From: a bacterium
GTDB lineage: Bacteria > Verrucomicrobiota > Kiritimatiellia > CAIVKH01
Length of the DNA stretch: 64,000 nucleotides
Reading direction: 5' to 3'
Assembly (NCBI GenBank): GCA_043802525.1
Contig: JAZDKY010000075.1
Location: 267-64,266, forward strand
Position numbers and translations under genes: made by a program. Numbering within the stretch: the first letter of the stretch is position 1; each line of letters begins with the position of its first letter. Positions 1 to 64,000 of the stretch are shown here, piece by piece. The notes under the pieces are model-generated. The model saw nothing but the letters and a program-made list of their open reading frames with translations. It had not been told where the DNA came from and searched no databases.

Positions 1-1
1 C

Positions 2-307
2 ATCTCCTTCGAGATCAAGACCCGGAAGCCGCTATCGGTCGGCGAGCAGGTCTTTGTCACCGGCAACATCAACATGCTTGGCAACTGGCATCCGGACGGC
101 TTCCCGCTGACCCGCATGGGCGAGAACCTCTGGTTTGGCTCCGCGATTGTCCCCGCCGCCGCGAACGCGGAGTTCAAGGTCACGCGTGGCTCGTGGGACG
201 ACGAGGAGATTCTCGAGGACGGTTCTCCACCACCCAACGGAACGATCCGCGCCAGCGGTGATGCCATGGTCCGGAAACTCATCTTCGGCTGGAAAGACGG
301 GATGTAG
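2..307 (+). CDS. 3' partial CDS; the C-terminus has a CBM20-like starch-binding module and the gene starts upstream of the window
   Basis: Frame-2 translation ISFEIKTRKPLSVGEQVFVTGNINMLGNWHPDG...WFGSAIVP...EFKVTRGSWDD matches the CBM20 pattern (G.LGNW, K.T.GSWD). Stop at 305-307. Confidence 0.5.
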   Translation: MSFEIKTRKPLSVGEQVFVTGNINMLGNWHPDGFPLTRMGENLWFGSAIVPAAANAEFKVTRGSWDDEEILEDGSPPPNGTIRASGDAMVRKLIFGWKDGM

Positions 308-333
308 GGACCGACAGCTCCGCCTTCGCCGAG

Positions 334-386
334 GCGCACGCATCGCAGACGCGTGGCTACACCGGATGGCTGCGCTGTGTAGCCGC
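334..386. repeat. REP-like imperfect palindrome GCGCACGCATCG[CT]AGA[CT]GCGTGGCTACAC plus GTGTAGCCGCGGCTC; second copy at 2128-2180, partial at 3105-3125
   Basis: Near-identical 28-nt palindromic strings downstream of genes at 335-362 and 2157-2184. TGTAGCCGCGGC recurs three times. Confidence 0.5.
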
Positions 387-479
387 GGCTCCCCTCCAAT
401 CGCCACGCTTGACCGTTCCCGCGTGCCTTCATAGACTGCCCGCTCCAAATCGAGCACGACCAAGGAGATAGGTGGAACT

Positions 480-1205
480 ATGGCTACGGAAGCAGGCATG
501 AAGGAATCGTCGGGGAAGCAGGCGGAAGGGTCGACGGGGACCTATGCAATCCTGTTTGAGATCGAAAACGTGGCCGCCGGAGGACGTCCGGCAACCTTCA
601 ACGCGGTGAAGAAGGCACTCGGTGATGTCAGCGCGAAGCTGACGCCGTCCGATTTCGCGCGACACGCGCTGCAACCCTCGCCCGACATGTACATGGAAAC
701 GCTTCTGCAGGTGACCGATGCGAAGGATGCATCTGCCGACAAGGTGGCAGCGACCGCCAAGGAAAGCCTCTCTGATTATTTCCAGAGCAAGGCAGAATTG
801 GACCCCGGCCTCTCCAAGCTGGCTCAGGCGGCGAAGTCCCGCGACGTGGCGATCGGCGTGATCAGCGGCCTCAGCGACGAAGCGTCGGAGCAGCTCATGA
901 CGAAGCTCCAGCTCTCCGCGACGGGCGCGAAAATGCTCGTCGTGAAGGACCTTGAGAAGGGGTACCCCCGCGCGGATTCGTGGCTCAAGGTCGCGAAGCA
1001 GATCAACCGCGCCCCGCGGAACTGTATCGTTGTCACCTCGTGCCAGACTGCGTGCAAGTCCGCCCTGAACGCGGGCATGCGTTGTATCGTCGTGACCGAC
1101 GAATACACCTCGCACCAGGACTTCAGCGGCGCGGACCTTGTCCTCGACAACTGGGAAGAGATGAGCGCCAAGGACATCCTCGACGCACTGATGCCGGATG
1201 CATAG
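480..1205 (+). CDS. HAD-superfamily hydrolase (beta-phosphoglucomutase-like)
   Basis: 241 aa. N-terminal AILFEIENVA and C-terminal VVTDEYTSHQDFSGADLVLDNW resemble the HAD fold. RBS-like GGAGATAGGTGG lies upstream. Confidence 0.5.
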   Translation: MATEAGMKESSGKQAEGSTGTYAILFEIENVAAGGRPATFNAVKKALGDVSAKLTPSDFARHALQPSPDMYMETLLQVTDAKDASADKVAATAKESLSDYFQSKAELDPGLSKLAQAAKSRDVAIGVISGLSDEASEQLMTKLQLSATGAKMLVVKDLEKGYPRADSWLKVAKQINRAPRNCIVVTSCQTACKSALNAGMRCIVVTDEYTSHQDFSGADLVLDNWEEMSAKDILDALMPDA

Positions 1206-1281
1206 CCATGGAGCGGCGAAGCTTGCTTCGCCGGGGACAAGGCGGCGGCAAGCCGCCGCACTCCACAGGAAAGCTTGACCC

Positions 1282-2127
1282 TTGCCTGCCGAACCCAAGA
1301 AATCCGTACCGCCACCGACGCTTCCAAAGCCTATCGACCGTCTGCTCGAGATCATGCGCATCCTGCGCTCTCCGCAGGGCTGCCCGTGGGATCACAAGCA
1401 GACGCTCCAGACCCTCAAGGAACACCTCGTCGAGGAAAGTCACGAGGTGCTCGACGCGATCGATAGCGGTGACCGCGACAAGCTTTGCGACGAACTCGGC
1501 GACCTGCTGCTACAGGTCGTGTTTCAGGCCCAGGTGTGTTCCGAGGAGGGGGCTTTTACGTTTGACGACGTGGCCGCGGCGATCTCCGACAAGCTGATCC
1601 GCCGCCATCCGCACGTCTTCGGCGACGTCCATGTCAGTGGCGCGGACGAGGTGCTCAAGAACTGGGAGCAGATCAAGAAGGACGAGAAGGGCGACCCGCC
1701 TTCGCTGGGAAGCTCCGGCGCGGCAGGCCCGCCGAGGTCCACGCTCGAAGGCATCCCGAAGAGCCTGCCCGCGCTGCACAAGGCACACCTGGTCCAGAAA
1801 CGGGTCGCCCGCGTCGGGTTTGACTGGGAAAACGTCGGTGGAGCGCTCGGGAAACTCGACGAAGAAGTCGGCGAAGTCCGCGAGGCCGTCCAGTCGGGCG
1901 ATGAGAAAAAAATCGGTGAGGAGCTGGGCGACGTCCTGTTTGCCGCGGTCAATGTCAGCCGGTTCTTCGGCCGTAACCCGGAGGATCTGCTGCACCAGAC
2001 CATCGCCAAATTCACACGGCGTTTCCAGGTCATCGAGGAAACCGTTCACGCGCGGGGGAAGAAGATGACGGATTGCACCTTGGCCGAACTCGACGAGATC
2101 TGGGAAGAGGCGAAGAGGGAAGAGTGA
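1282..2127 (+). CDS. mazG: Nucleoside triphosphate pyrophosphohydrolase MazG
   Basis: IDRLLEIMRILRSPQGCPWDHKQTLQTLKEHLVEESHEV...HPHVFGD and a second EEVGEV..ELGDVLF repeat are the tandem MazG-domain signature. Confidence 0.8.
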   Translation: MPAEPKKSVPPPTLPKPIDRLLEIMRILRSPQGCPWDHKQTLQTLKEHLVEESHEVLDAIDSGDRDKLCDELGDLLLQVVFQAQVCSEEGAFTFDDVAAAISDKLIRRHPHVFGDVHVSGADEVLKNWEQIKKDEKGDPPSLGSSGAAGPPRSTLEGIPKSLPALHKAHLVQKRVARVGFDWENVGGALGKLDEEVGEVREAVQSGDEKKIGEELGDVLFAAVNVSRFFGRNPEDLLHQTIAKFTRRFQVIEETVHARGKKMTDCTLAELDEIWEEAKREE

Positions 2128-2178
2128 CCGGTGTAGCCGCGGCTCTATGAGCCGCGCGCACGCATCGTAGATGCGTGG

Positions 2179-2997
2179 CTACACTTTCTCCGGATACTCC
2201 AGATCCCCGCGGAACACATGCGTCGCCGGGCCGCACAGCGTGACATCGGTGGCGCTGTCGGCCGTCGACGTGTAGTTCACTTCCAGAACGTCGCCGCTCA
2301 GCGGCCTCACCTTGATCGGGGTTGTGACGAGCCCCAGCTTTCCCGCGAGGAGGCCGCAGGCGGTGATGCCCGTTCCGCAGGCGAGGGTCTCGCTCTCGAC
2401 GCCGCGTTCGTACGTGCGCACGATGAGGGAGTTCGGGCCTGTCACCTTGACGAAGTTCGCGTTGGTGCCGTTCGGTTGGAAAGCCTTGTCGTAGCGGATC
2501 AGTTCGCCGATCCGGTCGACGTCAAAGGTTGTAAGGTTCCTGACCGGTATCATGACGTGGGGCACGCCGCAAACGACGTAGTGGTACGTGACCTGTTCGC
2601 CGTCGATCATCAGCGTACCGTTCAGACGCCAATCCTTTGGCTCCGTCATGCGGAGCCGGACCTGGTCGGTCTGGACCTCGGCGCGCACGATGCCGGCGCC
2701 TGTTTCCATGCTGAGGCTCGCAGGAGCCACACCGATCTCGTGGGCGAGGCGGGCGATGCAGCGCGCGCCGTTGCCGCACATGTCGACCTCGCCGCCGTCA
2801 GGGTTGAAAAACCGCATGCGGAAATCCGCCGTCCCGGACGGTTGGATCAGGAGGATGCCTTCCGCTCCAATGCCCGTTCGGCGTTGCATGATTTTCGCGA
2901 GCCACTGCTGGTTGTGGGCGGGAAATGTGAGTTCACGGTCATCCACAAGGATGAAGTCATTCAACGCGCCGTGCATTTTCCAGAATGGGATTTGCAT
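2179..2997 (-). CDS. dapF: Diaminopimelate epimerase
   Basis: 272 aa. NPDGGEVDMCGNGARC and ETLACGTGITA are the two DapF active-site Cys motifs. Confidence 0.9.
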   Translation of the reverse strand: MQIPFWKMHGALNDFILVDDRELTFPAHNQQWLAKIMQRRTGIGAEGILLIQPSGTADFRMRFFNPDGGEVDMCGNGARCIARLAHEIGVAPASLSMETGAGIVRAEVQTDQVRLRMTEPKDWRLNGTLMIDGEQVTYHYVVCGVPHVMIPVRNLTTFDVDRIGELIRYDKAFQPNGTNANFVKVTGPNSLIVRTYERGVESETLACGTGITACGLLAGKLGLVTTPIKVRPLSGDVLEVNYTSTADSATDVTLCGPATHVFRGDLEYPEKV

Positions 2998-3245
2998 GGG
3001 GGAGAATCTACCTCATGCAGGATAAATGCGCAACCCGACGGCGCGGTTCATTCATGAACGCGTCGACGTTCATGAATAAACCGGGCTAAAGCTGTTTAGG
3101 GAAAACTGTAGCCGCGGCGCTTGCTGCTCTGCGAAGTAACGAAGCTCCTTCGCTACGTAGCACGAGCGGTCGCCGCGTTGTTATTCGCCCCGACTGAGCG
3201 GGGCGGCCACAACAAACAGGCGACGACGAAATCTACTAACCCGAT

Positions 3246-4592
3246 CTAGTCGTGGGCGTCCTTGGCGGCTTCCACTGCAGCGGCGGCGGCCTGATGTTCC
3301 GGCCGGTGCGGGGCGTGGGGGTGCCAGCCGACGGTGTAGAACATCACGATGAAGCCGGCGATATATGCTGCCGTGACATGCCATCCGCCCTTCAGCCAGG
3401 CACCGACCGACTTGGCTTCGTGGTAGATGTTGGAGATCGCGACACCGGCGGAGGAGCCGAACCAGACCATCGATCCTCCGAACCCGACGGCGTAGGCGAG
3501 AAAACCCCAGTCGAAGCCGCCCTGCTCGAGGGCTAGTTTCGTGAGCGGGATATTGTCGAATACTGCGGAGACGAAGCCCAGCGTCAGCGCGCTCTGCCAA
3601 CTCGCGGCCGGCAGCGTTTCGACCGGCATCATGGATGCGCAGGTCACGAGCGAGAGCAGGAAGATGCTGCCGCGCAAAGCCCCGGGGAGGCTGCTCCAGT
3701 GCGGGCGGCGGATGAGTGCGGTGGCGAAGATGGCCACCCACACGGCGGCGCCGATCCAGGGGAACAGGTCGGCCATGTTGTTGAACTTCACGTTGATGGT
3801 TACATTGGTGCCGATGGCCGCGACGAGGATCGTGGCCACGATGCCGAGGCGCGCCATGTCGATCGACTCTTTCGAGACGGCGTCGGCCGCGATGGGGTGG
3901 AATCTCTGCTGTTGTAGCGCTGCGACGATCCCGCTCACGAGGAGGGCCACTGCAGCCGCGAGATAGGCGTGGAGTACGTCGAACGGGCTGACGCCATCGA
4001 TCCACATCATGGTCGTGGTTGTGTCGCCGACCACGCTGCCGGCGCCGCCGGCGTTGCTGGCGGCGACGATGCCCGCGATGTAACCGATGTGAACCTTGCC
4101 CTTGAATACGCTGGCGGCGATGGTGCCGCCGATCATCGCGGCGGCGATGTTGTCGAGAAAGCTGGAGAGGACGAACACGATGACAAGCAGGGCGAAGGGC
4201 CCCTTCCAGTCATCGGGCAGGAAGCGCGGCAGATGGGCGGGCACCTTGCTCGCGGAGAAGTGGTGGGAGAGGATGTCGAAGCCGAGCAGGAGGCAAAGCA
4301 GGTTCGCGAGGATGACCCACTCGCGATTCAGGTGGCCGATGAGACCCATAATCCCGGGTCCCGCATGAAAGCCCGTGAAGACAAGCTTGTAGGTGGTGAT
4401 GACCGCGACGCCCGTCAGCGCCACCTGCAGGGTCTTGTGATGAAACAGCGCGACGCCGAGGAGGGTCAGGCCAAAGAGGATGAATTCAACGCGAATGCCC
4501 GCGACGGTCGGTGCGGCTCCGCCGGTCGAAGCCAGCAGCGTCATGGGAGCTGCCAGCAGGAAGGCGAGGGCGGGTATGAAGAATTTTTTCAT
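3246..4592 (-). CDS. ArsB/NhaD-family ion transporter (putative Na+/H+ antiporter NhaD)
   Basis: Polytopic membrane protein with the duplicated FLDNIAAAMIGG / VFDNIPLT motifs of NhaD/ArsB permeases. Start placed at MKKFFIPALAFLLAA (signal-like); the ORF upstream of that is a read-through. Confidence 0.65.
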   Translation of the reverse strand: MKKFFIPALAFLLAAPMTLLASTGGAAPTVAGIRVEFILFGLTLLGVALFHHKTLQVALTGVAVITTYKLVFTGFHAGPGIMGLIGHLNREWVILANLLCLLLGFDILSHHFSASKVPAHLPRFLPDDWKGPFALLVIVFVLSSFLDNIAAAMIGGTIAASVFKGKVHIGYIAGIVAASNAGGAGSVVGDTTTTMMWIDGVSPFDVLHAYLAAAVALLVSGIVAALQQQRFHPIAADAVSKESIDMARLGIVATILVAAIGTNVTINVKFNNMADLFPWIGAAVWVAIFATALIRRPHWSSLPGALRGSIFLLSLVTCASMMPVETLPAASWQSALTLGFVSAVFDNIPLTKLALEQGGFDWGFLAYAVGFGGSMVWFGSSAGVAISNIYHEAKSVGAWLKGGWHVTAAYIAGFIVMFYTVGWHPHAPHRPEHQAAAAAVEAAKDAHD

Positions 4593-4665
4593 GGACTCAG
4601 AACACTCCGTGCGAATCGTTGTTATTGATGGTTGAAGAGCCATCGTTTATGCATAACGGGAAGGC

Positions 4666-5928
4666 TTGCTTCAATCCTTAACCGTCATTCATGCTGTCAT
4701 GACCATGGACCTACAATCCCTTTTTGCGGAGCGTATCGGTGGTGCTAAGTTCGGCGCCTCGAACGAGATATACAAGTTCGAGAAGATCAAGCGCGCCAAG
4801 GCCGCCGCGTTGGAGGCCCGGCCGGATCTCGAACTGCTCGATTTCGGCGTCGGCGAACCGGACCAGATGGCCCCTGCGGCGATCCGCGAGGCGTTAAAGA
4901 TGGCGGTCGACGATCCGGCCAATCGTGGCTACGCGGACAACGGGATACGCGACTTCAAGCTTGCCGCGGCCGACTACATGAAGAAGTTCTTCGGGGTGGC
5001 GGACCTCAATCCCGACACGGAAATCAACCACAGTATCGGCTCGAAGCCGGCGCTGGCCATGCTCCCGCTTTGCTTCGTGAACCCGGGCGACGTCGTTCTG
5101 CTGACCGTGCCGGGTTACCCCGTGCTCGGCACGCACGCGAAATACCTCGGTGGCGACGTGGTCAAGATTCCGCTCCGGCGCGAGGACGCGTTTTTGCCGG
5201 ACCTGAAGGCCATTCCGGCGGACGTCGCGAAGCGGGCGAAGTTGTTCTACGTCAATTATCCGAACAACCCGACCGGTGCGGCTCCGACGGTGGCGTTCTT
5301 CGACGAGCTCATTGCGTATGCGCAAGAACACAACATCCTTATCGTGCAGGACGCGGCGTATGCGACGCTCACCTACGGAAGGGAGCGTCTCTCGATCCTC
5401 GCGAGGCCGGGCGGCAAGGACGTTGCGATCGAACTGCACTCGATGAGCAAGAGCTACAACATGACCGGGTGGCGGCTCGGCTTCGTGGCGGGTCCGGCCC
5501 GCGCGGTGCAGGCGTTTGCCGAGGTGAAGGACAATTGCGACTCGGGCCAGTTCAAAGCGATCCAGCACGCGGCCTGCGCGGGCATCGCGGACGTGAAGCT
5601 GTCCGAGGCGATCCGCGAACACTACAGGGCCCGGCTCGAAAAAATGGTGGCGGTCCTGCGCCGCGCCGGGTTCGATGCCCGGATGCCCGGCGGCACGTTC
5701 TTCATGTACATGCCCGCCCCGCGCGGCGCGGGGCACGTCGCCTTCGGGAGCGCGGAGGAGGCGTCGCAGTTCCTGATCCGCGAATGTTCGGTGTCGACCG
5801 TGCCGTGGGACGACGTCGGCAGTTTCCTGCGGTTCTCGGCGACGTTTGAATCGAAGGGCGATGCGGACGACGACCGCGTGCTGGCGGAACTGGAGAGACG
5901 GCTGAAAGCCGCGAAGCTCAGATTCTGA
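4666..5928 (+). CDS. dapL: LL-diaminopimelate aminotransferase (DapL-type PLP aminotransferase); alternative starts at 4699 or 4705
   Basis: FGASNEIYKFEKIKRAKAAALEARPDLELLDFGVGEPD, NYPNNPTG and SMSKSYNMTGWRLG (PLP lysine) are typical of DapL. It sits next to dapF. Confidence 0.8.
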   Translation: MLQSLTVIHAVMTMDLQSLFAERIGGAKFGASNEIYKFEKIKRAKAAALEARPDLELLDFGVGEPDQMAPAAIREALKMAVDDPANRGYADNGIRDFKLAAADYMKKFFGVADLNPDTEINHSIGSKPALAMLPLCFVNPGDVVLLTVPGYPVLGTHAKYLGGDVVKIPLRREDAFLPDLKAIPADVAKRAKLFYVNYPNNPTGAAPTVAFFDELIAYAQEHNILIVQDAAYATLTYGRERLSILARPGGKDVAIELHSMSKSYNMTGWRLGFVAGPARAVQAFAEVKDNCDSGQFKAIQHAACAGIADVKLSEAIREHYRARLEKMVAVLRRAGFDARMPGGTFFMYMPAPRGAGHVAFGSAEEASQFLIRECSVSTVPWDDVGSFLRFSATFESKGDADDDRVLAELERRLKAAKLRF

Positions 5929-5929
5929 T

Positions 5930-6050
5930 GGGAACCACGAAAAACACGAAAGACACGAAAATTCCAGGCGTTGGAAAGTTAAGAGCGGGAAATTCCAATC
6001 GTTGAAAATTCTTTCGTGTATTTCGTGTATTTCGTGGTTCAAATTCCGGA
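5930..6050. repeat. MITE-like palindromic element with (CACGAAA)n inverted termini
   Basis: CCACGAAAAACACGAAAGACACGAAAA ... TTTTCGTGTATTTCGTGTATTTCGTGG. The core holds an internal palindrome TTCCAGGCGTTGGAAA/TTCCAATCGTTGAAAA. A related core occurs at 57893-57945. Confidence 0.6.
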
Positions 6051-6057
6051 GATCACT

Positions 6058-6471
6058 ATGATCAGGAAACTATTCAGCGCGAAGGCGGGGAGGCAGATTT
6101 CGATTTTCATCGAGAACCGGCCGGGCAGCCTCGCCGAGGTCATCGACCTGCTGGGGGCGAACGGGATCAACATGATCGCGCTGTCGCTTTCCGAAGGCTT
6201 GGACCTCGGCTACCTGCGCATCGTGGTGGACAATCACGAAGAAGCGAAGAAGATCCTGCATGCCAAGGGCCATCTCGTGCTGGACCGCGACATCATCCTC
6301 GTTGAAGTCGCGAACGAACCCGGCGGCCTCGCCAGCGCGATCGACAAGCTCGTGCAGGCGCAGATCAATGTGGAATATGCCTACAGCGCGAACAGCCTGA
6401 AAAACGACCACAGCCTGATCGTCATCAGGGTTGGCGATGCGGCCAAGGCGTTGAAGGTTGTTGAGGCGTAA
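6058..6471 (+). CDS. ACT domain-containing protein
   Basis: Two ACT-like segments (ISIFIENRPGSLAEVIDLL...; IILVEVANEPGGLASAIDKL). Start chosen at MIRKLF. Confidence 0.55.
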   Translation: MIRKLFSAKAGRQISIFIENRPGSLAEVIDLLGANGINMIALSLSEGLDLGYLRIVVDNHEEAKKILHAKGHLVLDRDIILVEVANEPGGLASAIDKLVQAQINVEYAYSANSLKNDHSLIVIRVGDAAKALKVVEA

Positions 6472-6549
6472 TACCCAATCGTCCTCGCTTGCCTCGCCGT
6501 TGCTCGGAGAAGGCGAGTTCTCGTCGTCCTCGAAGGATCGCGCGACTCG

Positions 6550-7185
6550 TTATTTATCGTTTTTAGGATCGACCCCAATCGGCCCCGCGCCAACCGCCTT
6601 CTTGTTGTTCTTCCACCAGTCTTCCCATCCAGAAAGGTCTCGGACACCGCCATCGAGAACGGCGCGGTAAATGTCGGTGCTCTTGATTTCCTGTCTATAG
6701 TTCGGGCGTGTGCACAGCTCGGCCTTGATGAGAAGAATGGCATCTCGGGCGCTGGTCGTCAGTTCCAAGACGAGTTCTCTGCCCGGGGCAATCGTTTGTG
6801 CCACGAGTTCGGGAGAGCCCAGGAGAATGTCCACTTTCCAGATTTCGCGGTCAGCGTGAAGGAACTCTGTGCAGACGAAGACAGCCTTCGGATTCCCTTC
6901 CGTCATCAGCACGTGTTCATTGCGGATGTAGATGCTGGCGACAGCGTTGCTCTTGCAAATCTGTGCCACAATCTCAGATGCAATGAGCATCGGTTCGCCG
7001 GCTATGGGCAGACAGATATCGAGATCACGCCAGGTCATCAGATCGTAGAAGTAGCTGCCCGTGAAGGTCACTGTACCGTGCTTCGCGAGTACCGCTCGAA
7101 GATTCGTCTCAACAAGAAGCTGATCGGCTTCCCGTTTCAGCGCCGCTGCTTGTTCATGTGGTGTTGTCATTATCCGCTGGCTCAA
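6550..7185 (-). CDS. Nucleotidyltransferase-fold protein (Pol-beta superfamily), function unknown
   Basis: TGSYFYDLMTWRDLDI fits the hG[GS]x9-13DxD NTase motif. The region has lower GC than its flanks. Confidence 0.4.
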   Translation of the reverse strand: MSQRIMTTPHEQAAALKREADQLLVETNLRAVLAKHGTVTFTGSYFYDLMTWRDLDICLPIAGEPMLIASEIVAQICKSNAVASIYIRNEHVLMTEGNPKAVFVCTEFLHADREIWKVDILLGSPELVAQTIAPGRELVLELTTSARDAILLIKAELCTRPNYRQEIKSTDIYRAVLDGGVRDLSGWEDWWKNNKKAVGAGPIGVDPKNDK

Positions 7186-7225
7186 CGTCCGGCCTCAGTA
7201 ACCTGGACGCCGTGGTCGTGCGTCC

Positions 7226-7954
7226 CTATCTCCTTTGTGAGGTCTCCCGCCACGAATAGGGTGGCCCCGCGCTTCGCGCCTTCAAATTCTTGTAAAGAAT
7301 CTCCAGCGCTGTCCCCGCTGTTGGAGTTTCGATATCCATCTGTACTTTGGTGATGGGCGCAATCTCGCCCTCATACTTCACAGTGCCGACCTTCCTATTG
7401 TCGACAAAATAGGCGATCAGAGACTCTGTTCTATTGAGCACGACCCGCATCTTATGGAATCGCTGTGTCTCATCACCAAATCCCGCCACGTTGCGCTTCT
7501 CCCCCTTGACCGTCGCGGGAATGTTCATCCAACGGGTCTGGATGATGTACTGTCCTTCTCCGTTTGACCCCTCGAAATACAGGCACAGAGGACCGTCTGT
7601 GTCCCTTTCGCCAGCGACGATCCCCCACAGGGCGATTAGCTGATAACCTTGACTCTTGGCTATCTTGAAATCACCCGAGATCTCAATCATCGCCCGGTTG
7701 TCGTTGGTCACCGACAAAACGATGTGATTGCCCTTCCATCGGGTGTCACTGGAGACACCGGCGAATCGACCAACACCATCCTGAACCGACCACTTCAAAC
7801 CCGGGTCTGTTTCTATCAGCGAGGTGTTGTGTGTCTCGCGATCGTCAAACCGGCCTTCTGCCGCTGTGCGCCAAGTTGCACAGCCAGTGAAAATGGGTAG
7901 GGTGAGCAAGAGAAACATCCCGAACACACGGCAAACAGAATCTTTCACATGCAT
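7226..7954 (-). CDS. Lipoprotein, function unknown
   Basis: Signal/lipobox MFLLLTLPIFTGC. Start at MHVKDSV with RBS AAGGAA. Lower GC. Confidence 0.5.
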   Translation of the reverse strand: MHVKDSVCRVFGMFLLLTLPIFTGCATWRTAAEGRFDDRETHNTSLIETDPGLKWSVQDGVGRFAGVSSDTRWKGNHIVLSVTNDNRAMIEISGDFKIAKSQGYQLIALWGIVAGERDTDGPLCLYFEGSNGEGQYIIQTRWMNIPATVKGEKRNVAGFGDETQRFHKMRVVLNRTESLIAYFVDNRKVGTVKYEGEIAPITKVQMDIETPTAGTALEILYKNLKARSAGPPYSWRETSQRR

Positions 7955-7986
7955 TCCTTTCTGATGTTCGGTATTCCACAGGTAAA

Positions 7987-8253
7987 TCATTCGTAGTGTG
8001 TCCACATGCGGAGCACTTTTACGACGTTGTCCTGCTTGAGAAGCTGGTAGACCAAGCGATTATGGATGTTGATTCGTCGCGAGCAGGCACCCGTCAGATC
8101 ACCGATGAGCTTTTCGTGGGGTGGCGGATTCCGGAAGGGATTCGTTGCGAGGACTTCAAGGAGCTTCTGGGCTTGTGATCGCAAACCCGCGTGCGCAATT
8201 CGCTTGGCATCCTTTTGCGCCTGCCTGGTGAACAGAACGGTCCAAGCGCTCAC
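7987..8253 (-). CDS. yoeB: Type II toxin YoeB/Txe family (mRNA interferase)
   Basis: 88 aa. The C-terminus ...NRLVYQL...VVKVLRMWTHYE is the YoeB signature. It overlaps the upstream antitoxin by 4 nt. Confidence 0.85.
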   Translation of the reverse strand: MSAWTVLFTRQAQKDAKRIAHAGLRSQAQKLLEVLATNPFRNPPPHEKLIGDLTGACSRRINIHNRLVYQLLKQDNVVKVLRMWTHYE

Positions 8254-8492
8254 CAGCCGGGTTCCCGTGAGCAGTTCTTCGTGGAAGTCTTCATGCCTTC
8301 GACGATCGATTTGCGCATGCCGGGAATCGAGACAAGGTGCAGCGTTTCCTGTATGGAGCGCCAGTCACTCCCGGAAAGCAGGACCGCATCGGACCGCTTA
8401 CCGGTGATTTGAACGGGCTCATGGGAATCAGAAACTTGATCAATCAAGGCGTAGAGCCTGGTGCGCGCTTTGGTTGCAGTTATCGTTGTCAT
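8250..8492 (-). CDS. yefM: Type II antitoxin YefM/Phd family
   Basis: MTTITATKARTRLYALIDQVSDSHEPVQITGKRSDAVLLSGSDWRSIQETLHL is a typical Phd/YefM. It is translationally coupled to yoeB. Confidence 0.85.
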   Translation of the reverse strand: MTTITATKARTRLYALIDQVSDSHEPVQITGKRSDAVLLSGSDWRSIQETLHLVSIPGMRKSIVEGMKTSTKNCSREPGW

Positions 8493-8925
8493 GGCTTTCC
8501 TTGGCATCCGTACGGAATAACGTACGTTGATGGCCCATCCGCGTCAAGTCCGCCCGCGTCGCACAGCCATGTGCTTCAGAAATATCGCGACCTGTGCCGC
8601 TGTATCGCCGGCGCCTTATCGGAAGCGGTGTTGTGGATGCGCGCTTTGCGCACAACCATGCAACATCTCGGAATAGGCGGGAGGGCTGGTCCGCTCTGGC
8701 CGGACGGGTATGTGGAGATGCAGGATCTGGCGAGCGAGCAAGTTCTTCGCAACCTCGTACCCGAGCACGCCGTCCGTAAATTCCATACTGGACCGATTCC
8801 TTGATAACGCGCTGCTTCTCTTCCGCAGTCAGCGTTTTCTTGGCGATGAGATCGAGGACGTATGCAGACTTCGTTTTGGCGGCCTCGAGATCCTGGCCCA
8901 TGCGATGTCGCTCCGGAGTTTCTGT

Positions 8926-9486
8926 CTAGCTCCTGGAAAAGCGGTATGTGGCGCTTCGTTCCTTGACGTGGAAGCCGATTTGCTTCCGCGACGGCTGTGC
9001 CGGCATCAGAAGCTCGCGCATTTTCTCGTAAAGATCACGCAGGGCTGCATCATGCTCGAGCAGGGTCCCGTCCACGTGGTCGAGTCTTTTCAAGAGTTCC
9101 GCATTGGTGAGCGCGGTCTCGCGCAATCGCACGAAGGCGCGAATCAGGAAAATGCTCATCGTGACGGCACGGTCACTGTTCAGCACATTGGCCGCCATCA
9201 GCGCGCCGTGCTCGGTGAAAACGAGGGGCAACTTGCGCGTACCACCATGGCCCAAACTTGAAGTCGCAATTTGCGACTTCAAGTTTGTAACCTCTTTATG
9301 GACAAGCTGAAACGCAAACTCATCCGGGAACTTTTTGCGGTTGCGCTTCACTTGTTCGTTCAGTCGCCTAGTGGTGACTCCATACCACCGCGCCAAGTCC
9401 GAATCGAGGATTACCCGCTGCCCGCGGATGACGTGAATCATCTGTTGAGCTTCCTCCATGACGGGTTCGGGCAGGGGGTCTTTCAT
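8926..9486 (-). CDS. ORF6N (KilA-N-like) domain protein, phage anti-repressor-like
   Basis: 186 aa starting MKDPLPEPV. RVILDSDLARWYGVTTRRLNEQVKRNRKKFPDEFAFQL is the ORF6N motif. The upstream two-thirds of the 411-aa ORF are Arg-rich antisense read-through of potD. Confidence 0.7.
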   Translation of the reverse strand: MKDPLPEPVMEEAQQMIHVIRGQRVILDSDLARWYGVTTRRLNEQVKRNRKKFPDEFAFQLVHKEVTNLKSQIATSSLGHGGTRKLPLVFTEHGALMAANVLNSDRAVTMSIFLIRAFVRLRETALTNAELLKRLDHVDGTLLEHDAALRDLYEKMRELLMPAQPSRKQIGFHVKERSATYRFSRS

Positions 9487-9503
9487 CTTGCACTTTCCTC
9501 GTT

Positions 9504-10538
9504 CTAGTTCGACTTCACCTGCGTCCAGATCTGGTCGTAGAGCTTGGAGACTTCGCCCAGGTCCTTGATGAATTCCAGCCTGGCCATGATGTCCGCGGGC
9601 GGGTAGATGGCCGTGTTCTCCAGGTCTTCCTTGGTGACGAACTCGCGCGCGGCCTTGTTGGGCGTTGCGTACTTGTTGAAGTTCGAGAGCTGGGCCCCGA
9701 CCTTGGCGTCGAGGATGTAGTTGATGAACGTTTCGGCCATGTCGCGGTTCGGGGCCTTGGCGGGGATGGCCATGTTGTCGAGCCAGATCTCGCCGCCCTC
9801 GCGCGGGACGAAGTAGACGGTCTGCGGGTCCTGCTCCATGCCGCGCGCAGCGTCGCGGTTGTAGACGACGGCCAGCGTGGCCGCCTTCGCGAGCACCTTG
9901 TCTTTTCCAACGGCGCTGCTCTCGAAGCCGTGCGACCGGCCCCTTGCTTCGAGCAACGCCGCCCGCGCGGCAATGATCGCATTCGCGTCGGTCGCATTGA
10001 TGCTCGCGCCCGTGTATTTCAGCGCCGCGCCGATCTGCTCGCGGAGGGAGTCGATCAGGATAAACGGACCGGGCTGCTTGCTTCCGTCGAACACCAGGCC
10101 CCAGGTCTTGTCGATCGGCTTGTCGTCGTCCTTGCGCATGTAGATGCCGACGGTGCCCCATTGGTAGGGTGCGGTGTACTGGTTACCCGGGTCGAACGGC
10201 GGGCTTGCGAAGCGCGTATCGACGTTGGCGAGGTTCGGGATGTTCTCGTGGCGCAGGGGCGCGAGGATGTTGAGCCTGATCAGTTCACGGACGACGTAGT
10301 CCGGCGAGACGGCAATGTCACAGAGAGGGTCCTCACCGCCCCGCAGCTTCGCCATCATGGTCTCGTTGTCCTCGAAGAGGACCATCATGACCGTGCAGTC
10401 GAACGCCGCCTCGAACTGCTTCACAATCCCGGGATCGATGTATTCGCTCCGGATGAAGACATTGAGCTTGTTCGTCTGCGCCCATGCGGACGAGGCGACG
10501 AAGAGGGCAAGGGCAACTGGCGCGAGTTTCCTGAGCAT
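9504..10538 (-). CDS. potD: Polyamine (spermidine/putrescine) ABC-transporter substrate-binding protein, PotD/PotF family; orphan
   Basis: Signal peptide MLRKLAPVALALFVASSAWA and a PotD-like fold (YTAPYQWGTVGI..., FVPREGGEIWLDNMAIP). No permease or ATPase genes are adjacent. Confidence 0.7.
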   Translation of the reverse strand: MLRKLAPVALALFVASSAWAQTNKLNVFIRSEYIDPGIVKQFEAAFDCTVMMVLFEDNETMMAKLRGGEDPLCDIAVSPDYVVRELIRLNILAPLRHENIPNLANVDTRFASPPFDPGNQYTAPYQWGTVGIYMRKDDDKPIDKTWGLVFDGSKQPGPFILIDSLREQIGAALKYTGASINATDANAIIAARAALLEARGRSHGFESSAVGKDKVLAKAATLAVVYNRDAARGMEQDPQTVYFVPREGGEIWLDNMAIPAKAPNRDMAETFINYILDAKVGAQLSNFNKYATPNKAAREFVTKEDLENTAIYPPADIMARLEFIKDLGEVSKLYDQIWTQVKSN

Positions 10539-10970
10539 GACCAACTCTCCTTTCGTTTTCGCGGGGCGCTGCAAGAGCGTCGCCCCGAGGGTTCCCGGCA
10601 CCGACGCGAGAACGATCAGCGTCGAGAGCACATTCATGTCCGGCGTGACGCCGCGTTTGACCGACGAATAGATCAGGATCGGGAACGTGTGGCGCCCGTT
10701 CCGATGGTGAAAAAGCTAACCGCAAAAACATCGACGCTCAAGGTGAAAGCGAGCATGGCGCCGGGCTGGTCCCAATGGGGCGGCGATGTTCCGCCTCAGC
10801 GGAGCCGCAAGGGCGGAAGCGAAGCGTTCCCGAAGACTCTCGGCTTCCCCGGCAACCGGGGTAAGCCGACCCTACATCTCGCCGTTCAATTGGGACACTG
10901 CCGATATTCGCGGGCGCTTGCCCTGATGGGCGCCGATTCCTATACTCGTCCGATCGTTGGAAGGAAAATC

Positions 10971-11543
10971 ATGATCACTGTAGTTTCTGGCCTGCCGCGG
11001 TCCGGCACGTCGTTGATGATGCAGATGCTGTATGCCGGCGGCATGCCCGTGTTGACGGATAACCTCCGTACCCCCGACGCCAACAACCCGCAGGGTTTCC
11101 TCGAATACGAAAAGGTCAAGGCCCTCAAGAAGGACAACACGTGGATGGGCGAGGCCGAGGGCAAGGTGGTCAAGATCGTCTCACACCTTCTCCAGAGCAT
11201 GGACATGAAGTACCAGTACCAGATGATCTTCATGGTGCGCGATGTGGAAGAGGTCGTTTCATCGCAGGCGTCGATGCTGGAGCGGCTGGGGAAAACCGGC
11301 TCGCAGGCGCCGACGGAAAGCCTGCTTCGCCACTACGCGCGTCACCTGGCCGAAATCCGCGAGTGGCTCGGCAAGCAGCCGAATGTCCGCGCGCTCTACG
11401 TCTTCCACCGCGACGCAGTCCTGCAGACGGATCGCGAGGCCGGGAAGATCAACGAATTCCTGGGCGGTCGGCTGGACGAGGCGAAGATGAGAGCCATCAT
11501 CGACAGGTCGCTGTACCGGGAACGCAAGTCGAAGAACCAATAA
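10971..11543 (+). CDS. Sulfotransferase-family protein
   Basis: MITVVSGLPRSGTSLMMQML is a 5'-PSB P-loop-like motif of sulfotransferases. RBS GGAAGGAAA upstream. Convergent with cysC. Confidence 0.6.
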   Translation: MITVVSGLPRSGTSLMMQMLYAGGMPVLTDNLRTPDANNPQGFLEYEKVKALKKDNTWMGEAEGKVVKIVSHLLQSMDMKYQYQMIFMVRDVEEVVSSQASMLERLGKTGSQAPTESLLRHYARHLAEIREWLGKQPNVRALYVFHRDAVLQTDREAGKINEFLGGRLDEAKMRAIIDRSLYRERKSKNQ

Positions 11544-11660
11544 GCAATAACCAATAACCAATAACCAGTAACCAATAACCAATAACCAAGAAACAATAAC
11601 CAAAAACCGATATCCAATAACCAGGGAGACGGAGTTTGGTTATTGGTGCCTGGTTATTTC
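11538..11660. repeat. (CCAATAA)n heptamer tandem array (about 11 units) ending in a hairpin CCAATAACC..GGTTATTGG
   Basis: The array starts in the sulfotransferase stop codon (AACCAATAA) and runs to the cysC stop. The inverted copy forms a terminator-like stem. Confidence 0.8.
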
Positions 11661-12290
11661 CGCCTGTTTCCTCTGGAGCACAATAAAGCCCTTGCTGGCG
11701 AGGTGGTGCATCAACTGCCACGCGCTCTGGTCGACCGTGGCGGACGTTGAGTCGATGCGGATGTCCGGGTGCTCGGGGGATTCATAGGCTGACGTGATCC
11801 CGGTGAACTCGGGGATTTTGCCCGCGCGGGCCTTCTTGTAGAGACCCTTCGGATCGCGCTGCTCGCAGACGCTCAAGTCGCAATCCACGAAAACCTCAAA
11901 GAACCGATCCTTACCAAGGATATCCCGCGCCATCTGGCGCTGCGAACGAAGCGGCGAGATGAACGCGGTGATACAAATCACACCGCATTCGGCAAACAGG
12001 CGTGCGACCTCGGCGATGCGGCGGATGTTTTCGTGGCGGTCATCCTGCGTGAAGCCGAGATCCTTGTTCAGGCGATTGCGTACCTCGTCGCCGTCGAGGA
12101 CGAAGGCGATGCGACCGTCACGGACCAGGATCTGTTCGAGGGCCCGGGAGATCGTTGACTTACCTGAGCCGGATAGGCCGGTCAGCCAGAGCACGCACCC
12201 CTTCTGCCCGAGGGCCGCCTCGCGCTCCGCGCGGTCCATGGGCGCCACTTGGTTAAAGACGTGTTTTTCGTGCTGCACAGCATGCTTCAT
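11640..12290 (-). CDS. cysC: Adenylylsulfate (APS) kinase
   Basis: GCVLWLTGLSGSGKSTIS (P-loop) and FISPLRSQRQMARD match APS kinase. The C-terminal codons run into the heptamer hairpin. Confidence 0.85.
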   Translation of the reverse strand: MKHAVQHEKHVFNQVAPMDRAEREAALGQKGCVLWLTGLSGSGKSTISRALEQILVRDGRIAFVLDGDEVRNRLNKDLGFTQDDRHENIRRIAEVARLFAECGVICITAFISPLRSQRQMARDILGKDRFFEVFVDCDLSVCEQRDPKGLYKKARAGKIPEFTGITSAYESPEHPDIRIDSTSATVDQSAWQLMHHLASKGFIVLQRKQAEITRHQ

Positions 12291-12392
12291 GGCAAATTTG
12301 TCACGAATACCGTAAGGAAATGTTCAGCAAAGGTAAATTTAATACTTGTGAATATCGTCGCAGACCGTTACAGGGCAAATGATTACATCGAC

Positions 12393-13931
12393 ATGACCGC
12401 CCAGGAAAACAGAAAGGACTCCGCCCCTCGCACCCTTGTCGCGGCGATTGGGTTTGAAGACCCCTATCGGAAAGGGCTTGTTGCCGGTACGGAGTGGGTC
12501 GGTCCGGTTCTTGCGGTTGCGCAGGATCGGTCGTTTGACCGGGTGATCCTGCTCGCAGCACAAGAGGACATGCCGCGCGCCCACGAGACCGCAGAGGAGT
12601 TGGCACGTCGCCTGCCGGGAGCGGTGGTGGAGATTACGGCGCTGGACGGCGAATTGTTTCAGGTCCCTCCTGTCGTCGCCGAGGCAGAGCTCGGGACGGT
12701 ATATGTCTCCCTGGTCGCGACTTCGCCTGTGGTTCGCGAGCGTTTGATGTCGCTGGCAGGTGAATGGCCCGGTCGCGCGCATATGTTCGATGCGACGTTG
12801 CCGGACTGGCCGTGGTGCGGTCCGTTGGCCATGCGCGACGTCGATGTGCCGTGGCGCGGCGTGGTGCGCGAGCCGCCCGTTGTGTACGCCGCGAACCCGG
12901 TCCGTCGCAACGCATCTCGCGAATCCTCGGCCGAGGACCGGCTCGACCGCGCGACGCGGAAGCTGGGTATCCGCGGCGAGCATCCGGCCATGCGCGACAT
13001 CCTGGCGACAGCGGCCGCCCTCGCCGGGCACCGGGTGCCCGTGCTGATCGAGGGCGAGACCGGCACGGGCAAGACCCTTATCGCGCGGCTCCTTCACGAG
13101 CTCAGCGGGCGCCCCTCCGACCTCTTCGTGCAGATCAACTGCGGCGCGTTGCCGGAAAAGCTCGTGGAGAGCGCGCTCTTCGGGCATCGGAAAGGCGCAT
13201 TTACAGGGGCCACGGAGGACCAGCCCGGCAAGTTCGAATTGGCCGACGGTGGCACGTTGTTCCTCGATGAAATCGGGGAGCTTCCGCTGGAACTTCAACC
13301 GAAATTTCTCAAGGTGCTGGAGGACGGCCTGGTCGAGCCGGTCGGCGCGCGGAAGGGGCGCAAGGTCGACGTGCGCATCATCGCGGCGACGAACCGCGAT
13401 CTCAAGCACGCGATCGACGAGCGGACGTTCCGCGAAGACTTGTACTACCGGTTGTCCTTCGGCGTGCTCCGCATTCCACCGCTGCGCGAACGGGCGAGCG
13501 ACATTCCGCACATCGCGATGCACGCCCTCGCGGCGGTCAACAAATCGCTCCGCCACCCGAAACAACTGTCGCGCGGTGCCCTGACCCGTTTGGAGCGCCA
13601 ATCCTGGCGGGGCAACGTACGCGACCTCGAAAACGTGATCGGCCGATCGGTCCTCCTGTCACAGCAGGATGTCCTCGAGGCCGACGATCTCCTCATCGAG
13701 GACACGCGCCGGGGCAAGGACCCGCTGTCGTTTCTCCCCGTGCCGCACGAAGCTTTTTCCCTTGAGGACTTCCTGGTCAGCGCGCGAAAGCAACTGATGC
13801 TCAAAGCCCTCGAACTCGCCGACGGCAGCCAGACCGCCGCCGCGCGACTGCTCGGCATATCGCCGCAGGCTGTCCATAAATTCCTCAAGACCTCGCCCCC
13901 GTCGCTCGACAGCGACTTCAACCCGCGTTGA
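12393..13931 (+). CDS. Sigma-54-dependent transcriptional activator (bEBP) with an uncharacterised N-terminal sensor domain
   Basis: AAA+ core [21 protein letters not shown]-like [13 protein letters not shown]-terminal [23 protein letters not shown]. The N-terminal 230 aa have no receiver or GAF motifs. Start at MTAQENRK. Confidence 0.8.
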
Positions 13932-14039
13932 TTGTTTCAACCTGCGTTGAAGGTTGCGCCCTCCGGTGTCCAAGCTGGACGCTTTCGTAATTAGTCTCAC
14001 TGCAAAGAGTTATGACTTTGCCTGATCCGCGCTCCTTTC

Positions 14040-14056
14040 TGGCATGGCACCTGCAT
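14040..14056 (+). promoter_or_regulatory. Putative sigma-54 promoter (-24 TGGCAT, -12 CTGCA), 30 nt upstream of the KTSC-ssb operon
   Basis: CTGGCATGGCACCTGCATTT has GG and GC at the canonical 10-nt spacing. It lies immediately downstream of the bEBP gene. Confidence 0.4.
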
Positions 14057-14084
14057 TTACATCCGCGCGAATGAAGGGAGTGTC

Positions 14085-14426
14085 ATGAAGAGTCGTTGGA
14101 TCGTGGTTAGCGTGTTTGGTCTGCAACTGGCCCTTGCCGGTGACGGTCTGGCACACGAGCCATGGAAGCCGGAAGAGGGGGACCTCGTCGCGATCGTGTC
14201 GACCGTGTTCGAGTCAGCCCTTTATGAAGAAGAAGCGAAGGTGCTGGTGGTCACGTTCCGTGGCGGGAGGAGCTACGAGTACTACGGGGTGACTGCGGGC
14301 GTGTATCAAAACCTGTTGAGAGCTGAACACAAAGGAAGGTACTTCAATGCGCACATACGAAATGTCTACGAATGCGAGCGGATCTCAAACCAAGCGGGTG
14401 GCGGAAGGACCGATGGGGGCGGCTGA
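14085..14426 (+). CDS. KTSC-domain protein with signal peptide
   Basis: AIVSTVFESALYEEEAKVLVVTFRGGRSYEYYGVTAGVYQNLLRAEHKGRYFNAHIRNVYECERI matches the KTSC domain consensus. Confidence 0.6.
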   Translation: MKSRWIVVSVFGLQLALAGDGLAHEPWKPEEGDLVAIVSTVFESALYEEEAKVLVVTFRGGRSYEYYGVTAGVYQNLLRAEHKGRYFNAHIRNVYECERISNQAGGGRTDGGG

Positions 14427-14856
14427 CCAGGGCAATCACAAGAAACGTGCGGGCCGGAATTCGATCAACCTCGTGTTTCTGTCGGGCAACCTGACGCGGG
14501 ACCCGGTGCTGCGCCGGACCAGTTCCGGTGTCGCCCTCGCGGATATGGGGCTTGCGTTGTCCGATTCGTGGAGCAACCGGAACGGCGAGAAGGGCGAGTC
14601 GGTCTGTTTTGTCGACGTCATCGTGTGGGAACGGCAGGCGGAGGCCTGCGCGCAGTATCTGGCCAAGGGTTCGCCGGTCTTCATCGAGGGGCGCCTGCAG
14701 TTTGACGAGTGGACCGACAAGGAGGGAGCCCGCCGGAACAAGGTCAAGGTGCGCGCCGAGCGCGTCCAGTTCCTGGGCCATCCGAAATCAACCGCCGCGG
14801 GTGCGGACGTTGACGATGTGGAGGACGACGCGCCGCCGGCGAAAACGCGGCGATAG
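14412..14856 (+). CDS. ssb: Single-stranded DNA-binding protein
   Basis: INLVFLSGNLTRDPVLRRTSSGVALADMGLAL...VIVWERQAEACAQYLAKGSPVFIEGRLQ is an OB fold, and there is an acidic tail DDVEDDAPP. RBS GGAAGGA; start MGAADQ. Confidence 0.8.
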
Positions 14857-15094
14857 TTTGTGCTGACAGGTGAATGTGAGCGCCCCCTGCCGGCTTGTCC
14901 GGCAGGAGCGCCAGGTTGCTGATGGCCGCGCAGACGCAGCCATCAGGAACCGCGTTCACCCGCCTTCGCCGGCTTCGGCGCGGCAGGCTGAGCGGGGCGG
15001 CTACAACAGACAGGCGGCCGCGAAATTTGTTAACCCGCTCTGGCTCGCCGGGTTTCAAGTGCGTATTCCGGCTGGGCCGGGGGGGGGGTAGCCC

Positions 15095-17743
15095 TCACGC
15101 TCGCGGCACCGAGGGCTGCGGCGACAGGGTGGGCTGGAACTCCAACTGTTCAATGACGTAGGAGAGCTCGCGAGGATCGGTGCCCATGTCGTGATGGGCG
15201 GGCACGAACGATGACTCTGCCATGAGGCCTATCCGCGTGAGTCGGCCTTGCGCGCCCGTAGGTACCTTCAGGACGGTGGACTCGTCAGACGACGTGAAGG
15301 TCGCCGTGGCGACTTCACCGTTGTCGATGCTCGCAAAGACCCGGAAGGGGAATACGCCATACAGCTCGGATTGGCTGCATCGGATTCTGATGGCCAGGGT
15401 GTGCGGTCCCGGCAGGGCGGTGTCCAGTTCGAGTTCGGCGAGCGGGCCGGCCCATTTGATGGGATCGCGGTGGTGGAATCCCCTGATTTTCCGCAGCCGG
15501 AAGAAGGGCGTTGCCTGAAGCAGGTCGCCGTCCGCGTTCACGTTGGAGACCATGAGGGACAAGTCGCGGTGATCGGCGTTGATGCCGAGCCGTGCAGGGA
15601 CAAAGGATTCCGAGCAGCAGATATCGATCATGTGGGCGGCAAGCCCCGCTGGCAGGAGAAACCTGATGTCGTGGTGCCCGTCCGTGGCCTGGATCGTCAC
15701 ATCGGCCGCGGCCGCGCCGTTGACGCGCAGCCGTACGCGAAGCGGCCATTGCCGGTAGCAGTGCGCGCGGTTTGCCTGGACGGTGAATCCAAGCGTGTGG
15801 GAACAGGTCGACCGTGTGAGCAACAGCAGCGTGCAACGGCGTGAAATCCAGCGCTGACCCGGCGCATGCGGGGGGTAGCTCCCGTGGAGAAAGCGCGCGA
15901 TGAGGGGAGGTGAATCGACGGCAAGGCCTGTCTGCTTGGTCGGATCAAAGGAGAAAAAGTCGGAGCATGTGCTCAGGTTGCGGTTGTAGAACGGATCCCC
16001 GTGACGAAGCACGTAACGGTGGGACCGTCGCAGGAGGCGTTTGGATGCATGCTCCCCGGGGCTGTCGTCGAAGCGCCCGCGCGTGTGGCCTTCGTCGTGG
16101 TAGAGCAGGGCCCGTGGCGTAAAAATGACGCTGTGCCCGTGGCGGCCGGCGCGGAGGCAAAGGTCGACGTCCTGCCAGGCCCGGTCCATGCGTTCGTTGA
16201 AACCGCCCAGTTCTTTGAAAACGTTGCGGCGAACCATCATGCATGCGCCCGTTACGGCGCTGCATTCGCGGACGACGCCTGCAAACCCGTTATACCCGGG
16301 ATCGTCGTGCGGCATGCCACCGTAGTTGGCCGCGTTGCCTTGGTAGCCGACGATGATGCCGGCGTGTTGTACCGTGTGGTTCGGATAAAGCAGTTTTGCA
16401 CCCGCGATGCCGACGCCGGGCTGGAGAACCTGCTCGAGCAGCGCCTCCAGCCAGTCGGGTGAGATGACCTGTGTGTCGTTGTTGAGGAACACAAGGATAT
16501 CGCCTTTCGCGGCCGCGACGGCCATGTTGTTCATCCGCGAGTAATTGAAACGGCCGCGGTAGGGCAACACGCGATGCCGGAGGCTTGCGAGATAGTCCCG
16601 CGCGGCGGGCTCATCGCTCTCGTGGTCGATCACGAGAAGCTCGAAATTCGGGTAGGTCGTCCGTGCCTCGATGCTCTCGATGCATCGGCGAAGAATGGTG
16701 TCCTGGTTCCTGGTGGGTATGATGATGGATACCATGGGCTGCTCATTGATCGGGTAGCGCACGATGTAGCGCGCCTCGTCGCTGTCGATGCGCGCCGGCG
16801 TTACGTGGCCTGAAATACACCGACGCGCCAGCGCGTCGTGCAAGACCAGGAGGTCGCCCTCTTGCGATGAATGGGGCGGCGGACTGCGGCGCAGGTAAAG
16901 CGCTTCGTCGATGTGCTCGATATTCCGGGCCTGCTCAGTGACGCGCAGATTGAAGTCGTATGCGTGTCCGCCGGCCGCCGTCTCGCGAAAGCCTCCCGCA
17001 GAGTGTGCCATATCGCGGCGCACGACGAGGAGTCCGCCCAGGTAGTTGGTCGACAGAAGAAGGTGTGGCGACCAGTCCGGCTTGTAGAAATGGGCTGCGA
17101 TGGCTCCCCCTTCGTCGAGCGTGACTTCGTCGCTGTACGCAAGGTCGACGTGCGGGTGTCGCACTGCGTGGCGGGTGACGCGGTGCAGGGCCCCTGCGGA
17201 TAACTCGTCGCCCGCACGGAGAAAGCCGACGAAGTTCGCGGTGGCCGCGGCCATCAGAGCATTCAGTTCGCCGATTTCCGTGTCGCTCGACCTGGTGTCC
17301 ACGGCGCGGATTCTCTTGTCGATGGCGGCCGCGACGGTCCACGCGCCCGGGACGCAGAGTTCCCACTGGAGCCACGACTGTCGCAGGAGGGAATGGATCG
17401 ACCGGACCACCAGCGCATAGTCGTCCGAAGGACCACGCGTGAGCAGGATGCTGATTCGTGGACCACTCCGGCCTGCGTGTCGTTCGTTTGCAGTCCGCGT
17501 CGCGCGAAAAGACTTGGCGGCTTGGGAAAGGCGGAACAACCCTGTCAGAAAACGCCCACGCACCGTATGGGCCAGACGTCCCCGTACATCGATCACGTGT
17601 TCGACGGTTCCGGAACAACCGCGGGTGTCCTGTTCCGCAACGACCATGGCATCAAACGCCCGGAGTTTTCCGACGCCGCCTCGCCTGAGACGATTCTGGA
17701 CGCAACTCGATTCCATGTTGTTTTGCGGGACAGGACACGGCAC
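15095..17743 (-). CDS. Large glycosyltransferase with tandem GT2 domains plus a C-terminal domain of about 300 aa of unknown function
   Basis: MVSIIIPTRNQDTILRRCIESI...LVIDHESDEP...LNNDTQVISPDWL (GT-A DXD). An earlier GT2-like segment reads ISILLTRGPSDDYALVVRS. Confidence 0.7.
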   Translation of the reverse strand: MPCPVPQNNMESSCVQNRLRRGGVGKLRAFDAMVVAEQDTRGCSGTVEHVIDVRGRLAHTVRGRFLTGLFRLSQAAKSFRATRTANERHAGRSGPRISILLTRGPSDDYALVVRSIHSLLRQSWLQWELCVPGAWTVAAAIDKRIRAVDTRSSDTEIGELNALMAAATANFVGFLRAGDELSAGALHRVTRHAVRHPHVDLAYSDEVTLDEGGAIAAHFYKPDWSPHLLLSTNYLGGLLVVRRDMAHSAGGFRETAAGGHAYDFNLRVTEQARNIEHIDEALYLRRSPPPHSSQEGDLLVLHDALARRCISGHVTPARIDSDEARYIVRYPINEQPMVSIIIPTRNQDTILRRCIESIEARTTYPNFELLVIDHESDEPAARDYLASLRHRVLPYRGRFNYSRMNNMAVAAAKGDILVFLNNDTQVISPDWLEALLEQVLQPGVGIAGAKLLYPNHTVQHAGIIVGYQGNAANYGGMPHDDPGYNGFAGVVRECSAVTGACMMVRRNVFKELGGFNERMDRAWQDVDLCLRAGRHGHSVIFTPRALLYHDEGHTRGRFDDSPGEHASKRLLRRSHRYVLRHGDPFYNRNLSTCSDFFSFDPTKQTGLAVDSPPLIARFLHGSYPPHAPGQRWISRRCTLLLLTRSTCSHTLGFTVQANRAHCYRQWPLRVRLRVNGAAAADVTIQATDGHHDIRFLLPAGLAAHMIDICCSESFVPARLGINADHRDLSLMVSNVNADGDLLQATPFFRLRKIRGFHHRDPIKWAGPLAELELDTALPGPHTLAIRIRCSQSELYGVFPFRVFASIDNGEVATATFTSSDESTVLKVPTGAQGRLTRIGLMAESSFVPAHHDMGTDPRELSYVIEQLEFQPTLSPQPSVPRA

Positions 17744-19864
17744 TCATCCATGCTGTTGAGCCTTGGGCGCGGTGTGAGCGGACGGATCGACAAGCCGATT
17801 CTTCAGCCGTGTGATCAGGCCAGGCCGGGACGCGAGACGCCCCGTCTTCTGTTCCCGCAGCCATCGTGTCAGTCTTATGCCCAGATGTGCCGCCACGTCC
17901 GCGCGCTCTGCAAGCCGGTTGACGGTATCAAGCTGCACGTCGCGCAAATCGAAAAGCGCCCGGTCACGCGGCTTCCAACTCCATTCGGGCGAGACGTGAT
18001 GAGCCCGAACCGCGTGGATTAGTTTGTCGTTGCCTGACACGATGGAGTACGCGACTTCCTGGAGATCGACGGCGAAACTGTCATGCGGAGGGATCGGTTG
18101 CCCCGATGCAATCTCTGTCCACCGGCTCGCGCCGTCGAGGCGCGGTGGAACGGGTAGTTCCAGCGCCTGCAGGATCGTGGGGAAGAGATCGATGATGTCC
18201 ATGATGCCGTCGATGGTGGTTCCGGCCTGCGCCCGCCCCGCGGCCGATTTGATGATCAGCGGCACGCGCAGGACCTGTTCGGCCAGCAGGTGGTGATGGA
18301 AATGGATGCCATGTTCGCCGAATAACTCCCCGTGCGGTGACGTGACAACGATCGTGGCGGACTCGTAAAGTCCGCGTTCCTTGAGTGCCGCGATGATCTT
18401 GCCGACCTGATCGTCGAGATGGCTGACGCACCCCCTGTACTGGCACACGGGATAGCGGTAGTCCACGATGCCGTCGAGCCACGCGAGAATGTCCTTCTCG
18501 ATTTCCCGCACCTGGGGCAGTAGTCCCTTGAGCCATTCAAGCAGGGCGGCGGGTATGATGCCTTCATCGAGCGCGCGAACCTGGTCTGCGAGCCACACGG
18601 TGAATTCCGTCCTTGAACGTCCGTTCATGGCGGGCGCTCCAAGCGACTGGATGTGTGCCGCAAGATCAGGTCCGTGGGGAATCTTTCCCTGGAAGCATTC
18701 AACAATGCCGCGCAGGCGCTCGTGCAGGAAGGTGTCGATCACCCCTCTTTCCAGCATAGGCACGCCGAGAAGTATCTCCTGAACGCCTTCAATGCCTCGT
18801 ACCTTGGTGATGGCCTCCGGCATGAACTCGTTGCGGGGGTTGGACGGGTCACCCTGATAGTACATGGATCGGTACGGCTCCGGTGGCGTCGCCGGAGGAT
18901 GCGTGTCGAAGAACTCAACCCATGCGAAACAGGATTGGTCCGGACGGCGGTCGAGCCATTGGATGAACTGGCGCGCCGTGATCGATCCGTCCTGCGCGGG
19001 CCTGGCGAGGCAGGGAATCTGCTCATCAAACTGTTGAACAAATCCGGGCCCCTTGTCTCCAACCTCGGCCTCGCTGGCCGCGATCAGGGTGTGGAATCCG
19101 CAGGAGTGCAGGAGCGCCGGCAGACTCATGACGCCGGAGGGAAACGTGGACCATTCCGACAACGTACCGAGCCGCAGTGGATGGACGCCCGTCAGCATTG
19201 CGCAGTACGATCCGGCCGTGGCCCCGGTATGGGCCCGCGCGTGGCGGAACAGCGCGCCGTCGCGGGCCAGCTGGTCGAGGTGCGGCGTGCGCACCTCCGC
19301 GTTGCCGTAGCAGCCGAGAAAGTCCGGTCGGAGCGCGTCCGACGTGATGAACAGGACGAGCGGGTAGGACGGCGGCCGCGCCGCGCGGGTCTGCTCGATC
19401 ACTTCGTCCGTGACGCGGGGTTCGGCCCAGCCCGCCCAGCAATAGTCCGCCGCCGCGCCGGCGGGCGCGCTGGTTTGAAAGATCAGCGAAACGTCTTCGT
19501 GCGCGAGAGAGGTGAGATCGACGTCGAACTCGCGCCACCGGCGATGGTCCGCCCGGTTGCGCGGATCCAATTCCATGGAAAAGACGACGCGCGCCGCCTG
19601 TTCGCGGTCGCGGACCAGGACGCGGAATGTGACGGGCGATGCCATCCGCGTCCAGCAAACCTGTTTCAGCCCGCACGAGAACGCGAGGCGCGGGTGATGA
19701 CCGAGTCGCATCGGCTTGAATTCAACCGTGGAGTCGGGGTGCTGAAACAGCGCCATCCGCGAATCGCGCAGGAGGGTCATCGGCTGGACAGCGACGTGGT
19801 GGGGACCTGGTGAAGTGACGTCAGCCGTGGCGAGGTGATCGATCAGGTGTGTCGTTCGTGTCAT
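17744..19864 (-). CDS. Sulfatase-like hydrolase/transferase (alkaline-phosphatase superfamily); non-canonical active site
   Basis: LVLFITSDALRPDFLGCYGNAEVRTPHLDQLARDGALF is sulfatase-like. The CxPxR FGly motif is replaced by GSYCAMLTG. Confidence 0.6.
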   Translation of the reverse strand: MTRTTHLIDHLATADVTSPGPHHVAVQPMTLLRDSRMALFQHPDSTVEFKPMRLGHHPRLAFSCGLKQVCWTRMASPVTFRVLVRDREQAARVVFSMELDPRNRADHRRWREFDVDLTSLAHEDVSLIFQTSAPAGAAADYCWAGWAEPRVTDEVIEQTRAARPPSYPLVLFITSDALRPDFLGCYGNAEVRTPHLDQLARDGALFRHARAHTGATAGSYCAMLTGVHPLRLGTLSEWSTFPSGVMSLPALLHSCGFHTLIAASEAEVGDKGPGFVQQFDEQIPCLARPAQDGSITARQFIQWLDRRPDQSCFAWVEFFDTHPPATPPEPYRSMYYQGDPSNPRNEFMPEAITKVRGIEGVQEILLGVPMLERGVIDTFLHERLRGIVECFQGKIPHGPDLAAHIQSLGAPAMNGRSRTEFTVWLADQVRALDEGIIPAALLEWLKGLLPQVREIEKDILAWLDGIVDYRYPVCQYRGCVSHLDDQVGKIIAALKERGLYESATIVVTSPHGELFGEHGIHFHHHLLAEQVLRVPLIIKSAAGRAQAGTTIDGIMDIIDLFPTILQALELPVPPRLDGASRWTEIASGQPIPPHDSFAVDLQEVAYSIVSGNDKLIHAVRAHHVSPEWSWKPRDRALFDLRDVQLDTVNRLAERADVAAHLGIRLTRWLREQKTGRLASRPGLITRLKNRLVDPSAHTAPKAQQHG

Positions 19865-21113
19865 GCCCGTGTCGCACCTCCATCAGAAGGCCCAGCATTT
19901 CCTCCGCGTGTTGATCCATACTTTTCATGGGAACCGGCGCGGGGTCAAGCGTGCCGACGCGTGGAACGGCATCGCGCAAGGCGGAGGTCCACGCCGGAAC
20001 ATCGCCCGCAGGCGCCAGCCAGCCGGTCTGGTAGCCGCGCAGCATCACCGGGAGCGACCCGAGGTTGCTGGCCAGGATGGGCAACCCGATGTGCAGAGCC
20101 GCCTTCATAACCAGGGGTTCGTTTTCGAACCACAGGGCGGGCACAGCCAGAAGGTCGGCTTCATCGAGCACCGTCGCCGTGCGCTCGGGCGGGAACGCGC
20201 CGCGGAAGTGGATCCGCGGATCGCCGGAGGCAAGCACCTTGAGGCTTTGCGTGTACTCGTCTTTTCCGTCCGCGGCTCCGTGAATCAGGCATTCGATGTC
20301 CAGTTCGGGCGCGCGAAGGACCGCTTCGACGAGGACATGCGGACCTTTGTGCCGCGCGAGACTCCCGATGAACGCGACGCGGACGGGCCTGGCGGCCCGT
20401 CGCGCGCGGGTCATGAGGCCGGTTGTGTCGAGACCGTGCGGGATCACCTCGATCCGCCCCGGCGGATACCCGTGTTCGACGAACCGCTGTTTCTGAAACC
20501 CGCACAGCGCGATGATGCGGCTGCAACGGAGCAGGGCGTCGCGCAGATAGGGATTCCGGGCACGGATAGCCGGGGCGTCCTGGTCCGTGGAAAACCCGTG
20601 TGTGGCCTTCAGGCAGGGCGCGCAGTACAGGTCGTGTTCCGGGCCGCGGCAGAGTGAGCCATCCCACTTCAGGAGCGTGTGGCGCGGGCAGATGTACCAA
20701 AAGTCGCAGAGCGTCGCTACCACAGGCGCTCCGGCCGCGTGGCAGGCGTCCAGCGCCGAGCCGGAGAGTTTCATGGTGTGCACGGCGTGGACCACATCGG
20801 GCCCGAACGAGGCAATCTCGCGCCGGATCGCATCGCCCAGGAAGGCATTATCGAATTCAAACCGGGCCGGATCGGGTGCGACGCTGAGGTTGTAGTGCAG
20901 TTCCGTCACGGGAATGCCGTCGACCTCGATCTCGCGCGGGCCGAACGCATCCGGGTCGCCGGACGGCGACTCGACCGCGGTGACAATGCGGAGCTCGTGC
21001 CCGCGCGAACGGGCCCGCGTCGCGACGCCGCGCACATACATTTCCGTTCCGCCCACGTGCCGGGGGAAATACTGATGTGTCAGGTAGAGAATCTTCACGA
21101 AGTGGACCCCCAT
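19821..21113 (-). CDS. GT4-family glycosyltransferase
   Basis: Start at MGVHFVKILYLTHQYFPRHVGGTEMYV. C-terminal GT-B motifs ENEPLVMKAALHIGLPILASNLGS. The ORF upstream of 21113 overlaps blaI on the other strand and was trimmed. Confidence 0.7.
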   Translation of the reverse strand: MGVHFVKILYLTHQYFPRHVGGTEMYVRGVATRARSRGHELRIVTAVESPSGDPDAFGPREIEVDGIPVTELHYNLSVAPDPARFEFDNAFLGDAIRREIASFGPDVVHAVHTMKLSGSALDACHAAGAPVVATLCDFWYICPRHTLLKWDGSLCRGPEHDLYCAPCLKATHGFSTDQDAPAIRARNPYLRDALLRCSRIIALCGFQKQRFVEHGYPPGRIEVIPHGLDTTGLMTRARRAARPVRVAFIGSLARHKGPHVLVEAVLRAPELDIECLIHGAADGKDEYTQSLKVLASGDPRIHFRGAFPPERTATVLDEADLLAVPALWFENEPLVMKAALHIGLPILASNLGSLPVMLRGYQTGWLAPAGDVPAWTSALRDAVPRVGTLDPAPVPMKSMDQHAEEMLGLLMEVRHGHDTNDTPDRSPRHG

Positions 21114-21246
21114 GAACCCTAATCCCCGCGAACCCGACGCACGAAGAAAATATTTGTATCCATTCGCCTGGCCGTAGATCACGGGCCTCCGGCGCCACCC
21201 AGCGTCGGTAAATGTGCGCTTCGGAAAAAAATCATTTTCCGCCTTG

Positions 21247-21282
21247 ACTACATGCGTAGTCCGGATTACAGTTGTAATCATC
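21247..21282. promoter_or_regulatory. Two BlaI/MecI-type operator palindromes in the blaI-GT4 divergent promoter
   Basis: GACTACATGCGTAGTC and GATTACAGTTGTAATC carry the TACA/TGTA half-site arrangement seen in BlaI/MecI boxes. They lie 20-50 nt upstream of the blaI RBS. Confidence 0.5.
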
Positions 21283-21299
21283 ATAACGGAGGGCGTGCC

Positions 21300-21674
21300 A
21301 TGAGTGGTGTTCCGAAAATTTCCGAAGCCGAGTGGGAAGTGATGAAAGTGATCTGGGAGAAGAGCCCTGTCACGGCGCAGGACGTGATCGGGAAGCTCGG
21401 CGACCGGATGGAGTGGAGCCCGCGCACGATCAAGACGCTGCTGGGGCGGCTGGTGAAGAAGGGCGCCCTGAAGTTCGAGGCGCAGGGCAAGTCGTACCTG
21501 TACCGGCCCGGCGTGGCGATGGACAAGTGTGTGAAGGTGGAAAGCGAATCGTTCGTCGACCGCGTCTTCGGCGGCGCCGCCGCGCCGATGCTCGTCCATT
21601 TTGTGAAGAACGCGAAGCTCAGTCCCGGGGACATCCGCGAACTCCGGAAAATCCTGGAGGAGAAGAAACAATGA
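21300..21674 (+). CDS. blaI: BlaI/MecI/CopY-family transcriptional repressor
   Basis: ISEAEWEVMKVIWEKSPVTAQDVIGKL...WSPRTIKTLLGRLVKKGAL is a penicillinase-repressor winged helix. The ATGA overlap with the next gene indicates an operon. Confidence 0.8.
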   Translation: MSGVPKISEAEWEVMKVIWEKSPVTAQDVIGKLGDRMEWSPRTIKTLLGRLVKKGALKFEAQGKSYLYRPGVAMDKCVKVESESFVDRVFGGAAAPMLVHFVKNAKLSPGDIRELRKILEEKKQ

Positions 21675-23560
21675 ACACCGCGAACGCATGCTGGCACTGG
21701 CTCCTGCAGACGTCGTGGCAGGCATCGATCCTGGTGCTCCTCGTCATGGCGATCCAGCTACTACTCCGCACGAGACTCGCGCCGCGGTGGCGCTACGCGC
21801 TCTGGCTGCTGGTTGTCGCGCGACTTGTCATGCCCGCGACGCCCGCGAGTCCCTTGAGCGTGTTCAATTTCACCCGGCATGTTCTGCCCGCGTCCGCCGG
21901 GGGCATCGGCGAAGTATCGTCTGGAATGACGATCGTCAATCCGAACGATAAGTACCTTGAGGCGGCTCCGGCGAAGGAGACTGCGGGTCGGCAGCGTTCT
22001 GTCTCGTGGCACGACGGTCTGATGGTTTTATGGGCGGCGATTGCATGCGTGTTGTTTGCCCGCATGGCGTTCGGGAACTATCGGCTCTCGTCGCGCGTCT
22101 GCAAGCAGCGTCCGGTGACGAAGCAGGCGGTGTTGGACATCCTGGAGGACTGCAAACAGGAACTTCATGTGCACATACCGATCAATGTCGTGGAGTCCTC
22201 GGACGTGCAGAGCCCCGCGCTGCTCGGCTTCATCCGTCCGCGCCTGCTCCTGCCGGAGCGGATGATTCAGAACTTTGACGCGGCCGAGTTGCGCCTCGTG
22301 TTCTTGCACGAGCTGGCGCACCTGAAGCGGCACGACATCGTCTTCAACTGGCTGATCAGCGCGCTGCAGGTCCTGCACTGGTTCAATCCGCTGATCGCGC
22401 TCGCGTTCTACCGCATGCGCGTCGACCGCGAACTGGCGTGTGATTCGCTGGTGCTCTCGTTCGGCCGCGAGCAGGAGAGCCGGCGGTACGGCCAGACGAT
22501 GATCAAGCTGCTCGAATTTTCCTCAGCGCCGAAACTCGTTCCCGGGGTTGTGGGGATACTGGAGGACAGGAACGAACTCAAAGGGAGAATGACCATGATC
22601 GCTGCACATACCAAACACACGTACCAGTTTTCCGGCCTGGCCGCCGGCTTGATCCTGATACTGGGCATGACCACACTCACGGGCGCGAACGAAAAAACGC
22701 AGGCGCCGTCAGGCGTTTCGCTCGAGAACGCAAAGCCGCACTTGAATCTCGATTTCGAACTCGGTCCGCGTACCGGCACCACGTATCCCTCCGCATGGGG
22801 CGGAGGCGGCGAAGGCTATGAATTCACTGCGGATGGCGAGACGCGTCACACCGGCGGCTGGGCCGGACGCATCCATAATACTCGACCGAGTCCGGAAGGA
22901 TTCGGATCGCTGACCGCGACGCTCGCGCCGGAGACGCTGGCCGGGAAGCGCGTTCGGTTCAGCGGCTATCTGAAGCTGGCCGAGGTGACCGGGTATGTGG
23001 CGCTGTGGATCCGGGCGGACAAGCAACAGAAGCCGGTCGCCTTTCAGACGCTCCAGGGCAAAAACGTTCATGGTACCCGTGACTGGGCGGCATATACGGT
23101 CGAAGTGGAATTTCCCGCCGATATCGACAACATCAACTTCGGTGTACTGCTCGCCGGCGGCGGCACCTTGTGGGCGGACGATCTGGAGATTGAAATCGTC
23201 GGCGGCACGGTGTTCGACGCGCAGCCCGCGCAGGAGGCGCTGACCCGGTGGCTAGGCCTCGTCGACGGGGAGCGGTATGAGGAAAGCTGGGACGACGCGT
23301 CTGTCGCGTTCCGGGCCGCCGTGACGAGCGACGACTGGGTCAGGATGGTGGGCACGGTCAGGCGTCCCCTCGGCAAGGTGATCTCACGCACCATCGCCTC
23401 GTCGATACACCAGACCAACCTGCCCGGCGCACCGGACGGAGACTACGTGATCTTTCAGACCGAAACGTCCTTTGAGAAGAAGAAATCCGCGGTCGAGACC
23501 GTCACCATGATGAAGCAGGACGACGGAAGCTGGCGGGGAGCGGGCTATTTCATCCGCTGA
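21671..23560 (+). CDS. BlaR1-like M56 peptidase signal transducer with a non-PBP C-terminal sensor (DUF4019-like)
   Basis: M56 motif FLHELAHLKRHD. TM helices. The C-terminal 120 aa (EESWDDASVAFRAAVTSDDWVRMVGT...DGSWRGAGYFIR) show no penicillin-binding motifs (no SxxK). Confidence 0.7.
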   Translation: MNTANACWHWLLQTSWQASILVLLVMAIQLLLRTRLAPRWRYALWLLVVARLVMPATPASPLSVFNFTRHVLPASAGGIGEVSSGMTIVNPNDKYLEAAPAKETAGRQRSVSWHDGLMVLWAAIACVLFARMAFGNYRLSSRVCKQRPVTKQAVLDILEDCKQELHVHIPINVVESSDVQSPALLGFIRPRLLLPERMIQNFDAAELRLVFLHELAHLKRHDIVFNWLISALQVLHWFNPLIALAFYRMRVDRELACDSLVLSFGREQESRRYGQTMIKLLEFSSAPKLVPGVVGILEDRNELKGRMTMIAAHTKHTYQFSGLAAGLILILGMTTLTGANEKTQAPSGVSLENAKPHLNLDFELGPRTGTTYPSAWGGGGEGYEFTADGETRHTGGWAGRIHNTRPSPEGFGSLTATLAPETLAGKRVRFSGYLKLAEVTGYVALWIRADKQQKPVAFQTLQGKNVHGTRDWAAYTVEVEFPADIDNINFGVLLAGGGTLWADDLEIEIVGGTVFDAQPAQEALTRWLGLVDGERYEESWDDASVAFRAAVTSDDWVRMVGTVRRPLGKVISRTIASSIHQTNLPGAPDGDYVIFQTETSFEKKKSAVETVTMMKQDDGSWRGAGYFIR

Positions 23561-23622
23561 GGCCGCATGCCGTAAAGGAACAGCTATATGAGATCTGTTG
23601 GGCAACACATGGAGATGAAATC

Positions 23623-23958
23623 ATGACAACCGGTGAAATGATGGGCTGGGCTGGAGGGATCATCGGAACCATCGGTGGGATTGCAGGCGGAGTCATCGGG
23701 TCGTACTTCAGCATAAAGAACACAAATGGTCCTGCTGAAAAACGGTTCATGATCCATTGTGCAGTGGGCTTTTCGATCTTTGTGATCTCCTTCCTGATCA
23801 TTCTGTTTCTAACACCCATGAAATATTGGTGGATAGCGTGGATCCCCTATGTCCCCATCTTATGGATACTGATCAGCAAACTTAACGCGAAGCAAGAGCA
23901 GATCAGAAAAGCAGAAAAAGATGCCCAGCGGCTTGAGGCTACGCGATCAAGCCACTGA
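23623..23958 (+). CDS. Small membrane protein, unknown function (Gly-zipper N-terminus)
   Basis: MGWAGGIIGTIGGIAGGVIGSYF plus two TM helices. Region is about 47% GC against about 65% in the flanks. Confidence 0.4.
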   Translation: MTTGEMMGWAGGIIGTIGGIAGGVIGSYFSIKNTNGPAEKRFMIHCAVGFSIFVISFLIILFLTPMKYWWIAWIPYVPILWILISKLNAKQEQIRKAEKDAQRLEATRSSH

Positions 23959-24017
23959 AGTTGGAATGACTCCGGGGCCGCGAGCCTTGGCCGCAACGTT
24001 CGCGAAGGAAAAGACCA

Positions 24018-24554
24018 ATGCGCGCGCTCTTCATTTTGACGTTCATGGCCAACGTGGTGGTGACGCTGATCTCGCTCGCCGTGTTGCCCTCACGTGTTGC
24101 CATCCATTATGGCGCCGACGGGATGGCAAACGGATGGGCACCCAACTATGTCAACGCGCTCCTCATGACAGGCACGCACGTTCTTCTGTTTTGTTCCCTT
24201 TACTTTAGTCATCGCCTCATCCTTTTGTTTCCGCCCAAGTGGATCAATCTTCCGAATAAGGAGTACTGGCTGAAGCCGGAGCATCGAACCCGAACCATGG
24301 AGAAGATACAGGGGTTTATGTGGCGCTTCGGCGGCGCAGTGTTCCTGTTCTTTCTCGTCTTGGGCCTGCTCTCGCTCCAAGCCAACTTGGCGAAGATCGT
24401 CAGACTGAATCAGCGGGTTCTGTTGCCTGCAACGGGAGCCTTCCTCGCCTACACCATCTGGTGGACGATTGTCTTCTTTCGGGCATTCCGGGTACTCCTG
24501 CCGGAAGTTGATGGGAACCAGCAAATGCACGGTACGGCGTCCCGCCGCCGGTGA
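24018..24554 (+). CDS. DUF1648-domain membrane protein
   Basis: VAIHYGADGMANGWAPNY resembles the DUF1648 (SdpI-related) N-terminal motif. Four TM segments. Low-GC patch. Confidence 0.45.
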   Translation: MRALFILTFMANVVVTLISLAVLPSRVAIHYGADGMANGWAPNYVNALLMTGTHVLLFCSLYFSHRLILLFPPKWINLPNKEYWLKPEHRTRTMEKIQGFMWRFGGAVFLFFLVLGLLSLQANLAKIVRLNQRVLLPATGAFLAYTIWWTIVFFRAFRVLLPEVDGNQQMHGTASRRR

Positions 24555-24587
24555 TTTGCGTCGTTGGGCGAGAAAGGATGATGGAAT

Positions 24588-24893
24588 ATGAACACGGTGA
24601 TCTTCGTGGTGCTCTTCGTTCTGGTGCTTATCGCGATCGTTGTACTCGCCTCGGCCTGGGAAAAGCGGCGGTCGGCGGACATCGTGCGCCGTTGGGCGGA
24701 ACAAAACGGTTTCACCATAATCGAATCTGATTTCAGAGCCCTCCTAAAGCGCGGACCGTTCTGGGCCAGCACATGGACCTATCAGGCCGTCAGACGGGTT
24801 ACCGTAACAGGCAAGGACGGCAAGCAGAAGACCGGATGGGTCAGATGCAACGTGTACTGGCCGACAGACAAGGTTGAAGTCCGATGGGATTGA
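24588..24893 (+). CDS. Small membrane-anchored protein, unknown function
   Basis: N-terminal TM helix VIFVVLFVLVLIAIVVLA. Low-GC patch. Confidence 0.35.
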   Translation: MNTVIFVVLFVLVLIAIVVLASAWEKRRSADIVRRWAEQNGFTIIESDFRALLKRGPFWASTWTYQAVRRVTVTGKDGKQKTGWVRCNVYWPTDKVEVRWD

Positions 24894-25048
24894 AAACGGC
24901 CCCATGAGGTGGAGTTCACATTTTGCCCGCAGCGGGCAATTGGAAAAATCGCCGAACAAAGTTCCAAGGATTGGACGTTTGAACCGCGGAGGACACGGAG
25001 CTTCGCGGAGGAACTACAAACACCTCCGCGTACCTCTGCGGTGAACCA

Positions 25049-25687
25049 TCAGACTTTGAAGGCCGACGGGCAGAGGTCGTTCACGGAGCAGCCGGCGCAG
25101 TTCGGTTTACGGGCGAAACAGCAGCGGCGGCCGTGCCAGACGATGCTGTGCGACCAGGTGGTCCAGTCCTTCTCGGGCACAATCTCCCGAAGATCGAATT
25201 CGATTTTCACCGCATCGGTGTGTTTTGTGAAGCCGAGCCGGCCGGCGAGGCGTGTCATGTGCGTGTCGACGACGATGCCGGGCCGGTTGAACCCCGAGGC
25301 CATGAGCAGGTTCGCGGTCTTGCGGCCGATGCCGGGCAGCTCGCACAACGCGTCGAAATCGTCCGGGACCTTGCCGCCGAACTTCTCGTCCAGCACCGCA
25401 CACAGGGCGCGGATGTTCTTCGCCTTGTTGCGGAAAAAGCCGGTGGAGCGGATCTCGTTTTCCAGCGTCGCCTGGTCGGTCCCGGCCCAGGCTTTCGCGG
25501 TCCGGTACTTCTTGAACAGCGCGGGCGTGACCATGTTCACCCGCTTGTCGGTGCACTGCGCCGAAAGAATAGCCCCGATCGCCAGCTCGAGTACGTTGGA
25601 ATAGTCGAGCTCGCAGCGGGCGTCGGGGTAGGTCTTCTTGAGGCGCTTCAGGATTTCCAAGGCGCGTTTCTTGAGATCTCCGGCCAT
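25049..25687 (-). CDS. nth: Endonuclease III
   Basis: HhH-GPD LPGIGRKTANLLM, catalytic K, and the C-terminal 4Fe-4S cluster CCFARKPNCAGCSVNDLC. Confidence 0.9.
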   Translation of the reverse strand: MAGDLKKRALEILKRLKKTYPDARCELDYSNVLELAIGAILSAQCTDKRVNMVTPALFKKYRTAKAWAGTDQATLENEIRSTGFFRNKAKNIRALCAVLDEKFGGKVPDDFDALCELPGIGRKTANLLMASGFNRPGIVVDTHMTRLAGRLGFTKHTDAVKIEFDLREIVPEKDWTTWSHSIVWHGRRCCFARKPNCAGCSVNDLCPSAFKV

Positions 25688-25757
25688 TGAGGTTTCAGGT
25701 GTCAGGTTTCAGGTGTCAGGGCAGCGTTTGCTGACACCTGACACCCGACACCTTCTT

Positions 25758-27884
25758 CTACTTCTGCTCCGCGGGCGCAGCAGCAGCGGCCTGCTGGTCC
25801 ATCTCCTCCATCGCCGCGCGGCGGCTGAGGCGGACGCGGCCGGTGTCGTCAACGTTGATGCACTTGACCCACATCACGTCGCCCATCTTGCAGATGTCGC
25901 TGACGGCCTTCACGCGGAAGTTCGCCATTTCGCTGATGTGGACGAGGCCTTCCTTGCCGGGCAGGATTTCGACGAACGCGCCGAACTCCTTGATGCTCGT
26001 CACGGTGCCCTGGTAGAGCTTGCCGACTTCGGCATCCGCGGCGACGAGGTTGACCTCGCGCACGGCGGCGTCCATCGCCTTCGCGTCGACCGCGAAGATC
26101 TTGACGGTGCCGTCGTCCTCGATGTCGATCTGGGCGCCGGTCGCGTCGGTGATGCGGCGGATGTTCTTGCCGCCCGGGCCGATGAGGGCGCCGATCTTCT
26201 CCGGGTTGATGTGGACGACCGTGATACGCGGGGCATACGGGGACAGCTCGGCGCGGGGTTCCGCGATGGTCTTCGCCATGAAGTCCAGGATGTTGAGCCG
26301 CGTCTTGCGCGCCTTTTCAAAGGCGCCTTCGACGAGGTCCCAGCGCAGGCCGCGAGTTTTCAGGTCGACCTGGAAACCCGTGATGCCGTCGCGCGTGCCG
26401 GCGACCTTGAAGTCCATGTCGCCGCAGTGATCTTCCGCGCCGAGGATGTCGACGACCAGTTCCGCCTTCTGGGCGTTGCTGAACAGGCCGATCGAGATGC
26501 CCGCGACGGGTTTGGTGATCGGGATACCCGCGTCCATCAGCGCCAGCGTGCCGGCGCAGATCGAGGCCATCGAGGAGGAGCCGTTGGACTCCATGATTTC
26601 GGAGACCAGGCGGACCGAGTACGGGTAGTCCTTCGGGATGACCGGGAGGAGCGAGCGTTCGGCCAGGTTGCCGTGGCCGATTTCGCGGCGGCTGGTCGAG
26701 CCGAGGCGGCCGGCTTCACCGACGCTGTACGGCGGGAAGTTGTAGTGCAGGAGGAAGTTCTTTTCCTTCGGGCCGCCCGCGATCGCGTCCAGGTCCTGGA
26801 CGTCGTCGCTGGTGCCCAGCGTGACGATGGCCAGCGCCTGTGTCTCTCCGCGCTGGAACAGCGCCGAGCCGTGCGTACGCGGGAGCAGGCCGACCTGCGC
26901 GTCGAGAGCGCGGAGTTCGTCGAATCCGCGGCCGCCGATGCGGAACTGCTGTTCCAGCACGAGCTTGGTCGTCGATTCGATTTCGAGCTCGTCGAAGATC
27001 TGGAAGTATTGTTCCTCGGTCGTTTCTGGCAGCGCGGCGACCACCTTGGCCTGCAGCGCTTTCTTGAGCTCGGACACCTTGTCCTGGCGTTCGAGTTTGC
27101 CGTTGATCTTGAGCGCCTCGACGAAGTCGGCGCCGCCGAGTTCGCGGACCTTGTTGAGCAGGGCGTGGTCGACCGCGGCTTCCGCGACGACCTTGGCGTC
27201 CTTGCCCACGAGCTTGCGCAGTTCAACCTGCGCGTCGCACAGCGGGACAATGTGCTGGTGGGCGAACTTCATCGCCGCGACCATGTCCGCCTCGCTGATC
27301 TCGCGCGCATTACCTTCGATCATGATCGGCAGGTCGCGGGACCCGGCGTAGATCAGGTTCAGGTCGCTCTTCTCGAGATCCGCGTGTGTGGGGTTGATGA
27401 TGAACGTGCCGTCGACTCGGCCGACGCGGGCCGCCGCGATGGGGCCGTGGAACGGGATTTCAGAGAGCATCAGCGCCGCGCTGGCCGCCGTGATGCTCAG
27501 GATGTCGGAGTCGTTCTCGCCGTCCGCGCAGAGGAGCAAATTATTGATCTGCACGTCGTTGCGGTGGTTGGACGGGACGAACGGGCGCAGCGGGCGATCG
27601 GTGACGCGCGCGGTCAGGATTTCCTTTTCCGACGGACGCGCCTCGCGCTTGAAGTAGCCGCCGGGGAATCGGCCGGCCGCGTAGTATTTTTCGCGGTATT
27701 CGACCTGGAGCGGGAAGTAGTCGACGCCTACGCGCGGCTTTTTCGTGGTGGTGACGGCGGAGAAAACGATCGTTTCCCCGAGCTGGACGGTGACGGCGCC
27801 ATCGGCCTGTTTGGCGAGGAGCCCGGATTCGATCCGGATGACCTTGCCGCCGACGTTAACTTCTACGAATTTTGCGTTCTTCAT
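25758..27884 (-). CDS. pnp: Polynucleotide phosphorylase
   Basis: Start [21 protein letters not shown] with RBS AGGAAG. Two RNase PH domains, KH and S1 ([20 protein letters not shown]). Confidence 0.95.
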
Positions 27885-28086
27885 ATGTCTTCCTGTGTTG
27901 CCCGGTTCGAGGTCACGCGGAGCGTGACCCTCCCGCCTTCGTTTCAATCGCGTCGCGCGCGATTTCAACTACGGCGTGGCTCGCCGTAGCTTGCCGAAGC
28001 GGAGGCGGCCGGAGGGACGCGCAAAGCGCGGCCGTTGCGTTGAAGAAAGACACTCCGAAAAATCGTGGCTGGCGGAGAGGGCAGGA

Positions 28087-28350
28087 CTACCGACGCAGGC
28101 CGAGGCGGTCGATGAGCTTGTGATAGCGCTCTTCGTCCGTCCGTCCGAGGTAATCGAGTAAGCGCCGGCGCTGGCTGACCATCACAATCAGGCCACGGCG
28201 AGAGCTATGATCCTTCATGTGACCCTGCAAATGCCCGGTCAGATCCTTGATGCGCTGGCTGAGAAGGGCTACCTGCACCTCGACAGAACCCGTGTCCTTG
28301 TCGTGCTGCGCGTATTCCTTCTTGATTGTCGCTTTGTCAGCGGTCTGCAT
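28087..28350 (-). CDS. rpsO: 30S ribosomal protein S15
   Basis: 87 aa, [34 protein letters not shown]. The rpsO-pnp operon order is conserved. Confidence 0.95.
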
Positions 28351-28674
28351 ATCTCGTTCAAGCCTTTATCCCGGCTTGTCTTTCTTGCTTGTTCCTTTTG
28401 TTTATCGGGGGGCGTTTATAATGGTCAGACCAATCCATGTAAAGGAAGTTGTGCGAAAAAATATGTGCGCCGTTTCGCGCGGCGCGCAACGTGCCGTCCG
28501 TGAACTAGTTGCAACGCGTTGTAATCCACGCGATTTCATCGGGCAGCAACATGCGCTGGGTTACAAAGCCGAGGTTGAGAATGAGCATTTCGTCGTGCTG
28601 TCTTTTTTCAGCGGTCGGGGGTAGTGCTGTAAGCAGGTCAGACGAGTCAACAGACGAACAGACGGGGTGTTGTC

Positions 28675-29433
28675 ATGCCCGGTGAGAACAACGATTTTTC
28701 CAACACGATGCGGTTCGAGATCCCGCCGGAACTCCTGCGCGAACTGCAGCAGCAACCGAAGAGCAAGGCCACGGGTATCCACCAGCCTCCCAAGCCGACG
28801 CCCACGGCTGCGATTCGAATAGTCCGCAACAACAAGCCTGCTACGAAGTCGCTCTTCTCCCAGTTGCTGGAGAGCATCTATGACGGATGCCTGATTACCG
28901 ATCTCAAAGGGACCATTGTTGACGCCAACCCGCGCGTCCTGGGGTTCCTCAGGCAGACCCTGGAGGATGTGAAGGGACTGAGCGTGCCGCACCTGATTTC
29001 CGGCTCCGACGACAAGCTCGTTCCGTCCATTCGCGAAACCCTCGAGAGCGATCGCTTCGTCTTGTTCCAGGCGTACTGTACGCGGAGTGATCGATCGCTT
29101 TTCCCTGCCGAGATCTCGGTGAACATCCTGGACGGGGATGAGCGGCGTCTCTGCTTCTTTGTCCGCGACATCACCGAACGCAAGCGGGCGGAAGCGGAAC
29201 GCGAAAAGCTGATCCGTGAACTTCAACAGGCCATCTCCGAGGTCAAGACCCTGAGCGGACTGCTGCCCATCTGTGCCGCCTGCAAGCGTGTACGCGACGA
29301 TGGCGGGTATTGGAACCAGATCGAGACGTACATCAAGAGCCACTCAGGGGTGCAATTCAGCCACGGCCTGTGTCCGGAGTGCATCTCCAAGCTGTACCCG
29401 GACTATGAAGAAGATCCCCCTGCGAACACGTGA
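28675..29433 (+). CDS. PAS-domain protein with a conserved Cys-rich C-terminal motif
   Basis: PAS core plus the C-terminal LPICAACKRVRDDGGYWNQIETYIKSHSGVQFSHGLCPEC. Confidence 0.6.
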   Translation: MPGENNDFSNTMRFEIPPELLRELQQQPKSKATGIHQPPKPTPTAAIRIVRNNKPATKSLFSQLLESIYDGCLITDLKGTIVDANPRVLGFLRQTLEDVKGLSVPHLISGSDDKLVPSIRETLESDRFVLFQAYCTRSDRSLFPAEISVNILDGDERRLCFFVRDITERKRAEAEREKLIRELQQAISEVKTLSGLLPICAACKRVRDDGGYWNQIETYIKSHSGVQFSHGLCPECISKLYPDYEEDPPANT

Positions 29434-29789
29434 CGGGATTGTGCTGGTCGGGACGGCTGGCCTCCTTTGACAGGCTCAGGGCAGGCAGCCCCGCCCTTCG
29501 CCGTAACGATGCACTTGGAGAACCGTGAATTTCCGCCCGAGGCGGATCCGTCTTCGGCCATGCGCATCAACCTGACGCAGAAGCAGTTCATCTGTGAATC
29601 TCCTGATCCGGGACGAGCCGGGTTTTGGAGTGCGGCGGCTTGCCGCCGCTTTGTAAGCGTGCGGCATGACGCACGCTGAAGGGGCGCCGCTACCCACCTC
29701 CGCCAATCCGCCGGAGGCGGACAGGGGCTTGCCCGCCAACTGGCCATGTGCATCAACCTAAGGCGTATCCATGCCGTTGCAATAGCCAC

Positions 29790-29975
29790 GAAGACGCACC
29801 CGCCTTCGTCCCGCCTCGGAGGCGGGACTTCGGCGAGGCAGGCAAGAGGCACAAAGAAAGAAAATTGCGAAGCGACGCCATCGAGAAAGATATTCACCGA
29901 TCAGCGATCCAAACCCGGCGCGCCTGATTATCGATCCGCGACTTCTTCTTGTGCCTTTTCGTGCCTCTTCGTGGC
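29790..29975. repeat. MITE-like palindromic element (CCACGAAGA..GCAC termini; core palindrome CGCCTTCGTCCCGCCTCGGAGGCGGGACTTCGGCG); a homologous copy lies at 54355-54490
   Basis: The two copies share about 85% identity over termini and core. Both are intergenic. Confidence 0.6.
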
Positions 29976-30110
29976 CAATCCGTCTGCATCGTTACAGCCT
30001 AGGTTGATGCGTATGGCCAACTGGCGGGCTACGGTGGGCAGGCAAGCCACCGCACTGCAAAGCCAGCGCACGTTGCATGGGCGAAGGAGGGTCCAGTCGT
30101 GGTTGAAGTT

Positions 30111-31943
30111 TCAAGGATGCTTCGCTGCGAGTTGGGCCCAGAATTCCCCTGCCGTCTGTTTCCACCCATCCGGCTCCGTGGCGATGTACTGCAACGACGG
30201 ATGGTTGTGCAGGAAGTCGATGGATGAAAACTGTTCCGGCAACAGGAGTCGCACCAGGGAATGGATCTCGGCCAGGGGACCGAGATCCGTGATGTTGCGG
30301 CATTGCCACAGCGAAAGTTCCTGGAGCGGAAGTTGGCTGAGCGAGCGGAGGTCGGCAACGGGGGTGTCGTTGAGCACGAGCTTCTCGATGGGTAGGCCTT
30401 CGAGCGGGGCCAGGTTTGTGACGCTGGTGCTCTGCATGCGCAATTCGCGGACGGGGATTTGATGAATCGGCGCGATGTCGACGAGCGCTTTGTTGCCGCT
30501 CATGTCGATGGACACGAATCCGTCCTTGATTCGATAGAAAACCTGAAAGTGGTCAAGATCGGGGTTGGCCTTTTCCAGCGCGTCAATGACTTCGTTCACG
30601 GCCTGATCATCGGCCGGCGCGGGGGGGGACCCGCCGGGAACCGCAAGGGTGAATTTCTCGTAGTATACCTGTAATGCCTCCTCGGGCTGTTGCGTCGCGT
30701 TCGTTTGAACTACGGGTTCCGGCGTCACGGATGGCGGCGCGAGCGATGCCGAGATGTCGTTGCGTTTGCCGCGGAGTGAAACGGCCACGACGATCACGCA
30801 ACCTGCGAGAACCGCGACGCCTGCGGCGACGATGTAGGGCTTGAGCGACCAGCGCTTTTCGCCGGCTCGCTGAGCGGTTGACGGCTCGACACCGGCCTTT
30901 GGCGCAACCTGTATCAGCGGCGCGTGCGACGAGTGGTGCGGCGAGCTGTGCGACGGCGGTCCGAACCCCCGCATGTTGGTCTGCTTCTTCACGGTACCCG
31001 ACTCAAGCAGGGATTCAATTTCGGCGATCGCTTCCGTCCAGCTCGGGAAACGCTCTTCGCGGTCCGGCGCCATCATCTTGAGAATGAGGCGCTCGCAGGC
31101 GGGCGACACATCGGGATTCAACTGACGCACGTTCGGCGCCGGTTCGATCGTCTTTCGCGTCAGCACTTCGGTCACCGTCGTGCCATTGTGGGGCAGGGCT
31201 CCGGTCAGCAGGTGGAACAGCGTGGCGCCCAACGCGTATTCATCCGATCGAAAATCCAGGTCATGTTGCCCGCGTGCCTGCTCTGGACTCATGTAGTTCG
31301 GCGTGCCGAAGGCCACGCCTTCCATGGACAGGCTCGTGTCCTCCACGACGCACTTCGAGAGGCCCATGTCCATCACTTTCACCTCGCCGTTGCGGTCGAT
31401 CATGATGTTCCCGGGTTTCACGTCGTTGTGGAGAATCTGGTGGTGTTCCCATGCGTAGGCCAGGGCCAGCGCCGCCTTTGCCGCGACGGCGAGCGCTTCC
31501 TGCTCGGGGATGCGTTTCTCTTCCTCCAGACGCTGGCCGAGATCCTTCCCTTCCACATAGGTCATGGCCAGGTAGTAGACGCCGTCGTACTCACCAGCCT
31601 CAAACGCGGTGACCAGGTTGGGGTGTTCCACGCGGGCGAGCAGACGGATCTCGCGTTGGAATCTTGAGATCAGATTCTTATCCGCTGTGATTTCGGAAGG
31701 CATGATCTTGAGCGCGACCTTCCGGTCCATGGACAGCTGCGTTGCGACAAACACTTCGCCCATGGCGCCGCGGCCGATGGATTTCTCCACCCGAAATCCG
31801 CCGATGACCGCTCCAGTACCGATCCCGTACAACGGTGTCTCCACGGAGCTGCCACATCTGGCGCACAGGATATGCGTCGGCAGCATGCGGGCGTGCACCT
31901 TGATAGGGTTCCCGCACGAGGGACACTGGAACATGATAAGCAT
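30111..31943 (-). CDS. Ser/Thr protein kinase with an N-terminal zinc ribbon, one TM helix and a C-terminal LRR-like domain
   Basis: CPSCGN...CARCG. Kinase subdomains (VALKIM, HNDVKPGNIMI, DMGLS, YMSPE). TM helix YIVAAGVAVLAGCVIVVAV. Confidence 0.85.
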   Translation of the reverse strand: MLIMFQCPSCGNPIKVHARMLPTHILCARCGSSVETPLYGIGTGAVIGGFRVEKSIGRGAMGEVFVATQLSMDRKVALKIMPSEITADKNLISRFQREIRLLARVEHPNLVTAFEAGEYDGVYYLAMTYVEGKDLGQRLEEEKRIPEQEALAVAAKAALALAYAWEHHQILHNDVKPGNIMIDRNGEVKVMDMGLSKCVVEDTSLSMEGVAFGTPNYMSPEQARGQHDLDFRSDEYALGATLFHLLTGALPHNGTTVTEVLTRKTIEPAPNVRQLNPDVSPACERLILKMMAPDREERFPSWTEAIAEIESLLESGTVKKQTNMRGFGPPSHSSPHHSSHAPLIQVAPKAGVEPSTAQRAGEKRWSLKPYIVAAGVAVLAGCVIVVAVSLRGKRNDISASLAPPSVTPEPVVQTNATQQPEEALQVYYEKFTLAVPGGSPPAPADDQAVNEVIDALEKANPDLDHFQVFYRIKDGFVSIDMSGNKALVDIAPIHQIPVRELRMQSTSVTNLAPLEGLPIEKLVLNDTPVADLRSLSQLPLQELSLWQCRNITDLGPLAEIHSLVRLLLPEQFSSIDFLHNHPSLQYIATEPDGWKQTAGEFWAQLAAKHP

Positions 31944-32230
31944 GGCTGCGGCAGCCTCTTCTGACGAAGAAGCATACCTCGGGCGTGGGGAGGGTTAAGG
32001 GAAATCTTGCCATGCGGGCGCTGCAAGGCTTGCGCCGAAGACCGGGTCATGGTCACGGACTTGTGCAATGGCGGTCTGGAAAGGCGTTTGGGAAGGTGGC
32101 AGAACGGCCCCGTCAGAGGGGATCCTGTTCGTACAGCAGGCTTTCCTTCCCGGCTGTGGAGGAGATGATCATTCCACCTGGAAGGTCGAATCGTGCCCGT
32201 GCTTTTCTGGCGGGCAAAACGCGCACGGCA

Positions 32231-34168
32231 TTATTGCGCGGCCGCAGGACCGGTCGATTCTTCAAGCCAGAGCGAGCCCGCGGGGTGTACGGAGGAGGCA
32301 TCAGACCACGCGGGGGCGAATTCGCTCTGCATGTCGCCAATCGCGACGGCCTGGGCCGTGCCCACTTTCTTCTTCCTGGGCGAAGCCGTCGGTTTGCTGT
32401 CCGTGCCGGCGCGTTCGATGAGGGCAAAGGTCATGCCGGTGTCGATACCGTGAAAGTTTCCGAGCCCTGCATCAAGCAGGCCGTCGCGTTCCTGGAGCAC
32501 ACGCGCGGTCAGCGGTTTCATTTCCTGCGCCTTGCGCACGATGTCGTCCGCAAGGCGCTCGCACACATCCGGCAACTGGTCGCGATTTTCGGCGTGGGCG
32601 GTGAACGAGGCCAGTATGCGTGTCGTTTCCGTGTCCACGAGGCGCACGTACACATCGAGGCCCTGGCCGCGCGGGATGATGTCTCCGAGCAGCATGAGGC
32701 TTGCGGGAAGCAACTTGCCGATCGCCAGCCCGGCGTCCTTGTCCGCGAGCGGTGACGTCCCGATATTCAATTCGGCCAGCAGATCCTCCAACGCCTCGCG
32801 CTCCACGACGCGGAACGACGCATGGGTCTCGATCCGCGCGCGCAGGCAGATTCTCGCCAGGTGGGCCAGCGATTCCGTTTCAGCGGAGGCGTCGGTGCTG
32901 GAAGGCCCGAAGCAGGCGAGCACGCGCGGCCGCGCGTACAGGTCTTGCCCGCTGCTTTCGCCCTGCGCTTTGGAGGCGGCGTTCTTCTCGATGCGATCGA
33001 CGAGTTCCCGGATTTCGCTGCGCTCCTTCTCACGGTTGTCGTCGCGCACAAAGGCGGCGATCGCCTTTACAAGCCCGTCCTCAGCATGGCTGCTGAGCAG
33101 CGAGGAGGCAATCTGGCCGGCGCTTTGCTCCGCGCCCTGCTGTTTCATCAGGACCGCATCCTGCATCAGCTGGACCTTGCTGGCCGGGGGCTCGCCGCCC
33201 GACGATTTTTCGTCCGGCGCGTTGACGCCGCGATGGGGAGACACGGAGGCCAGGCGCTTTTCCTCTTCGGGCCATTCGACGCTGGCATTCCTCGCGACAA
33301 AGACGAACTCGCCGCCGGCGTGCGTGCTGACGGCCATGGGGCCCATCCGAACGAGTTGCCCGGTCAGCGTGCTTACTTTTTCGCGGAGCGCGAAGCCGAT
33401 GTCCGACGCCGAAAAGACGAGGCGGTCGGTATGTTCGAGGAAGTTCAGCAGCTCCTGTGCGAAAACGCTGTGGCGCTCCCCGGAATCCATGACCGGTTCA
33501 AGGTCGCCGCTGGTGATCAGATAACGCGACGGCGCACGGATGGCCCGCGCATACCACTGGAAGTCCTCTTCGAGAACGGGCGTTGCCCCGCCGCGGAAGA
33601 GCGATCCGCCATAGCACGAATCCGCGACAACCAGCACGTGGCGCGCCCGGGAAGCGGCGATGATCTTGGTGAGCATCGAATTCCATATCCAGTCGGCCTT
33701 GGCAGAGCGTTTCCCGTCGGTCTTTTTCCCGTCGGCGGGAATCCAATAGCCTTCGCCGAGGGATTCGTCGTACTGGCCGTGACCCGCGAAATAGATGAGG
33801 ACCGCGTCATCCGGCGTGAGGTTGACCAGGTCGTCCATGGCCTGGATAATGTGTGCCCGTGTAGCCTCCCGGTCGAGGAGGCGCGTAACGTTGAAGCCGT
33901 ACTTCTTCGCAAGAACGTCGGCCACGGCCTCGGCATCCCCGCGAGCCGTCACGAGGGAGTCCCATCCTTCAGCGCCGAACTTCTCGTAATCGCTGATACC
34001 GATGACCAGTGCGTGGTAACGGGGCATGACTTGCGGACCCGACTGTTGTGTGACGGGTTCGGGAGGGGGCGTTCCGCGTACGGCGGGGCGCTTTTCCCTG
34101 GTGCAGCCGGAGACAAGGATCCCCAGGCCGACGACGATCAGCAGACCATGTTTTGTTTTAGCGCGCAT
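32231..34168 (-). CDS. Periplasmic caspase-family (C14) peptidase lipoprotein with a C-terminal CsgG/LpoB-like domain
   Basis: Lipobox LVSGC. Caspase His-Cys dyad motifs YFAGHG and VVADSCYGG. The C-terminus VVEREALEDLLAELNIG...AIGKLLPASLMLLGDI resembles the CsgG/LpoB fold. Confidence 0.7.
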   Translation of the reverse strand: MRAKTKHGLLIVVGLGILVSGCTREKRPAVRGTPPPEPVTQQSGPQVMPRYHALVIGISDYEKFGAEGWDSLVTARGDAEAVADVLAKKYGFNVTRLLDREATRAHIIQAMDDLVNLTPDDAVLIYFAGHGQYDESLGEGYWIPADGKKTDGKRSAKADWIWNSMLTKIIAASRARHVLVVADSCYGGSLFRGGATPVLEEDFQWYARAIRAPSRYLITSGDLEPVMDSGERHSVFAQELLNFLEHTDRLVFSASDIGFALREKVSTLTGQLVRMGPMAVSTHAGGEFVFVARNASVEWPEEEKRLASVSPHRGVNAPDEKSSGGEPPASKVQLMQDAVLMKQQGAEQSAGQIASSLLSSHAEDGLVKAIAAFVRDDNREKERSEIRELVDRIEKNAASKAQGESSGQDLYARPRVLACFGPSSTDASAETESLAHLARICLRARIETHASFRVVEREALEDLLAELNIGTSPLADKDAGLAIGKLLPASLMLLGDIIPRGQGLDVYVRLVDTETTRILASFTAHAENRDQLPDVCERLADDIVRKAQEMKPLTARVLQERDGLLDAGLGNFHGIDTGMTFALIERAGTDSKPTASPRKKKVGTAQAVAIGDMQSEFAPAWSDASSVHPAGSLWLEESTGPAAAQ

Positions 34169-36266
34169 AAATAAAGTCCCCCACATGCACAAGGTCTCTG
34201 CCCTCAACCGGCCGGATGTCCGCTGTCCCTGCCGAATCATCAACATCCTTCACACGAAGTTGCACAAGCGATTTGTCCAGGGTGCAAAGGTCTCCGTCCT
34301 CCATGGGCGCCGTGTCGGACGCCGGGCGGATGACGAGGAACCGCGCGCCGTTCAGCACGCCATGCTGTGAGCCCACGTTGATGACCGCGCGGCTCCTGCG
34401 GATACCGGTCACTTTTCCCTCTACGAGCGGGAAACGCTGCTCGAGCTTGACGATCAGGCCGGCCACCTTGGTTTCCAATTCCCGATCCAGCGCCTCGCTG
34501 TACACGTCGTCCAGCGCCAGGGTCTCGCCGGTTTCGGCGTCGGCAATCACCGCGTAGATGGTCGTGCCCGCCCCGAGGGGAATCACAGAGCCCACGAGGA
34601 AAAGTTCAGCGGGCAACACCTTGCCGAGTTGCAGCAGCGCGCGCGGGTCCGCAAGATCGGATACGGCAAGCCGCTGTTCACGCAGAATCAGATCCCAGCC
34701 CTCGGCCCGTTCAACCAGGAAGAACCGGGCCGGATCGCGTGTCAGTTCAAGCTCGGCCCGCCGCCTGATCGATGGCCCGAGGTCGCCGGTACCCTCGCGA
34801 TTGCAGAGGAAGGGCGGCATGACGAGCGACATGCGGTAGTGGCGATCGAGATACGCGGGCACCTTGCGGATGGCGATGACCGTGCGGCGCGCGACATGGC
34901 CCTGGCTGTCGCGGGCACTCACGACGATGGTGTTCGTCCCGACGTTGAGCGGGATGCGTCGCGCAAGACTGTACGTCACGGCGCCGCGATCGCCTTGGTC
35001 CAGCGTTTCCTCATCCCGGATGCGGACGCTGTCCAGGCCGTTTGCGTCGGCGACCGATCCCTCCAGGATCAATTCCTCGTTGAAGACGCATACGGTGTCG
35101 GGCACGCCGAGCCGGATCTCGGGTGCTTGGTCGTCCGGCGGCTTGGACCCGCCGGACGACGCGGGCACATCGGCGATACCGCCCGCGTCAGCGGCGGCAT
35201 AGCGGAGCATCGCGGCCGCGCTGACGACAGGGGCGAACAGGGATGCGGAAAGTTCCGTGGTGAAGGTGTTGCCCGCCGTGTCCACGGCGTCGAACATCAG
35301 GCTCTCGCCGTCGCGAAACCGGAGGCTCAGGGGCAGTGTGGATCCCGGGTTCTTTTCATCCAGCAGCGTGGCCGTCGTGGCCGCATTTCGCACCGTCACG
35401 CGGGCAAGCCGGCGATCGTCGTTGCACCGGCCTTCCAACAGCCACTCGGAGCCCCGCTTTGACGCTCGCAGGATCAGCAGGGCGGGCGGGCGCCAGTCCG
35501 CCATCCACGTTTGCGAGGTCATGGTGTGGTGTCCGCCGAGGTCGGATACCGCGATGCGAATCTCGTTCGAGCCCTCCTGGAGCGTGACGGTCCGGGAGAA
35601 CGGCATGTTTGTCGACGCGAGTTCGATGAACTGGGGCCGTCCGTTGATGACGATGTCGCTGACGTAGCCTTCGCCGGCCGCGGTTCCGGAAATCGTCCTG
35701 CTCCGGTCGCGTGTCCACACAACCCGCGAGGCGGCGTCGAGTTTCACGGAAGGCGTCGTCGTGCGTCCGCCCTCGATATGGCGTTTGCGCGCGAGGTTCA
35801 GGTAGTGCTTGGCCCGGCCCGAAGGCGTCTGGGCGAGCGACGCGCTCAGCCAGCGGATGGCCTGCGTGTCATTGCCCAGCACGTAGTAGCAGACACCCAG
35901 TTCCCGGTGGGGAAAATACTGTTCCTGGAAATGAAGGCCGTAGGTTCGCGCCCGCCACAGATCTTTTGGAAAGGAATACGTCGCGCCGGATCGGAGACCG
36001 AGGCACCGTTCGAAGTCCTTGCGCGCGCGTTCGGCGTTGCCCGCGGCAACCTCGTCGAGGCCCCGTTGGTAGAAGTTCCACCAATTATGATGACGCAGTG
36101 TCGTCACGTCCGCTTTCTCCCCTGACGTCCCCGTGTTGCACGCCGCCATTCCCGCCGCGGCAACGATGGCCAGAAGGATGGTCCGAACCCATTTCCCGGA
36201 CCCGGCTCCAGGGACCTTCCTGCCATTCCGTTGTTCACGTCTACTCGATGTAATCTTGTGTCCCAT
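34158..36266 (-). CDS. Large lipoprotein with N-terminal TPR, Ig-like middle and C-terminal CsgG/LpoB-like domains
   Basis: Lipobox AAGMAAC. C-terminus FFLVERAEGWDLILREQRLAVSDLADPRALLQLGKVLPAELFLVGSVI is paralogous to the C-terminus of the caspase protein. Confidence 0.55.
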   Translation of the reverse strand: MGHKITSSRREQRNGRKVPGAGSGKWVRTILLAIVAAAGMAACNTGTSGEKADVTTLRHHNWWNFYQRGLDEVAAGNAERARKDFERCLGLRSGATYSFPKDLWRARTYGLHFQEQYFPHRELGVCYYVLGNDTQAIRWLSASLAQTPSGRAKHYLNLARKRHIEGGRTTTPSVKLDAASRVVWTRDRSRTISGTAAGEGYVSDIVINGRPQFIELASTNMPFSRTVTLQEGSNEIRIAVSDLGGHHTMTSQTWMADWRPPALLILRASKRGSEWLLEGRCNDDRRLARVTVRNAATTATLLDEKNPGSTLPLSLRFRDGESLMFDAVDTAGNTFTTELSASLFAPVVSAAAMLRYAAADAGGIADVPASSGGSKPPDDQAPEIRLGVPDTVCVFNEELILEGSVADANGLDSVRIRDEETLDQGDRGAVTYSLARRIPLNVGTNTIVVSARDSQGHVARRTVIAIRKVPAYLDRHYRMSLVMPPFLCNREGTGDLGPSIRRRAELELTRDPARFFLVERAEGWDLILREQRLAVSDLADPRALLQLGKVLPAELFLVGSVIPLGAGTTIYAVIADAETGETLALDDVYSEALDRELETKVAGLIVKLEQRFPLVEGKVTGIRRSRAVINVGSQHGVLNGARFLVIRPASDTAPMEDGDLCTLDKSLVQLRVKDVDDSAGTADIRPVEGRDLVHVGDFIYAR

Positions 36267-37035
36267 GGCCCAATTGTGCGAGATCCTCAACGATTTGCCG
36301 GCCGTAGTCGTAAACCCTTGCGCGGAAGGATTGCGCGTCAGCGTAGTTCTTCAGCCATTCCTTGATCGGCTTTTCGCCTTTCGACTTGTACGCCTGCACC
36401 TGGACGGCCAGCCTGCCCGATTCAAGCTCCTGGATGCGGGTGCTGAGCACCCAGCCCGGCCAGACCGTCCTATCGCGGTTGGCCAGGTACCGGAACTCGT
36501 CCTCGACCGATGCGCGCAACGAACTGGTCAGTTCCGTCATGTCCGCGCGCGTGTACCTCGGCAACGCTTCCTCGCCGCCTGCGCCGCGGTATTTGGCCTG
36601 CTGGATGATCTCGACTTCCCACACAAACGCGGGTGTTTGCATCTGGCGTACGCCCACCACGGCGACGATGCCGCATGCGGCGGCGGCAAAGGCGAGGCGT
36701 ACCGGTTTGTTGAACTGGAAGTGGGGGCGTCGGCTTGCGGGTTTAAGCACCACGGAGTTCCGGCGGATGGATGGGTTGCCCCTATCGCCTTCATTGGCCT
36801 GCCCCGCATCCCACGCTGCCAGAACGCGTTCCTGCAGCTCTTCTTCGCTGACAGAAGCGAACGGCGCCAGTCTTCGCAGCTCCCGGTCGCAATCCTGTAC
36901 TTCGCCGACAAGGGCCCGAATCGCTCCGTCGTGGCTCATGCGTCCCTCAAAGTCCTGCCGTGCATCTTCGCCCAACTCGCCGTGGACAAAGGTCCAGGCC
37001 TTCTCGCTATTCGGTTTTTCGTTGTTTGTATTCAT
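36241..37035 (-). CDS. Putative anti-sigma factor (single-pass membrane protein)
   Basis: Immediately downstream of the ECF sigma gene. Central TM VRLAFAAAACGIVAVVGV. Assignment is by context. Confidence 0.45.
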   Translation of the reverse strand: MNTNNEKPNSEKAWTFVHGELGEDARQDFEGRMSHDGAIRALVGEVQDCDRELRRLAPFASVSEEELQERVLAAWDAGQANEGDRGNPSIRRNSVVLKPASRRPHFQFNKPVRLAFAAAACGIVAVVGVRQMQTPAFVWEVEIIQQAKYRGAGGEEALPRYTRADMTELTSSLRASVEDEFRYLANRDRTVWPGWVLSTRIQELESGRLAVQVQAYKSKGEKPIKEWLKNYADAQSFRARVYDYGRQIVEDLAQLGHGTQDYIE

Positions 37036-37047
37036 AATCTCTGTTTC

Positions 37048-37674
37048 CTACTGGCTAGAGTCGAAGCCCGAGTCAGTTTCTTCCCTAAAAAATACATGAC
37101 TTTTCATCAAGGACCTGAGTTTCTCGAGGCACTTGCTCAGGCGGGTGCCGACCGTATTGATGGAAATGCCTGCGGATGAGGCTATTTCCTTATAAAGCGT
37201 GCCTTCGAAGTAGAACGATCGGATGGCCGAACTGCACGGTTCGCCGATCTCCTCGAGCATCTGACGGACGGCTGCCGCACGCTCAAACAGCACAATCTGC
37301 ATGACCGGGTCATCTCCGGGTCCGGACGTGGTGGGCACATTCACGATGTCCCCGTCCGCGTTGACCGTCTGCATCGCCACGGTGAATCGGCCGGCGCGGA
37401 CCTGGCGGCGGATCTCATCGATGATCCGGTGAATGCAGATCTTCTTGACGAAGTATTCCACGGTTGCCGCTTCCTTGATCTGGCCGATCGATCGTACAAT
37501 CTCCTGTCGTATGCTTTGGGCAACATCTTCTCGGGTATGGGCGTCGAGGTGCCACTTTCCCCAGGCAACGACGGAGCGGATCAAGGGGTCGAACTGTTCG
37601 AAGAACTGATCCCACGGGGGCTCACGCCCTTCGCGCAGAGCGGCGATGAACTCGGCGATTTCGCGCTTCTCCAT
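37048..37674 (-). CDS. ECF-family RNA polymerase sigma factor
   Basis: Region 2 (DVAQSIRQEIVRSI..YFVKKICIHRIIDEIRR) and region 4 (LYKEIASSAGISINTVGTRLSKCLEKLR). Start MEKREIAEF. Confidence 0.8.
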   Translation of the reverse strand: MEKREIAEFIAALREGREPPWDQFFEQFDPLIRSVVAWGKWHLDAHTREDVAQSIRQEIVRSIGQIKEAATVEYFVKKICIHRIIDEIRRQVRAGRFTVAMQTVNADGDIVNVPTTSGPGDDPVMQIVLFERAAAVRQMLEEIGEPCSSAIRSFYFEGTLYKEIASSAGISINTVGTRLSKCLEKLRSLMKSHVFFREETDSGFDSSQ

Positions 37675-37688
37675 GTGGCTTTCGGTCT

Positions 37689-37717
37689 GCAATCCGCGTG
37701 CGGGGCACGCGGATTGC
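37689..37717. promoter_or_regulatory. Perfect 13-bp inverted repeat GCAATCCGCGTGC-GGG-GCACGCGGATTGC in the leader/promoter of the ECF sigma operon
   Basis: Lies 15-45 nt upstream of the sigma start codon. A GGAAC box follows at 37720-37724 (minus strand). Confidence 0.45.
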
Positions 37718-37872
37718 GCGTTCCTGTTGCCCGGTCGCGCGGTCATCCCGCCAGGGAACAACGATTGTTCGACAACAAGATGAACGCGCCAAACGACGTA
37801 AATATATACTACTACCTACTTCATAACCCGCGATGCACGGGGTATAAAGAACGTTTTAAGAGGAGGTGTTCC

Positions 37873-39681
37873 ATGAGGTTGAGCCTATCCGTGCAGTCCT
37901 ATTGTCAGATCGTCGTCTGGTACAGCCGGTGGTTCCGACGATGCTCGAGCGCCATGAGCCTGATGTTGCTCGCGCTGTTTTTCGCCTTTTCCGTCGCGGG
38001 ATCGCGCGCGGAAGAGTTTGTCATTCTCACGCCGACCGGGCCCATACTCGTGGACATCCCGCACGTGGGTCCCAGCGGAAGCCTCGTGGAAGCCGCGTCG
38101 CCCGAGAGCCCGGCCTTCCGGCCCCCGAGTATTTTTTCCGCGCCGCTGCCCAGCGGCTCGGGCGCCAGGGCTTTGGGCCTGGCCGGAGCGTTCACGGCGG
38201 TCGCGGATGATGCCACCGCGGCTTCGTGGAATCCTGCCGGGTTGATCCAGCTCGAAACGCCCGAGGCGTCGTTCATGCTGCGCGCCTCGCGGGAGACCCA
38301 GAAGCACCACTCAGGCAGCGAAAGCCTGACGGTGGGCGACGACGAGTTCGAGAACTATACGTTGAACTATCTTAGCGGGGTTTACCCGTTTCACGTCGGC
38401 GAACGGAACTTTGTGTTTTCCCTGAACTATCAGGAAGCGTACGACTTTAACCAGAAGTTCACGGCCGACTTCACGGATACCGCGTCCCGTTCGGCGGGCA
38501 GCACGACGTCCGACACCTATCACGAAACGCTCACCGACCACTACGAGGATGAATACTCGGAGGTCGATCTGACCAGCGAGGTCACGACAAAGCTGGTCAG
38601 TTCCGTCGACCAGATCATCGGTTCCGATCTGTTGACGGCCCTGGATTTCGATCAGCAGGGGATCATCGAGGCGTTCACGCCCTCGATGGCGGTGGAGATT
38701 TCGCCGAAGCTTTTCCTGGGCGCGTCCTTCAACTACTACCAGGACAGCGCGCTCGATCCCATCCGGTCCTCCACGCGCGCGAAATATTCGGGTCGGACCG
38801 ACAGCTCCGCGGGGATCACCGACGTCAGGACCACGTCGGGGACGTACACGTACACCGGCGTGTTCAAGCCGCCGCTGGGCGGACCCGACGTTCCGTTCGG
38901 CCCTGACTACGGCATCTACCGTCCGTTCAGCGATACGACGGAAAGCGGCATGGCGGACGGTGTGGAAGTCGACGGCGAATATGAGGAGATCAACGAGTTC
39001 GACGATCTTGAAGGGTACAACGGTACGTTCGGTTTCCTCTGGACCGTGTCGCGTTACCTGAGCCTGGGCGGTTCCGTGGATCTGCCTTGGGTGGCCAAGG
39101 CCAGCCAGGAAAAGACTGTCCGCAATACCGTGACGACGTTCAATGATACGCGGACGGAAGTGCTCGACGTGACCTCGACGGAAGACGTGCAGGGAAAGGG
39201 CGTCGAATTCGAGTTCCCTCTGTACTGGGCGCTCGGAAGCGTCATCCGGCTGAACGACCGGCTGTACACGAGTTTCGATGTCAGCAAGACATACTGGTCC
39301 GACTTTTCGTTCCAGGCCGAGGGTGAGGAGAAAATCAATCCGCTGGACGGCACGCCGTACGGGGAGAATAAGGTGGACGATTGCTGGTCCGTGCGCGGCG
39401 GTATTGAATACCTGCTTGTCCTGACCAGGACGGAAATCCCGTTCCGCGGCGGCGTGGCGTGGGAACAGCGCCCGGCCGTCGGCGCTCCGGACGAATACTG
39501 GAGCTACAGCCTCGGGTCCGGCGTTTCGATCGGAAAAGGCGACCGGAAACTCATCATCGACATCGCCTACGTACTTACGTGTGCGGATGACGTTCTCGGA
39601 AGCCTCGTGCCGCAGCAGGGAGATCTCACGTCGGATGTCGTTGAGCACCAAGTATTTCTGTCGTGCATCCGACATTTCTAA
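37873..39681 (+). CDS. Outer-membrane transport protein, OMPP1/FadL/TodX family
   Basis: RBS AGGAGG. Signal peptide. N-terminal hallmark SGARALGLAGAFTAVADDATAASWNPAGL. Beta-strand-rich with aromatic C-terminus ...VFLSCIRHF. Confidence 0.7.
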   Translation: MRLSLSVQSYCQIVVWYSRWFRRCSSAMSLMLLALFFAFSVAGSRAEEFVILTPTGPILVDIPHVGPSGSLVEAASPESPAFRPPSIFSAPLPSGSGARALGLAGAFTAVADDATAASWNPAGLIQLETPEASFMLRASRETQKHHSGSESLTVGDDEFENYTLNYLSGVYPFHVGERNFVFSLNYQEAYDFNQKFTADFTDTASRSAGSTTSDTYHETLTDHYEDEYSEVDLTSEVTTKLVSSVDQIIGSDLLTALDFDQQGIIEAFTPSMAVEISPKLFLGASFNYYQDSALDPIRSSTRAKYSGRTDSSAGITDVRTTSGTYTYTGVFKPPLGGPDVPFGPDYGIYRPFSDTTESGMADGVEVDGEYEEINEFDDLEGYNGTFGFLWTVSRYLSLGGSVDLPWVAKASQEKTVRNTVTTFNDTRTEVLDVTSTEDVQGKGVEFEFPLYWALGSVIRLNDRLYTSFDVSKTYWSDFSFQAEGEEKINPLDGTPYGENKVDDCWSVRGGIEYLLVLTRTEIPFRGGVAWEQRPAVGAPDEYWSYSLGSGVSIGKGDRKLIIDIAYVLTCADDVLGSLVPQQGDLTSDVVEHQVFLSCIRHF

Positions 39682-39969
39682 CCCGATTCTCAACTACTTG
39701 CGGTTTATCCGGAAATCTTCGCGGCTTGAGAAGATTCCACGGAGCTCACGGAAGGCACGGAATAGGGATGCAGGGCCGACCTTCCGTGTAGTCTGTGTAC
39801 CTGACCGCCTTGGAGGGTTCCGTGGTTCCCCCCTCCGCTATTGCATCGCAAGATCCGGGCTGCGTTCTTTCAGCAAGAAACCTCAATTCTTTCGTGGTTG
39901 GTTTGGTTTATCGTGAAAATGCTGGCGCTTTTTCGGGAAGAATTGACCCTCCGCGTGCGACTACAGTAC

Positions 39970-40425
39970 ATGAAGGACATGAACGACAACCTTACAAAGC
40001 GGCGGGTGTTGGTGATCGATGATCAGGCGTCGATCCGTTTTCTACTTACCCGGCTGCTCTCCCGGAACTTTGAGGTGGCGTGCGCGCGCGACGTGGACGA
40101 CGGATTGAGCCGCCTCGCGGTCTTCAAGCCGGATGTCATCCTGATGGACGTCGATATGCCTGGGAAGAACGGAATCGAGGGCCTGCAGGAAATCCTGAAG
40201 CTCGATCTGGGCGTACGGGTCATTGTGATGACCGGTTCCTTTCTTTCCGCGGACCGCGACTCGTTTCTTGCCTTGGGCGCTGATGCGTTCATTCCAAAGC
40301 CGTTTGCAACGCGCGAGGTGTTCGACCTCGTGACCAGGCTTGCTGGAGCCAGAATCGCGCGTCGAAGCCCTTGCTCCGCAGAGGATCCGCGGCGCTTTCC
40401 GTGCGAACAGATTGACATTATTTGA
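39970..40425 (+). CDS. Single-domain CheY-like response regulator
   Basis: RVLVIDDQASIRFLL...PDVILMDVDMPGKNGIEGL...RVIVMTGS...ADAFIPKPF. Confidence 0.8.
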   Translation: MKDMNDNLTKRRVLVIDDQASIRFLLTRLLSRNFEVACARDVDDGLSRLAVFKPDVILMDVDMPGKNGIEGLQEILKLDLGVRVIVMTGSFLSADRDSFLALGADAFIPKPFATREVFDLVTRLAGARIARRSPCSAEDPRRFPCEQIDII

Positions 40426-40645
40426 CCGCCGGCCATCGCCGGAATTTCATGGGAGACGCGGAGGCTGCCGGCTGTCCGAATCGGGCAAATTAAGGTTTCA
40501 TCCCTGAACGATCCGGCCGCCTCCGGCGGAATCTGCGGTTGTTCTGAACTGCCGGATTCAGGCTGATGGGTGATGCGGTGTCGACGAGGCTCCTGCTTGC
40601 CAAAGGCCTGTCTTCTTTCGTGTCGTGGTTTGAATCAAATCTCCG

Positions 40646-41161
40646 TCATGCCTCTTCCAACATCGGCCACAACGGCTTCAGATCCTCATCCTCCATCGCC
40701 ATCGCCCGGCAGTGCGGATCCAACTTGATGGCGCGTTGAAGGTGTTCCATGGCCCGGGCGCGACGTCCCTCCTGGCATTCGTAGCAGGCGAGGTTGAACG
40801 CGATCACGGCGACATCCGGAAATCTCTTCTGCGCTTCTTCGAGGATGAACTGTGCCGGTGCGATGCCGTCCGAGCGACGCGTCGCGTACGCGAGTTGGAT
40901 CAGATAGTCCGCCACACCGGGCATGCGATCCGCGAGGGCACGCGCCGCGTCCGCGGCGGATTTCCAGTCCTGTTCCTCAAACGCCAGCCGCATCCGCGCG
41001 TTGAGGTAGAATGGCGATCCCCGCCAAGCCTCGTCGATCCGGTCCAGTTCGGCGCGGGCCCGGGCGGTCATTCGCAGATCGAGAAACCCGTCGGAGCGGC
41101 GCAGGTGCCACTGAACATCTTCCGGGAGCTTACCCAGTTCGGCCTTGAGCTTGTTTTTCAT
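40646..41161 (-). CDS. TPR-repeat protein
   Basis: Helical repeats with TPR-like spacing. ATGA overlap with the upstream ORF. Confidence 0.5.
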   Translation of the reverse strand: MKNKLKAELGKLPEDVQWHLRRSDGFLDLRMTARARAELDRIDEAWRGSPFYLNARMRLAFEEQDWKSAADAARALADRMPGVADYLIQLAYATRRSDGIAPAQFILEEAQKRFPDVAVIAFNLACYECQEGRRARAMEHLQRAIKLDPHCRAMAMEDEDLKPLWPMLEEA

Positions 41162-41484
41162 GGCGCCGGGATCGATTCGACGACGAAATCAATCTGCTCC
41201 GGTGCGATGCCCCGTGCGGCCAGGTTCTCCATGAGCGGCCACCCGGGCCCCAGGCCGTGGAGGTCGATTTCCTTATCCGTGAAATGCGTGGCGGAACCGC
41301 AGCCGGTATCGACCAGGCCGCGCTGGCCGTCGTCGAGTTCGAGCAGGAGCGCGTGGGCGTGCTGCGGGATGCGGTGGCGGTCATCGGGTGGAATCCGCTT
41401 CGCCCAGATCGGCCGGGGCACGAGGCCGAACATGCTGCCGCCGTCGGAGCGGAACGTGGATGCGATAAGCGGCGTAACGCGCAT
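41158..41484 (-). pseudogene. N-terminal fragment (about 108 aa) of an MBL-fold metallo-hydrolase lacking the HxHxDH motif; likely truncated
   Basis: GGSMFGLVPRPIWAKRIPPDD...HALLLELDDGQRGLVDTGCG resembles the MBL N-terminal beta-sheet. The ORF stops before the metal-binding motifs. It overlaps an (ACGCAAG)n-like repeat at 41560-41625. Confidence 0.35.
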
Positions 41485-41797
41485 GAGCGAAGATACAAAA
41501 TCCGGGCCTGTCACCGATGTTTTTTTACCGCAAATCGCACAGCGCGGCAGATCCGCAACCGAAGAGGAAACCGCAAGAAAACGCAAAACACGCAAGAAGG
41601 AATCACGCGAAGAACGCCGAGGCGCCCATCAAGCGGGTTATAGGCCCGCTCGCAACGCATACGCGCCCGCCTGCAGCGCTATGCGAAGCATGGAGGGCAA
41701 GTAGGCGTTTCGGGCGAGGGTGGAGCGCTTATGCCTGCCCTGCGTAATCTTAGCGAAGAGGGGCGTTATCTGCGGTTCACTCTTATCCTGAGGGGCT

Positions 41798-42166
41798 TCA
41801 GGACAGCGACGCGTCCTTCAGCTTGCGTTCGATGTAATGCGACCAGTGGAGCATGTCCACCGGTGGCGTTTCCGTGAATTCCACGCCGACCGAGCAACGC
41901 GTGCCGTGGCCGTTCTGGCGGACCCAGCGCACGCATGCGAGATGCGTAATGGTCTTCAACGGAAACTTCAGCGCGACATGAATCCGGACGAGCGCATCGA
42001 TCGGCAGGTCGCGCTGGTGTTTGAACTGCAATCCGCCGCGGGAAATATTCTCCGTGATGTGGAGAATTCTTTGGGCGCCGTGTGCGGAACCGTTGGCGTG
42101 GTCGACCAGGGTGACCGCGATGCCGAGGTCGTCGTGGACGCGCGGATATTTCCTCTTGTCCAACAT
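41798..42166 (-). CDS. PilZ-domain protein (c-di-GMP binding)
   Basis: RKYPRVHDDLGIAV and ..ENISRGGLQF are the RxxxR and D/NxSxxG PilZ motifs. Confidence 0.7.
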   Translation of the reverse strand: MLDKRKYPRVHDDLGIAVTLVDHANGSAHGAQRILHITENISRGGLQFKHQRDLPIDALVRIHVALKFPLKTITHLACVRWVRQNGHGTRCSVGVEFTETPPVDMLHWSHYIERKLKDASLS

Positions 42167-42588
42167 GGAATCAGTCCCCTTCGGCAGTCGCTTGAAGAAG
42201 CACGGAAACCCACTACGGCACCCCTCTGCTTACGGCGAGATCATAGCAAATCCGCGCCGAGGGTCAATTCTGAGCTCGGAGAGCTCCACCTTGAAAAACG
42301 GGCCATTTTCCTGATCTTTGGTCGCGCTCCCTGCCCGCCGTGCTGCGATCGCCCGAAACGCTACTTGCCAGCCATGCTTCGCACAGCGTTGCAGGCGGGC
42401 TTCCCGACCGTTGTTTTCTGGAGTTTTTCAAGAGTCCCCTGAAATTGTCATTGAATAGCTTTGCCCCTGTATCGAATAATACGCTGTTTAGGAGCGTAGC
42501 GCAATCTGGCGTGCCAGGGCGAAGCGCGTGGAGCAGGAACCGTCCGGCGGAAGGACGATCGACTTGGCGGGATACTGGACATAGCAAT

Positions 42589-42665
42589 CGGAGCGTAGCG
42601 CAGCCTGGTAGCGCGTCAGCCTTGGGCGCTGAAGGTCGAGAGTTCAAATCTCTCCGCTCCGACCA
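42589..42665 (+). tRNA. tRNA-Pro (anticodon TGG)
   Basis: Cloverleaf: acceptor CGGAGCG/CGCUCCG, D-arm GCGC..GCGC, anticodon stem UCAGC/GCUGA with loop CUUGGGC, T-arm GAGAG-UUCAAAU-CUCUC, 3' CCA encoded. 77 nt. Confidence 0.85.
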
Positions 42666-43004
42666 TCCTACGCTCCCTTCGGGAGCTACGGATAGCGCGG
42701 CTCTCCTACGCTCGCGTTGGGAGCTTCCGCCTTCGCCGACAAGCTACGGCGGACAAGTCGGATGACAAGCCATCCTGTAAGATGCGGTGAGAGTTGAACT
42801 TGGCGCCGAAGGCGCCGCCCTTCAGCGGAGCTCGAGACAGGTGGCCGACCGTGTCCCGCCGCCGCTCGTTCTGAGCGAAGGCGGATATTCCTTCTTCGGG
42901 GGGCGCGCGAAATTTATCAAACGACCAGCTTCACCGCCGGTGCCCATGGCTCTTCTCTGAAACCGTGCCGGATACGCCGTACGAGCGCTGGTTGGGGCCC
43001 GCAG

Positions 43005-43289
43005 CTACAGAGAGAGGACAAGTCGCAAGCCGTCATCCACTTGCTGCATTTGTAGCGCGGATAATTTGCCCGATTGCTCGACAAGAAACTCTTTATCGAT
43101 CGTCACAATTTGGGAAACGCTTGCGACAGAATCTTTTGGAAGGCCTGTGCCTTTTGCTTTGATCAGCACATTCCCGGGTGCGTCAGCCAGCGCAAGGGTG
43201 TAGAGTTTGCTTCGGGTGAGGCCGAGTCTGCGGGCAACTTGTTCGGCAGCCTCGAAGAGGTTGTTCGGCACTGAAATGGCGGTCTTCAT
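43005..43289 (-). pseudogene. Degenerate MazE-MazF (PemI/PemK-type) toxin-antitoxin remnant; antitoxin N-terminus fused in-frame to toxin C-terminus
   Basis: MKTAISVPNNLFEAAEQVARRLGLTRSKLYTLALA is an AbrB/MazE-like antitoxin. It runs directly into GLPKDSVASVSQIVTIDKEFLVEQSGKLSALQMQQVDDGLRLVL, a MazF/PemK C-terminal half. The toxin N-terminal half is absent. Confidence 0.6.
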
Positions 43290-43434
43290 GCAGGGGAGTA
43301 TAACCGTAGTTATACCTTTGTCAAAAGCCCCAGCGATGGTATTGGGCGGCAAACTGAACCAGTACCGGTCAGCCAAACGGCTTGTCTCCCCGGGCCCCCA
43401 TAGCCTAGAGTCCGCAGGCATTTTCGGGGAAACC

Positions 43435-44472
43435 ATGTCACAGGAAACATTTGGAAGAATCCTGCTGGGTACGGCCGACGATCTCGGCCGGGCTCATGCG
43501 CGTTGGCAGCAACAGGCGGTCGATTGGGACCTCACCAACGGGCATTCACCTGCTCCGGCGCACCGCCAGCGGACGATCGCACGGCCCGTGTCCGTGGCTG
43601 GCCCGGGCACCTTCCTCGGCAAGGCGACCCGGACCCTTCGCTTCGAGCCGACCAACGAGCCGGGCTGGTGGTTCAGCCGCGAGGACCTGGGCGGCGATTG
43701 CCTTCCCGTGGCCGGATCCATCCGCAATGTGTGGACGATCGGCGATGTGGTCAGCAACATCGTCCTGCGCAGCGGACATCCGAGCAACTACATCCGTATG
43801 GTCGAGCATGTCATTGCGCTACGGCTCGGACTGGGCATCGACAACCTCATGATCCGCATGGAGTCCGGCGACCCGCCGCTGTTCAAACGGGGGAGTCTCG
43901 ACCTGATCGACGCGCTCGAGGGCGCGGGCATCGTCGAGCAGGACCTGCCGGTCAACTACTTCACCGTGAAGGAAAAAGTCAGCGTCGTCACGCCGTCGGG
44001 CAGTTTCCTGATCCTCTCTCCGTGTCGTCCCGGGGAGCTCGTGCTGAACCTCGACTGCGCGGTCGATTTCCCGACCGCCATCGGCAGGCAACGCATCCGT
44101 TTTCCGCTCACGCTCGAGCATTTCAAATACGGCGCGGAAGCGCGCACCAATACGTCGTTTGCCAAGATGCTGTTCTGCAAAACGATCGGCAAACTTTTCG
44201 CGGACATCCGCAACCTTGGCTACACGATGGACAACATTCTCGTCGCGGGCAAATCCGGCTACCTGAACGAGGCGAGACTCGTTCACGACGGGAAATCGCT
44301 CGAGGCGGTCTGGCACCGCGCGGTGCTCGACCTCGTGGCCGCGCTGGCCCTGGTCGAAAACGGGCGGTTTGCCGGTGACGTCGTTTCCTACTGCGCCGGC
44401 CACGGCCTCGACTGCCACATGGTGCGCCTGCTGTACAAGCACAACCTGCTGCAGCGCGTCGCGCCGGCTTGA
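43435..44472 (+). CDS. lpxC: UDP-3-O-acyl-N-acetylglucosamine deacetylase family protein (LpxC-like)
   Basis: KQRTIARPVSVAGPGTFLG..., VEHVIALRLGLGIDN (cf. LpxC TVEHLLAAL.GLGIDN), AGKSGYLNEARL. Confidence 0.65.
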   Translation: MSQETFGRILLGTADDLGRAHARWQQQAVDWDLTNGHSPAPAHRQRTIARPVSVAGPGTFLGKATRTLRFEPTNEPGWWFSREDLGGDCLPVAGSIRNVWTIGDVVSNIVLRSGHPSNYIRMVEHVIALRLGLGIDNLMIRMESGDPPLFKRGSLDLIDALEGAGIVEQDLPVNYFTVKEKVSVVTPSGSFLILSPCRPGELVLNLDCAVDFPTAIGRQRIRFPLTLEHFKYGAEARTNTSFAKMLFCKTIGKLFADIRNLGYTMDNILVAGKSGYLNEARLVHDGKSLEAVWHRAVLDLVAALALVENGRFAGDVVSYCAGHGLDCHMVRLLYKHNLLQRVAPA

Positions 44473-44856
44473 TATGGAGTGCGGCGGCTTGCCGCCGCCA
44501 TGTTGGGCGCAGCTTGCTGCGCCTTGACAAGGCGCAGGCAAGTCGTGGCGAAGCCCGATCAGGGCTCACGCGTGACCTGCGCACTCCATGACAACGAATT
44601 TCTCACACGTTCCTTGCGCGAGTCGGTTTGACTTGCTGCATGACGCATTCCTCCGAAACCGATGCCCTGATGTACCGCGCCATCTGGATCTCCGATGTCC
44701 ACATCGGCTCGCCGTCCTGCCGGTCAGGTCGTTTGAGATCTCGTACGCGAGGGAAAAATCGGACGCCGAAAGCCGCGTGGCCACGGCGAAGTTCAAGCAC
44801 TGAGAAATGCATGGGAAAGGGACAGAAGGGACGTAATGGACGCAAGGGATTGGATA

Positions 44857-45285
44857 TTACTTGTTCCTTTGCGCTAGTCGTGCCTTGGTCATGCGCTCGC
44901 GGAGGCCGCCATCCTGGACGAAATTCTTTTCCAAGGCTGCGATCTGCCGGTCCAGGAGTGTGTTGGTGACCTTGATGAGGCCGAGAATGACATTCGAGCA
45001 GATCGCGGGATCCTCATGCTCAATGCCCTTCTTGAAGGTTCCGTAGTTGGCGCCATCGGTTCGGCAAAGCTTCGAGAGGCGTTTCGCATAACGATGCGTC
45101 TTTGGCCACGCCTCTATCCCGCGCGGCCTCATAAAATCGAGATAGTCGTTGAGGAGTTCCTCGAGACTGCCCCGCGCGACGTTGGTGAGTTTCAGTTCAA
45201 ACTCTTTCGAGGTTCCTGAAACCTGGCTGCCCTCCGCGATATTCTGTTTTCCAGACCTCGCAGCTTGAACCCGCCTTCGCCAAGG
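44857..45285 (-). pseudogene. N-terminally truncated four-helix-bundle (TIGR02436-like) gene with C-terminal suffix domain; no start codon upstream of the NIAEG motif
   Basis: The open frame reads ...SGKQNIAEGSQVSGTSKEFELKLTNVARGSLEELLNDYLDFMRPRGIEAWPK... The frame opens just after a TAG at 45286-45288 with no ATG before NIAEG. It is flanked by inverted GGGAC-type short repeats (44805-44850; 45437-45475). Confidence 0.55.
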
Positions 45286-45471
45286 CTACGGCGGGCAAGC
45301 CATCTGATCATGGGTCCGGCTCCGTTTGTCGATGAACCGGTCACAGAAATAGACCGTGGCATCATAGACAATCTCAGCCTTCTGAAACGAAAGCAGATCA
45401 CGATAGCCACCATGTGGCGGAATGAAGCGCTCAGTCACTTAGGTCCCTTCAGTCCCTTTCGTCCCTTCTTT

Positions 45472-46590
45472 TTACGGCAGGAACTTCCCTTTCTTCAGTT
45501 TCTCGGGCAGGTAGTGGTCCAAAACGAAATTCAGGCCGTGTTTGGCGAAGGCCTGCTGCTCGATGCGGACGCCGAGCTTGAGCATATGCTCGAGGGCGTG
45601 CTGCCATTCCTTGTGGTGCCGGATGAAGGGGTCGTTCTTCAGCGCGTCCTTCGCGCGTTTGATGTCGGCTTCTTCGAGCGGGTGTGTCGCATCCTCGAGT
45701 TTGTAGTCCGCGATGTCCTGCGGTGTGACACCGAGGTAGTGGACCTGCGGCACGCAGAAGAACCGGTTGATGTGCGCGGCCTGGCCGGAGCCGACCTTCA
45801 GCGTGCGGTAGATGTTGCAGTAGCCGTACGGGTCGCCGTCGGTGAAGGCCAGCACCGGCACCTTCTGGTCGTCCGCCAGCCGGCGGATGAAACGCCTGCA
45901 CGCGCGGGTCGGCACACCGCTCATCGAAATGAGAATGCAATTTGCCTTCTCATAATATCGGTGATGGACGAGGCGCTGGAAGAGCGACGCGGTCTCGACG
46001 GTGAGGATGAGCTTGGCCTTCGTCTGGAACCGCAGGTGCTCGACCCGCGAGGGGATGCTCCACGCGCCCGTGCCGAGCTTCGTGCAGTCGATCTTGATGT
46101 CCTTGCCCGTGGCGGGATCGCGGTCGATGACGACAAGCGGCCCGCACACGTCGCCGCCGCGCTCCTCGGGAATGTAGCCGAGCTGCTCGCGGTTGATCCC
46201 GAGCATCGCCTCGATGTCGTCCAGCAGCGTGTCGCTCTCCGGCTGCTCGTTGAACCGGCACTCACCCCAGCTCTTGCTGTTGTAATAAATCTCGCGCTTC
46301 CCCGCGATGTCGTCCTTGTCGAGCAGGTCGTTCTTCGTCGTCGACAGGAGCCGCATCGACTGCGCGAACGTCTTGACCGTGTTGTACGAGAGCGTCCGCG
46401 TCGCGACCTTGTTGAGGATCTCGAAATGCCCGCGCTTCGTGTCGTACTTCACGTTCGCGAGCGAGCGGATCGGGAACCGCATCGACGGCTTCCGTTTCTT
46501 CTTGATGATGTCGGTGTGGATATCGCCCGCCACGTCGACGATCTTCCTGGACGCGGCCTGCTTGGAAATGACTTCGGGTGCTTCAGCCAT
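45472..46590 (-). CDS. top6A: DNA topoisomerase VI subunit A (Spo11/Top6A)
   Basis: Catalytic-Tyr region GKREIYYNSK. Toprim E in LILTVETASLFQRL. DxD in VLAFTDGDPYGYCNIY. RBS AGGAGT; start MAEAPEV. Confidence 0.8.
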   Translation of the reverse strand: MAEAPEVISKQAASRKIVDVAGDIHTDIIKKKRKPSMRFPIRSLANVKYDTKRGHFEILNKVATRTLSYNTVKTFAQSMRLLSTTKNDLLDKDDIAGKREIYYNSKSWGECRFNEQPESDTLLDDIEAMLGINREQLGYIPEERGGDVCGPLVVIDRDPATGKDIKIDCTKLGTGAWSIPSRVEHLRFQTKAKLILTVETASLFQRLVHHRYYEKANCILISMSGVPTRACRRFIRRLADDQKVPVLAFTDGDPYGYCNIYRTLKVGSGQAAHINRFFCVPQVHYLGVTPQDIADYKLEDATHPLEEADIKRAKDALKNDPFIRHHKEWQHALEHMLKLGVRIEQQAFAKHGLNFVLDHYLPEKLKKGKFLP

Positions 46591-46609
46591 GGTATTACTC
46601 CTGATTTTT

Positions 46610-46740
46610 GACCGCAGAGGACCCGCCTTCGCCAATGACTACGGCGAGGCAAGCGCAGAGGCGCGCGGAGGTTCGGAAGTTCTCGGAAAACCTCTGCGCA
46701 TCTCTGCGTCCTCTGCGGTTCAATTCTCCCCCATTCAACC
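46610..46740. repeat. MITE-like element with (CTCTGCG)n / CGCAGAGG inverted termini and core CCCGCCTTCGCCAATGACTACGGCGAGGCAAGC
   Basis: The core motif CCGCCTTCGCC..CTACGGCG..CAAGC recurs at 42725-42780 and 45262-45300. The right arm recurs at 57990-58030. Confidence 0.55.
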
Positions 46741-46754
46741 AACCAAGCGCAAGA

Positions 46755-47543
46755 CTAGGAACAGGTCAGGCGGACTCCGAAGTAGGTGAAATTCACTTCG
46801 GGGTTGGTCTGCAACCGGGCGAACTCCCGCATCAGGTCGGTCTTGTCGTGTTCCGTGACATAGCCTTTGCTCATCAGGTTGTCCGCGCCGGACAGCAGCA
46901 GGGCATCGAGATAGTCGAGCCAGATGCGGCGCCGCTCCGGCTCGCGCCGCGTGTCGATGATCCGCGCCGGGGCGGCGCGAATCTCCCGCGCACCCGCGCG
47001 GCGCGCGAGGTCCTCTAGTTTCGGGCCGACGAACGGATCGCCGCCTGCTTCCTGCTGGAAGCGGTTGAACCGCGACCACCAGTCCGTGATGACGGCGCTT
47101 GGCGGATCAAACCGGAACGTGTTGTTGTCCACTTCCGTGCAGACCAGTTTCCCGCCCGGCTTCAGCACGCGCAGCGCCTCGCGCATCACGGTGACAGGAT
47201 CGGAAACGTGCTCGAGCATCCAGATCGTGATGACGCGGTCGAATGACGCGCCTGCGAACGGCAGGGCTGTCGCATCGCCCTGCATCAGGCTGATCGAGTC
47301 CGGCAGGCGCGCATGTCCCGCTGCGAGGTGGTCCGCGCTCCGGTCGAGGCCCGTCAGCTTCACGCCCGGCCAGCGCTCGCGGATGATGTCGAGTTCCGCG
47401 CCGACGCCGCACCCGATCTCGAGCAGGCTTGCCACGCCGGCCAGATCCCAGCCATCAAGAACGCCCGGCGCAAGAATCCTTGCCTGCGCGAAGAGCCGTT
47501 CCTGTTCGGCCTTTGAAAACCCATGGATGTAGTGTTCAGTCAT
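46755..47543 (-). CDS. Class I SAM-dependent methyltransferase
   Basis: Motif I LEIGCGVGAEL. Motif post-I/II DRVITIWMLEHV...LKPGGKLV. Confidence 0.8.
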   Translation of the reverse strand: MTEHYIHGFSKAEQERLFAQARILAPGVLDGWDLAGVASLLEIGCGVGAELDIIRERWPGVKLTGLDRSADHLAAGHARLPDSISLMQGDATALPFAGASFDRVITIWMLEHVSDPVTVMREALRVLKPGGKLVCTEVDNNTFRFDPPSAVITDWWSRFNRFQQEAGGDPFVGPKLEDLARRAGAREIRAAPARIIDTRREPERRRIWLDYLDALLLSGADNLMSKGYVTEHDKTDLMREFARLQTNPEVNFTYFGVRLTCS

Positions 47544-47870
47544 CTCTTAATCGTAATCTTAATCGTACTCGTAATCGTAATCATGATTAGCGCTCGTCGC
47601 CGGTCACATACGCAGCACCGTCCTCGTGCACCCGCCATGCCGAATTGCTCCTGATCAAGCCGGCCGGCATGGAAACAACGGCAAGGAGTCTTTATTCCCC
47701 TCGTGCAACGAGTTCAATGCAGGGGTTGTAGATATTCAGTTTCTCGTGGTCGAAGAGCTGTAGCATGAGGGGTGCTTCTGATGTGATTACGATTAGGATT
47801 AGGATTACGATTACGATTACGATTACGATTACGATTACGATTAGGATTGGGGCCGAGATTAGGATTATGA
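47541..47870. mobile_element. Hexanucleotide-repeat-armed element (left arm (CGTAAT/CTTAAT)n 47545-47585; right arm (GATTAC/GATTAG)n 47775-47862) enclosing a deleted four-helix-bundle gene remnant (47692-47769, minus strand, MLQLFDHEKLNIYNPCIELVARGE*)
   Basis: The arms are inverted tandem hexamers. The internal sequence CGTCCTCGTGCACCCGCCATGCCGAATTGCTCCTGATCAAGCC... aligns with the 55576-55650 junction of the intact copy. The remnant N-terminus aligns with MNSKPLFDHEKLEVYQLSIEF of the 55587-55982 gene. Confidence 0.6.
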
Positions 47871-47934
47871 GCGGAAGAAGTCCCGCAAAGTCCAGTTTGA
47901 TGTATTTGGAGTGTCGCGATATGGTGCTCCGCAC

Positions 47935-48588
47935 ATGGACAACCTGCGTGACCTGATCGCCAACAATCGGTCCTGGGCTGCGAAGATGGTGGGCGCCGAC
48001 CCGTGCTTTTTCACCCGGCTTGTGCGCCAGCAGTCGCCGAAGTACCTCTGGATCGGCTGCTCGGACAGCCGCGTGCCCGCGAACGAGATCGTCGACCTCG
48101 ATCCTGGCGAGCTGTTTGTTCACCGCAACGTTGCCAACATCGTTGTCCATACGGACCTCAATTGCCTGTCGGTCATCCAGTACGCGGTTGACGTGTTGAA
48201 GGTGGAGCACGTCATGGTGTGCGGGCACTACGGTTGCGGCGGCGTGCAGGCCGCGCTGCTCGACAGCAAGCTGGGCTTGATCGACAACTGGCTCCGGCAC
48301 GTCCGGGATGTGATGGACAAGAACGCCGCCGTGCTGGCCAACGTGCCGGACGAACGTCGCCGCATTGACAAGCTTTGCGAACTCAACGTGATCGAACAGG
48401 TTCTGAACGTCTGCGAGACCACCATCGTCCAGGCCGCGTGGGGCCGCGGGCAGAAGCTCGCCGTCCACGGCTGGATCTACGGCCTCGCAGATGGGTTGGT
48501 GCGGGATCTTGGAATGAGCTGTCGCGGTGAGTTGGAACGTGTTCCGGCCTACCACGCCGCCGTGGCCGCAGCGGCCGGCGGCGCCTGA
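47935..48588 (+). CDS. Beta-class carbonic anhydrase
   Basis: CSDSRVP, HRNVANIV, HVMVCGHYGCGG are the Zn-ligand motifs of beta-CA. Confidence 0.85.
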   Translation: MDNLRDLIANNRSWAAKMVGADPCFFTRLVRQQSPKYLWIGCSDSRVPANEIVDLDPGELFVHRNVANIVVHTDLNCLSVIQYAVDVLKVEHVMVCGHYGCGGVQAALLDSKLGLIDNWLRHVRDVMDKNAAVLANVPDERRRIDKLCELNVIEQVLNVCETTIVQAAWGRGQKLAVHGWIYGLADGLVRDLGMSCRGELERVPAYHAAVAAAAGGA

Positions 48589-48850
48589 ATGTTGCGCGAA
48601 GCCGGTGAAACTGTCGGAATTCATTACAAGTTTACACTTTCGCCCTTCCGCGCAGTGGTTGACCTGTCGAAAAGAATCACCTCTTATAACTTCCAAGGGA
48701 GCGGGTTACGGAAAGACGCATGAAAACGGTAGCCCGGTGGTGTGATATCTGCTGGCTGTGGCGCCGAGTCTATGCGTGCCATTGATGTGCGTTTGACGGA
48801 TCAAGCAATCTCAACATGAGGAACGAACCATGAGAGCCTACGGGAAGACC

Positions 48851-49504
48851 ATGCGGCTGATACCCTGCATCATCGCCATGCTAGCCATCGCCACTGTGCC
48901 GGCCATGGGCATTCCATGGATCAACGAATTCCATTATGACAACGTCAGCACCGACGTCGGCGAGTTTATTGAAATCGCCGGCGAGGCGGGGACGGACCTG
49001 TCGGATTACACCCTCTACCTTTACAACGGCACGGGCGGCGCGGTCTACGACACGCTCGCCCTCTCCGGTGTGTTGGCCGACCAGCAGAATGGGTTTGGCA
49101 CGCTGGCGTTCGATTATCCTGTGAACGGCATTCAAAACGGACCGTCGGATGGTTTCGCCCTTTTCGACAGTGACTCAGCGACGGTGATCCAGTTCCTCAG
49201 CTACGAGGGGTCGTTTACGGCAGTGGATGGCGTGGCCATCGGTCTCACCAGTACGGATGTTGGGATTGCCGAAACGACGCCAACTCCCGTCGGTCATTCG
49301 ATGCAACTCACGGGCACCGGAAGTCATGCGAGCGATTTCACCTGGTCGGGTCCCTTGGCGGCGACGAAGAACGGCGTCAATGCAGACCAGCAGTTCACAT
49401 GCGTGTCGGTCCCGGATTTCACGCCGACCTTGGGCATCCTCCTGCTCGCGTTGGCGGGGATGAGCGCGTTTCGCAGGCTCCCGGCAGGCTCACGCAGCGG
49501 TTGA
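48851..49504 (+). CDS. Secreted lamin-tail-domain (LTD) protein with a PEP-CTERM-like C-terminal anchor
   Basis: Signal peptide. INEFHYDNVSTDVGEFIEIAG..DLSDYTLYLYNG is LTD-like. C-terminal VPDFTPTLGILLLALAGMSAFRRL resembles a PEP-CTERM sorting signal. Confidence 0.55.
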   Translation: MRLIPCIIAMLAIATVPAMGIPWINEFHYDNVSTDVGEFIEIAGEAGTDLSDYTLYLYNGTGGAVYDTLALSGVLADQQNGFGTLAFDYPVNGIQNGPSDGFALFDSDSATVIQFLSYEGSFTAVDGVAIGLTSTDVGIAETTPTPVGHSMQLTGTGSHASDFTWSGPLAATKNGVNADQQFTCVSVPDFTPTLGILLLALAGMSAFRRLPAGSRSG

Positions 49505-49689
49505 CGCGAAGTCTGCTCCGCTGCCCCCGTCACTCATCTCATCGGTCCGTTGCGCTCCTGGGCCGTTGCCGTTGCCGGGCCTGCGAGCAGGCGAACCACG
49601 AGGGGCCCATGCGCCCGGTCGTTCTCGGTTTGCGTTGCGCCCTGATGGCGGTCATATTTCCTCAGGAGCGCCTGCGAGAGGAGGCGGTT

Positions 49690-50502
49690 GTGTCCCACAA
49701 GAACCACGACAAAGACGATGCGCACAAAGGGCTGCGCAAAAAGGATTACGAGAAGGAGTTGGCCAAGCTTCAACTCGAGCTGGTCAAGTTGCACGAATGG
49801 GTGCGGCACAAAGGCATGAAAATCGTTGTCCTCTTCGAGGGACGCGATGCCGCGGGCAAGGGCGGCGTGATCAAGCGGATCAGCCAGCCCCTCAACCCTC
49901 GCGTCTGCCGCGTCGTCGCGCTTGGCGTGCCGACGGAGCGTGAAAAGACGCAGTGGTATTTCCAGCGCTACGTGCAGCATCTTCCCGCTGCGGGCGAGAT
50001 GGTGTTGTTCGACCGCAGCTGGTACAACCGCGCGGGCGTCGAACGCGTCATGGGTTTCTGCACCGAGGAGGAATACCAGGAATTCCTGCGGGCCTGCCCC
50101 GAGTTCGAGCGGATGCTCATCCGTTCCGGCGTCATCCTTATCAAGTACTGGTTCTCCGTCAGCGACGAGGAGCAGGAGCAACGGTTCCAGGCCCGCATGG
50201 AAGACCCGACGAAACATTGGAAGCTGAGCCCGATGGATGTGCAGTCGCGCTCGCGATGGATCGACTACTCCAGGGCCAAGGACGTGATGTTCGCACACAC
50301 GGACACGAAACTCTCGCCCTGGTTCGTGGTGGAGGCCGACTGCAAGCGGCGCGCGCGGCTGAACTGCATTGCCCACCTGCTGAGCATGATTCCGTACAAG
50401 GACGTGACGCCGGTGCCGATCAAGCTTCCGCCCCGCCAGCCGCGCAAGGGTTACGAACGCCCGCCAAAGTCGGATCAGACCTACGTGCCCGAGAAATACT
50501 GA
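49690..50502 (+). CDS. ppk2: Polyphosphate kinase 2 (start assumed GTG with RBS GAGGAGG; alternative ATGs at 49609 or 49645)
   Basis: LELVKLHEWV..KIVVLFEGRDAAGKGG (Walker A), FDRSWYNRAGVERV, the lid-loop region and the overall PPK2 length. Confidence 0.8.
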   Translation: MSHKNHDKDDAHKGLRKKDYEKELAKLQLELVKLHEWVRHKGMKIVVLFEGRDAAGKGGVIKRISQPLNPRVCRVVALGVPTEREKTQWYFQRYVQHLPAAGEMVLFDRSWYNRAGVERVMGFCTEEEYQEFLRACPEFERMLIRSGVILIKYWFSVSDEEQEQRFQARMEDPTKHWKLSPMDVQSRSRWIDYSRAKDVMFAHTDTKLSPWFVVEADCKRRARLNCIAHLLSMIPYKDVTPVPIKLPPRQPRKGYERPPKSDQTYVPEKY

Positions 50503-50546
50503 TCAGAAACTTCAACCGTGGTTCAATTCTTCCTTCGGAACTCCAT

Positions 50547-50915
50547 ATGCGATCACCCATCAATGTTCTCTTCGTCTGCGGACGCAACAACCGGCGCAGT
50601 CCGACCGCCGGGAGGATCTTCAAGCGCGACCGTCGCATGAACATCCGCGCGGTCGGTTTGGGCGACACCAGCCCGCGGCGGGTGAAGGAAGCCGACCTGC
50701 GCTGGGCCCACCTCGTGCTCGTCGTGGAACGGAAGTACGCCGGCCGCCTTCGGACGGCCTTTCCAAACGTCGACCCGTTCCCGCCCATCGAATCCCTCGA
50801 CATCTCCGACGAGTACACCTTCATGCAGCCCGAACTGGTGGACCTCCTGAAATCCAGCGTGGCATCCGCGTTGGAGACCTATTACGAAGACCGGGTGGGC
50901 GATGGTTCTCCTTAG
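50547..50915 (+). CDS. Low-molecular-weight phosphotyrosine-phosphatase/ArsC-like small protein (CX5R(S) P-loop); paralog of 54657-55055
   Basis: VLFVCGRNNRRSPTAG is the LMW-PTP CX5R motif. Only about 120 aa long. Confidence 0.55.
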   Translation: MRSPINVLFVCGRNNRRSPTAGRIFKRDRRMNIRAVGLGDTSPRRVKEADLRWAHLVLVVERKYAGRLRTAFPNVDPFPPIESLDISDEYTFMQPELVDLLKSSVASALETYYEDRVGDGSP

Positions 50916-51204
50916 CCGGGCGTTCGTACCGGTCGGGCTCTGCGAACTGAAGTTGCAGGACCGTACGGCCCCCGGCGGTGGCCGGTTCGTTCGGAGCGGA
51001 AAGTTTTAGCCGCAAAAGAACGCAAAGAATCCGCCCCTTATTGCCCGTTATTTCTGAGGGCTATGGGGGTGGAGCCTCTTTGCGCTCCTTCGCGGCTCAA
51101 ATTCGTGACGATTCGTGTCCATTCGTGGTTTGCTTCTCCGTGTAAGGTTCCATCTTTCACTTCGAGTTCTTGACTCATAATAGTATGTCACGTATGTACA
51201 GATC

Positions 51205-51771
51205 ATGAACGTGATCCGGTCAGCCCGGGAACGGCGCGGCTATTCGCAACGGGAACTGGCGAAACGGGCTGGTGTTTCGTTCCGCTGCGTCCAGCAATTG
51301 GAACGTCCCGGGCACAACTGGAGCGTCTCGAGCCTGAAGCGTGTCGCCCGAGCCCTGGCCGTGCCCGCGGGAGGGTTGCGCTATCACTTGGACTATCCCT
51401 TTAGAATTCCGCCCGATTCGATCGAGGACATTTCGCTGCGCATCCATGGCGAGGAGTTTTCCTCGTGGAAGCTTCACGTGTTCAACTTCGTGGACCGTTT
51501 CCGGGCGACGCGTGACCCGGACCTGATCGCCAGGCCGCCCATGCCGGAACTGGACCCGCGCCTGCACGCCTTGTTGGCCGGCGTGGTGGAAACGCTCTGC
51601 GCGGAAATCGATCGGTCGGCGCCGTCCTGGTGCGCCGGGATAGATACACTTCCCGAGCCGTGGTTCGTCGCCGGTATTGAGAACCTGAAGCCCGCGGCGC
51701 TCGTTGAATCGCCGGTTCGTTTCAGGACGCGGAACATCTTCGTGCTGGGGAACTTCCTGGAGAGGGCATAG
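51205..51771 (+). CDS. XRE-family HTH protein with an uncharacterised C-terminal domain
   Basis: N-terminal RRGYSQRELAKRAGVSFRCVQQLE. The 130-aa C-terminal domain has no recognised motif. Confidence 0.6.
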   Translation: MNVIRSARERRGYSQRELAKRAGVSFRCVQQLERPGHNWSVSSLKRVARALAVPAGGLRYHLDYPFRIPPDSIEDISLRIHGEEFSSWKLHVFNFVDRFRATRDPDLIARPPMPELDPRLHALLAGVVETLCAEIDRSAPSWCAGIDTLPEPWFVAGIENLKPAALVESPVRFRTRNIFVLGNFLERA

Positions 51772-51778
51772 CGCCAAC

Positions 51779-52291
51779 ATGTTGGATAACGCGACCATCC
51801 AGAAACTCTTCGAAGCCCTGAACCGGGCGCTCAAGGCCCGGAAGGTCGTGGGTGAAATCGGTCTCTGCGGGGGCGCGGTCATGTGCGTGGTTTTTGAAGC
51901 CCGCGTGTCGACCAAGGACGTCGACGGCATTTTCGAACCCACGTCGGAGATTCGAAAAGCGAGCCGGGAAGTCGCCCGTGAGATGGGCGTTCCGCAGAAC
52001 TGGCTGAAGGACGTCGCGAAGGCCTATTTCCTGAGCGATCCGCCGCGGGTCCCGGTCATGGACCTCTCCAACCTGCGCATCTGGGCCCCGAGGGCCGACT
52101 ACATGCTGGCCATGAAATGCGTATCCGCCCGGTTTGACACGCACGATACCGACGACGTGAAGTTCCTGGTCCGTCATCTTGGACTGAAAAAACCGGGCGA
52201 CGTCTTCGAGATCGTGGAGAAGTACTATCCCCGGAAGCAGGTTCCGTCCAAGACCCAAATCCTGATCGAGGAAATCATGCAGAAAAGCTAG
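51779..52291 (+). CDS. Minimal nucleotidyltransferase (Pol-beta fold; MntA/AbiEii-like)
   Basis: GLCGGAVMCVVFEARVSTKDVDGIF fits hG[GS]x9-13DxD. 8 nt downstream of the XRE gene, so probably co-transcribed. Confidence 0.55.
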   Translation: MLDNATIQKLFEALNRALKARKVVGEIGLCGGAVMCVVFEARVSTKDVDGIFEPTSEIRKASREVAREMGVPQNWLKDVAKAYFLSDPPRVPVMDLSNLRIWAPRADYMLAMKCVSARFDTHDTDDVKFLVRHLGLKKPGDVFEIVEKYYPRKQVPSKTQILIEEIMQKS

Positions 52292-52451
52292 CCGCGAAAA
52301 ACACAAAAATAAACGCCCCATAACCCTCGGAATTTCGAAGGTGGGTCATGGGGGTGGGGGTTATGGTGTTTTTCGTGGCCATTCTGCGCTATTCCGCGCC
52401 GGCCCTTTCAAGCTCTCGTGTCCACTCATACGCGAACCAGGGCTGTTCGCG

Positions 52452-54290
52452 TCAGCGCAGTCGGCCGCGGGATACCCAGTCCTTGCGCGGGAAAGCGTGA
52501 AAGATCATGCGGCTATCCTCCTCGCGCACGAGGATGCGCGCTTTACCGCGCTTCAGCTTGCGCCAGTAGAAGCCGCTGATGGATTCGTGCGGCAGAAGAG
52601 CTCGCGTGACAGGTGACATGGACGCGTAGTAGTCGAGGGCGCTGGTCAGACTTTCGGCCGGAATCGGAAGGGTGGGGAGATGCTCGCGTATCCAGCTTGA
52701 CGTGTCAGTCCCGGGGCTATCGTCGTTCCACACAAGGATTTTCGCCTGTGCAAGGCCGTGTCCAGGGTCCCGCACCATGTGCCACACGCGTACCACGGGG
52801 GCGGCCGGTTCGGGGGGCAGGGGCGTCGCGTCGTCCTCCGCCAGATCGAGATGCTGCTCGATCGTCCTGGAGACCTCCGGCTCCGGCGGCAGGTGGAGAT
52901 CGAAAATCGACACGGTTTGGCCGGCGGCCTGTGTGCATCGGCAAAGAAAATCCAGATTCTCCAGCATGAAAGGTTCGGACCACTGCTTCCAAAGTTGGCG
53001 AATCAGCGCGCTCTGGTCGTCATTCAGCGGAACGAAGGGCGTATCCGGGCGCATGTTGGACAGCGATATTTCCTCGGCCACCATCCGAAGCACCTGCGCG
53101 TCCGGCGCGTTGTCCAGCGCGGCCTGGGTAAAAAGACGGCGGGTTCCGGCGTGATGGGGCCCGCGCAGATAGGGCGCGATGTGGCGTGACAGCGCCGTCC
53201 TCGTTTTCTCGCCCTCGCGCGTCACGGGCATGCGGATGAGCTTCGAGGGATGGTTGAGCATGTCGGCGAGGAGCGGTCGCACCCAGGGTTTGAGCCTGTC
53301 GCCTGAAATCCCGTCCGTCCGGGCGAGTTCCTGAAACAGAGCCACGTACCAGAAGCATTCGCTGGTGGAGATCATCCCCGCAGCTTCATCCGACATGTTG
53401 TCGGCAAGGGTGTACCGTTCCCTTTCTTTCCGGGCGAGACCTCTCAGTTGAGTGCACATGTTGGTGCGCATCTTCGCCAGGAGGAGGAATACGTGAAAGT
53501 CCATGGCTGTTTTCTTCGGATCCAGTGCCTGATCGAGCGTCTCGAACAGAAAAGTTTCCGTCATTTCCACGCGGTGGACGATCTGGTTGTAGCCTTCCGC
53601 GGCGTCGCGGAAGATCGGCATCAGCGTCTCCATGCGATGCCGGGCCTCGACGAGCAAGGCGTCCAGCGATTCGGCTGGATCCTCGACATCCAGGAGCAAA
53701 ACGGCCGCGTCATCGGAGAAGGGCAGGACCAGCAGCAGGATATCCCGCGGGGCGAGCGTGGGCGCGAAGTCCTCGGCGAGTTCCATGATAAAATCAGGAT
53801 TGCAGGCAAAAGCTGTCAACAGCGGGCTGTTGGCGGTCAGCGTCATACTGCGGCGGAACTGGTCCAGGCAAATCCGCTCCCTGTCCTTGTCGTCATCGAG
53901 CAGGGCGGAGATGGCGTCAATCGCATCAAAACCGAACCGGTCGATATGGTATTTGATTCCTCCGCACCAATGGAGAAAGTCGCGTAGGGCGTCCGACGAT
54001 GCGACGTCCCGGGCCCGTGCCAGGTCAAATACCTTGGCGACCGTTGAAAGCAGTGTCAGGTCCGATTCGGCATAGACCAGGTCATCGCCGGTCCCGAGCC
54101 ACTCGACCATGGCGGCGCGAAACCGGGTTTGGATTTTCAGCGACTTGGGCGACGCCAGCCAGGCTTGGAGGCGCCTCCGGCTCTCCGCGTAGCCGGCCAG
54201 TGCCCTGCTGACGTGTTCAGCCCCATACCGGGCCGACGAGAATGCCATTGGCCACGGCTGGATAAAAGTGGGTCGTGGTTTCTTGCTCAC
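52452..54290 (-). CDS. Hypothetical 612-aa cytoplasmic protein, no recognisable domain
   Basis: Long ORF with protein-like composition and no TM or signal peptide. No catalytic motif recognised by eye. Confidence 0.4.
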   Translation of the reverse strand: MSKKPRPTFIQPWPMAFSSARYGAEHVSRALAGYAESRRRLQAWLASPKSLKIQTRFRAAMVEWLGTGDDLVYAESDLTLLSTVAKVFDLARARDVASSDALRDFLHWCGGIKYHIDRFGFDAIDAISALLDDDKDRERICLDQFRRSMTLTANSPLLTAFACNPDFIMELAEDFAPTLAPRDILLLVLPFSDDAAVLLLDVEDPAESLDALLVEARHRMETLMPIFRDAAEGYNQIVHRVEMTETFLFETLDQALDPKKTAMDFHVFLLLAKMRTNMCTQLRGLARKERERYTLADNMSDEAAGMISTSECFWYVALFQELARTDGISGDRLKPWVRPLLADMLNHPSKLIRMPVTREGEKTRTALSRHIAPYLRGPHHAGTRRLFTQAALDNAPDAQVLRMVAEEISLSNMRPDTPFVPLNDDQSALIRQLWKQWSEPFMLENLDFLCRCTQAAGQTVSIFDLHLPPEPEVSRTIEQHLDLAEDDATPLPPEPAAPVVRVWHMVRDPGHGLAQAKILVWNDDSPGTDTSSWIREHLPTLPIPAESLTSALDYYASMSPVTRALLPHESISGFYWRKLKRGKARILVREEDSRMIFHAFPRKDWVSRGRLR

Positions 54291-54354
54291 GAGTGTGCTG
54301 CATAGCCGGTCCGCCGCTCCATTTCAAGCCGGCGATTCGGAGAGGCGGGTACGC

Positions 54355-54490
54355 AGGTCGGATGGTCACGAAGACGCACCGGCCTTCGCCCCGCCTCGGA
54401 GGCGGGACTTCGGTGAGGCAAGCAAGAGAAGGCCGCCCTTGGAACCCGGGGATCTCTTCTTCGTGCTTCTTGTGCCTCTTCGTGGCTATC
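54355..54490. repeat. MITE-like element, homolog of the 29790-29975 copy
   Basis: TCACGAAGACGCACCGGCCTTCGCCCCGCCTCGGAGGCGGGACTTCGGTGAGGCAAGCAAGAG...CTTCTTCGTGCTTCTTGTGCCTCTTCGTGGC. Confidence 0.6.
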
Positions 54491-54656
54491 TCTGTTGCTG
54501 CTTTACTGTTTCTTCCATTTGGACGGATATGAGGCAGGCTTGCCCTCATGAACCATCATCAATGTGCCACGTGCCCCGTCCCGCCTTGGCGGGCAAGTGT
54601 GACGCGGCTACAGGCAAACATTTAACGCCTTGGCGGGATCTGCTACGCTCCGGTTC

Positions 54657-55055
54657 ATGGCTGGTCCTCTCAACGTCCTCTTTGTCTGCGACAGCAAGAA
54701 ACGGCGCAGCCCCACCGCGGAGCGAATCTTCAAGCGGGACCGCCGGATGAACGTCCGCGCGGCGGGCGTTGGTGACAGCAGTTCGTGTCGCATGAAGGAA
54801 GGGGACCTGCGCTGGGCCCAGCTCGTGCTCGTGATGGAGCGGAAGTACGCCGGGCGACTTCGGGCGGCCTTTCCGAATCTCGATCCATTCCCGCCCATCG
54901 CATCCCTCGATATCCCCAATGACTACGCCTTCATGCAGGAAGAGCTGATCCAACTCCTGAGAGTCACCGTAACCGCTGCCTTGGCCGCCTATCACGCCGC
55001 TGAAGATTCAACCACGAATGGGACCCGCCTCCGTCCTGCTTCCGACGCGGGTTGA
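54657..55055 (+). CDS. LMW-PTP/ArsC-like small protein, paralog of 50547-50915
   Basis: LNVLFVCDSKKRRSPTAERIFKRDRRMNVRAAGVGD. About 70% identical to the first copy through the first 100 aa. Confidence 0.55.
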   Translation: MAGPLNVLFVCDSKKRRSPTAERIFKRDRRMNVRAAGVGDSSSCRMKEGDLRWAQLVLVMERKYAGRLRAAFPNLDPFPPIASLDIPNDYAFMQEELIQLLRVTVTAALAAYHAAEDSTTNGTRLRPASDAG

Positions 55056-55140
55056 TTCGTGGTTGAGCTCCCGATTTCGCGAAGCGCGGTTCACTTTCGC
55101 GCAAGTAATTGCAGATCAAGCTGAGTCGTAGCGACCCAGG

Positions 55141-55575
55141 GGATGTATGTCCTCCGCCTCGTAATCCTAATCCTAATCGTAATCGTAATCCTAATCGTAC
55201 TCGTAATCGAATATCCTCGTGCCGCCATGGCCGGTATCGGAGAGTGCAGAGCGGTTATGGCCCGGAGTTTCGATTTCGATTACGATTAGGATTACGATTA
55301 CGATTAGGAATCAGATGTAGACATGGGCCTTGTCGAGCATCCTCTTCAGAGTGCTGACGAGTCTTCGACTCGTCTTTGTCCTTCAGGTCGAGGGCGAGGT
55401 GGGGGGCTATGTCCTCCGCCTCGTAATCCTAATCCTAATCCTAATCGTAATCGTAATCCTAATCGTACTCGTAATCGAATGTCCTCGTGCAGCCATGGCC
55501 GGTATCGGAGAGTGCAGAGCGATTATGGCCCGGATTTTCGATTACGATTACGATTACGATTGGGATTACGATTGG
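55141..55575. repeat. Two tandem units of about 170 bp (55141-55310; 55421-55575), each hexamer inverted arms (CGTAAT/CCTAAT)n ... (GATTAC/GATTAG)n around a 65-bp core, separated by a degenerate copy of the topoisomerase VI-B 3' end (55316-55415)
   Basis: The units are over 90% identical. The core reads GAAT[AG]TCCTCGTGC[CA]GCCATGGCCGGTATCGGAGAGTGCAGAGCG. The 55316-55415 segment aligns with 56109-56215 (shared TCCTTCAGGTCGAG, TCGAGCAT; translates LDLKDKDE.. against LDLKEKDEDRIVKDLKKMLEKTHLEV). Confidence 0.7.
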
Positions 55576-55586
55576 GAGGGCAAGCC

Positions 55587-55982
55587 TCATCCCCACGTTG
55601 CGCTGTCTTCATGAACGCGCATGGGCGAATTGCTCTTGATCAAACCAACAAGCATGGAGACGATCCGCGCCAGCATGACCTTGCCCTCGACGATTGCATC
55701 TGCATCCACTTTCCTTTTCGCGACGAGAACGTCGAGACACGCCGCGCATTCCAACGCCGATCCTCGCGCTATATCGAAAAAGCGACACCGGTCGTTTTCA
55801 GTGTAGCGGCCATTGCCTTCAGCCGTGTTCAGCGGAATGGAGGTGGAAGCCCGATCAATATTGTCGCGCGCAGCAAGCGTACGCGGGACATCAGCTACGA
55901 TGGGTTCTAGCCAGGCGATGAATTCGATGGAGAGTTGGTAGACTTCGAGCTTTTCGTGGTCGAAGAGAGGTTTGGAATTCAT
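55587..55982 (-). CDS. Four-helix-bundle protein (TIGR02436 / 23S rRNA intervening-sequence protein family)
   Basis: 131 aa. FDHEKLEVYQLSIEF...IPLNTAEGNGRYTENDRCRFFDIARGSALECAACLDVLV is the family signature. Confidence 0.75.
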   Translation of the reverse strand: MNSKPLFDHEKLEVYQLSIEFIAWLEPIVADVPRTLAARDNIDRASTSIPLNTAEGNGRYTENDRCRFFDIARGSALECAACLDVLVAKRKVDADAIVEGKVMLARIVSMLVGLIKSNSPMRVHEDSATWG

Positions 55983-56059
55983 GGTCTTCCCTCCGTTTCG
56001 TAATCGTACTCGAATTCCGTTCCTGCCGCTCCGTTCGGTGGTGAGGGACGTAGGGCGTT

Positions 56060-56106
56060 TATACTTCTGATATTCGATTACGATTACGATTACGATTACG
56101 ATTACG
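56060..56106. repeat. (ATTCGATTACGATTACG...)n hexamer array, right arm of the element, abutting the top6B stop codon
   Basis: ATTCGATTACGATTACGATTACGATTACGATTACGAATCAG. Confidence 0.7.
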
Positions 56107-56108
56107 AA

Positions 56109-57875
56109 TCAGACTTCCAGATGCGTTTTCTCGAGCATTTTCTTGAGGTCTTTGACGATCCGATCTTCATCCTTTTCCTTCAGGTCGAGAATCTGCCTCA
56201 ATCCCAACGCAAGGTGCGGGATGTAGAGCTCGATGTAGTTCTTCTTCCTCGCTTCCTCCAACTCGCGGTTGCGTTTGTGGAGGAAGACGGACAATCGCCG
56301 ACCGCATTCCTGCAGGCCTAGTGTGATCTCATTGAGGATTTCCTGGTAGCTGGCGAGGGCGTCCTTGCTCTCGCTTGTGAACGGGACCCAGACGCTGGCC
56401 ATGTGGATCATCAATACGACCGGGCCTTGCGGCAGCCCGTCTCTGGGCTGGTTCAGGCCGTACGATTTCCAGTTTACGCCGCACGTCGCTTTCGTGATCG
56501 CGCAGGCGCCGGGCTGGTAGAGCAGAGGAACCCGGTTCGCAAATCGCAGCAGCCGCACGGGCTCTTCCTTGCCCATGTCCTGGTCGGTATTTTCCGAGGG
56601 TCGCGTGTACGCGACGCCGATCTCGATCTGAAACGGGTTGCCGCGGTAGACCGACGGGTCGCGCGTGAGGGACGTGAAAAAGTCGGCTTTGAATTCTTTC
56701 TGCAATCCCGCAAGAATCTGTGTCTCGCCAATCGGCGACAAACAGTCCGTTGGTGGCCGCATCAACTTCGTTTCCTGGATCGCCTTGTACAAGGCCTCGG
56801 CTTCCTGGTGCGCGACGCGGGTCGGGTTCGCTTTCGGGTTCAGGCCGGCGCGTTCGCAGATCTGCAGCGCGGTGCCGGTACTGACGCGGGAGAAGTCGGT
56901 CGACAACGCCCCGCGCAACGTGCGCGATTCGGAGTCCTTCAACATCTGCATCAGCATCCCGATCTCCACGCCGTGCGGATGCGGCATGATCTCCTGCGCC
57001 GGCAGCGGGACCTGTTTGGTGGCACGGAGGTAGGTGATGCGGAGTTCTGCTTTTGCTGGTTTTTCATCCGATGTAGGCCGCGTGACCCCACGCGGCGCGG
57101 ACCCCGCCGGGTCGGCGACCCGGCCTACAACGAGACGGTAGTGCAGCGTCACATGCGGGTTCACGATCGCGCACTGCTTCACGAATTCGTCGACGGACTG
57201 CTTGCCCCGCTGGTACGCGGCTTCCATGTCGATCGAGACACACGTGCCGTGCTTGTACGTGGAGGCTTCCCCGTCCGATTTCCCTTCCGCGTTCACGGCT
57301 TGGAACGTCGGCAGCCACTCGGCTTCCTCGTCGGTCAGGATGGTAGGCTTATTCTGGCGCGTATCGATCTGCACGGCCATGGAATGCGCCTTCTTGCTGC
57401 CCGAAATCTTCGACAGGATGCGCGTCGACGAACCGGTCGTGAGCTGGCCGTACATGCCCGCTGCGCTGATGCCGATGCCCTGCTGGCCGCGCGACATGCG
57501 GAGGCGGTGGAATTTCGAGCCGTAGAGCAGCTTCGCGAAAATCTTCGGGATCTGGCTCTTCACGATGCCGGGCCCGTTGTCGGTGATCGTCACGCGGAAC
57601 CGGCTCTCGGAAATCTGTTCCAGGTCGATGGAAAGTTCGGGGAGGATGTGGGCCTCCTCGCATGCGTCGAGCGAGTTGTCGACCGCCTCCTTGACCGCGG
57701 TCAGCAGCGCGCGGCGCGGGCTGTCGAACCCGAGCAGGTGCCGGTTCTTGAGGAAGAATTCCGAGACCGATATGTCGCGCTGCCGCGCGCCCATGCTCTC
57801 GGCGGTCTCGACCTTCGGTTCCTTCTTCGGCTTCGGTGCCGGGGCTGGAGGGGACGGTGTGGGCGCTTTCTTCAT
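56109..57875 (-). CDS. top6B: DNA topoisomerase VI subunit B (GHKL ATPase)
   Basis: Bergerat-fold motifs EAVDNSLDA (N box), ITDNGPGI (G1), KLLYGSKF, SRGQQGIGISAA (G2), followed by H2TH and transducer regions. Start MKKAPTPSPP. Confidence 0.85.
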   Translation of the reverse strand: MKKAPTPSPPAPAPKPKKEPKVETAESMGARQRDISVSEFFLKNRHLLGFDSPRRALLTAVKEAVDNSLDACEEAHILPELSIDLEQISESRFRVTITDNGPGIVKSQIPKIFAKLLYGSKFHRLRMSRGQQGIGISAAGMYGQLTTGSSTRILSKISGSKKAHSMAVQIDTRQNKPTILTDEEAEWLPTFQAVNAEGKSDGEASTYKHGTCVSIDMEAAYQRGKQSVDEFVKQCAIVNPHVTLHYRLVVGRVADPAGSAPRGVTRPTSDEKPAKAELRITYLRATKQVPLPAQEIMPHPHGVEIGMLMQMLKDSESRTLRGALSTDFSRVSTGTALQICERAGLNPKANPTRVAHQEAEALYKAIQETKLMRPPTDCLSPIGETQILAGLQKEFKADFFTSLTRDPSVYRGNPFQIEIGVAYTRPSENTDQDMGKEEPVRLLRFANRVPLLYQPGACAITKATCGVNWKSYGLNQPRDGLPQGPVVLMIHMASVWVPFTSESKDALASYQEILNEITLGLQECGRRLSVFLHKRNRELEEARKKNYIELYIPHLALGLRQILDLKEKDEDRIVKDLKKMLEKTHLEV

Positions 57876-58037
57876 AGGGGCACAGCGTAGTTTCCAACGA
57901 TTGGAAAAATCACGAAGAAAAGTTCCAAGCGTTGGAAGAAATTGAACCACGGAGGGAAGAGGAGGTTCTGGAGACCGGGCTCGCCATTCCCCAACCTCCG
58001 CGAACCTCTGCGCCCTCTGCGGTTCAAATTGATGCGG

Positions 58038-58925
58038 TCAAGGAGCCAGGAGGTCCGTCACGAGCTGCGACAGGTCGGTGATGACGACATCGGGCGGGAT
58101 GGCCGGCGGTTTCCATGCGGCGGGGCGGTACGAGCGCCGGTCGCCGGCAAACAGCGCGGTGCGGAAGCCGAGGAGCGCTGAGGGCGTCATATCCTTGGTC
58201 ATATCGTTACCCACATAGAGGACCTCCCCGGGCCGGATGCCGTGGCTCCCGGCCAGGGCATCGAGCGCGAGGCGGAACAGGCGCCCGGACGGCTTGGCTT
58301 CACGCTGCTCAAACGACCAGACCGCAGGTTCCGGAGGCGGGCGGCCCAGGTGCGTGCGGAAGATCAGCGGGGAATAGAACTGGGCGTTGGATACGATGCC
58401 TGTGACGAAGCCGCGCTTCTCCAGGGCCGACAGCGTTTCCGCGGCGCCGGGCATGGGCCATGTGGGATTGACGCGGCATTCGAACTCCACGGCGAGGCGC
58501 TCGATCGTTGCCCGGTCGCAGGAACCGGAAAGCGATCCATCGCGCCGGAGCTCGGAGAGCACGGCATCCCACGTCTCGCGAATTTCGATCTCGGGGAATT
58601 CCACGCCCGCGGCGCGGCGCCGCGCGTGTTCTTCCTGGATTCGCTCGACCAGCAGGGCCGGGCCCCGCGCCACCGCCCCGGGTGGCGCGTCGAATCCCGC
58701 CGCACGCAAGGCGTCACGGAACGCATCGGCGGGCGGGGCGGCATGGAGTACGGAACCGATGTCGCCCGACGCGCTGACCACGAGCGTTCCGTACACATCG
58801 AACAGGACGGCGCGGATGCCTTTGAGCGGATGAATCCGCGCCTCCATGTCTGTGGGCAGAGGATCCATCGGCCGACTGCAGCGGCTGATGCGCTCGAGAA
58901 GATCAGAAACCTGCGCCTCGTCCAT
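58038..58925 (-). CDS. HAD-family hydrolase (candidate glucosyl-3-phosphoglycerate phosphatase by context)
   Basis: Motif I AVLFDVYGTLV. Motif III/IV KPSGRLF...LYVGNDMTKD. Confidence 0.6.
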   Translation of the reverse strand: MDEAQVSDLLERISRCSRPMDPLPTDMEARIHPLKGIRAVLFDVYGTLVVSASGDIGSVLHAAPPADAFRDALRAAGFDAPPGAVARGPALLVERIQEEHARRRAAGVEFPEIEIRETWDAVLSELRRDGSLSGSCDRATIERLAVEFECRVNPTWPMPGAAETLSALEKRGFVTGIVSNAQFYSPLIFRTHLGRPPPEPAVWSFEQREAKPSGRLFRLALDALAGSHGIRPGEVLYVGNDMTKDMTPSALLGFRTALFAGDRRSYRPAAWKPPAIPPDVVITDLSQLVTDLLAP

Positions 58926-58929
58926 GGCG

Positions 58930-60372
58930 TTATGTCCGGAGGAGCCTGAATTGCGATGGATCGAGGAATCCGTCCAGCACGGACTCGATGGAGAGCGTTG
59001 AAAGCGGGCCCGGCTCGCTAATCGCGAGGTCTTGATAGATCGTCAGCAGGCGTTGCGCGTAGGTGTCGGGACCGAACTTGTCGCGCACAACCGCCTGGTT
59101 CCGGGCGATCGTCGCAGCCGGAACCGGCTCTTGCGCAAGGCGCGGAGGCTGGAGCAGGGCAGCCGCGTCCGCGTCGTTTGCGACGCGGCGGATCACGTCG
59201 CGCTGCATCGCTTCGTCCAGCCGGCCGAAATCGACGGTGTCGCGCGAGTCGAGTCCATGGCAGGCCTTCTCCAGGGCTCCTGCGGGCAAAGGCCTGCCGT
59301 ACGCCTCAAACAGGCGTTGAAGACCCTCGTCCACGGACTGCCGCATGCGATCGATGCCGATCCATTCCACGGGAACCAGCAGCGCGTTGTAGAGGTTGTC
59401 CAGCTCCAGGCCGGCCTCGGCCATGTCCAGGGTGACGTCCGGGATGTTGCGTCCGTGCAGAGGGCGACCCGAGAGCCACGGTTCGAGGAAGGCGAGCCCG
59501 AAGCCTTCGGCCACGCTCGTGGTCACGATGGCTGACGCCGCGCGCATGAGGTCGGTGAGCGACCATTGCCGTCGTGTGCCGACCTCGAATTCCACGGGCA
59601 GCCGGAGCTCGCCGGCAAACTGGACCCAACTGTCGTAGTACACCCGTTCCGCTGGATTATTCGGTGCGAGCGTCGTGGCCCATTGAGCGCCCGGCTCGGA
59701 CAGCGCGGACCAGAGCAGGAATTCGCCGAGGTTCTTTCGGCGGATCGCGCGCGTGGGATACACGAAGAAAGGAGGTCCTTCCGGCGGCGGCAGCGTCTCG
59801 CCGTCTGTGACGCAGTTGGGAAGATGGTGCGCGAAACCGGCCGGCAGCCCCGCCTTGGTGAGGAGGGCCAGGTCGCGCAGGTTCAGCAGCGCGTAATGAA
59901 CGTGGGGGGCAACGGGGTAGAGGACGTGCGCCATCGCGGTGACGCTGCCCCGTCCGACCTCGTCGACGAGTTTGCGGAAGTTCCCGGGTCGCCCGTCTTC
60001 GGCGAAGTCGTGGATTTGCAGCAGCAGTTTTTTTCCGCGACGCGCCAGCTCGTGCAGCGCGCACGGAAGCAGCCCGCTTTTGCCGACCGCATGGTTGTGC
60101 ACGTGCAGGATATCCGGCTCACCGCCGAGCGCCTCGCGCGCCGTATCCAGCAGTGCGTCCGCCAAGCCGGCGGGATCGCCGTCGTCGTCGTAGTCCAGTC
60201 CCGGCACGGTCCGTACAGTCCCTGCGCGCTCCGGCCCGGGCTCGGCGCCGCAGAGTACGACGGTCTGCACATCGTGCGCCTGCAGCGCGGCGACGGCGCG
60301 TTCGATGACGGTGGTCACGCCGCCGGGACGCAGGTGGTAGTGGACGATCGCGACGCGAAGGGGCGGGCTCAT
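58930..60372 (-). CDS. GT-B (GT4-like) glycosyltransferase
   Basis: N-terminus LRVAIVHYHLRPGGVTTVIERAVAAL. The C-terminal half has a GT-B Rossmann fold. 4-nt overlap with gpgS. Confidence 0.55.
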   Translation of the reverse strand: MSPPLRVAIVHYHLRPGGVTTVIERAVAALQAHDVQTVVLCGAEPGPERAGTVRTVPGLDYDDDGDPAGLADALLDTAREALGGEPDILHVHNHAVGKSGLLPCALHELARRGKKLLLQIHDFAEDGRPGNFRKLVDEVGRGSVTAMAHVLYPVAPHVHYALLNLRDLALLTKAGLPAGFAHHLPNCVTDGETLPPPEGPPFFVYPTRAIRRKNLGEFLLWSALSEPGAQWATTLAPNNPAERVYYDSWVQFAGELRLPVEFEVGTRRQWSLTDLMRAASAIVTTSVAEGFGLAFLEPWLSGRPLHGRNIPDVTLDMAEAGLELDNLYNALLVPVEWIGIDRMRQSVDEGLQRLFEAYGRPLPAGALEKACHGLDSRDTVDFGRLDEAMQRDVIRRVANDADAAALLQPPRLAQEPVPAATIARNQAVVRDKFGPDTYAQRLLTIYQDLAISEPGPLSTLSIESVLDGFLDPSQFRLLRT

Positions 60373-61412
60373 GGACGGCGACCAAACTTCTCCTGGTACG
60401 CGGGAATCGTGATCATCGGGGGACGCTCCTCCGCCCTGATCGCGTGCTCGCTGAGCTGGTATCCGCTCTCCCGGTCCGTGAACTGCCGGAGTATGTTGCT
60501 GAACGCATCTACGCCGCGGGCGAGGCCGAACTGCTCGAGGCGCGCGTTGAACGTCTGCAGGATGCCGAACGCCATGCGCCCGAGCGCCTGCGTGTCCTGG
60601 TTGCGGTGGATCCGCTGGCCGAGGTCGGTCTGCCCGATGGCATCAAGTCCCCAGCGCCGGTATACGTCCAGCAGGTGCGCGGTTTCCACGCCGTACCCCA
60701 CGGGGAACGCCATCTGCTCCAGCGCCTCGCGCCGGGCGGCATACTCGCCCGAAAGCGGCTGGATCAACGCAGTCAGTTCGGGGAAGTACAGCGCAAAGAG
60801 CGGCCGGACCAGGATCTCGGTCACGCGCCCTCCGCCGGGCACGCGCACGCCCTGCTTCAGCGTCAGCGGCCGATCGTAGAAGCCCTTCACATACTCAATT
60901 TCCGGCCGGTGAATGAGCGGTCCGACGAGGCCGTACACGAAGTGGGGCCGGATGTTGGCGATGTCCGTGTCGATGTACACGATGATGTCGCCTTTGAGCT
61001 GGTAGATGGCTTTCCAGAGGTTCTCGCCCTTCCCCTTTTTTTCTCCCAGCTTGGGCAGGATGTCGTGGGACAGGTAGACGTCCGCGCCGTACTCCGCGGC
61101 GATCTCTCGCGTGCGGTCGGTGGACCCCGAATCCAGCACGGCGATTTCATCGAGCAGCGGCTGGCGGGTCATGAGCTCGGACTTGAGCAGCACGACCTCC
61201 TTGCCGATCGTCTTCTCCTCGTTAAGCGTGGGCAGGCACAGCGAGATGGTGACGCCGCGTTTCTGCTTCTCCGCCACGAGGCCTTTCAGATCGGCGAACT
61301 GGTCGCAGCGGTACGTGTTCGTCTCGAGCCAGCCGTTGACGCGACGCGAGATGTCGCCGGTTACTTCCGCGCGCTTTCCGAACAGCTTGCGTAGCCAGGA
61401 ACCGGTCTTCAT
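60369..61412 (-). CDS. gpgS: Glucosyl-3-phosphoglycerate synthase (GT81)
   Basis: ISLCLPTLNEEKTIGKEVVLL...VLDSGSTDRTREIA...YIDTDI (DxD) and the C-terminal YQEKFGRRP are typical of GpgS/MpgS-family GT81. Confidence 0.7.
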   Translation of the reverse strand: MKTGSWLRKLFGKRAEVTGDISRRVNGWLETNTYRCDQFADLKGLVAEKQKRGVTISLCLPTLNEEKTIGKEVVLLKSELMTRQPLLDEIAVLDSGSTDRTREIAAEYGADVYLSHDILPKLGEKKGKGENLWKAIYQLKGDIIVYIDTDIANIRPHFVYGLVGPLIHRPEIEYVKGFYDRPLTLKQGVRVPGGGRVTEILVRPLFALYFPELTALIQPLSGEYAARREALEQMAFPVGYGVETAHLLDVYRRWGLDAIGQTDLGQRIHRNQDTQALGRMAFGILQTFNARLEQFGLARGVDAFSNILRQFTDRESGYQLSEHAIRAEERPPMITIPAYQEKFGRRP

Positions 61413-62581
61413 GATGCCGGGAGGCCTCCGTCAATGGCCTGCAACAGCGCGACGAGCTGGGCCATGCCGGTCGCCATGGGCGGGATGGCCACGGACTCAT
61501 CGATCTCGTCCAGCTCGCTCTTGCGTTCGCCCGTGGTGATGCCGACCGTCAGCGACGGGATCTTCGCGTCGCGGAGGGCCGCCATCAGCGACGTTGTCGC
61601 GTACAACTGCGGCTGGATGCTGAGGGCCGTCAGGATGTCGCGCGCGGCGCGAACGAGAGGATGCGAAATGTCGAGTCCGCCCGGCTCCCGCTGTGCAACC
61701 GTTTCGAATTTCATCTGTACCCCCGCCTGCGCGGCGACATCCTCGGCGATGTCGTCAATCTGCTGGGCGGTCTGTTTCAGGATGTCGAGCGACTCACTGC
61801 GCAGCTCGAAGCGCAGCTTCGTTTCCCGTGCGACGTTGTTGTAGGTGAATCCACCGTCGATCGCGCCCATGATGATGGAGGTCAGCGGGCGGCGGGGCAG
61901 GGGGATGCGGCTGATCCGCTGGATGACGTCGCTTATGGGAATGATGGATCCTGTCGATCCGTACTGCTCCCAGTTGAAGTTGTCGGGGAGGCGCGCGACA
62001 ATTTCGCCGCGCAGCATCCCCATACACGTGTAGTTCAGGCGCCCGAGCTGAACGCTTTCGACGCACAGACCGGCGGCGTAGGGGCCGGGGCGGTCGGAGA
62101 GGAATCCGCGGATGCCTTCGAGGTTGCCGCGGCCCAGGCAGCGCGCCGCGGCGACGACCTGGATGCCCGAGCGGAACCGGAGCTGAAGCTTGTCGAGAAG
62201 CAGGGGGAGCACCGTGAGCGCCGCGAGCGCGATGCAGTTGTCGCCGACGAACGGGCCCACGGCGCGGTCGCTGTGGATCTCAATGGTCTGGTCGCGCGCG
62301 TCCTCGACGACCGTGTCCGCGTTGACGGCGACGAGCGTGTTCGGGCCGTTCTCCGTGCCGGGCAGGATCGCGGACACGGTGCCCGTGGCATCCAGCACGC
62401 AGTTCTGGTAGCCAGCCTCGGCCAGGCGCCCCATCAGAAAGTCGACGCGCTGGTCCTCCCGGAAGGTTGGGGCGGGAATTTCACCGATGAGCGTAACGTC
62501 GGCGAGCAGGAGATCCTTAATGCTCCCGGCCGCCTCGCGAAAGCGGGTGAGGTCGGTCGTTATGGTTTCGCCGTTCTGCAT
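61409..62581 (-). CDS. M20-peptidase-fold protein (ArgE/DapE-like) with a degenerate metal site
   Basis: Two-domain M20 architecture with a dimerisation insert. The canonical H.D metal motif reads NADTV (Asn in place of His). Confidence 0.45.
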   Translation of the reverse strand: MQNGETITTDLTRFREAAGSIKDLLLADVTLIGEIPAPTFREDQRVDFLMGRLAEAGYQNCVLDATGTVSAILPGTENGPNTLVAVNADTVVEDARDQTIEIHSDRAVGPFVGDNCIALAALTVLPLLLDKLQLRFRSGIQVVAAARCLGRGNLEGIRGFLSDRPGPYAAGLCVESVQLGRLNYTCMGMLRGEIVARLPDNFNWEQYGSTGSIIPISDVIQRISRIPLPRRPLTSIIMGAIDGGFTYNNVARETKLRFELRSESLDILKQTAQQIDDIAEDVAAQAGVQMKFETVAQREPGGLDISHPLVRAARDILTALSIQPQLYATTSLMAALRDAKIPSLTVGITTGERKSELDEIDESVAIPPMATGMAQLVALLQAIDGGLPAS

Positions 62582-63074
62582 ACAGACAACTGAATGGCGC
62601 GACACGCATCCCCGATGAGTACCCTCGCTTGATTCCATTTAACCGGAACTTCGCCGCATCTGTCTAGTGGAACCGCCCGAAAGGGCGATATATATTTACC
62701 GGTGCTGCGAAGGGTCTGTCTGAGATTCGACCATTGAAGGTAGGGCGCGCGGTTCCCGCCAAAAGCGGGCGAGCCTCGTGCGCCGCCCCTCGACCGTGTT
62801 CGGAACAGGTGGCGGACCGGGATACGCCTTCGCTCGGAAGATCTGAAACTTGAACCGCTTGCGGTTCATCCGGAAATCTTCTCCGTTCTCTTTGGTGTGA
62901 GACTTCAAGCTGGGATTGACGTTTCTCATCTGAATGACCCGGCCGCAGACCGGTGGCCGGACTACGGTGAGGCACGCGGTCCGTCCTGCCACGAAGAAAT
63001 AAATTTCAAACTGATCCCGTGCCGCGGAACGCGCGGGTGTTGACGCCCGGTGCAATTCGTGTTCTTTTGAGGTC

Positions 63075-64000
63075 ATGGATTGGATCATGCACTTGCACAT
63101 GGCGACGATTGCGGGAAACGAACTCTGGCGGATCGGCAGCTTTTCCGCGTTCATACTGGCTGGCCTTGTGATCGGACGCGTCGGGCGCTGGCTGTTTCTT
63201 GTCGGGAGCGAGCGCATGCGCCGTCTTGGACGCAGCCTGGTTGCCGACGCGCTCGACGCGCTCGCGCCGTCCTCGGTTTTCCTGTGTTTTGCCTTGGCCC
63301 TGCGCATCGGTGTCATCTGGCTGACCATCCCGGAGCGCTTCATGCCGGCCGTCCAATCGACGGGCGACGTCCTCGTCGCGCTGGCGATCGGGTTCACCGC
63401 CTATAACCTCGTGTCGATCGTCGAGCTGGCGCTCCGGCGCCAGTTCCCGGACGTGACGGGCGTGGGCGGCATGGTGATCCCGCTCGTGCGGAAGAGCATC
63501 CGCGTCACCGTGGTCATCCTGACGATTCTGCAGGTGGCGACGATCCTGAGCGACAAGCCGGTGACATCGCTCCTGGCCGGCCTCGGTGTCGGCGGCCTGG
63601 CCGTCGCGCTGGCCGCGCAGGAAACGATCAAGAATTTCTTCGGCTCGCTCGTCATTTCCGCCGACCGGCCATTCGAGATCGGCGACCGCGTCGTGGTCGA
63701 CGGATTTGACGGCCCCGTAGAGGATGTCGGGTTCCGCTCGACCCGCATCCGTACCCTGGAAGGCCACCTCATCACGATTCCGAACGGGGAACTGGCGAAC
63801 AAGACGATCCAGAACATCGGCAAGCGGCCCTACATCCGTCGCAACACGGTCATCTCGGTCACGTACGACACGCCGCCGGATAAAGTCCGCCGCGCGTTGG
63901 AGATCCTCCGCGAACTCCTGCGGAACCACGAGGGGCAGCAGCCGGACCTGCCGCCGCGGGTTTTCTTCGATCAGTTCGGCGCCGCCTCGCTCGACCTGCG
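63075..64000 (+). CDS. Mechanosensitive channel MscS-family protein; 5' partial, continues beyond the window
   Basis: Frame-0 translation gives three TM helices, then GLGVGGLAVALAAQETIKNFFGSLVI..DRPFEIGDRVVVDGFDGPVEDVGFRSTRIRTLEGHLITIPN, the MscS pore and beta-domain signature. No stop before 64000. Confidence 0.75.
   Translation, partial: MDWIMHLHMATIAGNELWRIGSFSAFILAGLVIGRVGRWLFLVGSERMRRLGRSLVADALDALAPSSVFLCFALALRIGVIWLTIPERFMPAVQSTGDVLVALAIGFTAYNLVSIVELALRRQFPDVTGVGGMVIPLVRKSIRVTVVILTILQVATILSDKPVTSLLAGLGVGGLAVALAAQETIKNFFGSLVISADRPFEIGDRVVVDGFDGPVEDVGFRSTRIRTLEGHLITIPNGELANKTIQNIGKRPYIRRNTVISVTYDTPPDKVRRALEILRELLRNHEGQQPDLPPRVFFDQFGAASLDL

Follow-up and report, generated by a model that had tools for sequence, protein, structure and literature searches.

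Among the systems described so far, the intervening sequences (IVSs) of 23S rRNA genes, the SDR repeats of Nostoc and the REP elements come closest to the elements reported here. In Coxiella, the 23S IVS has a 28-bp terminal stem with an S23p open reading frame (ORF) in the loop, is cleaved by RNase III in vitro and carries tandem GACAGAT heptamers, the number of which varies between strains (PMC4990558). REP/REPIN and RAYT systems include the GTAG and CGTC families and form species- or genus-specific families; REP elements are mostly extragenic, sometimes intragenic in frame, with many such cases in Opitutus terrae (PMC3733652). PF05635 has also been linked to Avd, the accessory protein of diversity-generating retroelements (PMC10053308).

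The window investigated, a stretch of 64,000 nucleotides from a bacterium of the Kiritimatiellia (Verrucomicrobiota; a MAG of the PVC superphylum), contains no fewer than 15 intergenic hairpins, each with inverted tandem repeats of period 6, 7, 9 or 10 as its arms. Over the whole window, 15 of the 23 arrays of period 5-12 have an inverted partner at most 400 nt away, compared to 0-6 arrays and 0-1 inverted partners in 20 dinucleotide shuffles, and the RNA minimum free energy of the hairpins gives z scores of -3.9 to -7.9, with 0/200 shuffles folding equally well in each case. TRF reported period 9 (CACGAAAnn) at 5936-6036, period 10 at 29947-73, 54456-84 and 46690-46720, and period 7 at 25690-25753. 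An earlier, sequence-only reading had described small palindromic repeated intergenic elements with different inverted microsatellite-like arrays as termini. This description holds, the termini varying from one family to the next: the content it gave was found at each listed site, the elements fold into long hairpins, and its three core motifs are over-represented (CCGCCTTCGNC 36 observed vs 13.8 expected, TTCCAACGATTGGAA 9 vs 1.5, CCCCATAACCC 5 vs 0.5). It had also considered that the motifs might be GC-rich low-complexity coincidences. At the ~61% GC of the genome, ~14 occurrences of a single 11-mer are expected when one mismatch is allowed, but the excess of paired arrays, the fold z scores and a core pattern found at at least 120 loci against fewer than one estimated, with a covarying stem (see below), leave chance a negligible explanation. 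Placement of the elements at nearly every accessory gene boundary, as had been claimed, was not borne out, since pnp, nth, rpsO, cysC, ssb, lpxC, mazG, dapF and both topoisomerase VI genes (A and B) are among their neighbours.

We regard it as fairly probable that two unrelated small hairpin DNAs are superimposed here, namely IVS-type cassettes and a mini-insertion of 30-32 nt, each with a putative mechanism of its own. Three of the window hairpins hold an S23p/23S-rRNA-IVS gene (PF05635/TIGR02436) that is intact, interrupted or decayed. The features concerned are given below, with a strand where one applies:

44812-45468, minus strand: cassette with a four-helix-bundle 'suffix' protein gene (44866-45438)
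47545-47848: hexamer-arm hairpin, (TAATCG)n ... (GATTAC)x10.7, with an internally deleted copy of the 131-aa gene inside
55148-55582 (55148-55316 and 55410-55582): two near-identical hexamer-arm hairpins, z -6.01
55587-55982, minus strand: intact 131-aa four-helix-bundle gene (S23p/23S_rRNA_IVP family)
55998-56107: hexamer-arm hairpin that separates the topoisomerase VI-B stop codon from the start of the 131-aa gene

The suffix protein, of the 183-aa type, matches TIGR04258 (4.7e-19) and also TIGR02436, and its gene is enclosed by inverted nonamer arms, (GGGACnnnn)x4 at 44812-44850 and (nnnnGTCCC)x4 at 45431-45468. The product of 55587-55982 matches PF05635 (E 7.5e-18), TIGR02436 (2e-16) and PDB 2GSC (5.5e-6); topoisomerase VI-B lies directly upstream, and hexamer-arm hairpins are present on both sides. 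The (GATTAC)n/(GTAATC)n hexamer arms define the largest hairpin family of the window (47545-47848, 55148-55316, 55410-55582 and 55998-56107), of which the second and third members arose when a segment of ~265 nt was duplicated in tandem, while the decayed gene of the first was recognized by its gene ends with blastn and by 50% identity over 34 aa with tblastn. The hexamer family, the nonamer arms and the hairpins at 11535-11660, 24937-25044 and 25690-25753 (listed further below) were absent from the sequence-only reading.

As judged from sequence comparison, arm units are subfamily-specific, the hexamer going with the 131-aa protein type and the nonamer with the 183-aa suffix type. About 87% of 80 metagenomic relatives of the 131-aa protein (60-69% identity) have TAATCN/NGATTA flanks, compared to 0.3% of controls: at least three TAATC were counted upstream in 65 of 74 evaluable flanks, at least three GATTA downstream in 67 of 78, and arms on both sides in 55 of 72, against 1 of 387 control windows. 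Around the suffix type, AGGGACnnn/nnnGTCCCT arms are present in the window and likewise in L091, L219/L220 and L225/L227 (four genomes in all), and a suffix relative in L007 has a GTGGAC variant of the unit. No four-helix-bundle gene with CACGAAA, CGCAGAGG, AACCAAT or AGGTGTC arms was found in the 0.9 Mb searched.

The rRNA IVSs of Coxiella, Leptospira, Brucella and Xanthomonas share with the window cassettes a long terminal inverted-repeat stem, tandem repeats in the stem region and a PF05635 ORF in the loop. Neither has a promoter of its own, which points to transcription from the host unit. They differ in location, as rRNA IVSs lie in helix 25 or 45 of 23S rRNA and the window cassettes in spacers between protein genes (no rRNA was found in the window), and also in that the cassette arms consist nearly entirely of iterated, subfamily-specific units and many copies have no ORF. 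The rRNA IVS architecture, here outside rRNA and with an optional S23p ORF in the loop, is the better frame for these hairpins. A cassette is a long inverted repeat of iterated 6-10 nt units, carrying in its full version a four-helix-bundle (S23p/Avd-like) gene in the loop. Cassettes occupy ordinary intergenic spacers, usually co-oriented with both neighbours (41/48 upstream and 35/42 downstream), and the interval between arm and ORF (median 28 nt at the start and 19 nt at the end) is too short for a promoter; read-through from the upstream gene may provide transcription. By analogy with rRNA-borne IVSs, the arms would then pair in the transcript, forming a duplex of ~30-50 bp that RNase III could cut. 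The iterated units may allow the arms to pair in several registers and to expand or contract by slippage, and the gene-less hairpins with other units could be reduced, MITE-like relatives, with 47545-47848 as a possible decayed intermediate.

The two arms of a cassette co-vary: the variable unit position pairs between arms in 66% of cases within the same cassette, compared to 47 +/- 4% between different cassettes and a maximum of 58% in 200 shuffles. However, the arm mismatches carry no sense-strand RNA signature (G.T 33 vs A.C 35), and the nearly invariant 5-nt motif of the hexamer, whose sixth position varies freely, is conserved far better than arm pairing, so that an RNA stem fits no better than protein binding. 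The arms might thus be arrays of protein-binding sites on the DNA, with hairpin potential as a by-product of their inversion; candidate binders are the pentamer of the encoded four-helix-bundle protein and a factor of nucleoid or partition-like type. The own unit of each protein subfamily and the periods of 9-10 nt, equal to one helical turn, would suit such a role, as would the homologue Avd, a nucleic-acid-binding pentamer. The excess of pairing within cassettes and the retention of both arms in gene-less hairpins speak against this explanation, which we consider unlikely. Although Avd and the cassette proteins belong to one superfamily (PF05635-like four-helix bundle), the window differs from Avd systems in that Pfam scans revealed no reverse transcriptase and that it lacks a template/variable repeat pair.

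A further explanation, to which we give comparably little weight, is that the hairpins are immobile host structures with a regulatory role, serving as attenuators, as processing sites or to stabilise mRNA 3' ends, and formed in situ through slippage and copying from one arm to the other; the four-helix-bundle genes would be ordinary small genes that merely make use of such structures. The hairpins do adjoin housekeeping genes and fill unidirectional spacers, and both the co-orientation with neighbours and the co-variation of the arms agree with it. In addition, four cassettes from different metagenomes lie between the identical two genes, which speaks for long vertical retention and against frequent movement. 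On the other hand, there were no terminator-like calls among the arm hairpins, all of which lack a U-tract on reading of the sequence, and units recur in other genomes (CACGAAGAG in L027; AACCAAT in L075, an Opitutus sp. MAG, as an inverted pair). The decayed gene copy and the local duplication also argue against fixed host structures, as does the absence of all the arrays from L001, a relative with 82% identity. Moreover, suffix proteins are 70-93% identical across phyla, many of them on short contigs, which is typical of multi-copy or transferred DNA.

Under the favoured reading of IVS-type cassettes, the remaining hairpins are the gene-less ones:

5932-6040: inverted (CACGAAAnn)x3 arms around a loop with two TTCCAAnnnTTGGAA-like palindromes, fold -47.9 kcal/mol, z -6.05; fills the spacer between aminotransferase and ACT-domain genes
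11535-11660: (AACCAAT)x12.7 array, then a short inverted TTGGTTAT arm, z -4.43; between a sulfotransferase gene and cysC
24937-25044: TTGGAA..TTCCAAGGATTGGA module, then a GAACCGCGGAGG...CCTCTGCGGTGAAC hairpin, z -3.91
25690-25753: (AGGTKTC)x4.4 / (CTGACAC)x3.3 hairpin in the pnp-nth spacer, z -5.69
29785-29975: hairpin, arms of CCACGAAGA type with period 10, fold -85.8 kcal/mol, z -5.62
46608-46723: hairpin with period-10 arms (CGCAGAGGnn)/(nnCCTCTGCG), fold -71.9 kcal/mol, z -7.90; between topoisomerase VI-A and methyltransferase genes
51004-51127: hairpin GCCGCAAAAGAACGCAAAGA...TCTTTGCGCTCCTTCGCGGC, then an unpaired (ATTCGTGnnn)x2.7 array, z -3.97
52291-52379: hairpin GCCGCGAAAAACAC...GTGTTTTTCGTGGC with inner pair CCCCATAACCC / GGGGTTATGG, z -5.49
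54360-54491: second copy of the CCACGAAGA-arm hairpin, z -4.09
57892-58027: two TTCCAAnnnTTGGAA palindromes, then a GAACCACGGAGG...CCTCTGCGGTTC hairpin, z -5.07; upstream of topoisomerase VI-B, whose true start (588 aa) was taken from P0001

Several of the window elements have GAACC[AG]CG...CG[CT]GGTTC termini in common, a TTCCAA..TTGGAA module is present in three and CCCCATAACCC in two, and the layout of 24937-25044 is homologous to that of 57892-58027. The hairpin at 29785-29975 is enclosed by a larger inverted repeat of 69 nt (29731-30029), with convergent PAS and Ser/Thr-kinase genes on either side. Like MITEs, the window hairpins are small, non-coding and repeated, have terminal inverted repeats and fold into hairpins; unlike MITEs, they showed no target-site duplication where elements were read and came with no related transposase (Pfam scans of ~55 window ORFs revealed no transposase, RAYT or reverse transcriptase), and their termini are microsatellite-like arrays. 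Their 'autonomous' partner likely encodes a four-helix-bundle protein instead of a transposase. The cyanobacterial STRR heptamers, reportedly described as arrays by Mazel in 1990, are likewise intergenic tandem heptamers with several sequence families per genome, from which the window arrays differ by forming inverted pairs that fold into hairpins, by their occurrence in non-cyanobacterial phyla and by their link to a gene family.

The sequence-only reading had united these hairpins in one MITE-like family sharing a conserved core. The supposed core, CCGCCTTCG..CAAG, is present in 3 of about 15 hairpins only, always off-centre in the left arm, where it follows the first unit, and is also found solo. 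It represents a separate mini-insertion of 30-32 nt with the consensus N-CCGCC-TTCGCCAAGGCTAC-GGCGG-N'-CAAG, made up of a 6-bp hairpin, a conserved 14-nt loop (TTCGCC-AAGG-CTAC) and an unpaired 3' CAAG tail. The following copies (scores from model R1) all lie on the plus strand:

1695-1727, plus strand: degenerate core-like sequence, 33 nt, tail CAGG, a weak match (11.7 bits, E 0.15); in frame, within the mazG linker that joins the two MazG domains
14957-14989, plus strand: degenerate core-like copy, tail CAGG, 15.5 bits, E 0.01; downstream of ssb
29799-29846, plus strand: long 48-nt variant, in the left arm of 29785-29975 after GCAC
42726-42757, plus strand: solo mini-insertion, 32 nt, 39.9 bits, E 2.4e-10; starts 61 nt downstream of tRNA-Pro (42589-42665)
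45270-45299, plus strand: mini-insertion of exactly 30 nt that interrupts the suffix gene, 58.5 bits
46622-46653, plus strand: mini-insertion, 32 nt, in the left arm of 46608-46723, 30.4 bits

Without 46622-46653, the left arm regains CCGCAGAGGACGCAGAG, which is exactly complementary to the right arm, and excision in L092 restores an in-phase (GGACAGA)n array. The copy in the suffix gene keeps the reading frame yet carries a TAG stop, and in alignment A1 the homologues of L001 and L007 show a clean 30-nt gap opposite to it. The composite formed by the long variant at 29799-29846 recurs at 54379-54426, inside the second copy of the CCACGAAGA-arm hairpin. A genome scan with the core pattern (equivalent to 24 bases, chance matches estimated at <1) identified at least 120 loci in more than 10 phyla, including among the matches listed PVC, Acidobacteriota, Planctomycetota, Proteobacteria, CPR and others, although the constancy of the sequence across phyla is partly imposed by the pattern, which fixed most positions. 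The outermost pair, which the pattern left unconstrained, was CG in 58 cases, UA in 49, GC in 9, AU in 5 and unpaired in 9; 97% of cells were paired overall, and 0/500 shuffles reached the covariation observed. No core was found in 225 kb around the 80 hexamer cassettes, which indicates that mini-insertion and hexamer cassette are independent.

For a single MITE family with variable microsatellite-like terminal inverted repeats and a transposase encoded elsewhere, one may point to the small, palindromic, intergenic and repeated nature of the elements, to the termini that several have in common and to the recurrence of the core motif. The core is nevertheless one-armed and excisable to restore the arm, has copies that stand alone, lie in a gene or belong to other phyla in which these arms are lacking, and is missing from the 80 hexamer cassettes; with neither a target duplication at the elements read nor a transposase in the window, we consider a single family very improbable.

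The independent mini-insertion shares with REPs an imperfect palindrome of ~30 nt with an unpaired conserved tail, a mostly extragenic and sometimes in-frame intragenic location, and a GTAG tetranucleotide, here on the complementary strand. In REPs, however, GTAG is an unpaired end tag outside the stem, while in the mini-insertion it lies inside the loop beside the stem; furthermore, the mini-insertion spans phyla, unlike REP families, and no RAYT gene was seen. The SDR1-8 repeats of Nostocaceae (21-27 nt), which Elhai et al. (a study cited in PMC5861425) reportedly described in 2008 as confined to that family, are likewise tens of nt long, form a hairpin with compensatory changes and no encoded protein, lie often within tandem heptamer arrays and show nested insertions. 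The mini-insertion differs from them in its length of 30-32 nt and its occurrence in many phyla, which implies that it either spread horizontally or is served by a mobilising function that is very widespread. It enters precisely and without target duplication into repeat arms, a coding gene and elsewhere, possibly moved in trans by an enzyme of HUH/Y1 type that recognises the single-stranded hairpin and tail, as for REPs and IS200/IS605, or alternatively through an RNA intermediate, as proposed for the cyanobacterial SDRs.

In L092, a related 31-nt hairpin, also with a CAAG end, is nested within a core. In strongly skewed loci, the strand of the core is the G-rich one in 42 cases and the other one in 21, the overall bias being modest (79:56, binomial p 0.058), and several same-strand copies of the mini-insertion lie near each other in L047 and L051.

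The small intergenic elements which the sequence-only reading had joined into a single MITE-like family proved to be real and unusual, but two things had been merged in it: hairpins with arms of iterated short units, and a mini-insertion of 30-32 nt with a CAAG tail, which had been taken for a conserved core and is nested in hairpins instead of forming their centre. All the sites listed in that reading hold what was described, and each was predicted to fold into a long hairpin whose stability (z-scores between -3.9 and -7.9) was matched by not one of 200 shuffles. The termini are short tandem repeats in inverted orientation, differing in their unit and showing periods of 7, 9 and 10 at the sites examined.

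Arm units, four-helix-bundle genes, solo mini-insertions and tRNA gene of the window
Arm unit CACGAAAnn, period 9
Arm unit TCTTCGTGCC, period 10
Arm unit CCTCTGCGnn, period 10
Arm unit AGGTGTC, period 7
Arm unit AACCAAT, period 7
55587-55982, minus strand: 131-aa ORF matching PF05635 '23S_rRNA_IVP' (E 7.5e-18) and TIGR02436 'four helix bundle protein'
44866-45438, minus strand: interrupted 'four helix bundle suffix' gene matching TIGR04258 and TIGR02436
42726-42757: mini-insertion occurring alone
45270-45299: mini-insertion occurring alone, inside the gene at 44866-45438
42589-42665: tRNA-Pro, the only Rfam match in the window at gathering thresholds

The largest hairpin family, formed by (GATTAC)n/(GTAATC)n hexamers at 47545-47848, 55148-55316, 55410-55582 and 55998-56107, had been overlooked, as had an inverted pair of nonamer arrays at 44812-44850 and 45431-45468. 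Over the entire window, 15 of 23 arrays with a period of 5-12 have an inverted partner at most 400 nt away, while 20 dinucleotide shuffles of the window gave 0-6 arrays and 0-1 partners; the hairpin architecture is therefore real and non-random.

The window has a GC content of about 61%, and the approximately 55 ORFs annotated with Pfam are for the most part ordinary chromosomal genes. Among them are an aminotransferase, an ACT-domain protein, mazG, dapF, cysC, a sigma-54 activator, ssb, glycosyltransferases, a sulfatase, a BlaR1-like gene, rpsO, pnp, nth, a Ser/Thr kinase, lpxC, topoisomerase VI A and B, carbonic anhydrase, PPK2 and two toxin genes. The two type II toxin genes are YoeB/ParE-like (7987-8253, minus strand), lying within a stretch of lower GC (0.55) at 6-8 kb, and MazF/PemK-like (43005-43436, minus strand). 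The genes for topoisomerase VI A (45472-46635) and B (56109-57875), both bacterial and on the minus strand, lie about 9.4 kb apart, and a methyltransferase, carbonic anhydrase, PPK2, an HTH protein and the majority of the hairpins are found between them; after a protein that is 100% identical, the nearest relatives of subunit B come from Lentisphaerae, Kiritimatiellae and Verrucomicrobia, which places the window in a genome of the PVC superphylum. The proposal that the elements mark accessory-gene boundaries did not hold up in this setting: hairpins lie, for example, next to pnp/nth, cysC, the topoisomerase VI genes and the aminotransferase/ACT pair.

With regard to the MITE-like character that had been proposed, terminal inverted repeats are indeed carried by short non-coding elements, with 2-4 copies per family in the window. 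No target-site duplication was found at 5932/6040, 46608/46723 or 57942/58027 (a small sample), where the flanks merely prolong the palindrome (AATT..AAATT), and Pfam matched no transposase among the ~55 window ORFs, so that the window offers no autonomous partner with matching termini. A simple-terminator reading was dropped as well, since the arm hairpins were not called as intrinsic terminators in a terminator scan, and a CRISPR reading was considered and then dropped. A figure legend in PMC10910872 lists '23S rRNA IVP' as one of the proteins for which an association with CRISPR arrays or adaptation modules is new; there, the array detector might have responded to the tandem arrays that flank such genes.

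Hexamer-arm hairpins stand on both sides of the 131-aa ORF, whose product matches the solved S23p-type structure 2GSC. Another copy of this gene, with an internal deletion (remnant 47608-47757), lies within the hexamer hairpin at 47545-47848. A segment of about 265 nt with one entire hexamer-arm hairpin is tandemly duplicated (55146-55415 and 55410-55680), with few differences. Among 80 metagenomic relatives of the 131-aa protein (60-69% identity), at least three TAATC motifs were present within 250 nt upstream of the gene in 65 of 74 evaluable flanks and three or more GATTA motifs followed it in 67 of 78; the two occurred together in 55 of 72 cases, compared with 1 of 387 control windows from the same contigs. 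The typical cassette has about five units, placed 28 nt ahead of the start codon and 19 nt past the stop, and in 53 cassettes about 30 bp are paired per stem (86% Watson-Crick). Neighbouring genes are mostly co-oriented with the cassette gene, both upstream (41/48) and downstream (35/42).

A second subfamily is represented by the interrupted 'suffix' gene, which has 53% identity to the gene downstream of topoisomerase VI B in L001, an 82%-identity relative, and belongs to a very large protein family with 70-93% identity across phyla. Its flanks carry AGGGACnnn upstream and nnnGTCCCT downstream, and these units also flank 'suffix' relatives at other loci (L091, L219/L220 and L225/L227, with a GTGGAC variant in L007), while no unit of the AGGGACnnn type was found in the flanks of the L001 relative. 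Each protein subfamily is thus accompanied by a repeat unit of its own. In the window, a four-helix-bundle gene immediately follows each of the two topoisomerase VI subunit genes; in L001, a 'suffix' gene follows subunit B instead. At L091 (6755-7419, minus strand) the 'suffix' gene is split across two overlapping frames by a frameshift or other interruption, recalling the interrupted window copy. Searches with subfamily HMMs and jackhmmer revealed no further four-helix-bundle genes in 0.9 Mb of loci bearing the mini-insertion, so the units of the gene-less hairpins could not be tied to a gene. ORFs between distant inverted arrays at other loci were tried as cassette genes and rejected, as they were PII, an ABC-2 permease, a B12-binding domain and uvrA; the arrays around such ordinary genes are separate hairpins on either side of the gene. 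A uvrA-like ORF (L115, ~1290-2010, minus strand) lies between two inverted (GAGCGTT)n arrays and has a low-complexity insert, which recalls the REP-interrupted uvrA genes of Opitutus terrae (PMC3733652).

Arm pairing was followed at the variable sixth base of the hexamer, which pairs between the arms of the same cassette at 66% of positions, compared with 47 ± 4% (maximum 58% in 200 shuffles) for arms of different cassettes, and the arms of a cassette thus co-evolve. The unit motif is conserved even more strongly than the pairing, which keeps alive a model in which the arms serve as protein-binding arrays. Mismatches between arms were neutral as a test for an RNA-level signature, with 33 G.T and 35 A.C and hence no RNA-strand signal. 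Four cassettes from different metagenomes occupy an identical position between the same two genes, so at least some of them are old and stable.

The closest described counterpart is the intervening sequence (IVS) in the 23S rRNA of Coxiella burnetii, described as a selfish element, which has a 28-bp terminal stem cut by RNase III in vitro, a loop with an S23p ORF, and GACAGAT tandem heptamers upstream of this ORF whose number varies between strains (PMC4990558). The window cassettes share its plan, a long terminal stem around an element with an S23p/PF05635 ORF in the loop. However, all window elements lie between protein-coding genes and not in helix 25 or 45 of 23S rRNA, and they are set apart by the extent of their iterated arms, their subfamily-specific units and their many ORF-less copies. 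On balance, the most suitable reading of the hairpins with repeat arms is as cassettes of the IVS type, together with reduced forms of these. By analogy, cassettes would be transcribed by read-through, after which their arms would pair in the RNA and be processed by RNase III; gene-less hairpins would derive from gene-bearing cassettes.

The mini-insertion has the layout N-CCGCC-TTCGCC-AAGG-CTAC-GGCGG-N'-CAAG, that is, 30-32 nt with a 6-bp stem and an unpaired CAAG end. It had been regarded as the core common to all elements, but CCGCCTTCG..CAAG occurs in only three hairpins, and each of these nested copies (29799-29846, 54379-54426 and 46622-46653) breaks the left arm after its first repeat unit. 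When the 32 nt at 46622-46653 are taken out, CCGCAGAGGACGCAGAG remains, the exact complement of the right arm. The solo copy at 45270-45299 sits within the minus-strand 'suffix' gene, where translation across it reads ...THDQM|ACPP*PWRRR|VQAARSG..., and two aligned homologues show a clean 30-nt gap precisely at this place. At another locus, L092, taking out T-CCGCC...GGCGG-A-CAAG restores an in-phase (GGACAGA)n array, which defines both ends of the element and shows that target duplication is absent. The loop of one core at L092 holds a further 31-nt hairpin of like plan, TCCCAC-TTCACATAAAATTAC-GTGGGA-CAAG, pointing to a wider family of stem-TTC...TAC-stem-CAAG elements that nest in one another.

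The window contains 5-9 copies in 64 kb, eight of nine being on the plus (G-rich) strand, and up to eight occur in a single 8-kb locus. A degenerate core-like sequence of 33 nt (1695-1727, tail CAGG) lies in frame inside mazG (1282-2127, plus strand), in the linker of its two MazG domains, and encodes ..DPPSLGSSGAAGP..; R1, the covariance model of the mini-insertion, scores it weakly (E 0.15), and it could represent an intragenic insertion that is tolerated. At four other loci (L009, L042, L044 and L061) the halves of the 30-mer are themselves iterated, for example (CCGCCTTTGCCAAGGCTT)n ... (CGGCGGACAAGT)n, so the mini-element may be able to seed new tandem arrays.

When one genome per GTDB species was scanned with a search pattern equivalent to 23-24 fixed bases, the core was identified at no fewer than 120 loci, and 16 IMG/VR contigs carry it as well. 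Carriers among the matches listed belong to Verrucomicrobiota, Kiritimatiellia, Lentisphaeria, Planctomycetota, Acidobacteriota, Alpha-, Gamma- and Deltaproteobacteria, Bacteroidales, Nitrospiraceae, Armatimonadota, Acidimicrobiia, Saccharibacteria and Peribacteria. No occurrence of the literal core sequence was found across 8 million papers. The pattern left free the bases that directly precede CCGCC and follow GGCGG, yet these outermost bases pair in 93% of 126 distinct instances among the matches listed. R1 added about 35 more divergent copies; with these included, the outermost pair among the matches listed is CG in 58, UA in 49, GC in nine and AU in five, and unpaired in nine. In the same set, double changes occur in five of the six stem pairs and 97% of cells are paired, a level of covariation reached by none of 500 shuffles.

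Among the matches listed, 16% of cores (3% of controls) have direct repeats of 7 nt or more on their flanks, because cores sit in tandem arrays, and 7% (0.4% of controls) have inverted repeats of 7 nt or more. Arrays adjoin about 12% of cores and about 2.5% of controls according to a strict tandem detector that under-calls, and in-phase arrays surround the core at L092 and L122. The flank preference among the matches listed is weak (C/G at -2, A/T at -1, C at +1). In these matches, the core lies on the G-rich strand in 79 cases vs 56 (42 vs 21 at strongly skewed loci), a bias compatible with, and no proof of, a strand-specific (single-strand) mechanism.

The 30-mer could have been inserted by a hairpin-directed, strand-specific reaction of a trans-acting enzyme, or by an RNA route; no candidate enzyme for its insertion was found in the window. 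A diversity-generating retroelement was rejected, as Pfam revealed no reverse transcriptase domain among the scanned window ORFs (~55). The small dispersed repeats (SDRs) of Nostocaceae, reportedly described by Elhai in 2008, are said to be hairpins of 21-27 nt, often in heptamer arrays and nested, and were proposed to move via RNA. The core resembles them as a covarying hairpin of a few tens of nt that occurs in tandem arrays and with a nested element (L092), but it is not restricted to Nostocaceae, and on this taxonomic range its assignment to the SDRs, with which it was compared by description only, was rejected. REP elements are small tagged palindromes, at times intragenic, that are abundant in the verrucomicrobium Opitutus terrae (PMC3733652). 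Like them, the core is a highly repeated imperfect palindrome in the range of 20-40 nt; however, its GTAG, which is read on the complementary strand, is part of the loop, and its unpaired end tag is CAAG, not GTAG/CGTC; by the position of the GTAG tag it falls outside the REP definition. No RAYT (Y1 HUH) gene was found in the window.

No description of these extensions of known kinds, seen in both the cassettes and the 30-mer, was found in the literature. A broader reading, which we put forward tentatively and consider rather unlikely as a whole, is that four-helix-bundle (S23p/Avd-like) genes, each with cognate tandem-repeat arms, make up a class of hairpin cassettes that is widespread but has so far escaped recognition, with rRNA IVSs representing no more than those members that landed in rRNA; each protein would recognise the unit of its own arms, gene-less hairpins would be non-autonomous derivatives, and the superimposed 30-nt CAAG-tailed hairpin would be among the smallest mobile elements known and the first found in a wide range of bacterial phyla, with CPR and viral contigs among its carriers. 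This bears on the decades-old questions of the origin of rRNA IVSs and of the role of the very abundant 'four helix bundle' (TIGR02436) proteins, and the pairing of subfamily and repeat unit offers a handle for asking whether the protein binds its own repeat, as DNA or RNA. If the 30-nt element is mobile, given its exact ends, lack of target duplication and cross-phylum occurrence, mobile DNA would extend to smaller sizes and a broader range of hosts; the element would also point to a mobilising activity. On the practical side, metagenome assemblies are probably broken up by the repeats, as many contigs that carry them reach no more than ~1-2 kb; repeat arrays also create spurious low-complexity ORFs and may be mis-called as CRISPR-like arrays.

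Hairpin density from tRNA-Pro to 58 kb is clearly above that of the first 42 kb, and for this reason 42-58 kb might be an island integrated at the tRNA. Directly 3' of tRNA-Pro, at 42666-42800, a series of small hairpins (CTACGCTCCC-TTCG-GGAGCTACGG and others) is followed by a solo 30-mer. Paired 15-nt palindromes, TTCCAAnnnTTGGAA, about 16 nt apart, lie in or beside three hairpins (5962-6007, 24937-24976 and 57892-57937); this palindrome has nine matches where 1.5 are expected, and the pairs resemble a dimeric protein-binding site. Finally, a large glycosyltransferase gene (15095-17743, minus strand) is followed, just past its stop codon, by a run of about ten G (cggggggggggt) at 15075-15090 that may be prone to slippage.

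Follow-up and report, generated by a model that had tools for sequence, protein, structure and literature searches.

The locus described here raises the question of what a gene for a caspase-like protein is doing behind genes for an ECF sigma factor and a membrane anti-sigma factor, and whether these genes form a working unit. The window, a stretch of 64,000 nucleotides of contig JAZDKY010000075.1 from a member of the Kiritimatiellia, had previously been interpreted, in a sequence-only reading, as containing an ECF sigma/anti-sigma operon that drives two paralogous lipoproteins, with a Ser/Thr kinase alongside. The minus strand carries all five of these genes. The sigma gene (open reading frame 37048-37761, the longest form beginning at TTG 37761) is likely to start at ATG 37674, giving a protein of 208 aa encoded at 37048-37674, and is separated by a 12-nt gap from the gene for the single-pass, 264-aa anti-sigma factor (36241-37035). 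The stop of the latter overlaps by 26 nt the gene for a lipoprotein with tetratricopeptide (TPR) and immunoglobulin (Ig)-like regions (open reading frame 34158-36290; 34158-36266 from the likely ATG 36266), which in turn overlaps by 11 nt, as had been noticed, the gene for the caspase lipoprotein (open reading frame 32231-34246; 32231-34168 from the likely ATG 34168, 645 aa). The gene for a Hanks-type Ser/Thr kinase of 610 aa (30111-31943) had been placed immediately downstream; in fact 287 nt intervene. The interval originally assigned to the locus, 30111-37761, also misses a sixth conserved component, encoded divergently on the plus strand (37876-39681) beyond an intergenic promoter region at 37675-37875. 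This is an outer-membrane beta-barrel of the FadL/TodX/PorV-like type, of 601 aa with a signal peptide, which scores 38.6 bits against Pfam Toluene_X (cut-off 29.7) and gives weak matches to BamG and to PorV/PorQ, all under their cut-offs.

The arrangement is not peculiar to this genome. The window almost certainly holds one copy of a cassette, in the order barrel, sigma, anti-sigma, TPR-Ig lipoprotein, caspase lipoprotein, with the kinase as an optional addition, that is specific to Kiritimatiellota and Lentisphaerota; it was found at about 45 loci in these two phyla only, in up to four copies per genome, and the cultured Tichowtungia aerotolerans carries the same cassette. Synteny was counted over 53 loci with a complete caspase and C-terminal module gene, each count referring to those whose upstream sequence reaches far enough: the TPR gene immediately precedes the caspase gene in 41 of 44, an anti-sigma gene is present in at least 33 of 42 (with three more recognised by eye), a sigma ortholog occupies the same position in 34 of 38, and the sigma gene is preceded by a divergent barrel ortholog in 27 of 34. 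Pairwise distances among the five components are correlated (r 0.74-0.93), and full-length members of the caspase family were found only in metagenome-assembled genomes of the Kiritimatiellota/Lentisphaerota type. A literature search found no paper describing the cassette or the C14-CsgG architecture of its lipoprotein, and the conserved cassette is so far undescribed, although operons that pair a metacaspase with a sigma factor were noted in general terms in 2012 (PMC3501461). In the databases the architecture is not unique: more than 500 proteins have it, many of them automatically annotated as 'caspase family protein' with Pfam C14 and CsgG.

Translation of the caspase gene from ATG 34168 gives MRAKTKHGLLIVVGLGILVSGC, which bears a lipobox. 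Both of the domains originally proposed for it are supported by Pfam profile searches (Peptidase_C14, residues 78-283, E 1.6e-16; CsgG, residues 470-524, E 7.1e-10), and the motifs then quoted, YFAGHG, ADSCYGG and FxVER...LGKLLPA, are all present. A linker of four helices joins the C14 domain to a FlgT-M/CsgG-like domain, after which comes a beta-barrel. AlphaFold2 models have a pLDDT of 83 over the full length and 89 for the C-terminal module, and their Foldseek matches comprise FlgT, MALT1, GSU0716, TolB-N, CsgG, PelC and LpoB. The catalytic dyad, H130/C185 in mature numbering, is invariant in 120 of 120 homologs, as is Asp183, at position Cys-2. By sequence the only PDB match of the caspase domain is 3bij (E 8e-4), while its predicted fold resembles that of MALT1 (Foldseek E 1e-8, TMt 0.68). 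The caspase/hemoglobinase fold, the dyad and the Asp at Cys-2 are shared with MALT1, with GSU0716 (3bij) and with prokaryotic metacaspases and orthocaspases (PMC3501461), but the domain here differs from all of these in its very divergent sequence, its setting in a periplasmic lipoprotein and its fusion to a FlgT-like module. Taken together, the three invariant residues and the MALT1-like predicted fold suggest that the protein is probably an active protease. Its periplasmic location is indicated by the lipobox or signal peptide of the protein in the window, by an N-in transmembrane helix in homologs, and by a conserved Cys pair in the C-terminal module.

The second lipoprotein (lipobox AGMAAC; a lipobox is present in 67 of 99 homologs) consists of TPR repeats, about three Ig-like domains, a FlgT-M/LpoB-like domain and a FlgT-C-like beta-barrel. 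The TPR and Ig-like regions previously recognised in it are borne out by Pfam matches to TPR_2 (4e-5) and Glucodextran_B (Ig-like, 1.1e-9), accompanied by FlgT_C (4e-4), and the family profile matches consensus TPR (1e-7), LpoB (0.02) and FlgT (0.23) in the PDB, all at the expected positions. The C-termini of the two lipoproteins are indeed paralogous, with 34% identity over 145 aa (E 2e-15). The shared module comprises two domains and, as judged from the models, belongs within the TolB-N/CsgG/PelC/LpoB fold. Its earlier description as CsgG/LpoB-like stands at the level of fold, but the best structural match is to the M and C domains of FlgT (Foldseek 4e-11). FlgT of the Vibrio flagellar H-ring (3w1e, 8z5n), itself periplasmic and ring-forming, likewise combines a TolB-N-like alpha/beta domain with a small beta-barrel after it, alignable over some 280 columns at a sequence identity of only 12-13%; the cassette proteins differ in lacking FlgT_N, in having no flagellar genes nearby, and in the fusion of the module to caspase or TPR-Ig domains. 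With the lipoproteins of the CsgG, PelC, LpoB and TolB-N fold the cassette proteins have in common that they are lipoproteins and contain this alpha/beta domain (Pfam CsgG 7e-10; Foldseek 1e-6 to 1e-4). The module matches only 54 of 210 positions of the CsgG profile, and the cassette has none of the curli, Pel or PBP1b context of those proteins. The module was rejected as a CsgG pore, because the pore-making features are missing and there is no room for transmembrane hairpins. Several members of this fold build periplasmic rings beneath the outer membrane, among them the lipoproteins CsgG and PelC, and by analogy with these and with FlgT it may be that the shared module of the two cassette lipoproteins also forms rings.

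The ECF sigma/anti-sigma pair was correctly recognised. The sigma factor (ECF, group 4) scores 66.7 bits against TIGR02937 (cut-off 42.9) and 26.3 bits against Sigma70_r4_2 (cut-off 25.7). The anti-sigma factor has no Pfam match at E <= 0.1 and reaches only E 5e-5, under the cut-off, against NCBIfam 'antisigma', but a homolog 64% identical to it (P0242) carries zf-HC2 and scores 2.8e-19 on the same model. An N-terminal helix resembling an anti-sigma domain (WTFVHGEL) is followed by a transmembrane segment at about residues 112-130 and, in the periplasm, by the motif W139...Y149-R150-G151 and a domain of about 110 aa. Arg150, some 20 residues outside the membrane, is the best-conserved extracytoplasmic residue: among 131 representatives sharing only about 28% identity, the position is Arg in 128, Lys in two and Asn in one. 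The proposed regulatory signals fared less well. The 13-nt perfect palindrome exists (37689-37701 / 37705-37717) and is unique within the window, and a GGAAC box lies at 37720-37724, but conservation of neither was found in 39 homologous upstream regions. What is conserved upstream of homologous sigma genes is a different, bipartite promoter-like element, GTCG-N17-19-TTCCC-N9-14-TAnnnT, whose strict form occurs at 12 of 40 loci (0.3 expected in shuffles); in the window only a degenerate form is present, GTCG-N18-TTGTC. The idea that this sigma factor drives the lipoprotein genes is unsupported.

The cassette is probably a trans-envelope signalling device that works by regulated cutting of protein, which is in essence the regulated-proteolysis module first envisaged. 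Of that earlier interpretation the observation itself, the domains, the operon and the proteolytic idea survive; the promoter, the position of the kinase and the uniqueness have to be amended. It is tempting to suggest, tentatively and from sequence, models and analogy, that the caspase-like protease cuts the anti-sigma factor and so frees the sigma factor. The barrel and the two lipoproteins would constitute an extracytoplasmic sensor, the lipoproteins, whose genes appear translationally coupled and co-evolve (r = 0.93), pairing or oligomerising through their paralogous modules. A signal at the outer membrane would gather the caspase domains and so activate them, in the manner of MALT1, which is activated by induced proximity within a signalling complex. 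Site-1 cleavage would then fall at the juxtamembrane Arg150-Gly151, and intramembrane proteolysis would release the sigma factor to switch on the barrel gene, the operon or both. Cutting after Arg is proposed because the closest structural match, MALT1, is an Arg-specific paracaspase and has the Asp at Cys-2; the acidic S1 pocket that presumably confers this specificity is represented by D211/C213 in TbMCA2 and D462/C464 in MALT1. The near-invariance of Arg150 (128/131) makes the anti-sigma factor the candidate substrate, an assignment based on this one residue and the S1-pocket reasoning; the W...RG motif could instead be a docking or structural element.

Such a cascade would resemble RseA/DegS/RseP and the cell-surface signalling system FecA-FecR-FecI with Prc/RseP, where there is likewise an ECF sigma factor, a single-pass anti-sigma factor with a periplasmic domain, an outer-membrane barrel encoded alongside and a periplasmic protease that starts the cascade, as proposed here. 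The differences are that this protease would be of the clan CD, caspase-like type whereas DegS and Prc are serine proteases, that the barrel is FadL/PorV-like and not a TonB-dependent transducer, that the two FlgT-like lipoproteins are extra, and that the anti-sigma factor lacks the Pfam match noted above. There is a precedent for the proposed chemistry in Craspase (type III-E CRISPR: Cas7-11, TPR-CHAT Csx29, Csx30 and CASP-sigma; PMC10028731), in which the TPR-associated, caspase-like clan CD protease Csx29 cleaves Csx30, the inhibitor of an ECF-like sigma factor, and so permits transcription; CHAT proteases are likewise found in the gene neighbourhood of ECF54 (PMC8999054). Craspase is, however, cytoplasmic, RNA-guided and CRISPR-linked, with TPR and CHAT protease on one polypeptide, whereas the cassette belongs to the envelope, has no cas genes and has a C14 protease domain.

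Three cassettes (L015, L028 and L029) lack both sigma and anti-sigma genes, so the trio of barrel, TPR and caspase proteins can evidently work alone. This would suit a different function, that of a machine for transport or processing at the outer membrane, made up of the barrel and the two lipoproteins and akin to PelB/PelC or PorV/PorU. Its caspase would trim surface proteins or cargo, and the sigma/anti-sigma pair would only regulate expression of the machine, without being a substrate. ECF operons often include their own target genes, as they would here. The shared fold of the module with CsgG and PelC, ring lipoproteins that partner secretion barrels, the weak PorV/PorQ and BamG matches of the barrel, and the combination of TPR, ring and barrel, which recalls PelBC (structure 9h80 is among the Foldseek matches), all point the same way. 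Such a machine is nevertheless rather unlikely: no conserved cargo gene accompanies the cassette loci, the invariant anti-sigma Arg is left unexplained, and neither the presence of as many as four paralogs, every one accompanied by a separate sigma/anti-sigma pair, nor repeated fusion to cytoplasmic kinase and TIR domains would be expected of it.

These fusions are frequent. Among the 120 caspase-family homologs at least five carry an N-terminal kinase domain and about 24 a TIR domain, and at least 31 share a short conserved N-terminal motif. Fusion to alternative cytoplasmic signalling domains suggests that the periplasmic region behaves as a sensor, and under the anti-sigma-cutting scheme the transmembrane-anchored homologs with kinase or TIR domains would relay the same periplasmic event straight to the cytoplasm as well. 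Caspase, TIR and kinase might otherwise be death or defence effectors of an anti-phage or abortive-infection device, fired by phage attack at the cell surface. In keeping with this, PADLOC models match the caspase (1.2e-14) and the kinase (PD-T4-6, 3e-77), the best NCBIfam caspase match is of the EACC1-associated type (under cut-off), the TIR fusions match Thoeris and Pycsar TIR models, AbiEii-like and TCAD9 genes adjoin one locus (L002), and a Myxococcus defence island is under the control of an ECF sigma/anti-sigma pair (PMC11506125). These PADLOC matches are to generic domains, however, with no complete known system found, no sensor NTPases are present, the window shows no mobile-element hallmarks, and a periplasmic caspase is kept apart from cytoplasmic targets. 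Since the cassette is moreover syntenic across two phyla in ordinary chromosomal contexts, including beside housekeeping genes, a role in defence appears improbable.

The kinase of the window conforms to its original description, with an N-terminal CxxC-N16-CxxC zinc ribbon, a kinase domain (Pkinase 4.8e-47), one transmembrane segment and a periplasmic LRR-like domain with weak LRR_4 (6e-4) and internalin-like matches. It might serve, as a separate gene, the same cytoplasmic relay as the fused domains. That it is a mere neighbour, a reading that fits any of the models, is a real if somewhat doubtful possibility: the gap to the caspase gene is 287 nt, kinases are abundant in genomes with the cassette, Tichowtungia and most loci have none beside it, and the neighbouring kinases differ in their extracytoplasmic domains (LRR in the window, FGE-sulfatase in L004). 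Over all loci the kinase accompanies the cassette facultatively: it may be adjacent (L004, L028 and the window), missing, or joined N-terminally to the caspase protein (P0003, P0052, P0073, P0086 and P0089, at loci L001, L017, L036, L037 and L039). The fusions speak against mere proximity, as does the fact that related caspase genes of other phyla also precede kinase genes (L066, L075, L079 and L081).

The ORF listing places five co-directional genes on the minus strand at 30111-37761, headed by a gene for an ECF sigma factor whose likely start is ATG 37674 (MEKREIAEF...). The predicted sigma factor scores 66.7 bits against TIGR02937 (cut-off 42.9) and comprises regions 2 and 4 only; in profile searches Sigma70_r4_2 lies above its cut-off, region 2 is weak, and no ECF subgroup model reaches cut-off. 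The next gene, which starts 12 nt downstream of the sigma gene, specifies a putative anti-sigma factor of 264 residues with a weak match to the NCBIfam 'antisigma' model. Its stop codon is overlapped by 26 nt by the start of the third gene (34158-36290), encoding a lipoprotein with TPR repeats, Ig-like Glucodextran_B domains (1.1e-9) and a FlgT_C-like end (4e-4; all Pfam). The protein deposited for this gene, P0121 (649 aa, MTTLRHHNWW...), begins beyond the lipoprotein signal peptide that is present in nearly all of its homologues; the true start is probably ATG 36266, which places the lipobox AGMAAC some 14 residues ahead of the conserved HHNWWN motif. The fourth gene starts at ATG 34168, so that it overlaps the TPR-Ig gene (TAA 34158-34160) by 11 nt, and encodes a caspase lipoprotein (MRAKTKHGLLIVVGLGILVSGC) with matches to Peptidase_C14 and, in part, to CsgG (7.1e-10). 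The two lipoproteins are paralogous at their C-termini, with 34% identity over a stretch of 145 aa (E 2e-15). The fifth gene encodes a Hanks-type Ser/Thr kinase (PF00069, 161 bits, E 4.8e-47) with a CxxC-N16-CxxC ribbon, one TM segment and an LRR-like tail. Divergent from the operon, at 37876-39681 on the plus strand, lies a gene for a FadL/PorV-like barrel (Toluene_X, 38.6 bits against a cut-off of 29.7), a sequence search of which against the PDB gave no match. All the motifs quoted by the sequence-only reading of this region were found, and its overlapping lipoprotein genes and the TPR and Ig regions of the second lipoprotein were borne out; the zinc-ribbon/LRR kinase was also correctly recognised, but is separated from the caspase gene by 287 nt rather than lying immediately downstream.

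Context look-ups and a scan of one genome per GTDB species brought out the cassette in other genomes; 53 loci have a full caspase-plus-module gene. The recurring order is divergent FadL/PorV-like barrel, sigma factor, anti-sigma factor, TPR-Ig lipoprotein and caspase lipoprotein. Counts were made by BLAST at 1e-5 and are lower bounds, each component being scored only at loci with enough upstream flank: the TPR gene lies directly upstream of the caspase gene in 41 of 44 loci, a sigma gene lies upstream in 34 of 38, an anti-sigma gene in at least 33 of 42 (with three more recognised by eye), and the divergent barrel is present in 27 of 34. We regard this anatomy and its conservation as almost certain. 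The full-length members of the family all derive from Tichowtungia aerotolerans or from MAGs that bear the labels Kiritimatiellae, Lentisphaerae or 'Verrucomicrobia'; several genomes hold two to four copies, as does Lentisphaerae GWF2_57_35 (loci L007, L021, L032 and L048). Across the five components, pairwise distances correlate with r between 0.74 and 0.93, the highest value being that for the TPR and caspase proteins (0.93). On these comparisons inheritance and diversification affect the cassette as a unit, although shared phylogeny contributes to the figures. At one locus, L056:4967-9951 (Kiritimatiellae MH-Pat, on a 3.1-Mb contig), the whole cassette is split into many short ORFs, and has either been pseudogenised or been hit by frameshift errors of long-read assembly.

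The Peptidase_C14 domain claimed by the sequence-only reading is upheld by the profile search, in which PF00656 matches residues 78-283 of the caspase protein with 61.1 bits (E 1.6e-16; cut-off 21.4), and by an alignment of the best 120 of 527 homologues, in which the dyad residues H130 (AGHG) and C185 (DSC) are invariant (120/120), as is the Asp (D183) two residues before the catalytic Cys. The full-length AlphaFold2 model (pLDDT 82.6, pTM 0.79) presents, in order, a signal peptide, a disordered tether, the caspase domain (50-291), a linker, four helices (331-401), a FlgT-M-like domain (416-550) and a barrel (554-637). The modelled caspase domain adopts the caspase/hemoglobinase fold: its closest Foldseek match is the MALT1 paracaspase (3v4o_A, E 1.3e-8, TMt 0.68), followed by Geobacter GSU0716 (9e-8) and by caspases 3, 7 and 9 (about 1e-5). 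In Arg-specific MALT1 and in metacaspases the Asp at Cys-2 forms part of an acidic S1 pocket, and for this reason we infer, by analogy, Arg/Lys specificity for the putative protease. An oxidising compartment would fit the Cys pair conserved in the C-terminal module, the lipobox or signal peptide, and the N-in TM anchors of homologues. Related caspase domains in other phyla are joined to other extracytoplasmic domains (Ig-like, PEGA, FGE-sulfatase, BNR or DctP), and the CsgG-like module was found in none of ten related caspase proteins sampled there.

The module shared by the two lipoproteins had been described as CsgG/LpoB-like. When modelled with AlphaFold2 from a 57-sequence alignment (pLDDT 89.3, pTM 0.83), the final 241 residues of the caspase protein form an alpha/beta domain of about 135 residues, with the order beta-alpha-beta-alpha-alpha-beta-beta-beta-alpha, then a separate small beta-barrel. 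Foldseek against the PDB ranks FlgT first (3w1e, E 4.3e-11, 284 columns), with the FlgT chain of the flagellar LPHT ring (8z5n) also found; there follow TolB N-domains (about 1e-6), CsgG (1e-6), PelC (3e-5), LpoB (4q6l, 4e-5; 4q6z, 1e-4) and GNA1162. Profile-to-PDB searches give E-values of 0.02 and 0.23 against FlgT, the second of these with the TPR-family profile, which also matches LpoB (E 0.02), both at corresponding positions; distant members of the TPR family bear Pfam CsgG and PF13036 domains. From this ranking and these profile matches, therefore, the earlier description is right at the level of the fold, which is of the LpoB type, but the closest architecture is that of the M and C domains of FlgT, a TolB-N-like middle domain followed by a C-terminal beta-barrel. 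The N-terminal FlgT domain was not found in the cassette proteins, which carry caspase or TPR-Ig domains instead. LpoB is an activator of PBP1b; the cassette includes no PBP gene. Assignment as a flagellar H-ring protein was rejected, the inspected cassette loci containing no flagellar genes. A CsgG secretion pore was likewise rejected: PF03783 matches the caspase protein with 39 bits (cut-off 20.8) over profile positions 46-99 only, that is 54 of 210; the TPR-Ig paralogue has no CsgG match in a Pfam search; the modelled module has no long hairpin insertion equivalent to the pore-forming transmembrane beta-hairpins of CsgG; and curli genes (csgE/F, csgA/B) were found neither in the window cassette nor at the inspected homologous loci.

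The anti-sigma factor gave no Pfam match at E <= 0.1, and its match to NF052375 is weak (E 5e-5, 23 bits against a cut-off of 100); a homologue with 64% identity contains zf-HC2 and matches the same NCBIfam model at 2.8e-19. Alignments of the homologues all show a TM segment and a conserved N-terminal W.YVHGEL helix, which looks typical of class I anti-sigma domains. They also show a periplasmic motif, W-x10-(Y/F/L)-R-G, about 20 residues from the membrane, which is found too in kinase-fused cassettes. An exhaustive HMMER search collected only 166 representatives, of which 131 are full-length and share about 28% identity; among these 131, R150 of this motif surpasses every other extracytoplasmic residue in conservation (Arg in 128, Lys in 2, Asn in 1). 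At two loci an extra gene of about 171 codons lies between the anti-sigma and TPR genes (L001:5421-5936 and L004:5423-5941), and its product is paralogous to the anti-sigma periplasmic domain (BLAST 4e-11 and 9e-9); the window lacks it. The arrangement recalls FecA/FecR/FecI as an analogue only, since the cassette barrel is Toluene_X/FadL-like and not a TonB-dependent transducer, and the Pfam search (E <= 0.1) gave no FecR-type match for the anti-sigma factor. Phosphorylation-dependent sigma factors of the ECF43 type are without acidic residues at the position of the DAED motif; the window sigma factor keeps them (..TREDVAQ..), and this candidate was rejected.

The N-terminus of the caspase protein is variable. 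Among the best 120 family members, about 40 have a signal peptide or lipoprotein N-terminus, as in the window; at least 31 have the short motif 'MSTPD...GVNAWKVNRxGLxPP' and a TM helix; about 24 have a TIR domain and a TM helix; and at least five have a Hanks kinase and a TM helix. The cytoplasmic peptide of the second group, MSTPD...G(G)VNAWK(V/L)NRxGLxPP, occurs in proteins P0016, P0019, P0021, P0024-P0027 and others (for example at L031:9524-11377), and TIR-fused homologues also begin with MSTPD; it is possibly a docking or phosphorylation site. In three cassettes, L015, L028 and L029, the sigma and anti-sigma genes are missing and the barrel gene diverges straight from the TPR-caspase pair; the caspase proteins of L015 and L028 have an N-terminal TIR domain. 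It might be supposed that the cassette is a machine for transport or processing at the outer membrane, which the sigma factor only regulates. The periplasmic region, however, stays constant while the cytoplasmic signalling domain attached to it varies, a pattern that speaks for a sensor input rather than a mere regulated product. Kinase genes also adjoin the cassette in L004, L028 and the window. The window kinase might do so by chance; against this may be set four loci from Gammaproteobacteria and Desulfobacterota MAGs (L066, L075, L079 and L081) in which a Ser/Thr kinase gene directly follows a related caspase gene, so that the caspase-kinase pairing reaches beyond the PVC cassette. The caspase proteins of L066, L075 and L081 also carry an Ig-like Glucodextran_B domain.

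From the joint conservation of these genes we infer every further step of the following mechanism, which as a whole we consider plausible though somewhat short of probable. The sensor would consist of the barrel and the two paralogous lipoproteins, which are translationally coupled, and in it FlgT/CsgG/PelC-type modules would mediate pairing or ring assembly; assembly would activate the caspase domains by proximity; the activated protease would cut the anti-sigma factor after R150; and intramembrane proteolysis would then free the sigma factor, with kinase or TIR N-termini supplying parallel outputs. There are precedents for parts of this scheme: Csx30, which inhibits an ECF-type sigma factor, is a substrate of the caspase-like TPR-CHAT protease Csx29 (PMC10028731), CHAT proteases occur in the genomic context of ECF54 (PMC8999054), and reports exist of metacaspase-sigma operons from Myxococcus and others (PMC3501461). 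An envelope-triggered defence system is an alternative to which the TIR fusions and generic PADLOC matches to the caspase and kinase (PD-T4-6, mad6) domains lend some weight; PADLOC recognised no complete defence system, and the sigma factor, anti-sigma factor and TPR protein were without any match. The cassette is best filed under regulated anti-sigma proteolysis and trans-envelope signalling, its new parts being the caspase-like protease and the FlgT-like lipoproteins.

In its most specific form the proposal is that PVC bacteria possess a periplasmic, paracaspase-like site-1 protease of a dedicated ECF anti-sigma factor, held in an induced-proximity 'signalosome' of two FlgT-like lipoproteins between a FadL-like outer-membrane barrel and the inner membrane, with sigma factor, receptor kinase and TIR domain as interchangeable outputs of the one sensor. 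This version is speculative and less likely than not to hold; were it true, bacteria would have in their envelope a counterpart of caspase/paracaspase signalling platforms. If the mechanism is correct, the caspase-like class of clan CD would join the short list of enzymes that start anti-sigma degradation, and bacterial caspase homologues, most of which to our knowledge still have no physiological role or substrate, would gain a concrete role and a candidate substrate. A single modular envelope sensor with three cytoplasmic outputs (sigma factor, Hanks kinase and TIR) would also bear on the origin of caspase- and TIR-based signalling. Kiritimatiellota and Lentisphaerota degrade polysaccharides and encode many ECF sigma factors and kinases, and few of their regulatory systems have been studied; this multi-copy sensor family may rank among their chief means of reading the environment. 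The hypothesis lends itself to direct test, because the cassette is present in a cultured host, T. aerotolerans (CP047593.1, about 1.488-1.495 Mb), and the cut is predicted to fall at one residue. Literature searches on caspase/orthocaspase with CsgG, on Kiritimatiellota with caspase and sigma, and on ECF re-classification found no description of the architecture or the cassette, though the caspase proteins are already in databases as 'caspase family protein'.

It had been suggested that a regulon might be predicted from a palindrome and an adjacent GGAAC box upstream of the sigma gene. This did not succeed: the palindrome (37689-37717) is real but occurs once in the window, and the regions upstream of 39 orthologous sigma genes show no recurrence of either element. 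With a relaxed ECF-like pattern, GGAA-N17-19-CGAC, there are 20 matches in the window against 12.9 expected, which is no enrichment, and no regulon was called. A Gibbs search of 40 upstream regions recovered GTCG-N17-19-TT(C/A)CC, usually followed by TAnnnT; the strict pattern is present in 12 of the 40 loci (0.3 in shuffles), and together with the TAnnnT box in 10 (0.007 in shuffles, none on the other strand). The window has only a degenerate copy of GTCG...TTCCC...TAnnnT. Read in reverse, the bipartite motif is GGGAAG-N17-CGAC, an ECF-like promoter directed toward the barrel gene; read forward, it is TTCyTT-N17-TAnnnT, resembling a housekeeping-type promoter for the sigma operon. Either orientation is admissible, since the motif is also present at L002, L006 and L030, which lack an upstream barrel gene.

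Elsewhere in the window, a PNPase-like ORF (736 aa) and an rpsO-like ORF on the minus strand (25758-28350, assigned by reading translations) and a tRNA-Pro(TGG) gene on the plus strand (42589-42665) are housekeeping landmarks, and point to a normal chromosomal location, not to a mobile element. An envelope/polysaccharide gene cluster at 9930-23560 encodes a sulfotransferase, a sigma-54 activator, GT2 and GT4 glycosyltransferases and a sulfatase; these are followed by a BlaR1-type M56 peptidase with DUF4019 (21332-23560, plus strand). A PAS-domain protein of 252 residues (28675-29433, plus strand) has a Cys-rich tail, ...CAACKRVRDDGGYWNQIETYIKSHSGVQFSHGLCPEC, that gave no Pfam match and is possibly a zinc-binding output module. 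Finally, the minus strand at 56109-57950 encodes a B subunit of topoisomerase VI (Topo-VIb_trans, 5.9e-55, with HATPase_c), an enzyme uncommon in bacteria.

Follow-up and report, generated by a model that had tools for sequence, protein, structure and literature searches.

The 64 kb stretch of DNA analysed here (hereafter, the window) contains several states of one module built around a gene for a four-helix-bundle (4HB) protein: a single working copy, two that are dead and three derived hairpins that lack the gene. On balance, we regard this stem-enclosed gene cassette as the non-ribosomal, intergenic counterpart of the intervening sequences (IVS) of 23S rRNA that carry an open reading frame (ORF), inherited mostly vertically and rarely mobilized in trans. 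The unit from which the arms are built is specific to the protein subfamily, namely, a TAATCN hexamer in the 131-aa subfamily and a nonamer with a GGGAC core in the subfamily with a suffix domain. The features of the window are as follows (strand is given where one applies).

44815-44849: arm of the suffix-type cassette, a GGGAC-core 9-mer array distal to top6A, forming inverted repeat I10/I12 with 45434-45469
44857-45438, minus strand: full-length 4HB gene with a suffix domain, now a pseudogene, with both ends present and an N-terminal ORF at 45286-45438
45271-45300, minus strand: 30-nt palindromic REP-like insert with an in-frame TAG, read from the sequence, which splits the gene between ..THDQM and VQAARSGKQ..
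45434-45469: arm of the suffix-type cassette, a GTCCC-core 9-mer array (TRF period 9/18) whose end lies 2 nt from the stop codon of top6A
47545-47587: (TAATCN)n arm of the internally deleted cassette (I1-I9, 43 nt, 88% complementarity), starting 1 nt from the methyltransferase start codon
47608-47757, minus strand: what is left of a 4HB gene of the 131-aa subfamily, namely, residues 6-23 and 95-130 (tblastn E = 7e-6 and 3e-3)
47785-47871: opposite arm of the deleted cassette, (NGATTA)n with 10.7 units and a TRF score of 107
55159-55309: hairpin A, gene-less (arm 55159-55209, 60-nt core, arm 55271-55309; inverted repeat I1, 53 nt, 87%)
55310-55420, minus strand: diverged pseudo-copy of the 3' end of top6B (its last ~40 codons), between hairpins A and B
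55421-55577: hairpin B, gene-less, 93% identical to hairpin A (direct repeat D2, inverted repeats I5 and I6)
55587-55982, minus strand: intact 4HB gene, 131 aa (TIGR02436, E = 2e-16; PF05635, E = 7.5e-18)
55996-56107: hairpin C, with a short arm at 55998-56015, a core and a second arm at 56075-56107; its end lies 1 nt from the stop codon of top6B

The intact gene lies downstream of top6B, in the same orientation, and matches the profiles of TIGR02436 (60.1 bits; cutoff 24) and PF05635 (65.1 bits; cutoff 33.8). The original prediction took 55141-56106 to be a single intact arm-gene-arm unit; the gene is indeed intact, but the region consists of three complete hairpins, with the gene located between B and C. 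The cores of the adjacent hairpins A and B keep the C-terminal codons of the gene: that of A encodes ..RPWRHEDIR on the minus strand, a remnant of the 4HB C-terminus, and that of B encodes ..RPWLHEDIR. The predicted core motif common to the copies, CCTCGTGC..CCGCCATG, was recovered and corresponds to this coding remnant (..W-R-(V)-H-E-D). Hairpin C was delineated from direct repeats D1 and D3, inverted repeats I9 and I13 (92-95%) and 5.5 perfect units in TRF, and the top6B pseudo-copy from direct repeats D4 and D5 against 56073-56189 (78-87%), an alignment and the translation ..IAPHLALDLKDKDE... The cassettes of the window are flanked by genes for top6A, a methyltransferase, a carbonic anhydrase and top6B. 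The 4HB gene is the only ORF between the arms, and no transposase is encoded inside the element. A repeat scan of 44500-48000 and 54900-56300 picked up only the arrays themselves, the top6B fragment and some short matches at chance level. No rRNA match was detected from 44000 to 57000 of the window, the cassettes are not inserted in a 23S rRNA helix (9, 25 or 45), and the arms of the window have no match in Rfam.

The two dead copies belong to different subfamilies. In the copy at 47545-47871, the predicted internal deletion is borne out, but ~54 codons are left rather than 24, with the translation ..LFDHEKLNIY.. and ..VVSMPAGLIRSNSAWRVHED; the intact and deleted gene copies of the window share 47-61% amino acid identity. 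The arms of the deleted cassette close a stem of ~45 bp in the RNA fold (z = -5.4), and no flanking direct repeat was seen by eye at this copy. The third copy, predicted to lie at 44800-45480, has the GGGAC-type arms (26-27 nt, 85% complementarity, paired in the RNA fold with z = -5.0) but is not truncated at the N-terminus: both ends of the gene are present, and it was killed by the 30-nt insert, a sequence with a single exact occurrence in the window and related copies at 46622 and 42726. The C-terminal part of this gene matches TIGR04258 (69.5 bits; cutoff 40), which assigns it to a different subfamily, and the reconstructed 183-aa suffix protein matches PF05635 and is 93% identical to the protein P0121.

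The tandem TAATCN/NGATTA hexamer arrays of the window are confined to 47545-47850 and 55159-56107, and all of them fall at 4HB sites (TAATCNTAATCNTAATC matches 40 times in the 64 kb, compared to 0 in shuffles). As predicted, they form inverted arms, of 39-53 nt with 85-95% complementarity; across the copies of both subfamilies, the arms span 26-53 nt at 85-95% complementarity, forming an enclosing stem like that of an IVS. Outside the window, arrays accompany 4HB genes in dozens of related genomes, across Verrucomicrobiota, Kiritimatiellia, Lentisphaerae and Planctomycetota, and are conserved. At 79 genome loci of the 131-aa subfamily from the PVC group, the median score of the best complementarity between upstream and downstream sequences is 44, compared to 19 for controls, with scores of at least 40 at 68% of the loci against 0.4% of the controls, and strict TAATCN arrays lie no more than 400 nt from the gene at 66 of the 79. 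Within 442 kb, 151 of 162 TAATCN arrays adjoin the gene, a reverse test that is biased because the loci were preselected for 4HB genes; no tandem-armed inverted repeat enclosing any non-4HB gene was detected in the 802 kb scanned, again at loci preselected in this way. Among 67 loci of the suffix subfamily, 49% carry at least three in-phase GGAC 9-mers (0/240 controls), and clear arrays are missing in half. TAATCN arrays are absent from 252 kb of suffix-subfamily loci, and GGAC 9-mers from all 79 loci of the 131-aa subfamily. Two further paralogues have (GGAGTG)n and (TTAGCN)n arms.

These controls and the subfamily specificity largely refute the notion that the arrays are generic microsatellites or terminator hairpins that merely happen to lie near 4HB genes. 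There are observations in its favour: other gene-less hairpins with tandem arms occur in the window (5932-6040, 11535-11666 and 25690-25753), and TAATCN arrays unaccompanied by 4HB genes occur in AT-rich viral contigs. Against this, an inverted partner exists for no more than three of the 120 viral arrays, two of these three in GC-rich contigs (GC 0.61 and 0.67), whereas the other 117 are unpaired, most of them being inside ORFs; furthermore, the T-run signature of terminators is absent, and terminator-like sites never coincide with the arms and are no more numerous than in shuffles. Coincidence is therefore highly improbable.

The arms typically consist of 4-6 units (median length, 32 nt), with the unit logo T.93 A.83 A/C T.92 C.93 N. 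At 31 of 32 loci, one arm mirrors the other in the order of its unit variants (Wilcoxon p = 6.5e-9). RNA folding of the arm-core-arm units, a check proposed with the original prediction, closes the arms with z-scores of -5 to -6. Mismatches in the arms show no bias towards G:U pairs (30, compared to 20 A:C; p = 0.2), so that pairing at the RNA and DNA levels is not distinguished.

Genes of this family, that of the 23S rRNA intervening-sequence proteins, are small and very common in bacteria. The AlphaFold model of the 131-aa protein (pLDDT 88) comprises four helices, and its best Foldseek matches in the PDB are 2GSC and 2RLD (TM 0.73-0.77 normalized by the query, 0.82-0.87 by the target), followed by Avd, the accessory protein of diversity-generating retroelements (DGRs), in 8UB7 and 4DWL (TM 0.68-0.70 and ~0.8, respectively; 13-15% sequence identity); an hmmsearch against PDB gave 8.5e-12 for this protein. 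Avd is basic, in contrast to the 131-aa subfamily, which is acidic (pI 5.6, net charge -3). In another explanation, the 4HB protein, as an oligomer, would bind the repeated units in its arms, with each subunit contacting one conserved 5-nt core, and would thereby autoregulate or package its own RNA, similarly to the ring-shaped RNA-binding proteins that recognize short repeats at regular spacing. The structures of the relatives 2GSC and 2RLD contain five chains each, Avd is a pentamer and a member of an RNA-protein complex, and the suffix subfamily is basic (pI 9.6); the number of units per arm, the structure of the unit, with a conserved core and a free spacer position, and its covariation with the protein subfamily also fit. 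However, the covariation is explained equally well by joint descent of the gene and the arms, solo hairpins persist without the gene, and the acidity of the 131-aa subfamily speaks against it; we find this explanation doubtful.

Many of the cassettes are old. In two synteny groups, of 8 and 6 genomes, dN/dS is 0.06-0.17 at dS of ~2, and the arms are kept in all members; thus, the arms persist despite the saturation of synonymous sites, and the protein is under purifying selection. The selfish nature implied by the original prediction is not established, given that many copies are old, syntenic and under such selection; such lasting synteny and strong purifying selection are no less compatible with a domesticated host gene than with a selfish element. 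The cassette could indeed be an immobile, domesticated gene with a conserved regulatory or stabilizing stem, its various contexts reflecting ordinary genome rearrangement. All 80 retrieved genes are near full length by tblastn, and none was found on viral contigs, in line with domestication. The dead copies and gene-less hairpins of the window argue against it, as do three near-identical copies in one metagenome-assembled genome (MAG), with sharp boundaries and junction repeats, and the finding that the same orthologous sites hold different subfamilies or nothing, and we consider it quite unlikely. In particular, the orthologous geneA/DUF1552 site has three different occupants, and the region 3' of top6B varies in the same manner: in locus L001, a canonical cassette separates top6B from top6A, and the unit variants of its arms follow almost the same order as those of the window; L161 has a suffix-type gene, with no arrays visible; and in L163 and L165 the site is empty, with spacers of 4-7 nt, as was to be looked for in relatives according to the original prediction.

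That prediction also suggested that the module may be mobile. Occasional mobility is directly supported in one related lineage, which has terminal inverted repeats of 22-25 bp (GGGCGCATGGCAGTTCTG..) outside the arrays and, in 3 of 5 complete copies (L053, L040 and L011), direct repeats of 8-10 bp at the junctions (CGAAGCCGA, CCGCAACC and GTGATGGGTG). Three copies of this lineage in the MAG ADurb.Bin070 (L053, L069 and L074) are 98.7-99.4% identical and have unrelated flanks. Because the terminal repeats sit outside the arrays, the arrays may not be the mobility signal in this lineage. For the window, the support is indirect and consists of the decayed copies, gene-less hairpins, local duplications and the polymorphic occupancy 3' of top6B. 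No target-site duplication was seen in the copies of the window.

The terminal-repeat lineage would fit a non-autonomous transposon in which the units would be subterminal protein-binding sites, like the arrays of short motifs at the ends of some transposons, recognized by a transposase from another locus, with the 4HB gene as a passenger or an accessory factor. The occurrence of the gene in many contexts (61 different ones among 80 loci), the gene-less hairpins that look like deletion derivatives and the lack of a wobble-pair bias in the arms are all compatible with such a transposon. However, among the 63 loci that passed the score filter and were tested, junction direct repeats were found only at 3, all with terminal repeats; like the window, the other 60, which have arrays alone, show neither target duplications nor terminal repeats beyond the arrays. 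Also contrary to a transposon, no transposase is linked to the cassettes, copies remain syntenic across genomes with saturated dS, and the mirrored order of units is kept in the arms, which would be needless for arrays of binding sites. Altogether, the transposon interpretation is a minority possibility.

We therefore return to the comparison with the IVS. In Coxiella burnetii, the IVS has a 28-bp terminal stem around the S23p ORF that is cut by RNase III, and ORF-bearing IVS are regarded as selfish elements that were sporadically distributed and then vertically inherited (PMC4990558). As in the IVS of Leptospira and C. burnetii, an ORF of the PF05635 family is enclosed by terminal inverted repeats forming a long stem. 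Unlike those IVS, the cassettes are found between protein genes rather than in rRNA; they have gene-less hairpin derivatives and gene-between-hairpins layouts; and, in one lineage, they have terminal repeats distinct from the arrays as well as duplications at the junctions. A further, putative difference is that their arms are built from a 6- or 9-nt unit that is repeated in tandem and specific to the subfamily. MITE-like transposons with a passenger gene share the inverted ends, the lack of a transposase and the deletion derivatives, as well as, in the one related lineage, the 8-10 bp junction repeats and multiple near-identical copies. They differ in that most cassettes, those of the window included, have no target duplication and are ancient syntenic residents, that the arms are short-unit arrays rather than unique terminal sequence, and that the passenger always belongs to one protein family under purifying selection. 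Avd has a homologous four-helix-bundle fold, and its homology to PF05635 has been noted (PMC10053308); neither a reverse transcriptase domain in the scanned neighbours nor a template/variable repeat pair next to the gene was detected, and the cassettes thus do not classify as DGRs. REP/BIME palindromes and intrinsic terminators are likewise intergenic hairpins at gene ends, but the cassette stems consist of 30-50 bp of tandem units that enclose or flank a specific gene, with no T-run or Rfam match. They are thus neither the short GC-rich hairpin with a T-run behind it that marks a terminator nor a high-copy REP palindrome of 20-40 nt. A cassette with subfamily-specific tandem-unit arms is apparently undescribed, no description having been found in the literature search; ancestry of this kind is not new, being the architecture of ORF-bearing 23S rRNA IVS (PMC4990558) moved to intergenic sites.

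In the IVS-like explanation that we favour, the module is a PF05635/TIGR02436 (Avd-like) 4HB gene enclosed by two inverted arrays of a short, subfamily-specific unit. In read-through transcripts, the arms would pair, placing the ORF within a stem of 30-50 bp that, by analogy with the 23S IVS, could be cut by RNase III, releasing a discrete 4HB mRNA. Such release may allow the cassette to be tolerated, with little burden, at gene boundaries or within operons, such as between top6B and top6A. Copying would be rare and rely on machinery supplied in trans, and most copies would then be vertically inherited for a long time; the arrays would double as breakpoints for local duplication and rearrangement. 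The decay of copies to solo hairpins is seen in the window. The layout seen at ~10 of the 79 loci and for the intact gene of the window, where the gene lies between complete hairpins and not inside one, is a form that we could not obtain from the canonical one by simple recombination, and it counts against this explanation. So do the suffix-type gene of L161, which has no visible arrays, and the half of the suffix-subfamily loci in which clear arrays are missing.

A broader, rather unlikely scenario is that the 4HB proteins and their cognate arms constitute a self-contained system, in which an Avd-like oligomer would recognize the units repeated in the RNA or DNA of its cassette and direct processing or copying by host enzymes (RNase III, reverse transcriptase or transposase); the 23S rRNA IVS would then be the members that landed in rRNA, and the Avd of DGRs would descend from such a cassette protein. 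If this is true, 23S rRNA intervening sequences would be part of a much larger, mostly intergenic family.

The part of the window that carries genes for four-helix-bundle proteins (4HB; PF05635/TIGR02436) belongs to a contig with a GC content of 61% and a gene content resembling that of the PVC superphylum. Long TAATCN/NGATTA arrays were identified in the window by Tandem Repeats Finder and a repeat finder at two sites only, 47545-47871 and 55159-56107, and a degenerate three-unit hexamer pattern yielded 40 matches, at both array sites, and none in shuffled sequences. We denote a 4HB gene with inverted arms of tandem units a cassette and distinguish subfamily 1 (131-aa proteins, TAATCN/NGATTA arms) and the suffix subfamily (TIGR04258, arms of 9-mers with a GGGAC core).

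Cassettes, hairpins and 4HB genes in the window
55587-55982, minus strand: intact 131-aa 4HB gene; TIGR02436 60 bits (cutoff 24), PF05635 65 bits (cutoff 33.8)
55159-55309: hairpin A, 60-nt core
55421-55577: hairpin B, 60-nt core, 93% identity to A
55996-56107: hairpin C, abutting the true stop codon of top6B
47545-47871: deleted cassette retaining paralogue residues 6-23 and 95-130, ~54 codons
44800-45480: suffix-type 4HB copy, full length; TIGR04258 69.5 bits; GGGAC-core 9-mer arms

The 131-aa protein belongs to PF05635/TIGR02436, with profile scores above both cutoffs, and its AlphaFold model is a predicted four-helix bundle (pLDDT 88) that, among solved structures, comes closest to 2GSC and 2RLD and, next, to Avd, the accessory protein of diversity-generating retroelements. 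The original prediction described a single arm-gene-arm unit at 55141-56106; actually, there are three complete hairpins, with the intact gene placed between B and C. The final ~40 codons of top6B, which encodes a topoisomerase VI subunit, recur in diverged form between A and B. Hairpins A and B look like internally deleted cassettes because their cores encode ..RPW(R/L)HEDIR, in agreement with the C-terminal ..S-x-x-R-V-H-E-D of the family. The deleted copy at 47545-47871 retains more of the gene than the 24 codons initially counted, and the suffix-type gene, initially taken to be N-terminally truncated, is full length and was killed by a 30-nt palindromic insert (45271-45300) with an in-frame TAG. 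When the arm-bearing units are folded, the arms are predicted to pair at all three sites of the window, with z of -5 to -6 compared to shuffles. Cassettes in the window are separated from the neighbouring start and stop codons by 1-2 nt.

The insert in the suffix-type gene represents a palindromic, REP-like motif of ~30 nt, CCGCCTTCGCCRA..CTACGGCGGRCAAG, with related copies at 46622-46655 and 42726-42760 that occupy intergenic spacers; this motif resembles a miniature insertion element, here inserted into another element. A non-tandem 40-nt inverted repeat (41665-41704/42361-42400, 90% complementarity) encloses a 122-aa ORF, 41798-42166 on the minus strand, and is thus a further case of long arms around a small gene.

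The association between 4HB genes and arms extends far beyond the window. We collected 80 subfamily-1 loci on contigs from one genome per species, from Verrucomicrobiota, Kiritimatiellia, Lentisphaerae, Planctomycetota and a few other groups, and, taking 350 nt on either side of the gene, scored the best complementarity of the upstream with the downstream flank, with other positions in the same loci as controls. A cassette is also present in a cultured bacterium, Novipirellula sp. SH528 (L060). The median score is 44, compared to 19 for the controls, and scores of 40 or greater are reached by 68% of the loci and 0.4% of the controls. The arms, with a median length of 32 nt, share one hexamer in all subfamily-1 loci (logo T.93 A.83 A/C T.92 C.93 N), and a strict TAATCN array lies within 400 nt of the gene in 66 of 79 loci. 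Among the 162 TAATCN arrays detected in 442 kb, 151 adjoin a 4HB gene and the remaining 11 are more than 1 kb away; the two distant arrays that were inspected are a solo hairpin (locus L015) and an array beside a gene remnant (L013). The outcomes that would speak against the original prediction, namely, lack of enrichment of 4HB genes at the arrays or arrays that are generic microsatellites, are thus largely contradicted in these genomes, and the association of gene and arms is solid and general.

About 50 subfamily-1 loci follow the canonical order, (TAATCN)n-gene-(NGATTA)n, and about 10 resemble the window in having a complete hairpin on each side of the gene. The latter layout could not be derived from the canonical one by recombination between arms: inversion restores the canonical arrangement, and deletions between direct repeats never produce the observed order. 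In 31 of the 32 informative loci, unit variants follow one another in mirrored order in the two arms (Wilcoxon p = 6.5e-9, with arm extents picked from the best alignment); therefore, the arms are true inverted repeats rather than merely two arrays of one unit.

TAATCN arrays are also common in giant-virus and phage contigs (L167-L286). There they occur without 4HB genes and in AT-rich genomes (median GC 33%), and 117 of 120 arrays are unpaired; an inverted partner is present only in L224, L245 and L265, the second of which contains an armed unit (1605-1899) whose core is 250 nt long and in which no 4HB gene was detected. No subfamily-1 relative was found in viral contigs. Most of the viral arrays of at least four units (78 of 128) fall within long ORFs and therefore look like ordinary coding microsatellites. 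What is diagnostic is therefore not the hexamer by itself but its inverted pairing in GC-rich genomes of the PVC type.

The arm unit is specific to the protein subfamily. In 80 metagenomic loci of the suffix subfamily, there are no TAATCN arrays in 252 kb, and three or more in-phase GGAC 9-mers are located within 160 nt of the gene in 49% of the loci, compared to 0 of 240 controls; such 9-mers are absent from every subfamily-1 locus. Other arm units, (GGAGTG)n and (TTAGCN)n, were encountered incidentally at two more distant paralogues. Across 802 kb scanned, a sample biased by the selection of loci for 4HB genes, tandem-armed inverted repeats enclose no other gene. Because arm unit and protein subfamily co-vary, an oligomeric, Avd-like 4HB protein might read the repeats of its own cassette; however, shared inheritance of gene and arms accounts for the co-variation just as well, and the 131-aa subfamily is acidic (pI 5.6) whereas the suffix subfamily is basic (pI 9.6).

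Three additional hairpins with tandem-unit stems, all intergenic and with gene-less loops, are present in the window at 5932-6040 (CACGAAA-type 9-mers), 11535-11666 (12.7 copies of the 7-mer AACCAAT, facing a short TGGTTAT arm) and 25690-25753 (AGGTKTC 7-mers). Possibly, these are solo hairpins left by other 4HB subfamilies; a search of L001-L160 for 4HB genes with CACGAAA, AACCAAT or AGGTGTC arms gave essentially no matches. Unpaired short tandem arrays, with TTCGTG-type 9-10-mers, GAAGAAC and CCAAGAAC as units, are located just 5' of start codons at 29947-29973, 41567-41598, 51101-51127 and 54456-54484 in the window, and similar ones at L015 1500-1525 and L049 1397-1436; such arrays seem to make up much of the PVC intergenic spacers here. 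A CRISPR-like or telomere-like nature of the arrays was dismissed, given that the units are 6-9 nt long and spacer-free.

The 80 subfamily-1 loci represent 61 contexts at the DNA level, and both long residence and turnover are apparent at individual sites. Two synteny groups, of 8 genomes (Chthoniobacterales) and 6 genomes (Limisphaerales/Verrucomicrobiales), have flanks that are only ~70% identical; in both, dS is saturated (~2), dN/dS is 0.06-0.17, and the arrays are kept in every member, so that protein and arms have been maintained for a long time by selection or concerted evolution. An orthologous spacer, flanked by geneA, which is conserved, and a DUF1552-like gene, is occupied differently in four related genomes: by 4HB genes of two different subfamilies, with GGAGTG arms in one genome (L033 1062-1552) and TTAGCN arms in another (L019 1137-1490), by a solo TAATCN hairpin in a third (L015 1407-1491) and by an unpaired tandem array only in a fourth (L049 1397-1436).

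The site next to top6B is variable as well. In L001 (1254-4598), a canonical cassette lies exactly between top6B and top6A and is all that separates them; Top6A is 91% and Top6B ~70% identical to the window proteins, and the arms of the two cassettes hardly differ in the order of their unit variants. In L161, which has the closest Top6B relative, a suffix-type gene without arrays lies 3' of top6B, and in two other relatives (L163 and L165), this site is empty, with spacers of 4-7 nt. In the window, top6A (45472-46635) and top6B (56109-57950) are split at the cassette and lie 9.5 kb apart, with genes for a methyltransferase, carbonic anhydrase, PPK2, an HTH protein and a 612-aa orphan in between. 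This block looks like a later insertion or rearrangement at the cassette. The unit consisting of a hairpin and the 3' fragment of top6B is duplicated with a period of 268 bp, and the arrays coincide with rearrangement in the window.

Two paralogous ORFs of ~120-140 aa (50547-50915 and 54630-55055; about two-thirds identical over a 123-residue alignment), the second of which has no match in Pfam or NCBIfam, bracket 3.7 kb with the HTH gene, a 195-aa ORF and the 612-aa ORF, which has no domain match. This pair may be the duplicated boundary of an inserted block.

Evidence of mobility differs between lineages. An extra terminal inverted repeat, GGGCGCATGGCAGTTCTGTTGG, is present outside the arrays in L053, L069, L074, L040, L011, L079 and L010.

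Cassettes with GGGCGCATGGCAGTTCTGTTGG ends
L053, 2894-3449
L040, 2904-3470
L011, 2889-3463

Three of these copies (L053, L069 and L074), all from one MAG, ADurb.Bin070, are 98.7-99.4% identical over ~520-570 bp and have unrelated flanks, and direct repeats of 8-10 bp occur at the junctions of 3 of the 5 complete copies with GGGCGCATGGCAGTTCTGTTGG ends. This is the signature of transposition with the enzyme provided in trans. Array-only cassettes, those of the window included, are not flanked by such repeats, and around array-only cassettes, potential target duplications show no excess over shuffled pairings. Movement of the proposed module is thus directly supported for the GGGCGCATGGCAGTTCTGTTGG lineage, with its junction repeats and near-identical copies, and only indirectly for the window itself.

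The only described relative of the cassettes is the ORF-bearing intervening sequence (IVS) of 23S rRNA. The origin and purpose of these IVS and their ORF have been unsettled since the early 1990s; in Coxiella, the IVS contains a PF05635 ORF within a 28-bp terminal stem that is cut by RNase III, and is regarded as a selfish element that was vertically inherited afterwards (PMC4990558). Cassettes and IVS have in common the protein family and a design with the ORF inside a stem, but the cassettes lie between protein genes, and no rRNA was found in the 44-57 kb part of the window; hence the cassette is IVS-like in design but, by location, is not a 23S IVS. One related lineage, with GGGCGCATGGCAGTTCTGTTGG ends, behaves like MITEs, but the cassette in the window is not demonstrably a MITE because there is no target duplication, nor is it a diversity-generating retroelement, given the lack of a reverse transcriptase among the neighbours scanned and of a template/variable repeat pair at 44500-48000 and 54900-56300. 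In Rfam, the arms gave nothing beyond chance matches below threshold, and PADLOC and PHROGs gave no matches. A literature search for 4HB/IVS proteins with inverted, tandem or MITE repeats retrieved only the Coxiella IVS paper and notes on Avd homology; no paper describing tandem-unit arms around 4HB genes was found. In a CRISPR-discovery paper, the abbreviations of the figure on CRISPR-associated proteins spell out '23S rRNA IVP' (PMC10910872); as a matter of speculation, the repeat arrays beside these genes could have a part in this association.

We infer a mechanism in which the arms would pair in read-through transcripts and, by analogy, the paired arms would be processed by RNase III, freeing the 4HB mRNA. 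Such processing would let a cassette sit tight against neighbouring start and stop codons and would likewise permit residence inside an operon, such as top6B-top6A. A consensus scan detected neither promoters nor terminators in or adjoining the arms; the lack of a sigma-70-type promoter is weak evidence consistent with read-through transcription. Arm mismatches include 30 G:T and 20 A:C, a split that does not separate pairing at the RNA level from pairing at the DNA level. Upstream neighbours share the orientation of the 4HB gene in 74% of the loci and downstream neighbours in 68%; these values are no higher than estimated for adjacent bacterial genes generally and are, therefore, uninformative on read-through.

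Among the matches listed, most contigs with 4HB genes are only 0.5-2 kb long, which may reflect assemblies breaking at the arms, and some 4HB gene calls run into the arrays, with N-termini such as ..LILIVLVIVI...

The PF05635/TIGR02436 proteins rank among the most common unexplained small proteins of environmental bacteria; two homologue searches returned at least 7982 and at least 8000 significant matches. The subfamily-specific cis-architecture turns a 'hypothetical protein' into a testable unit, predicts a processed transcript and a cognate protein-repeat pair, and allows dead copies and solo hairpins to be recognised. It also flags the arrays as breakpoints, here at the top6B-top6A split, and provides annotators with a signature for a widespread class of elements in PVC genomes.
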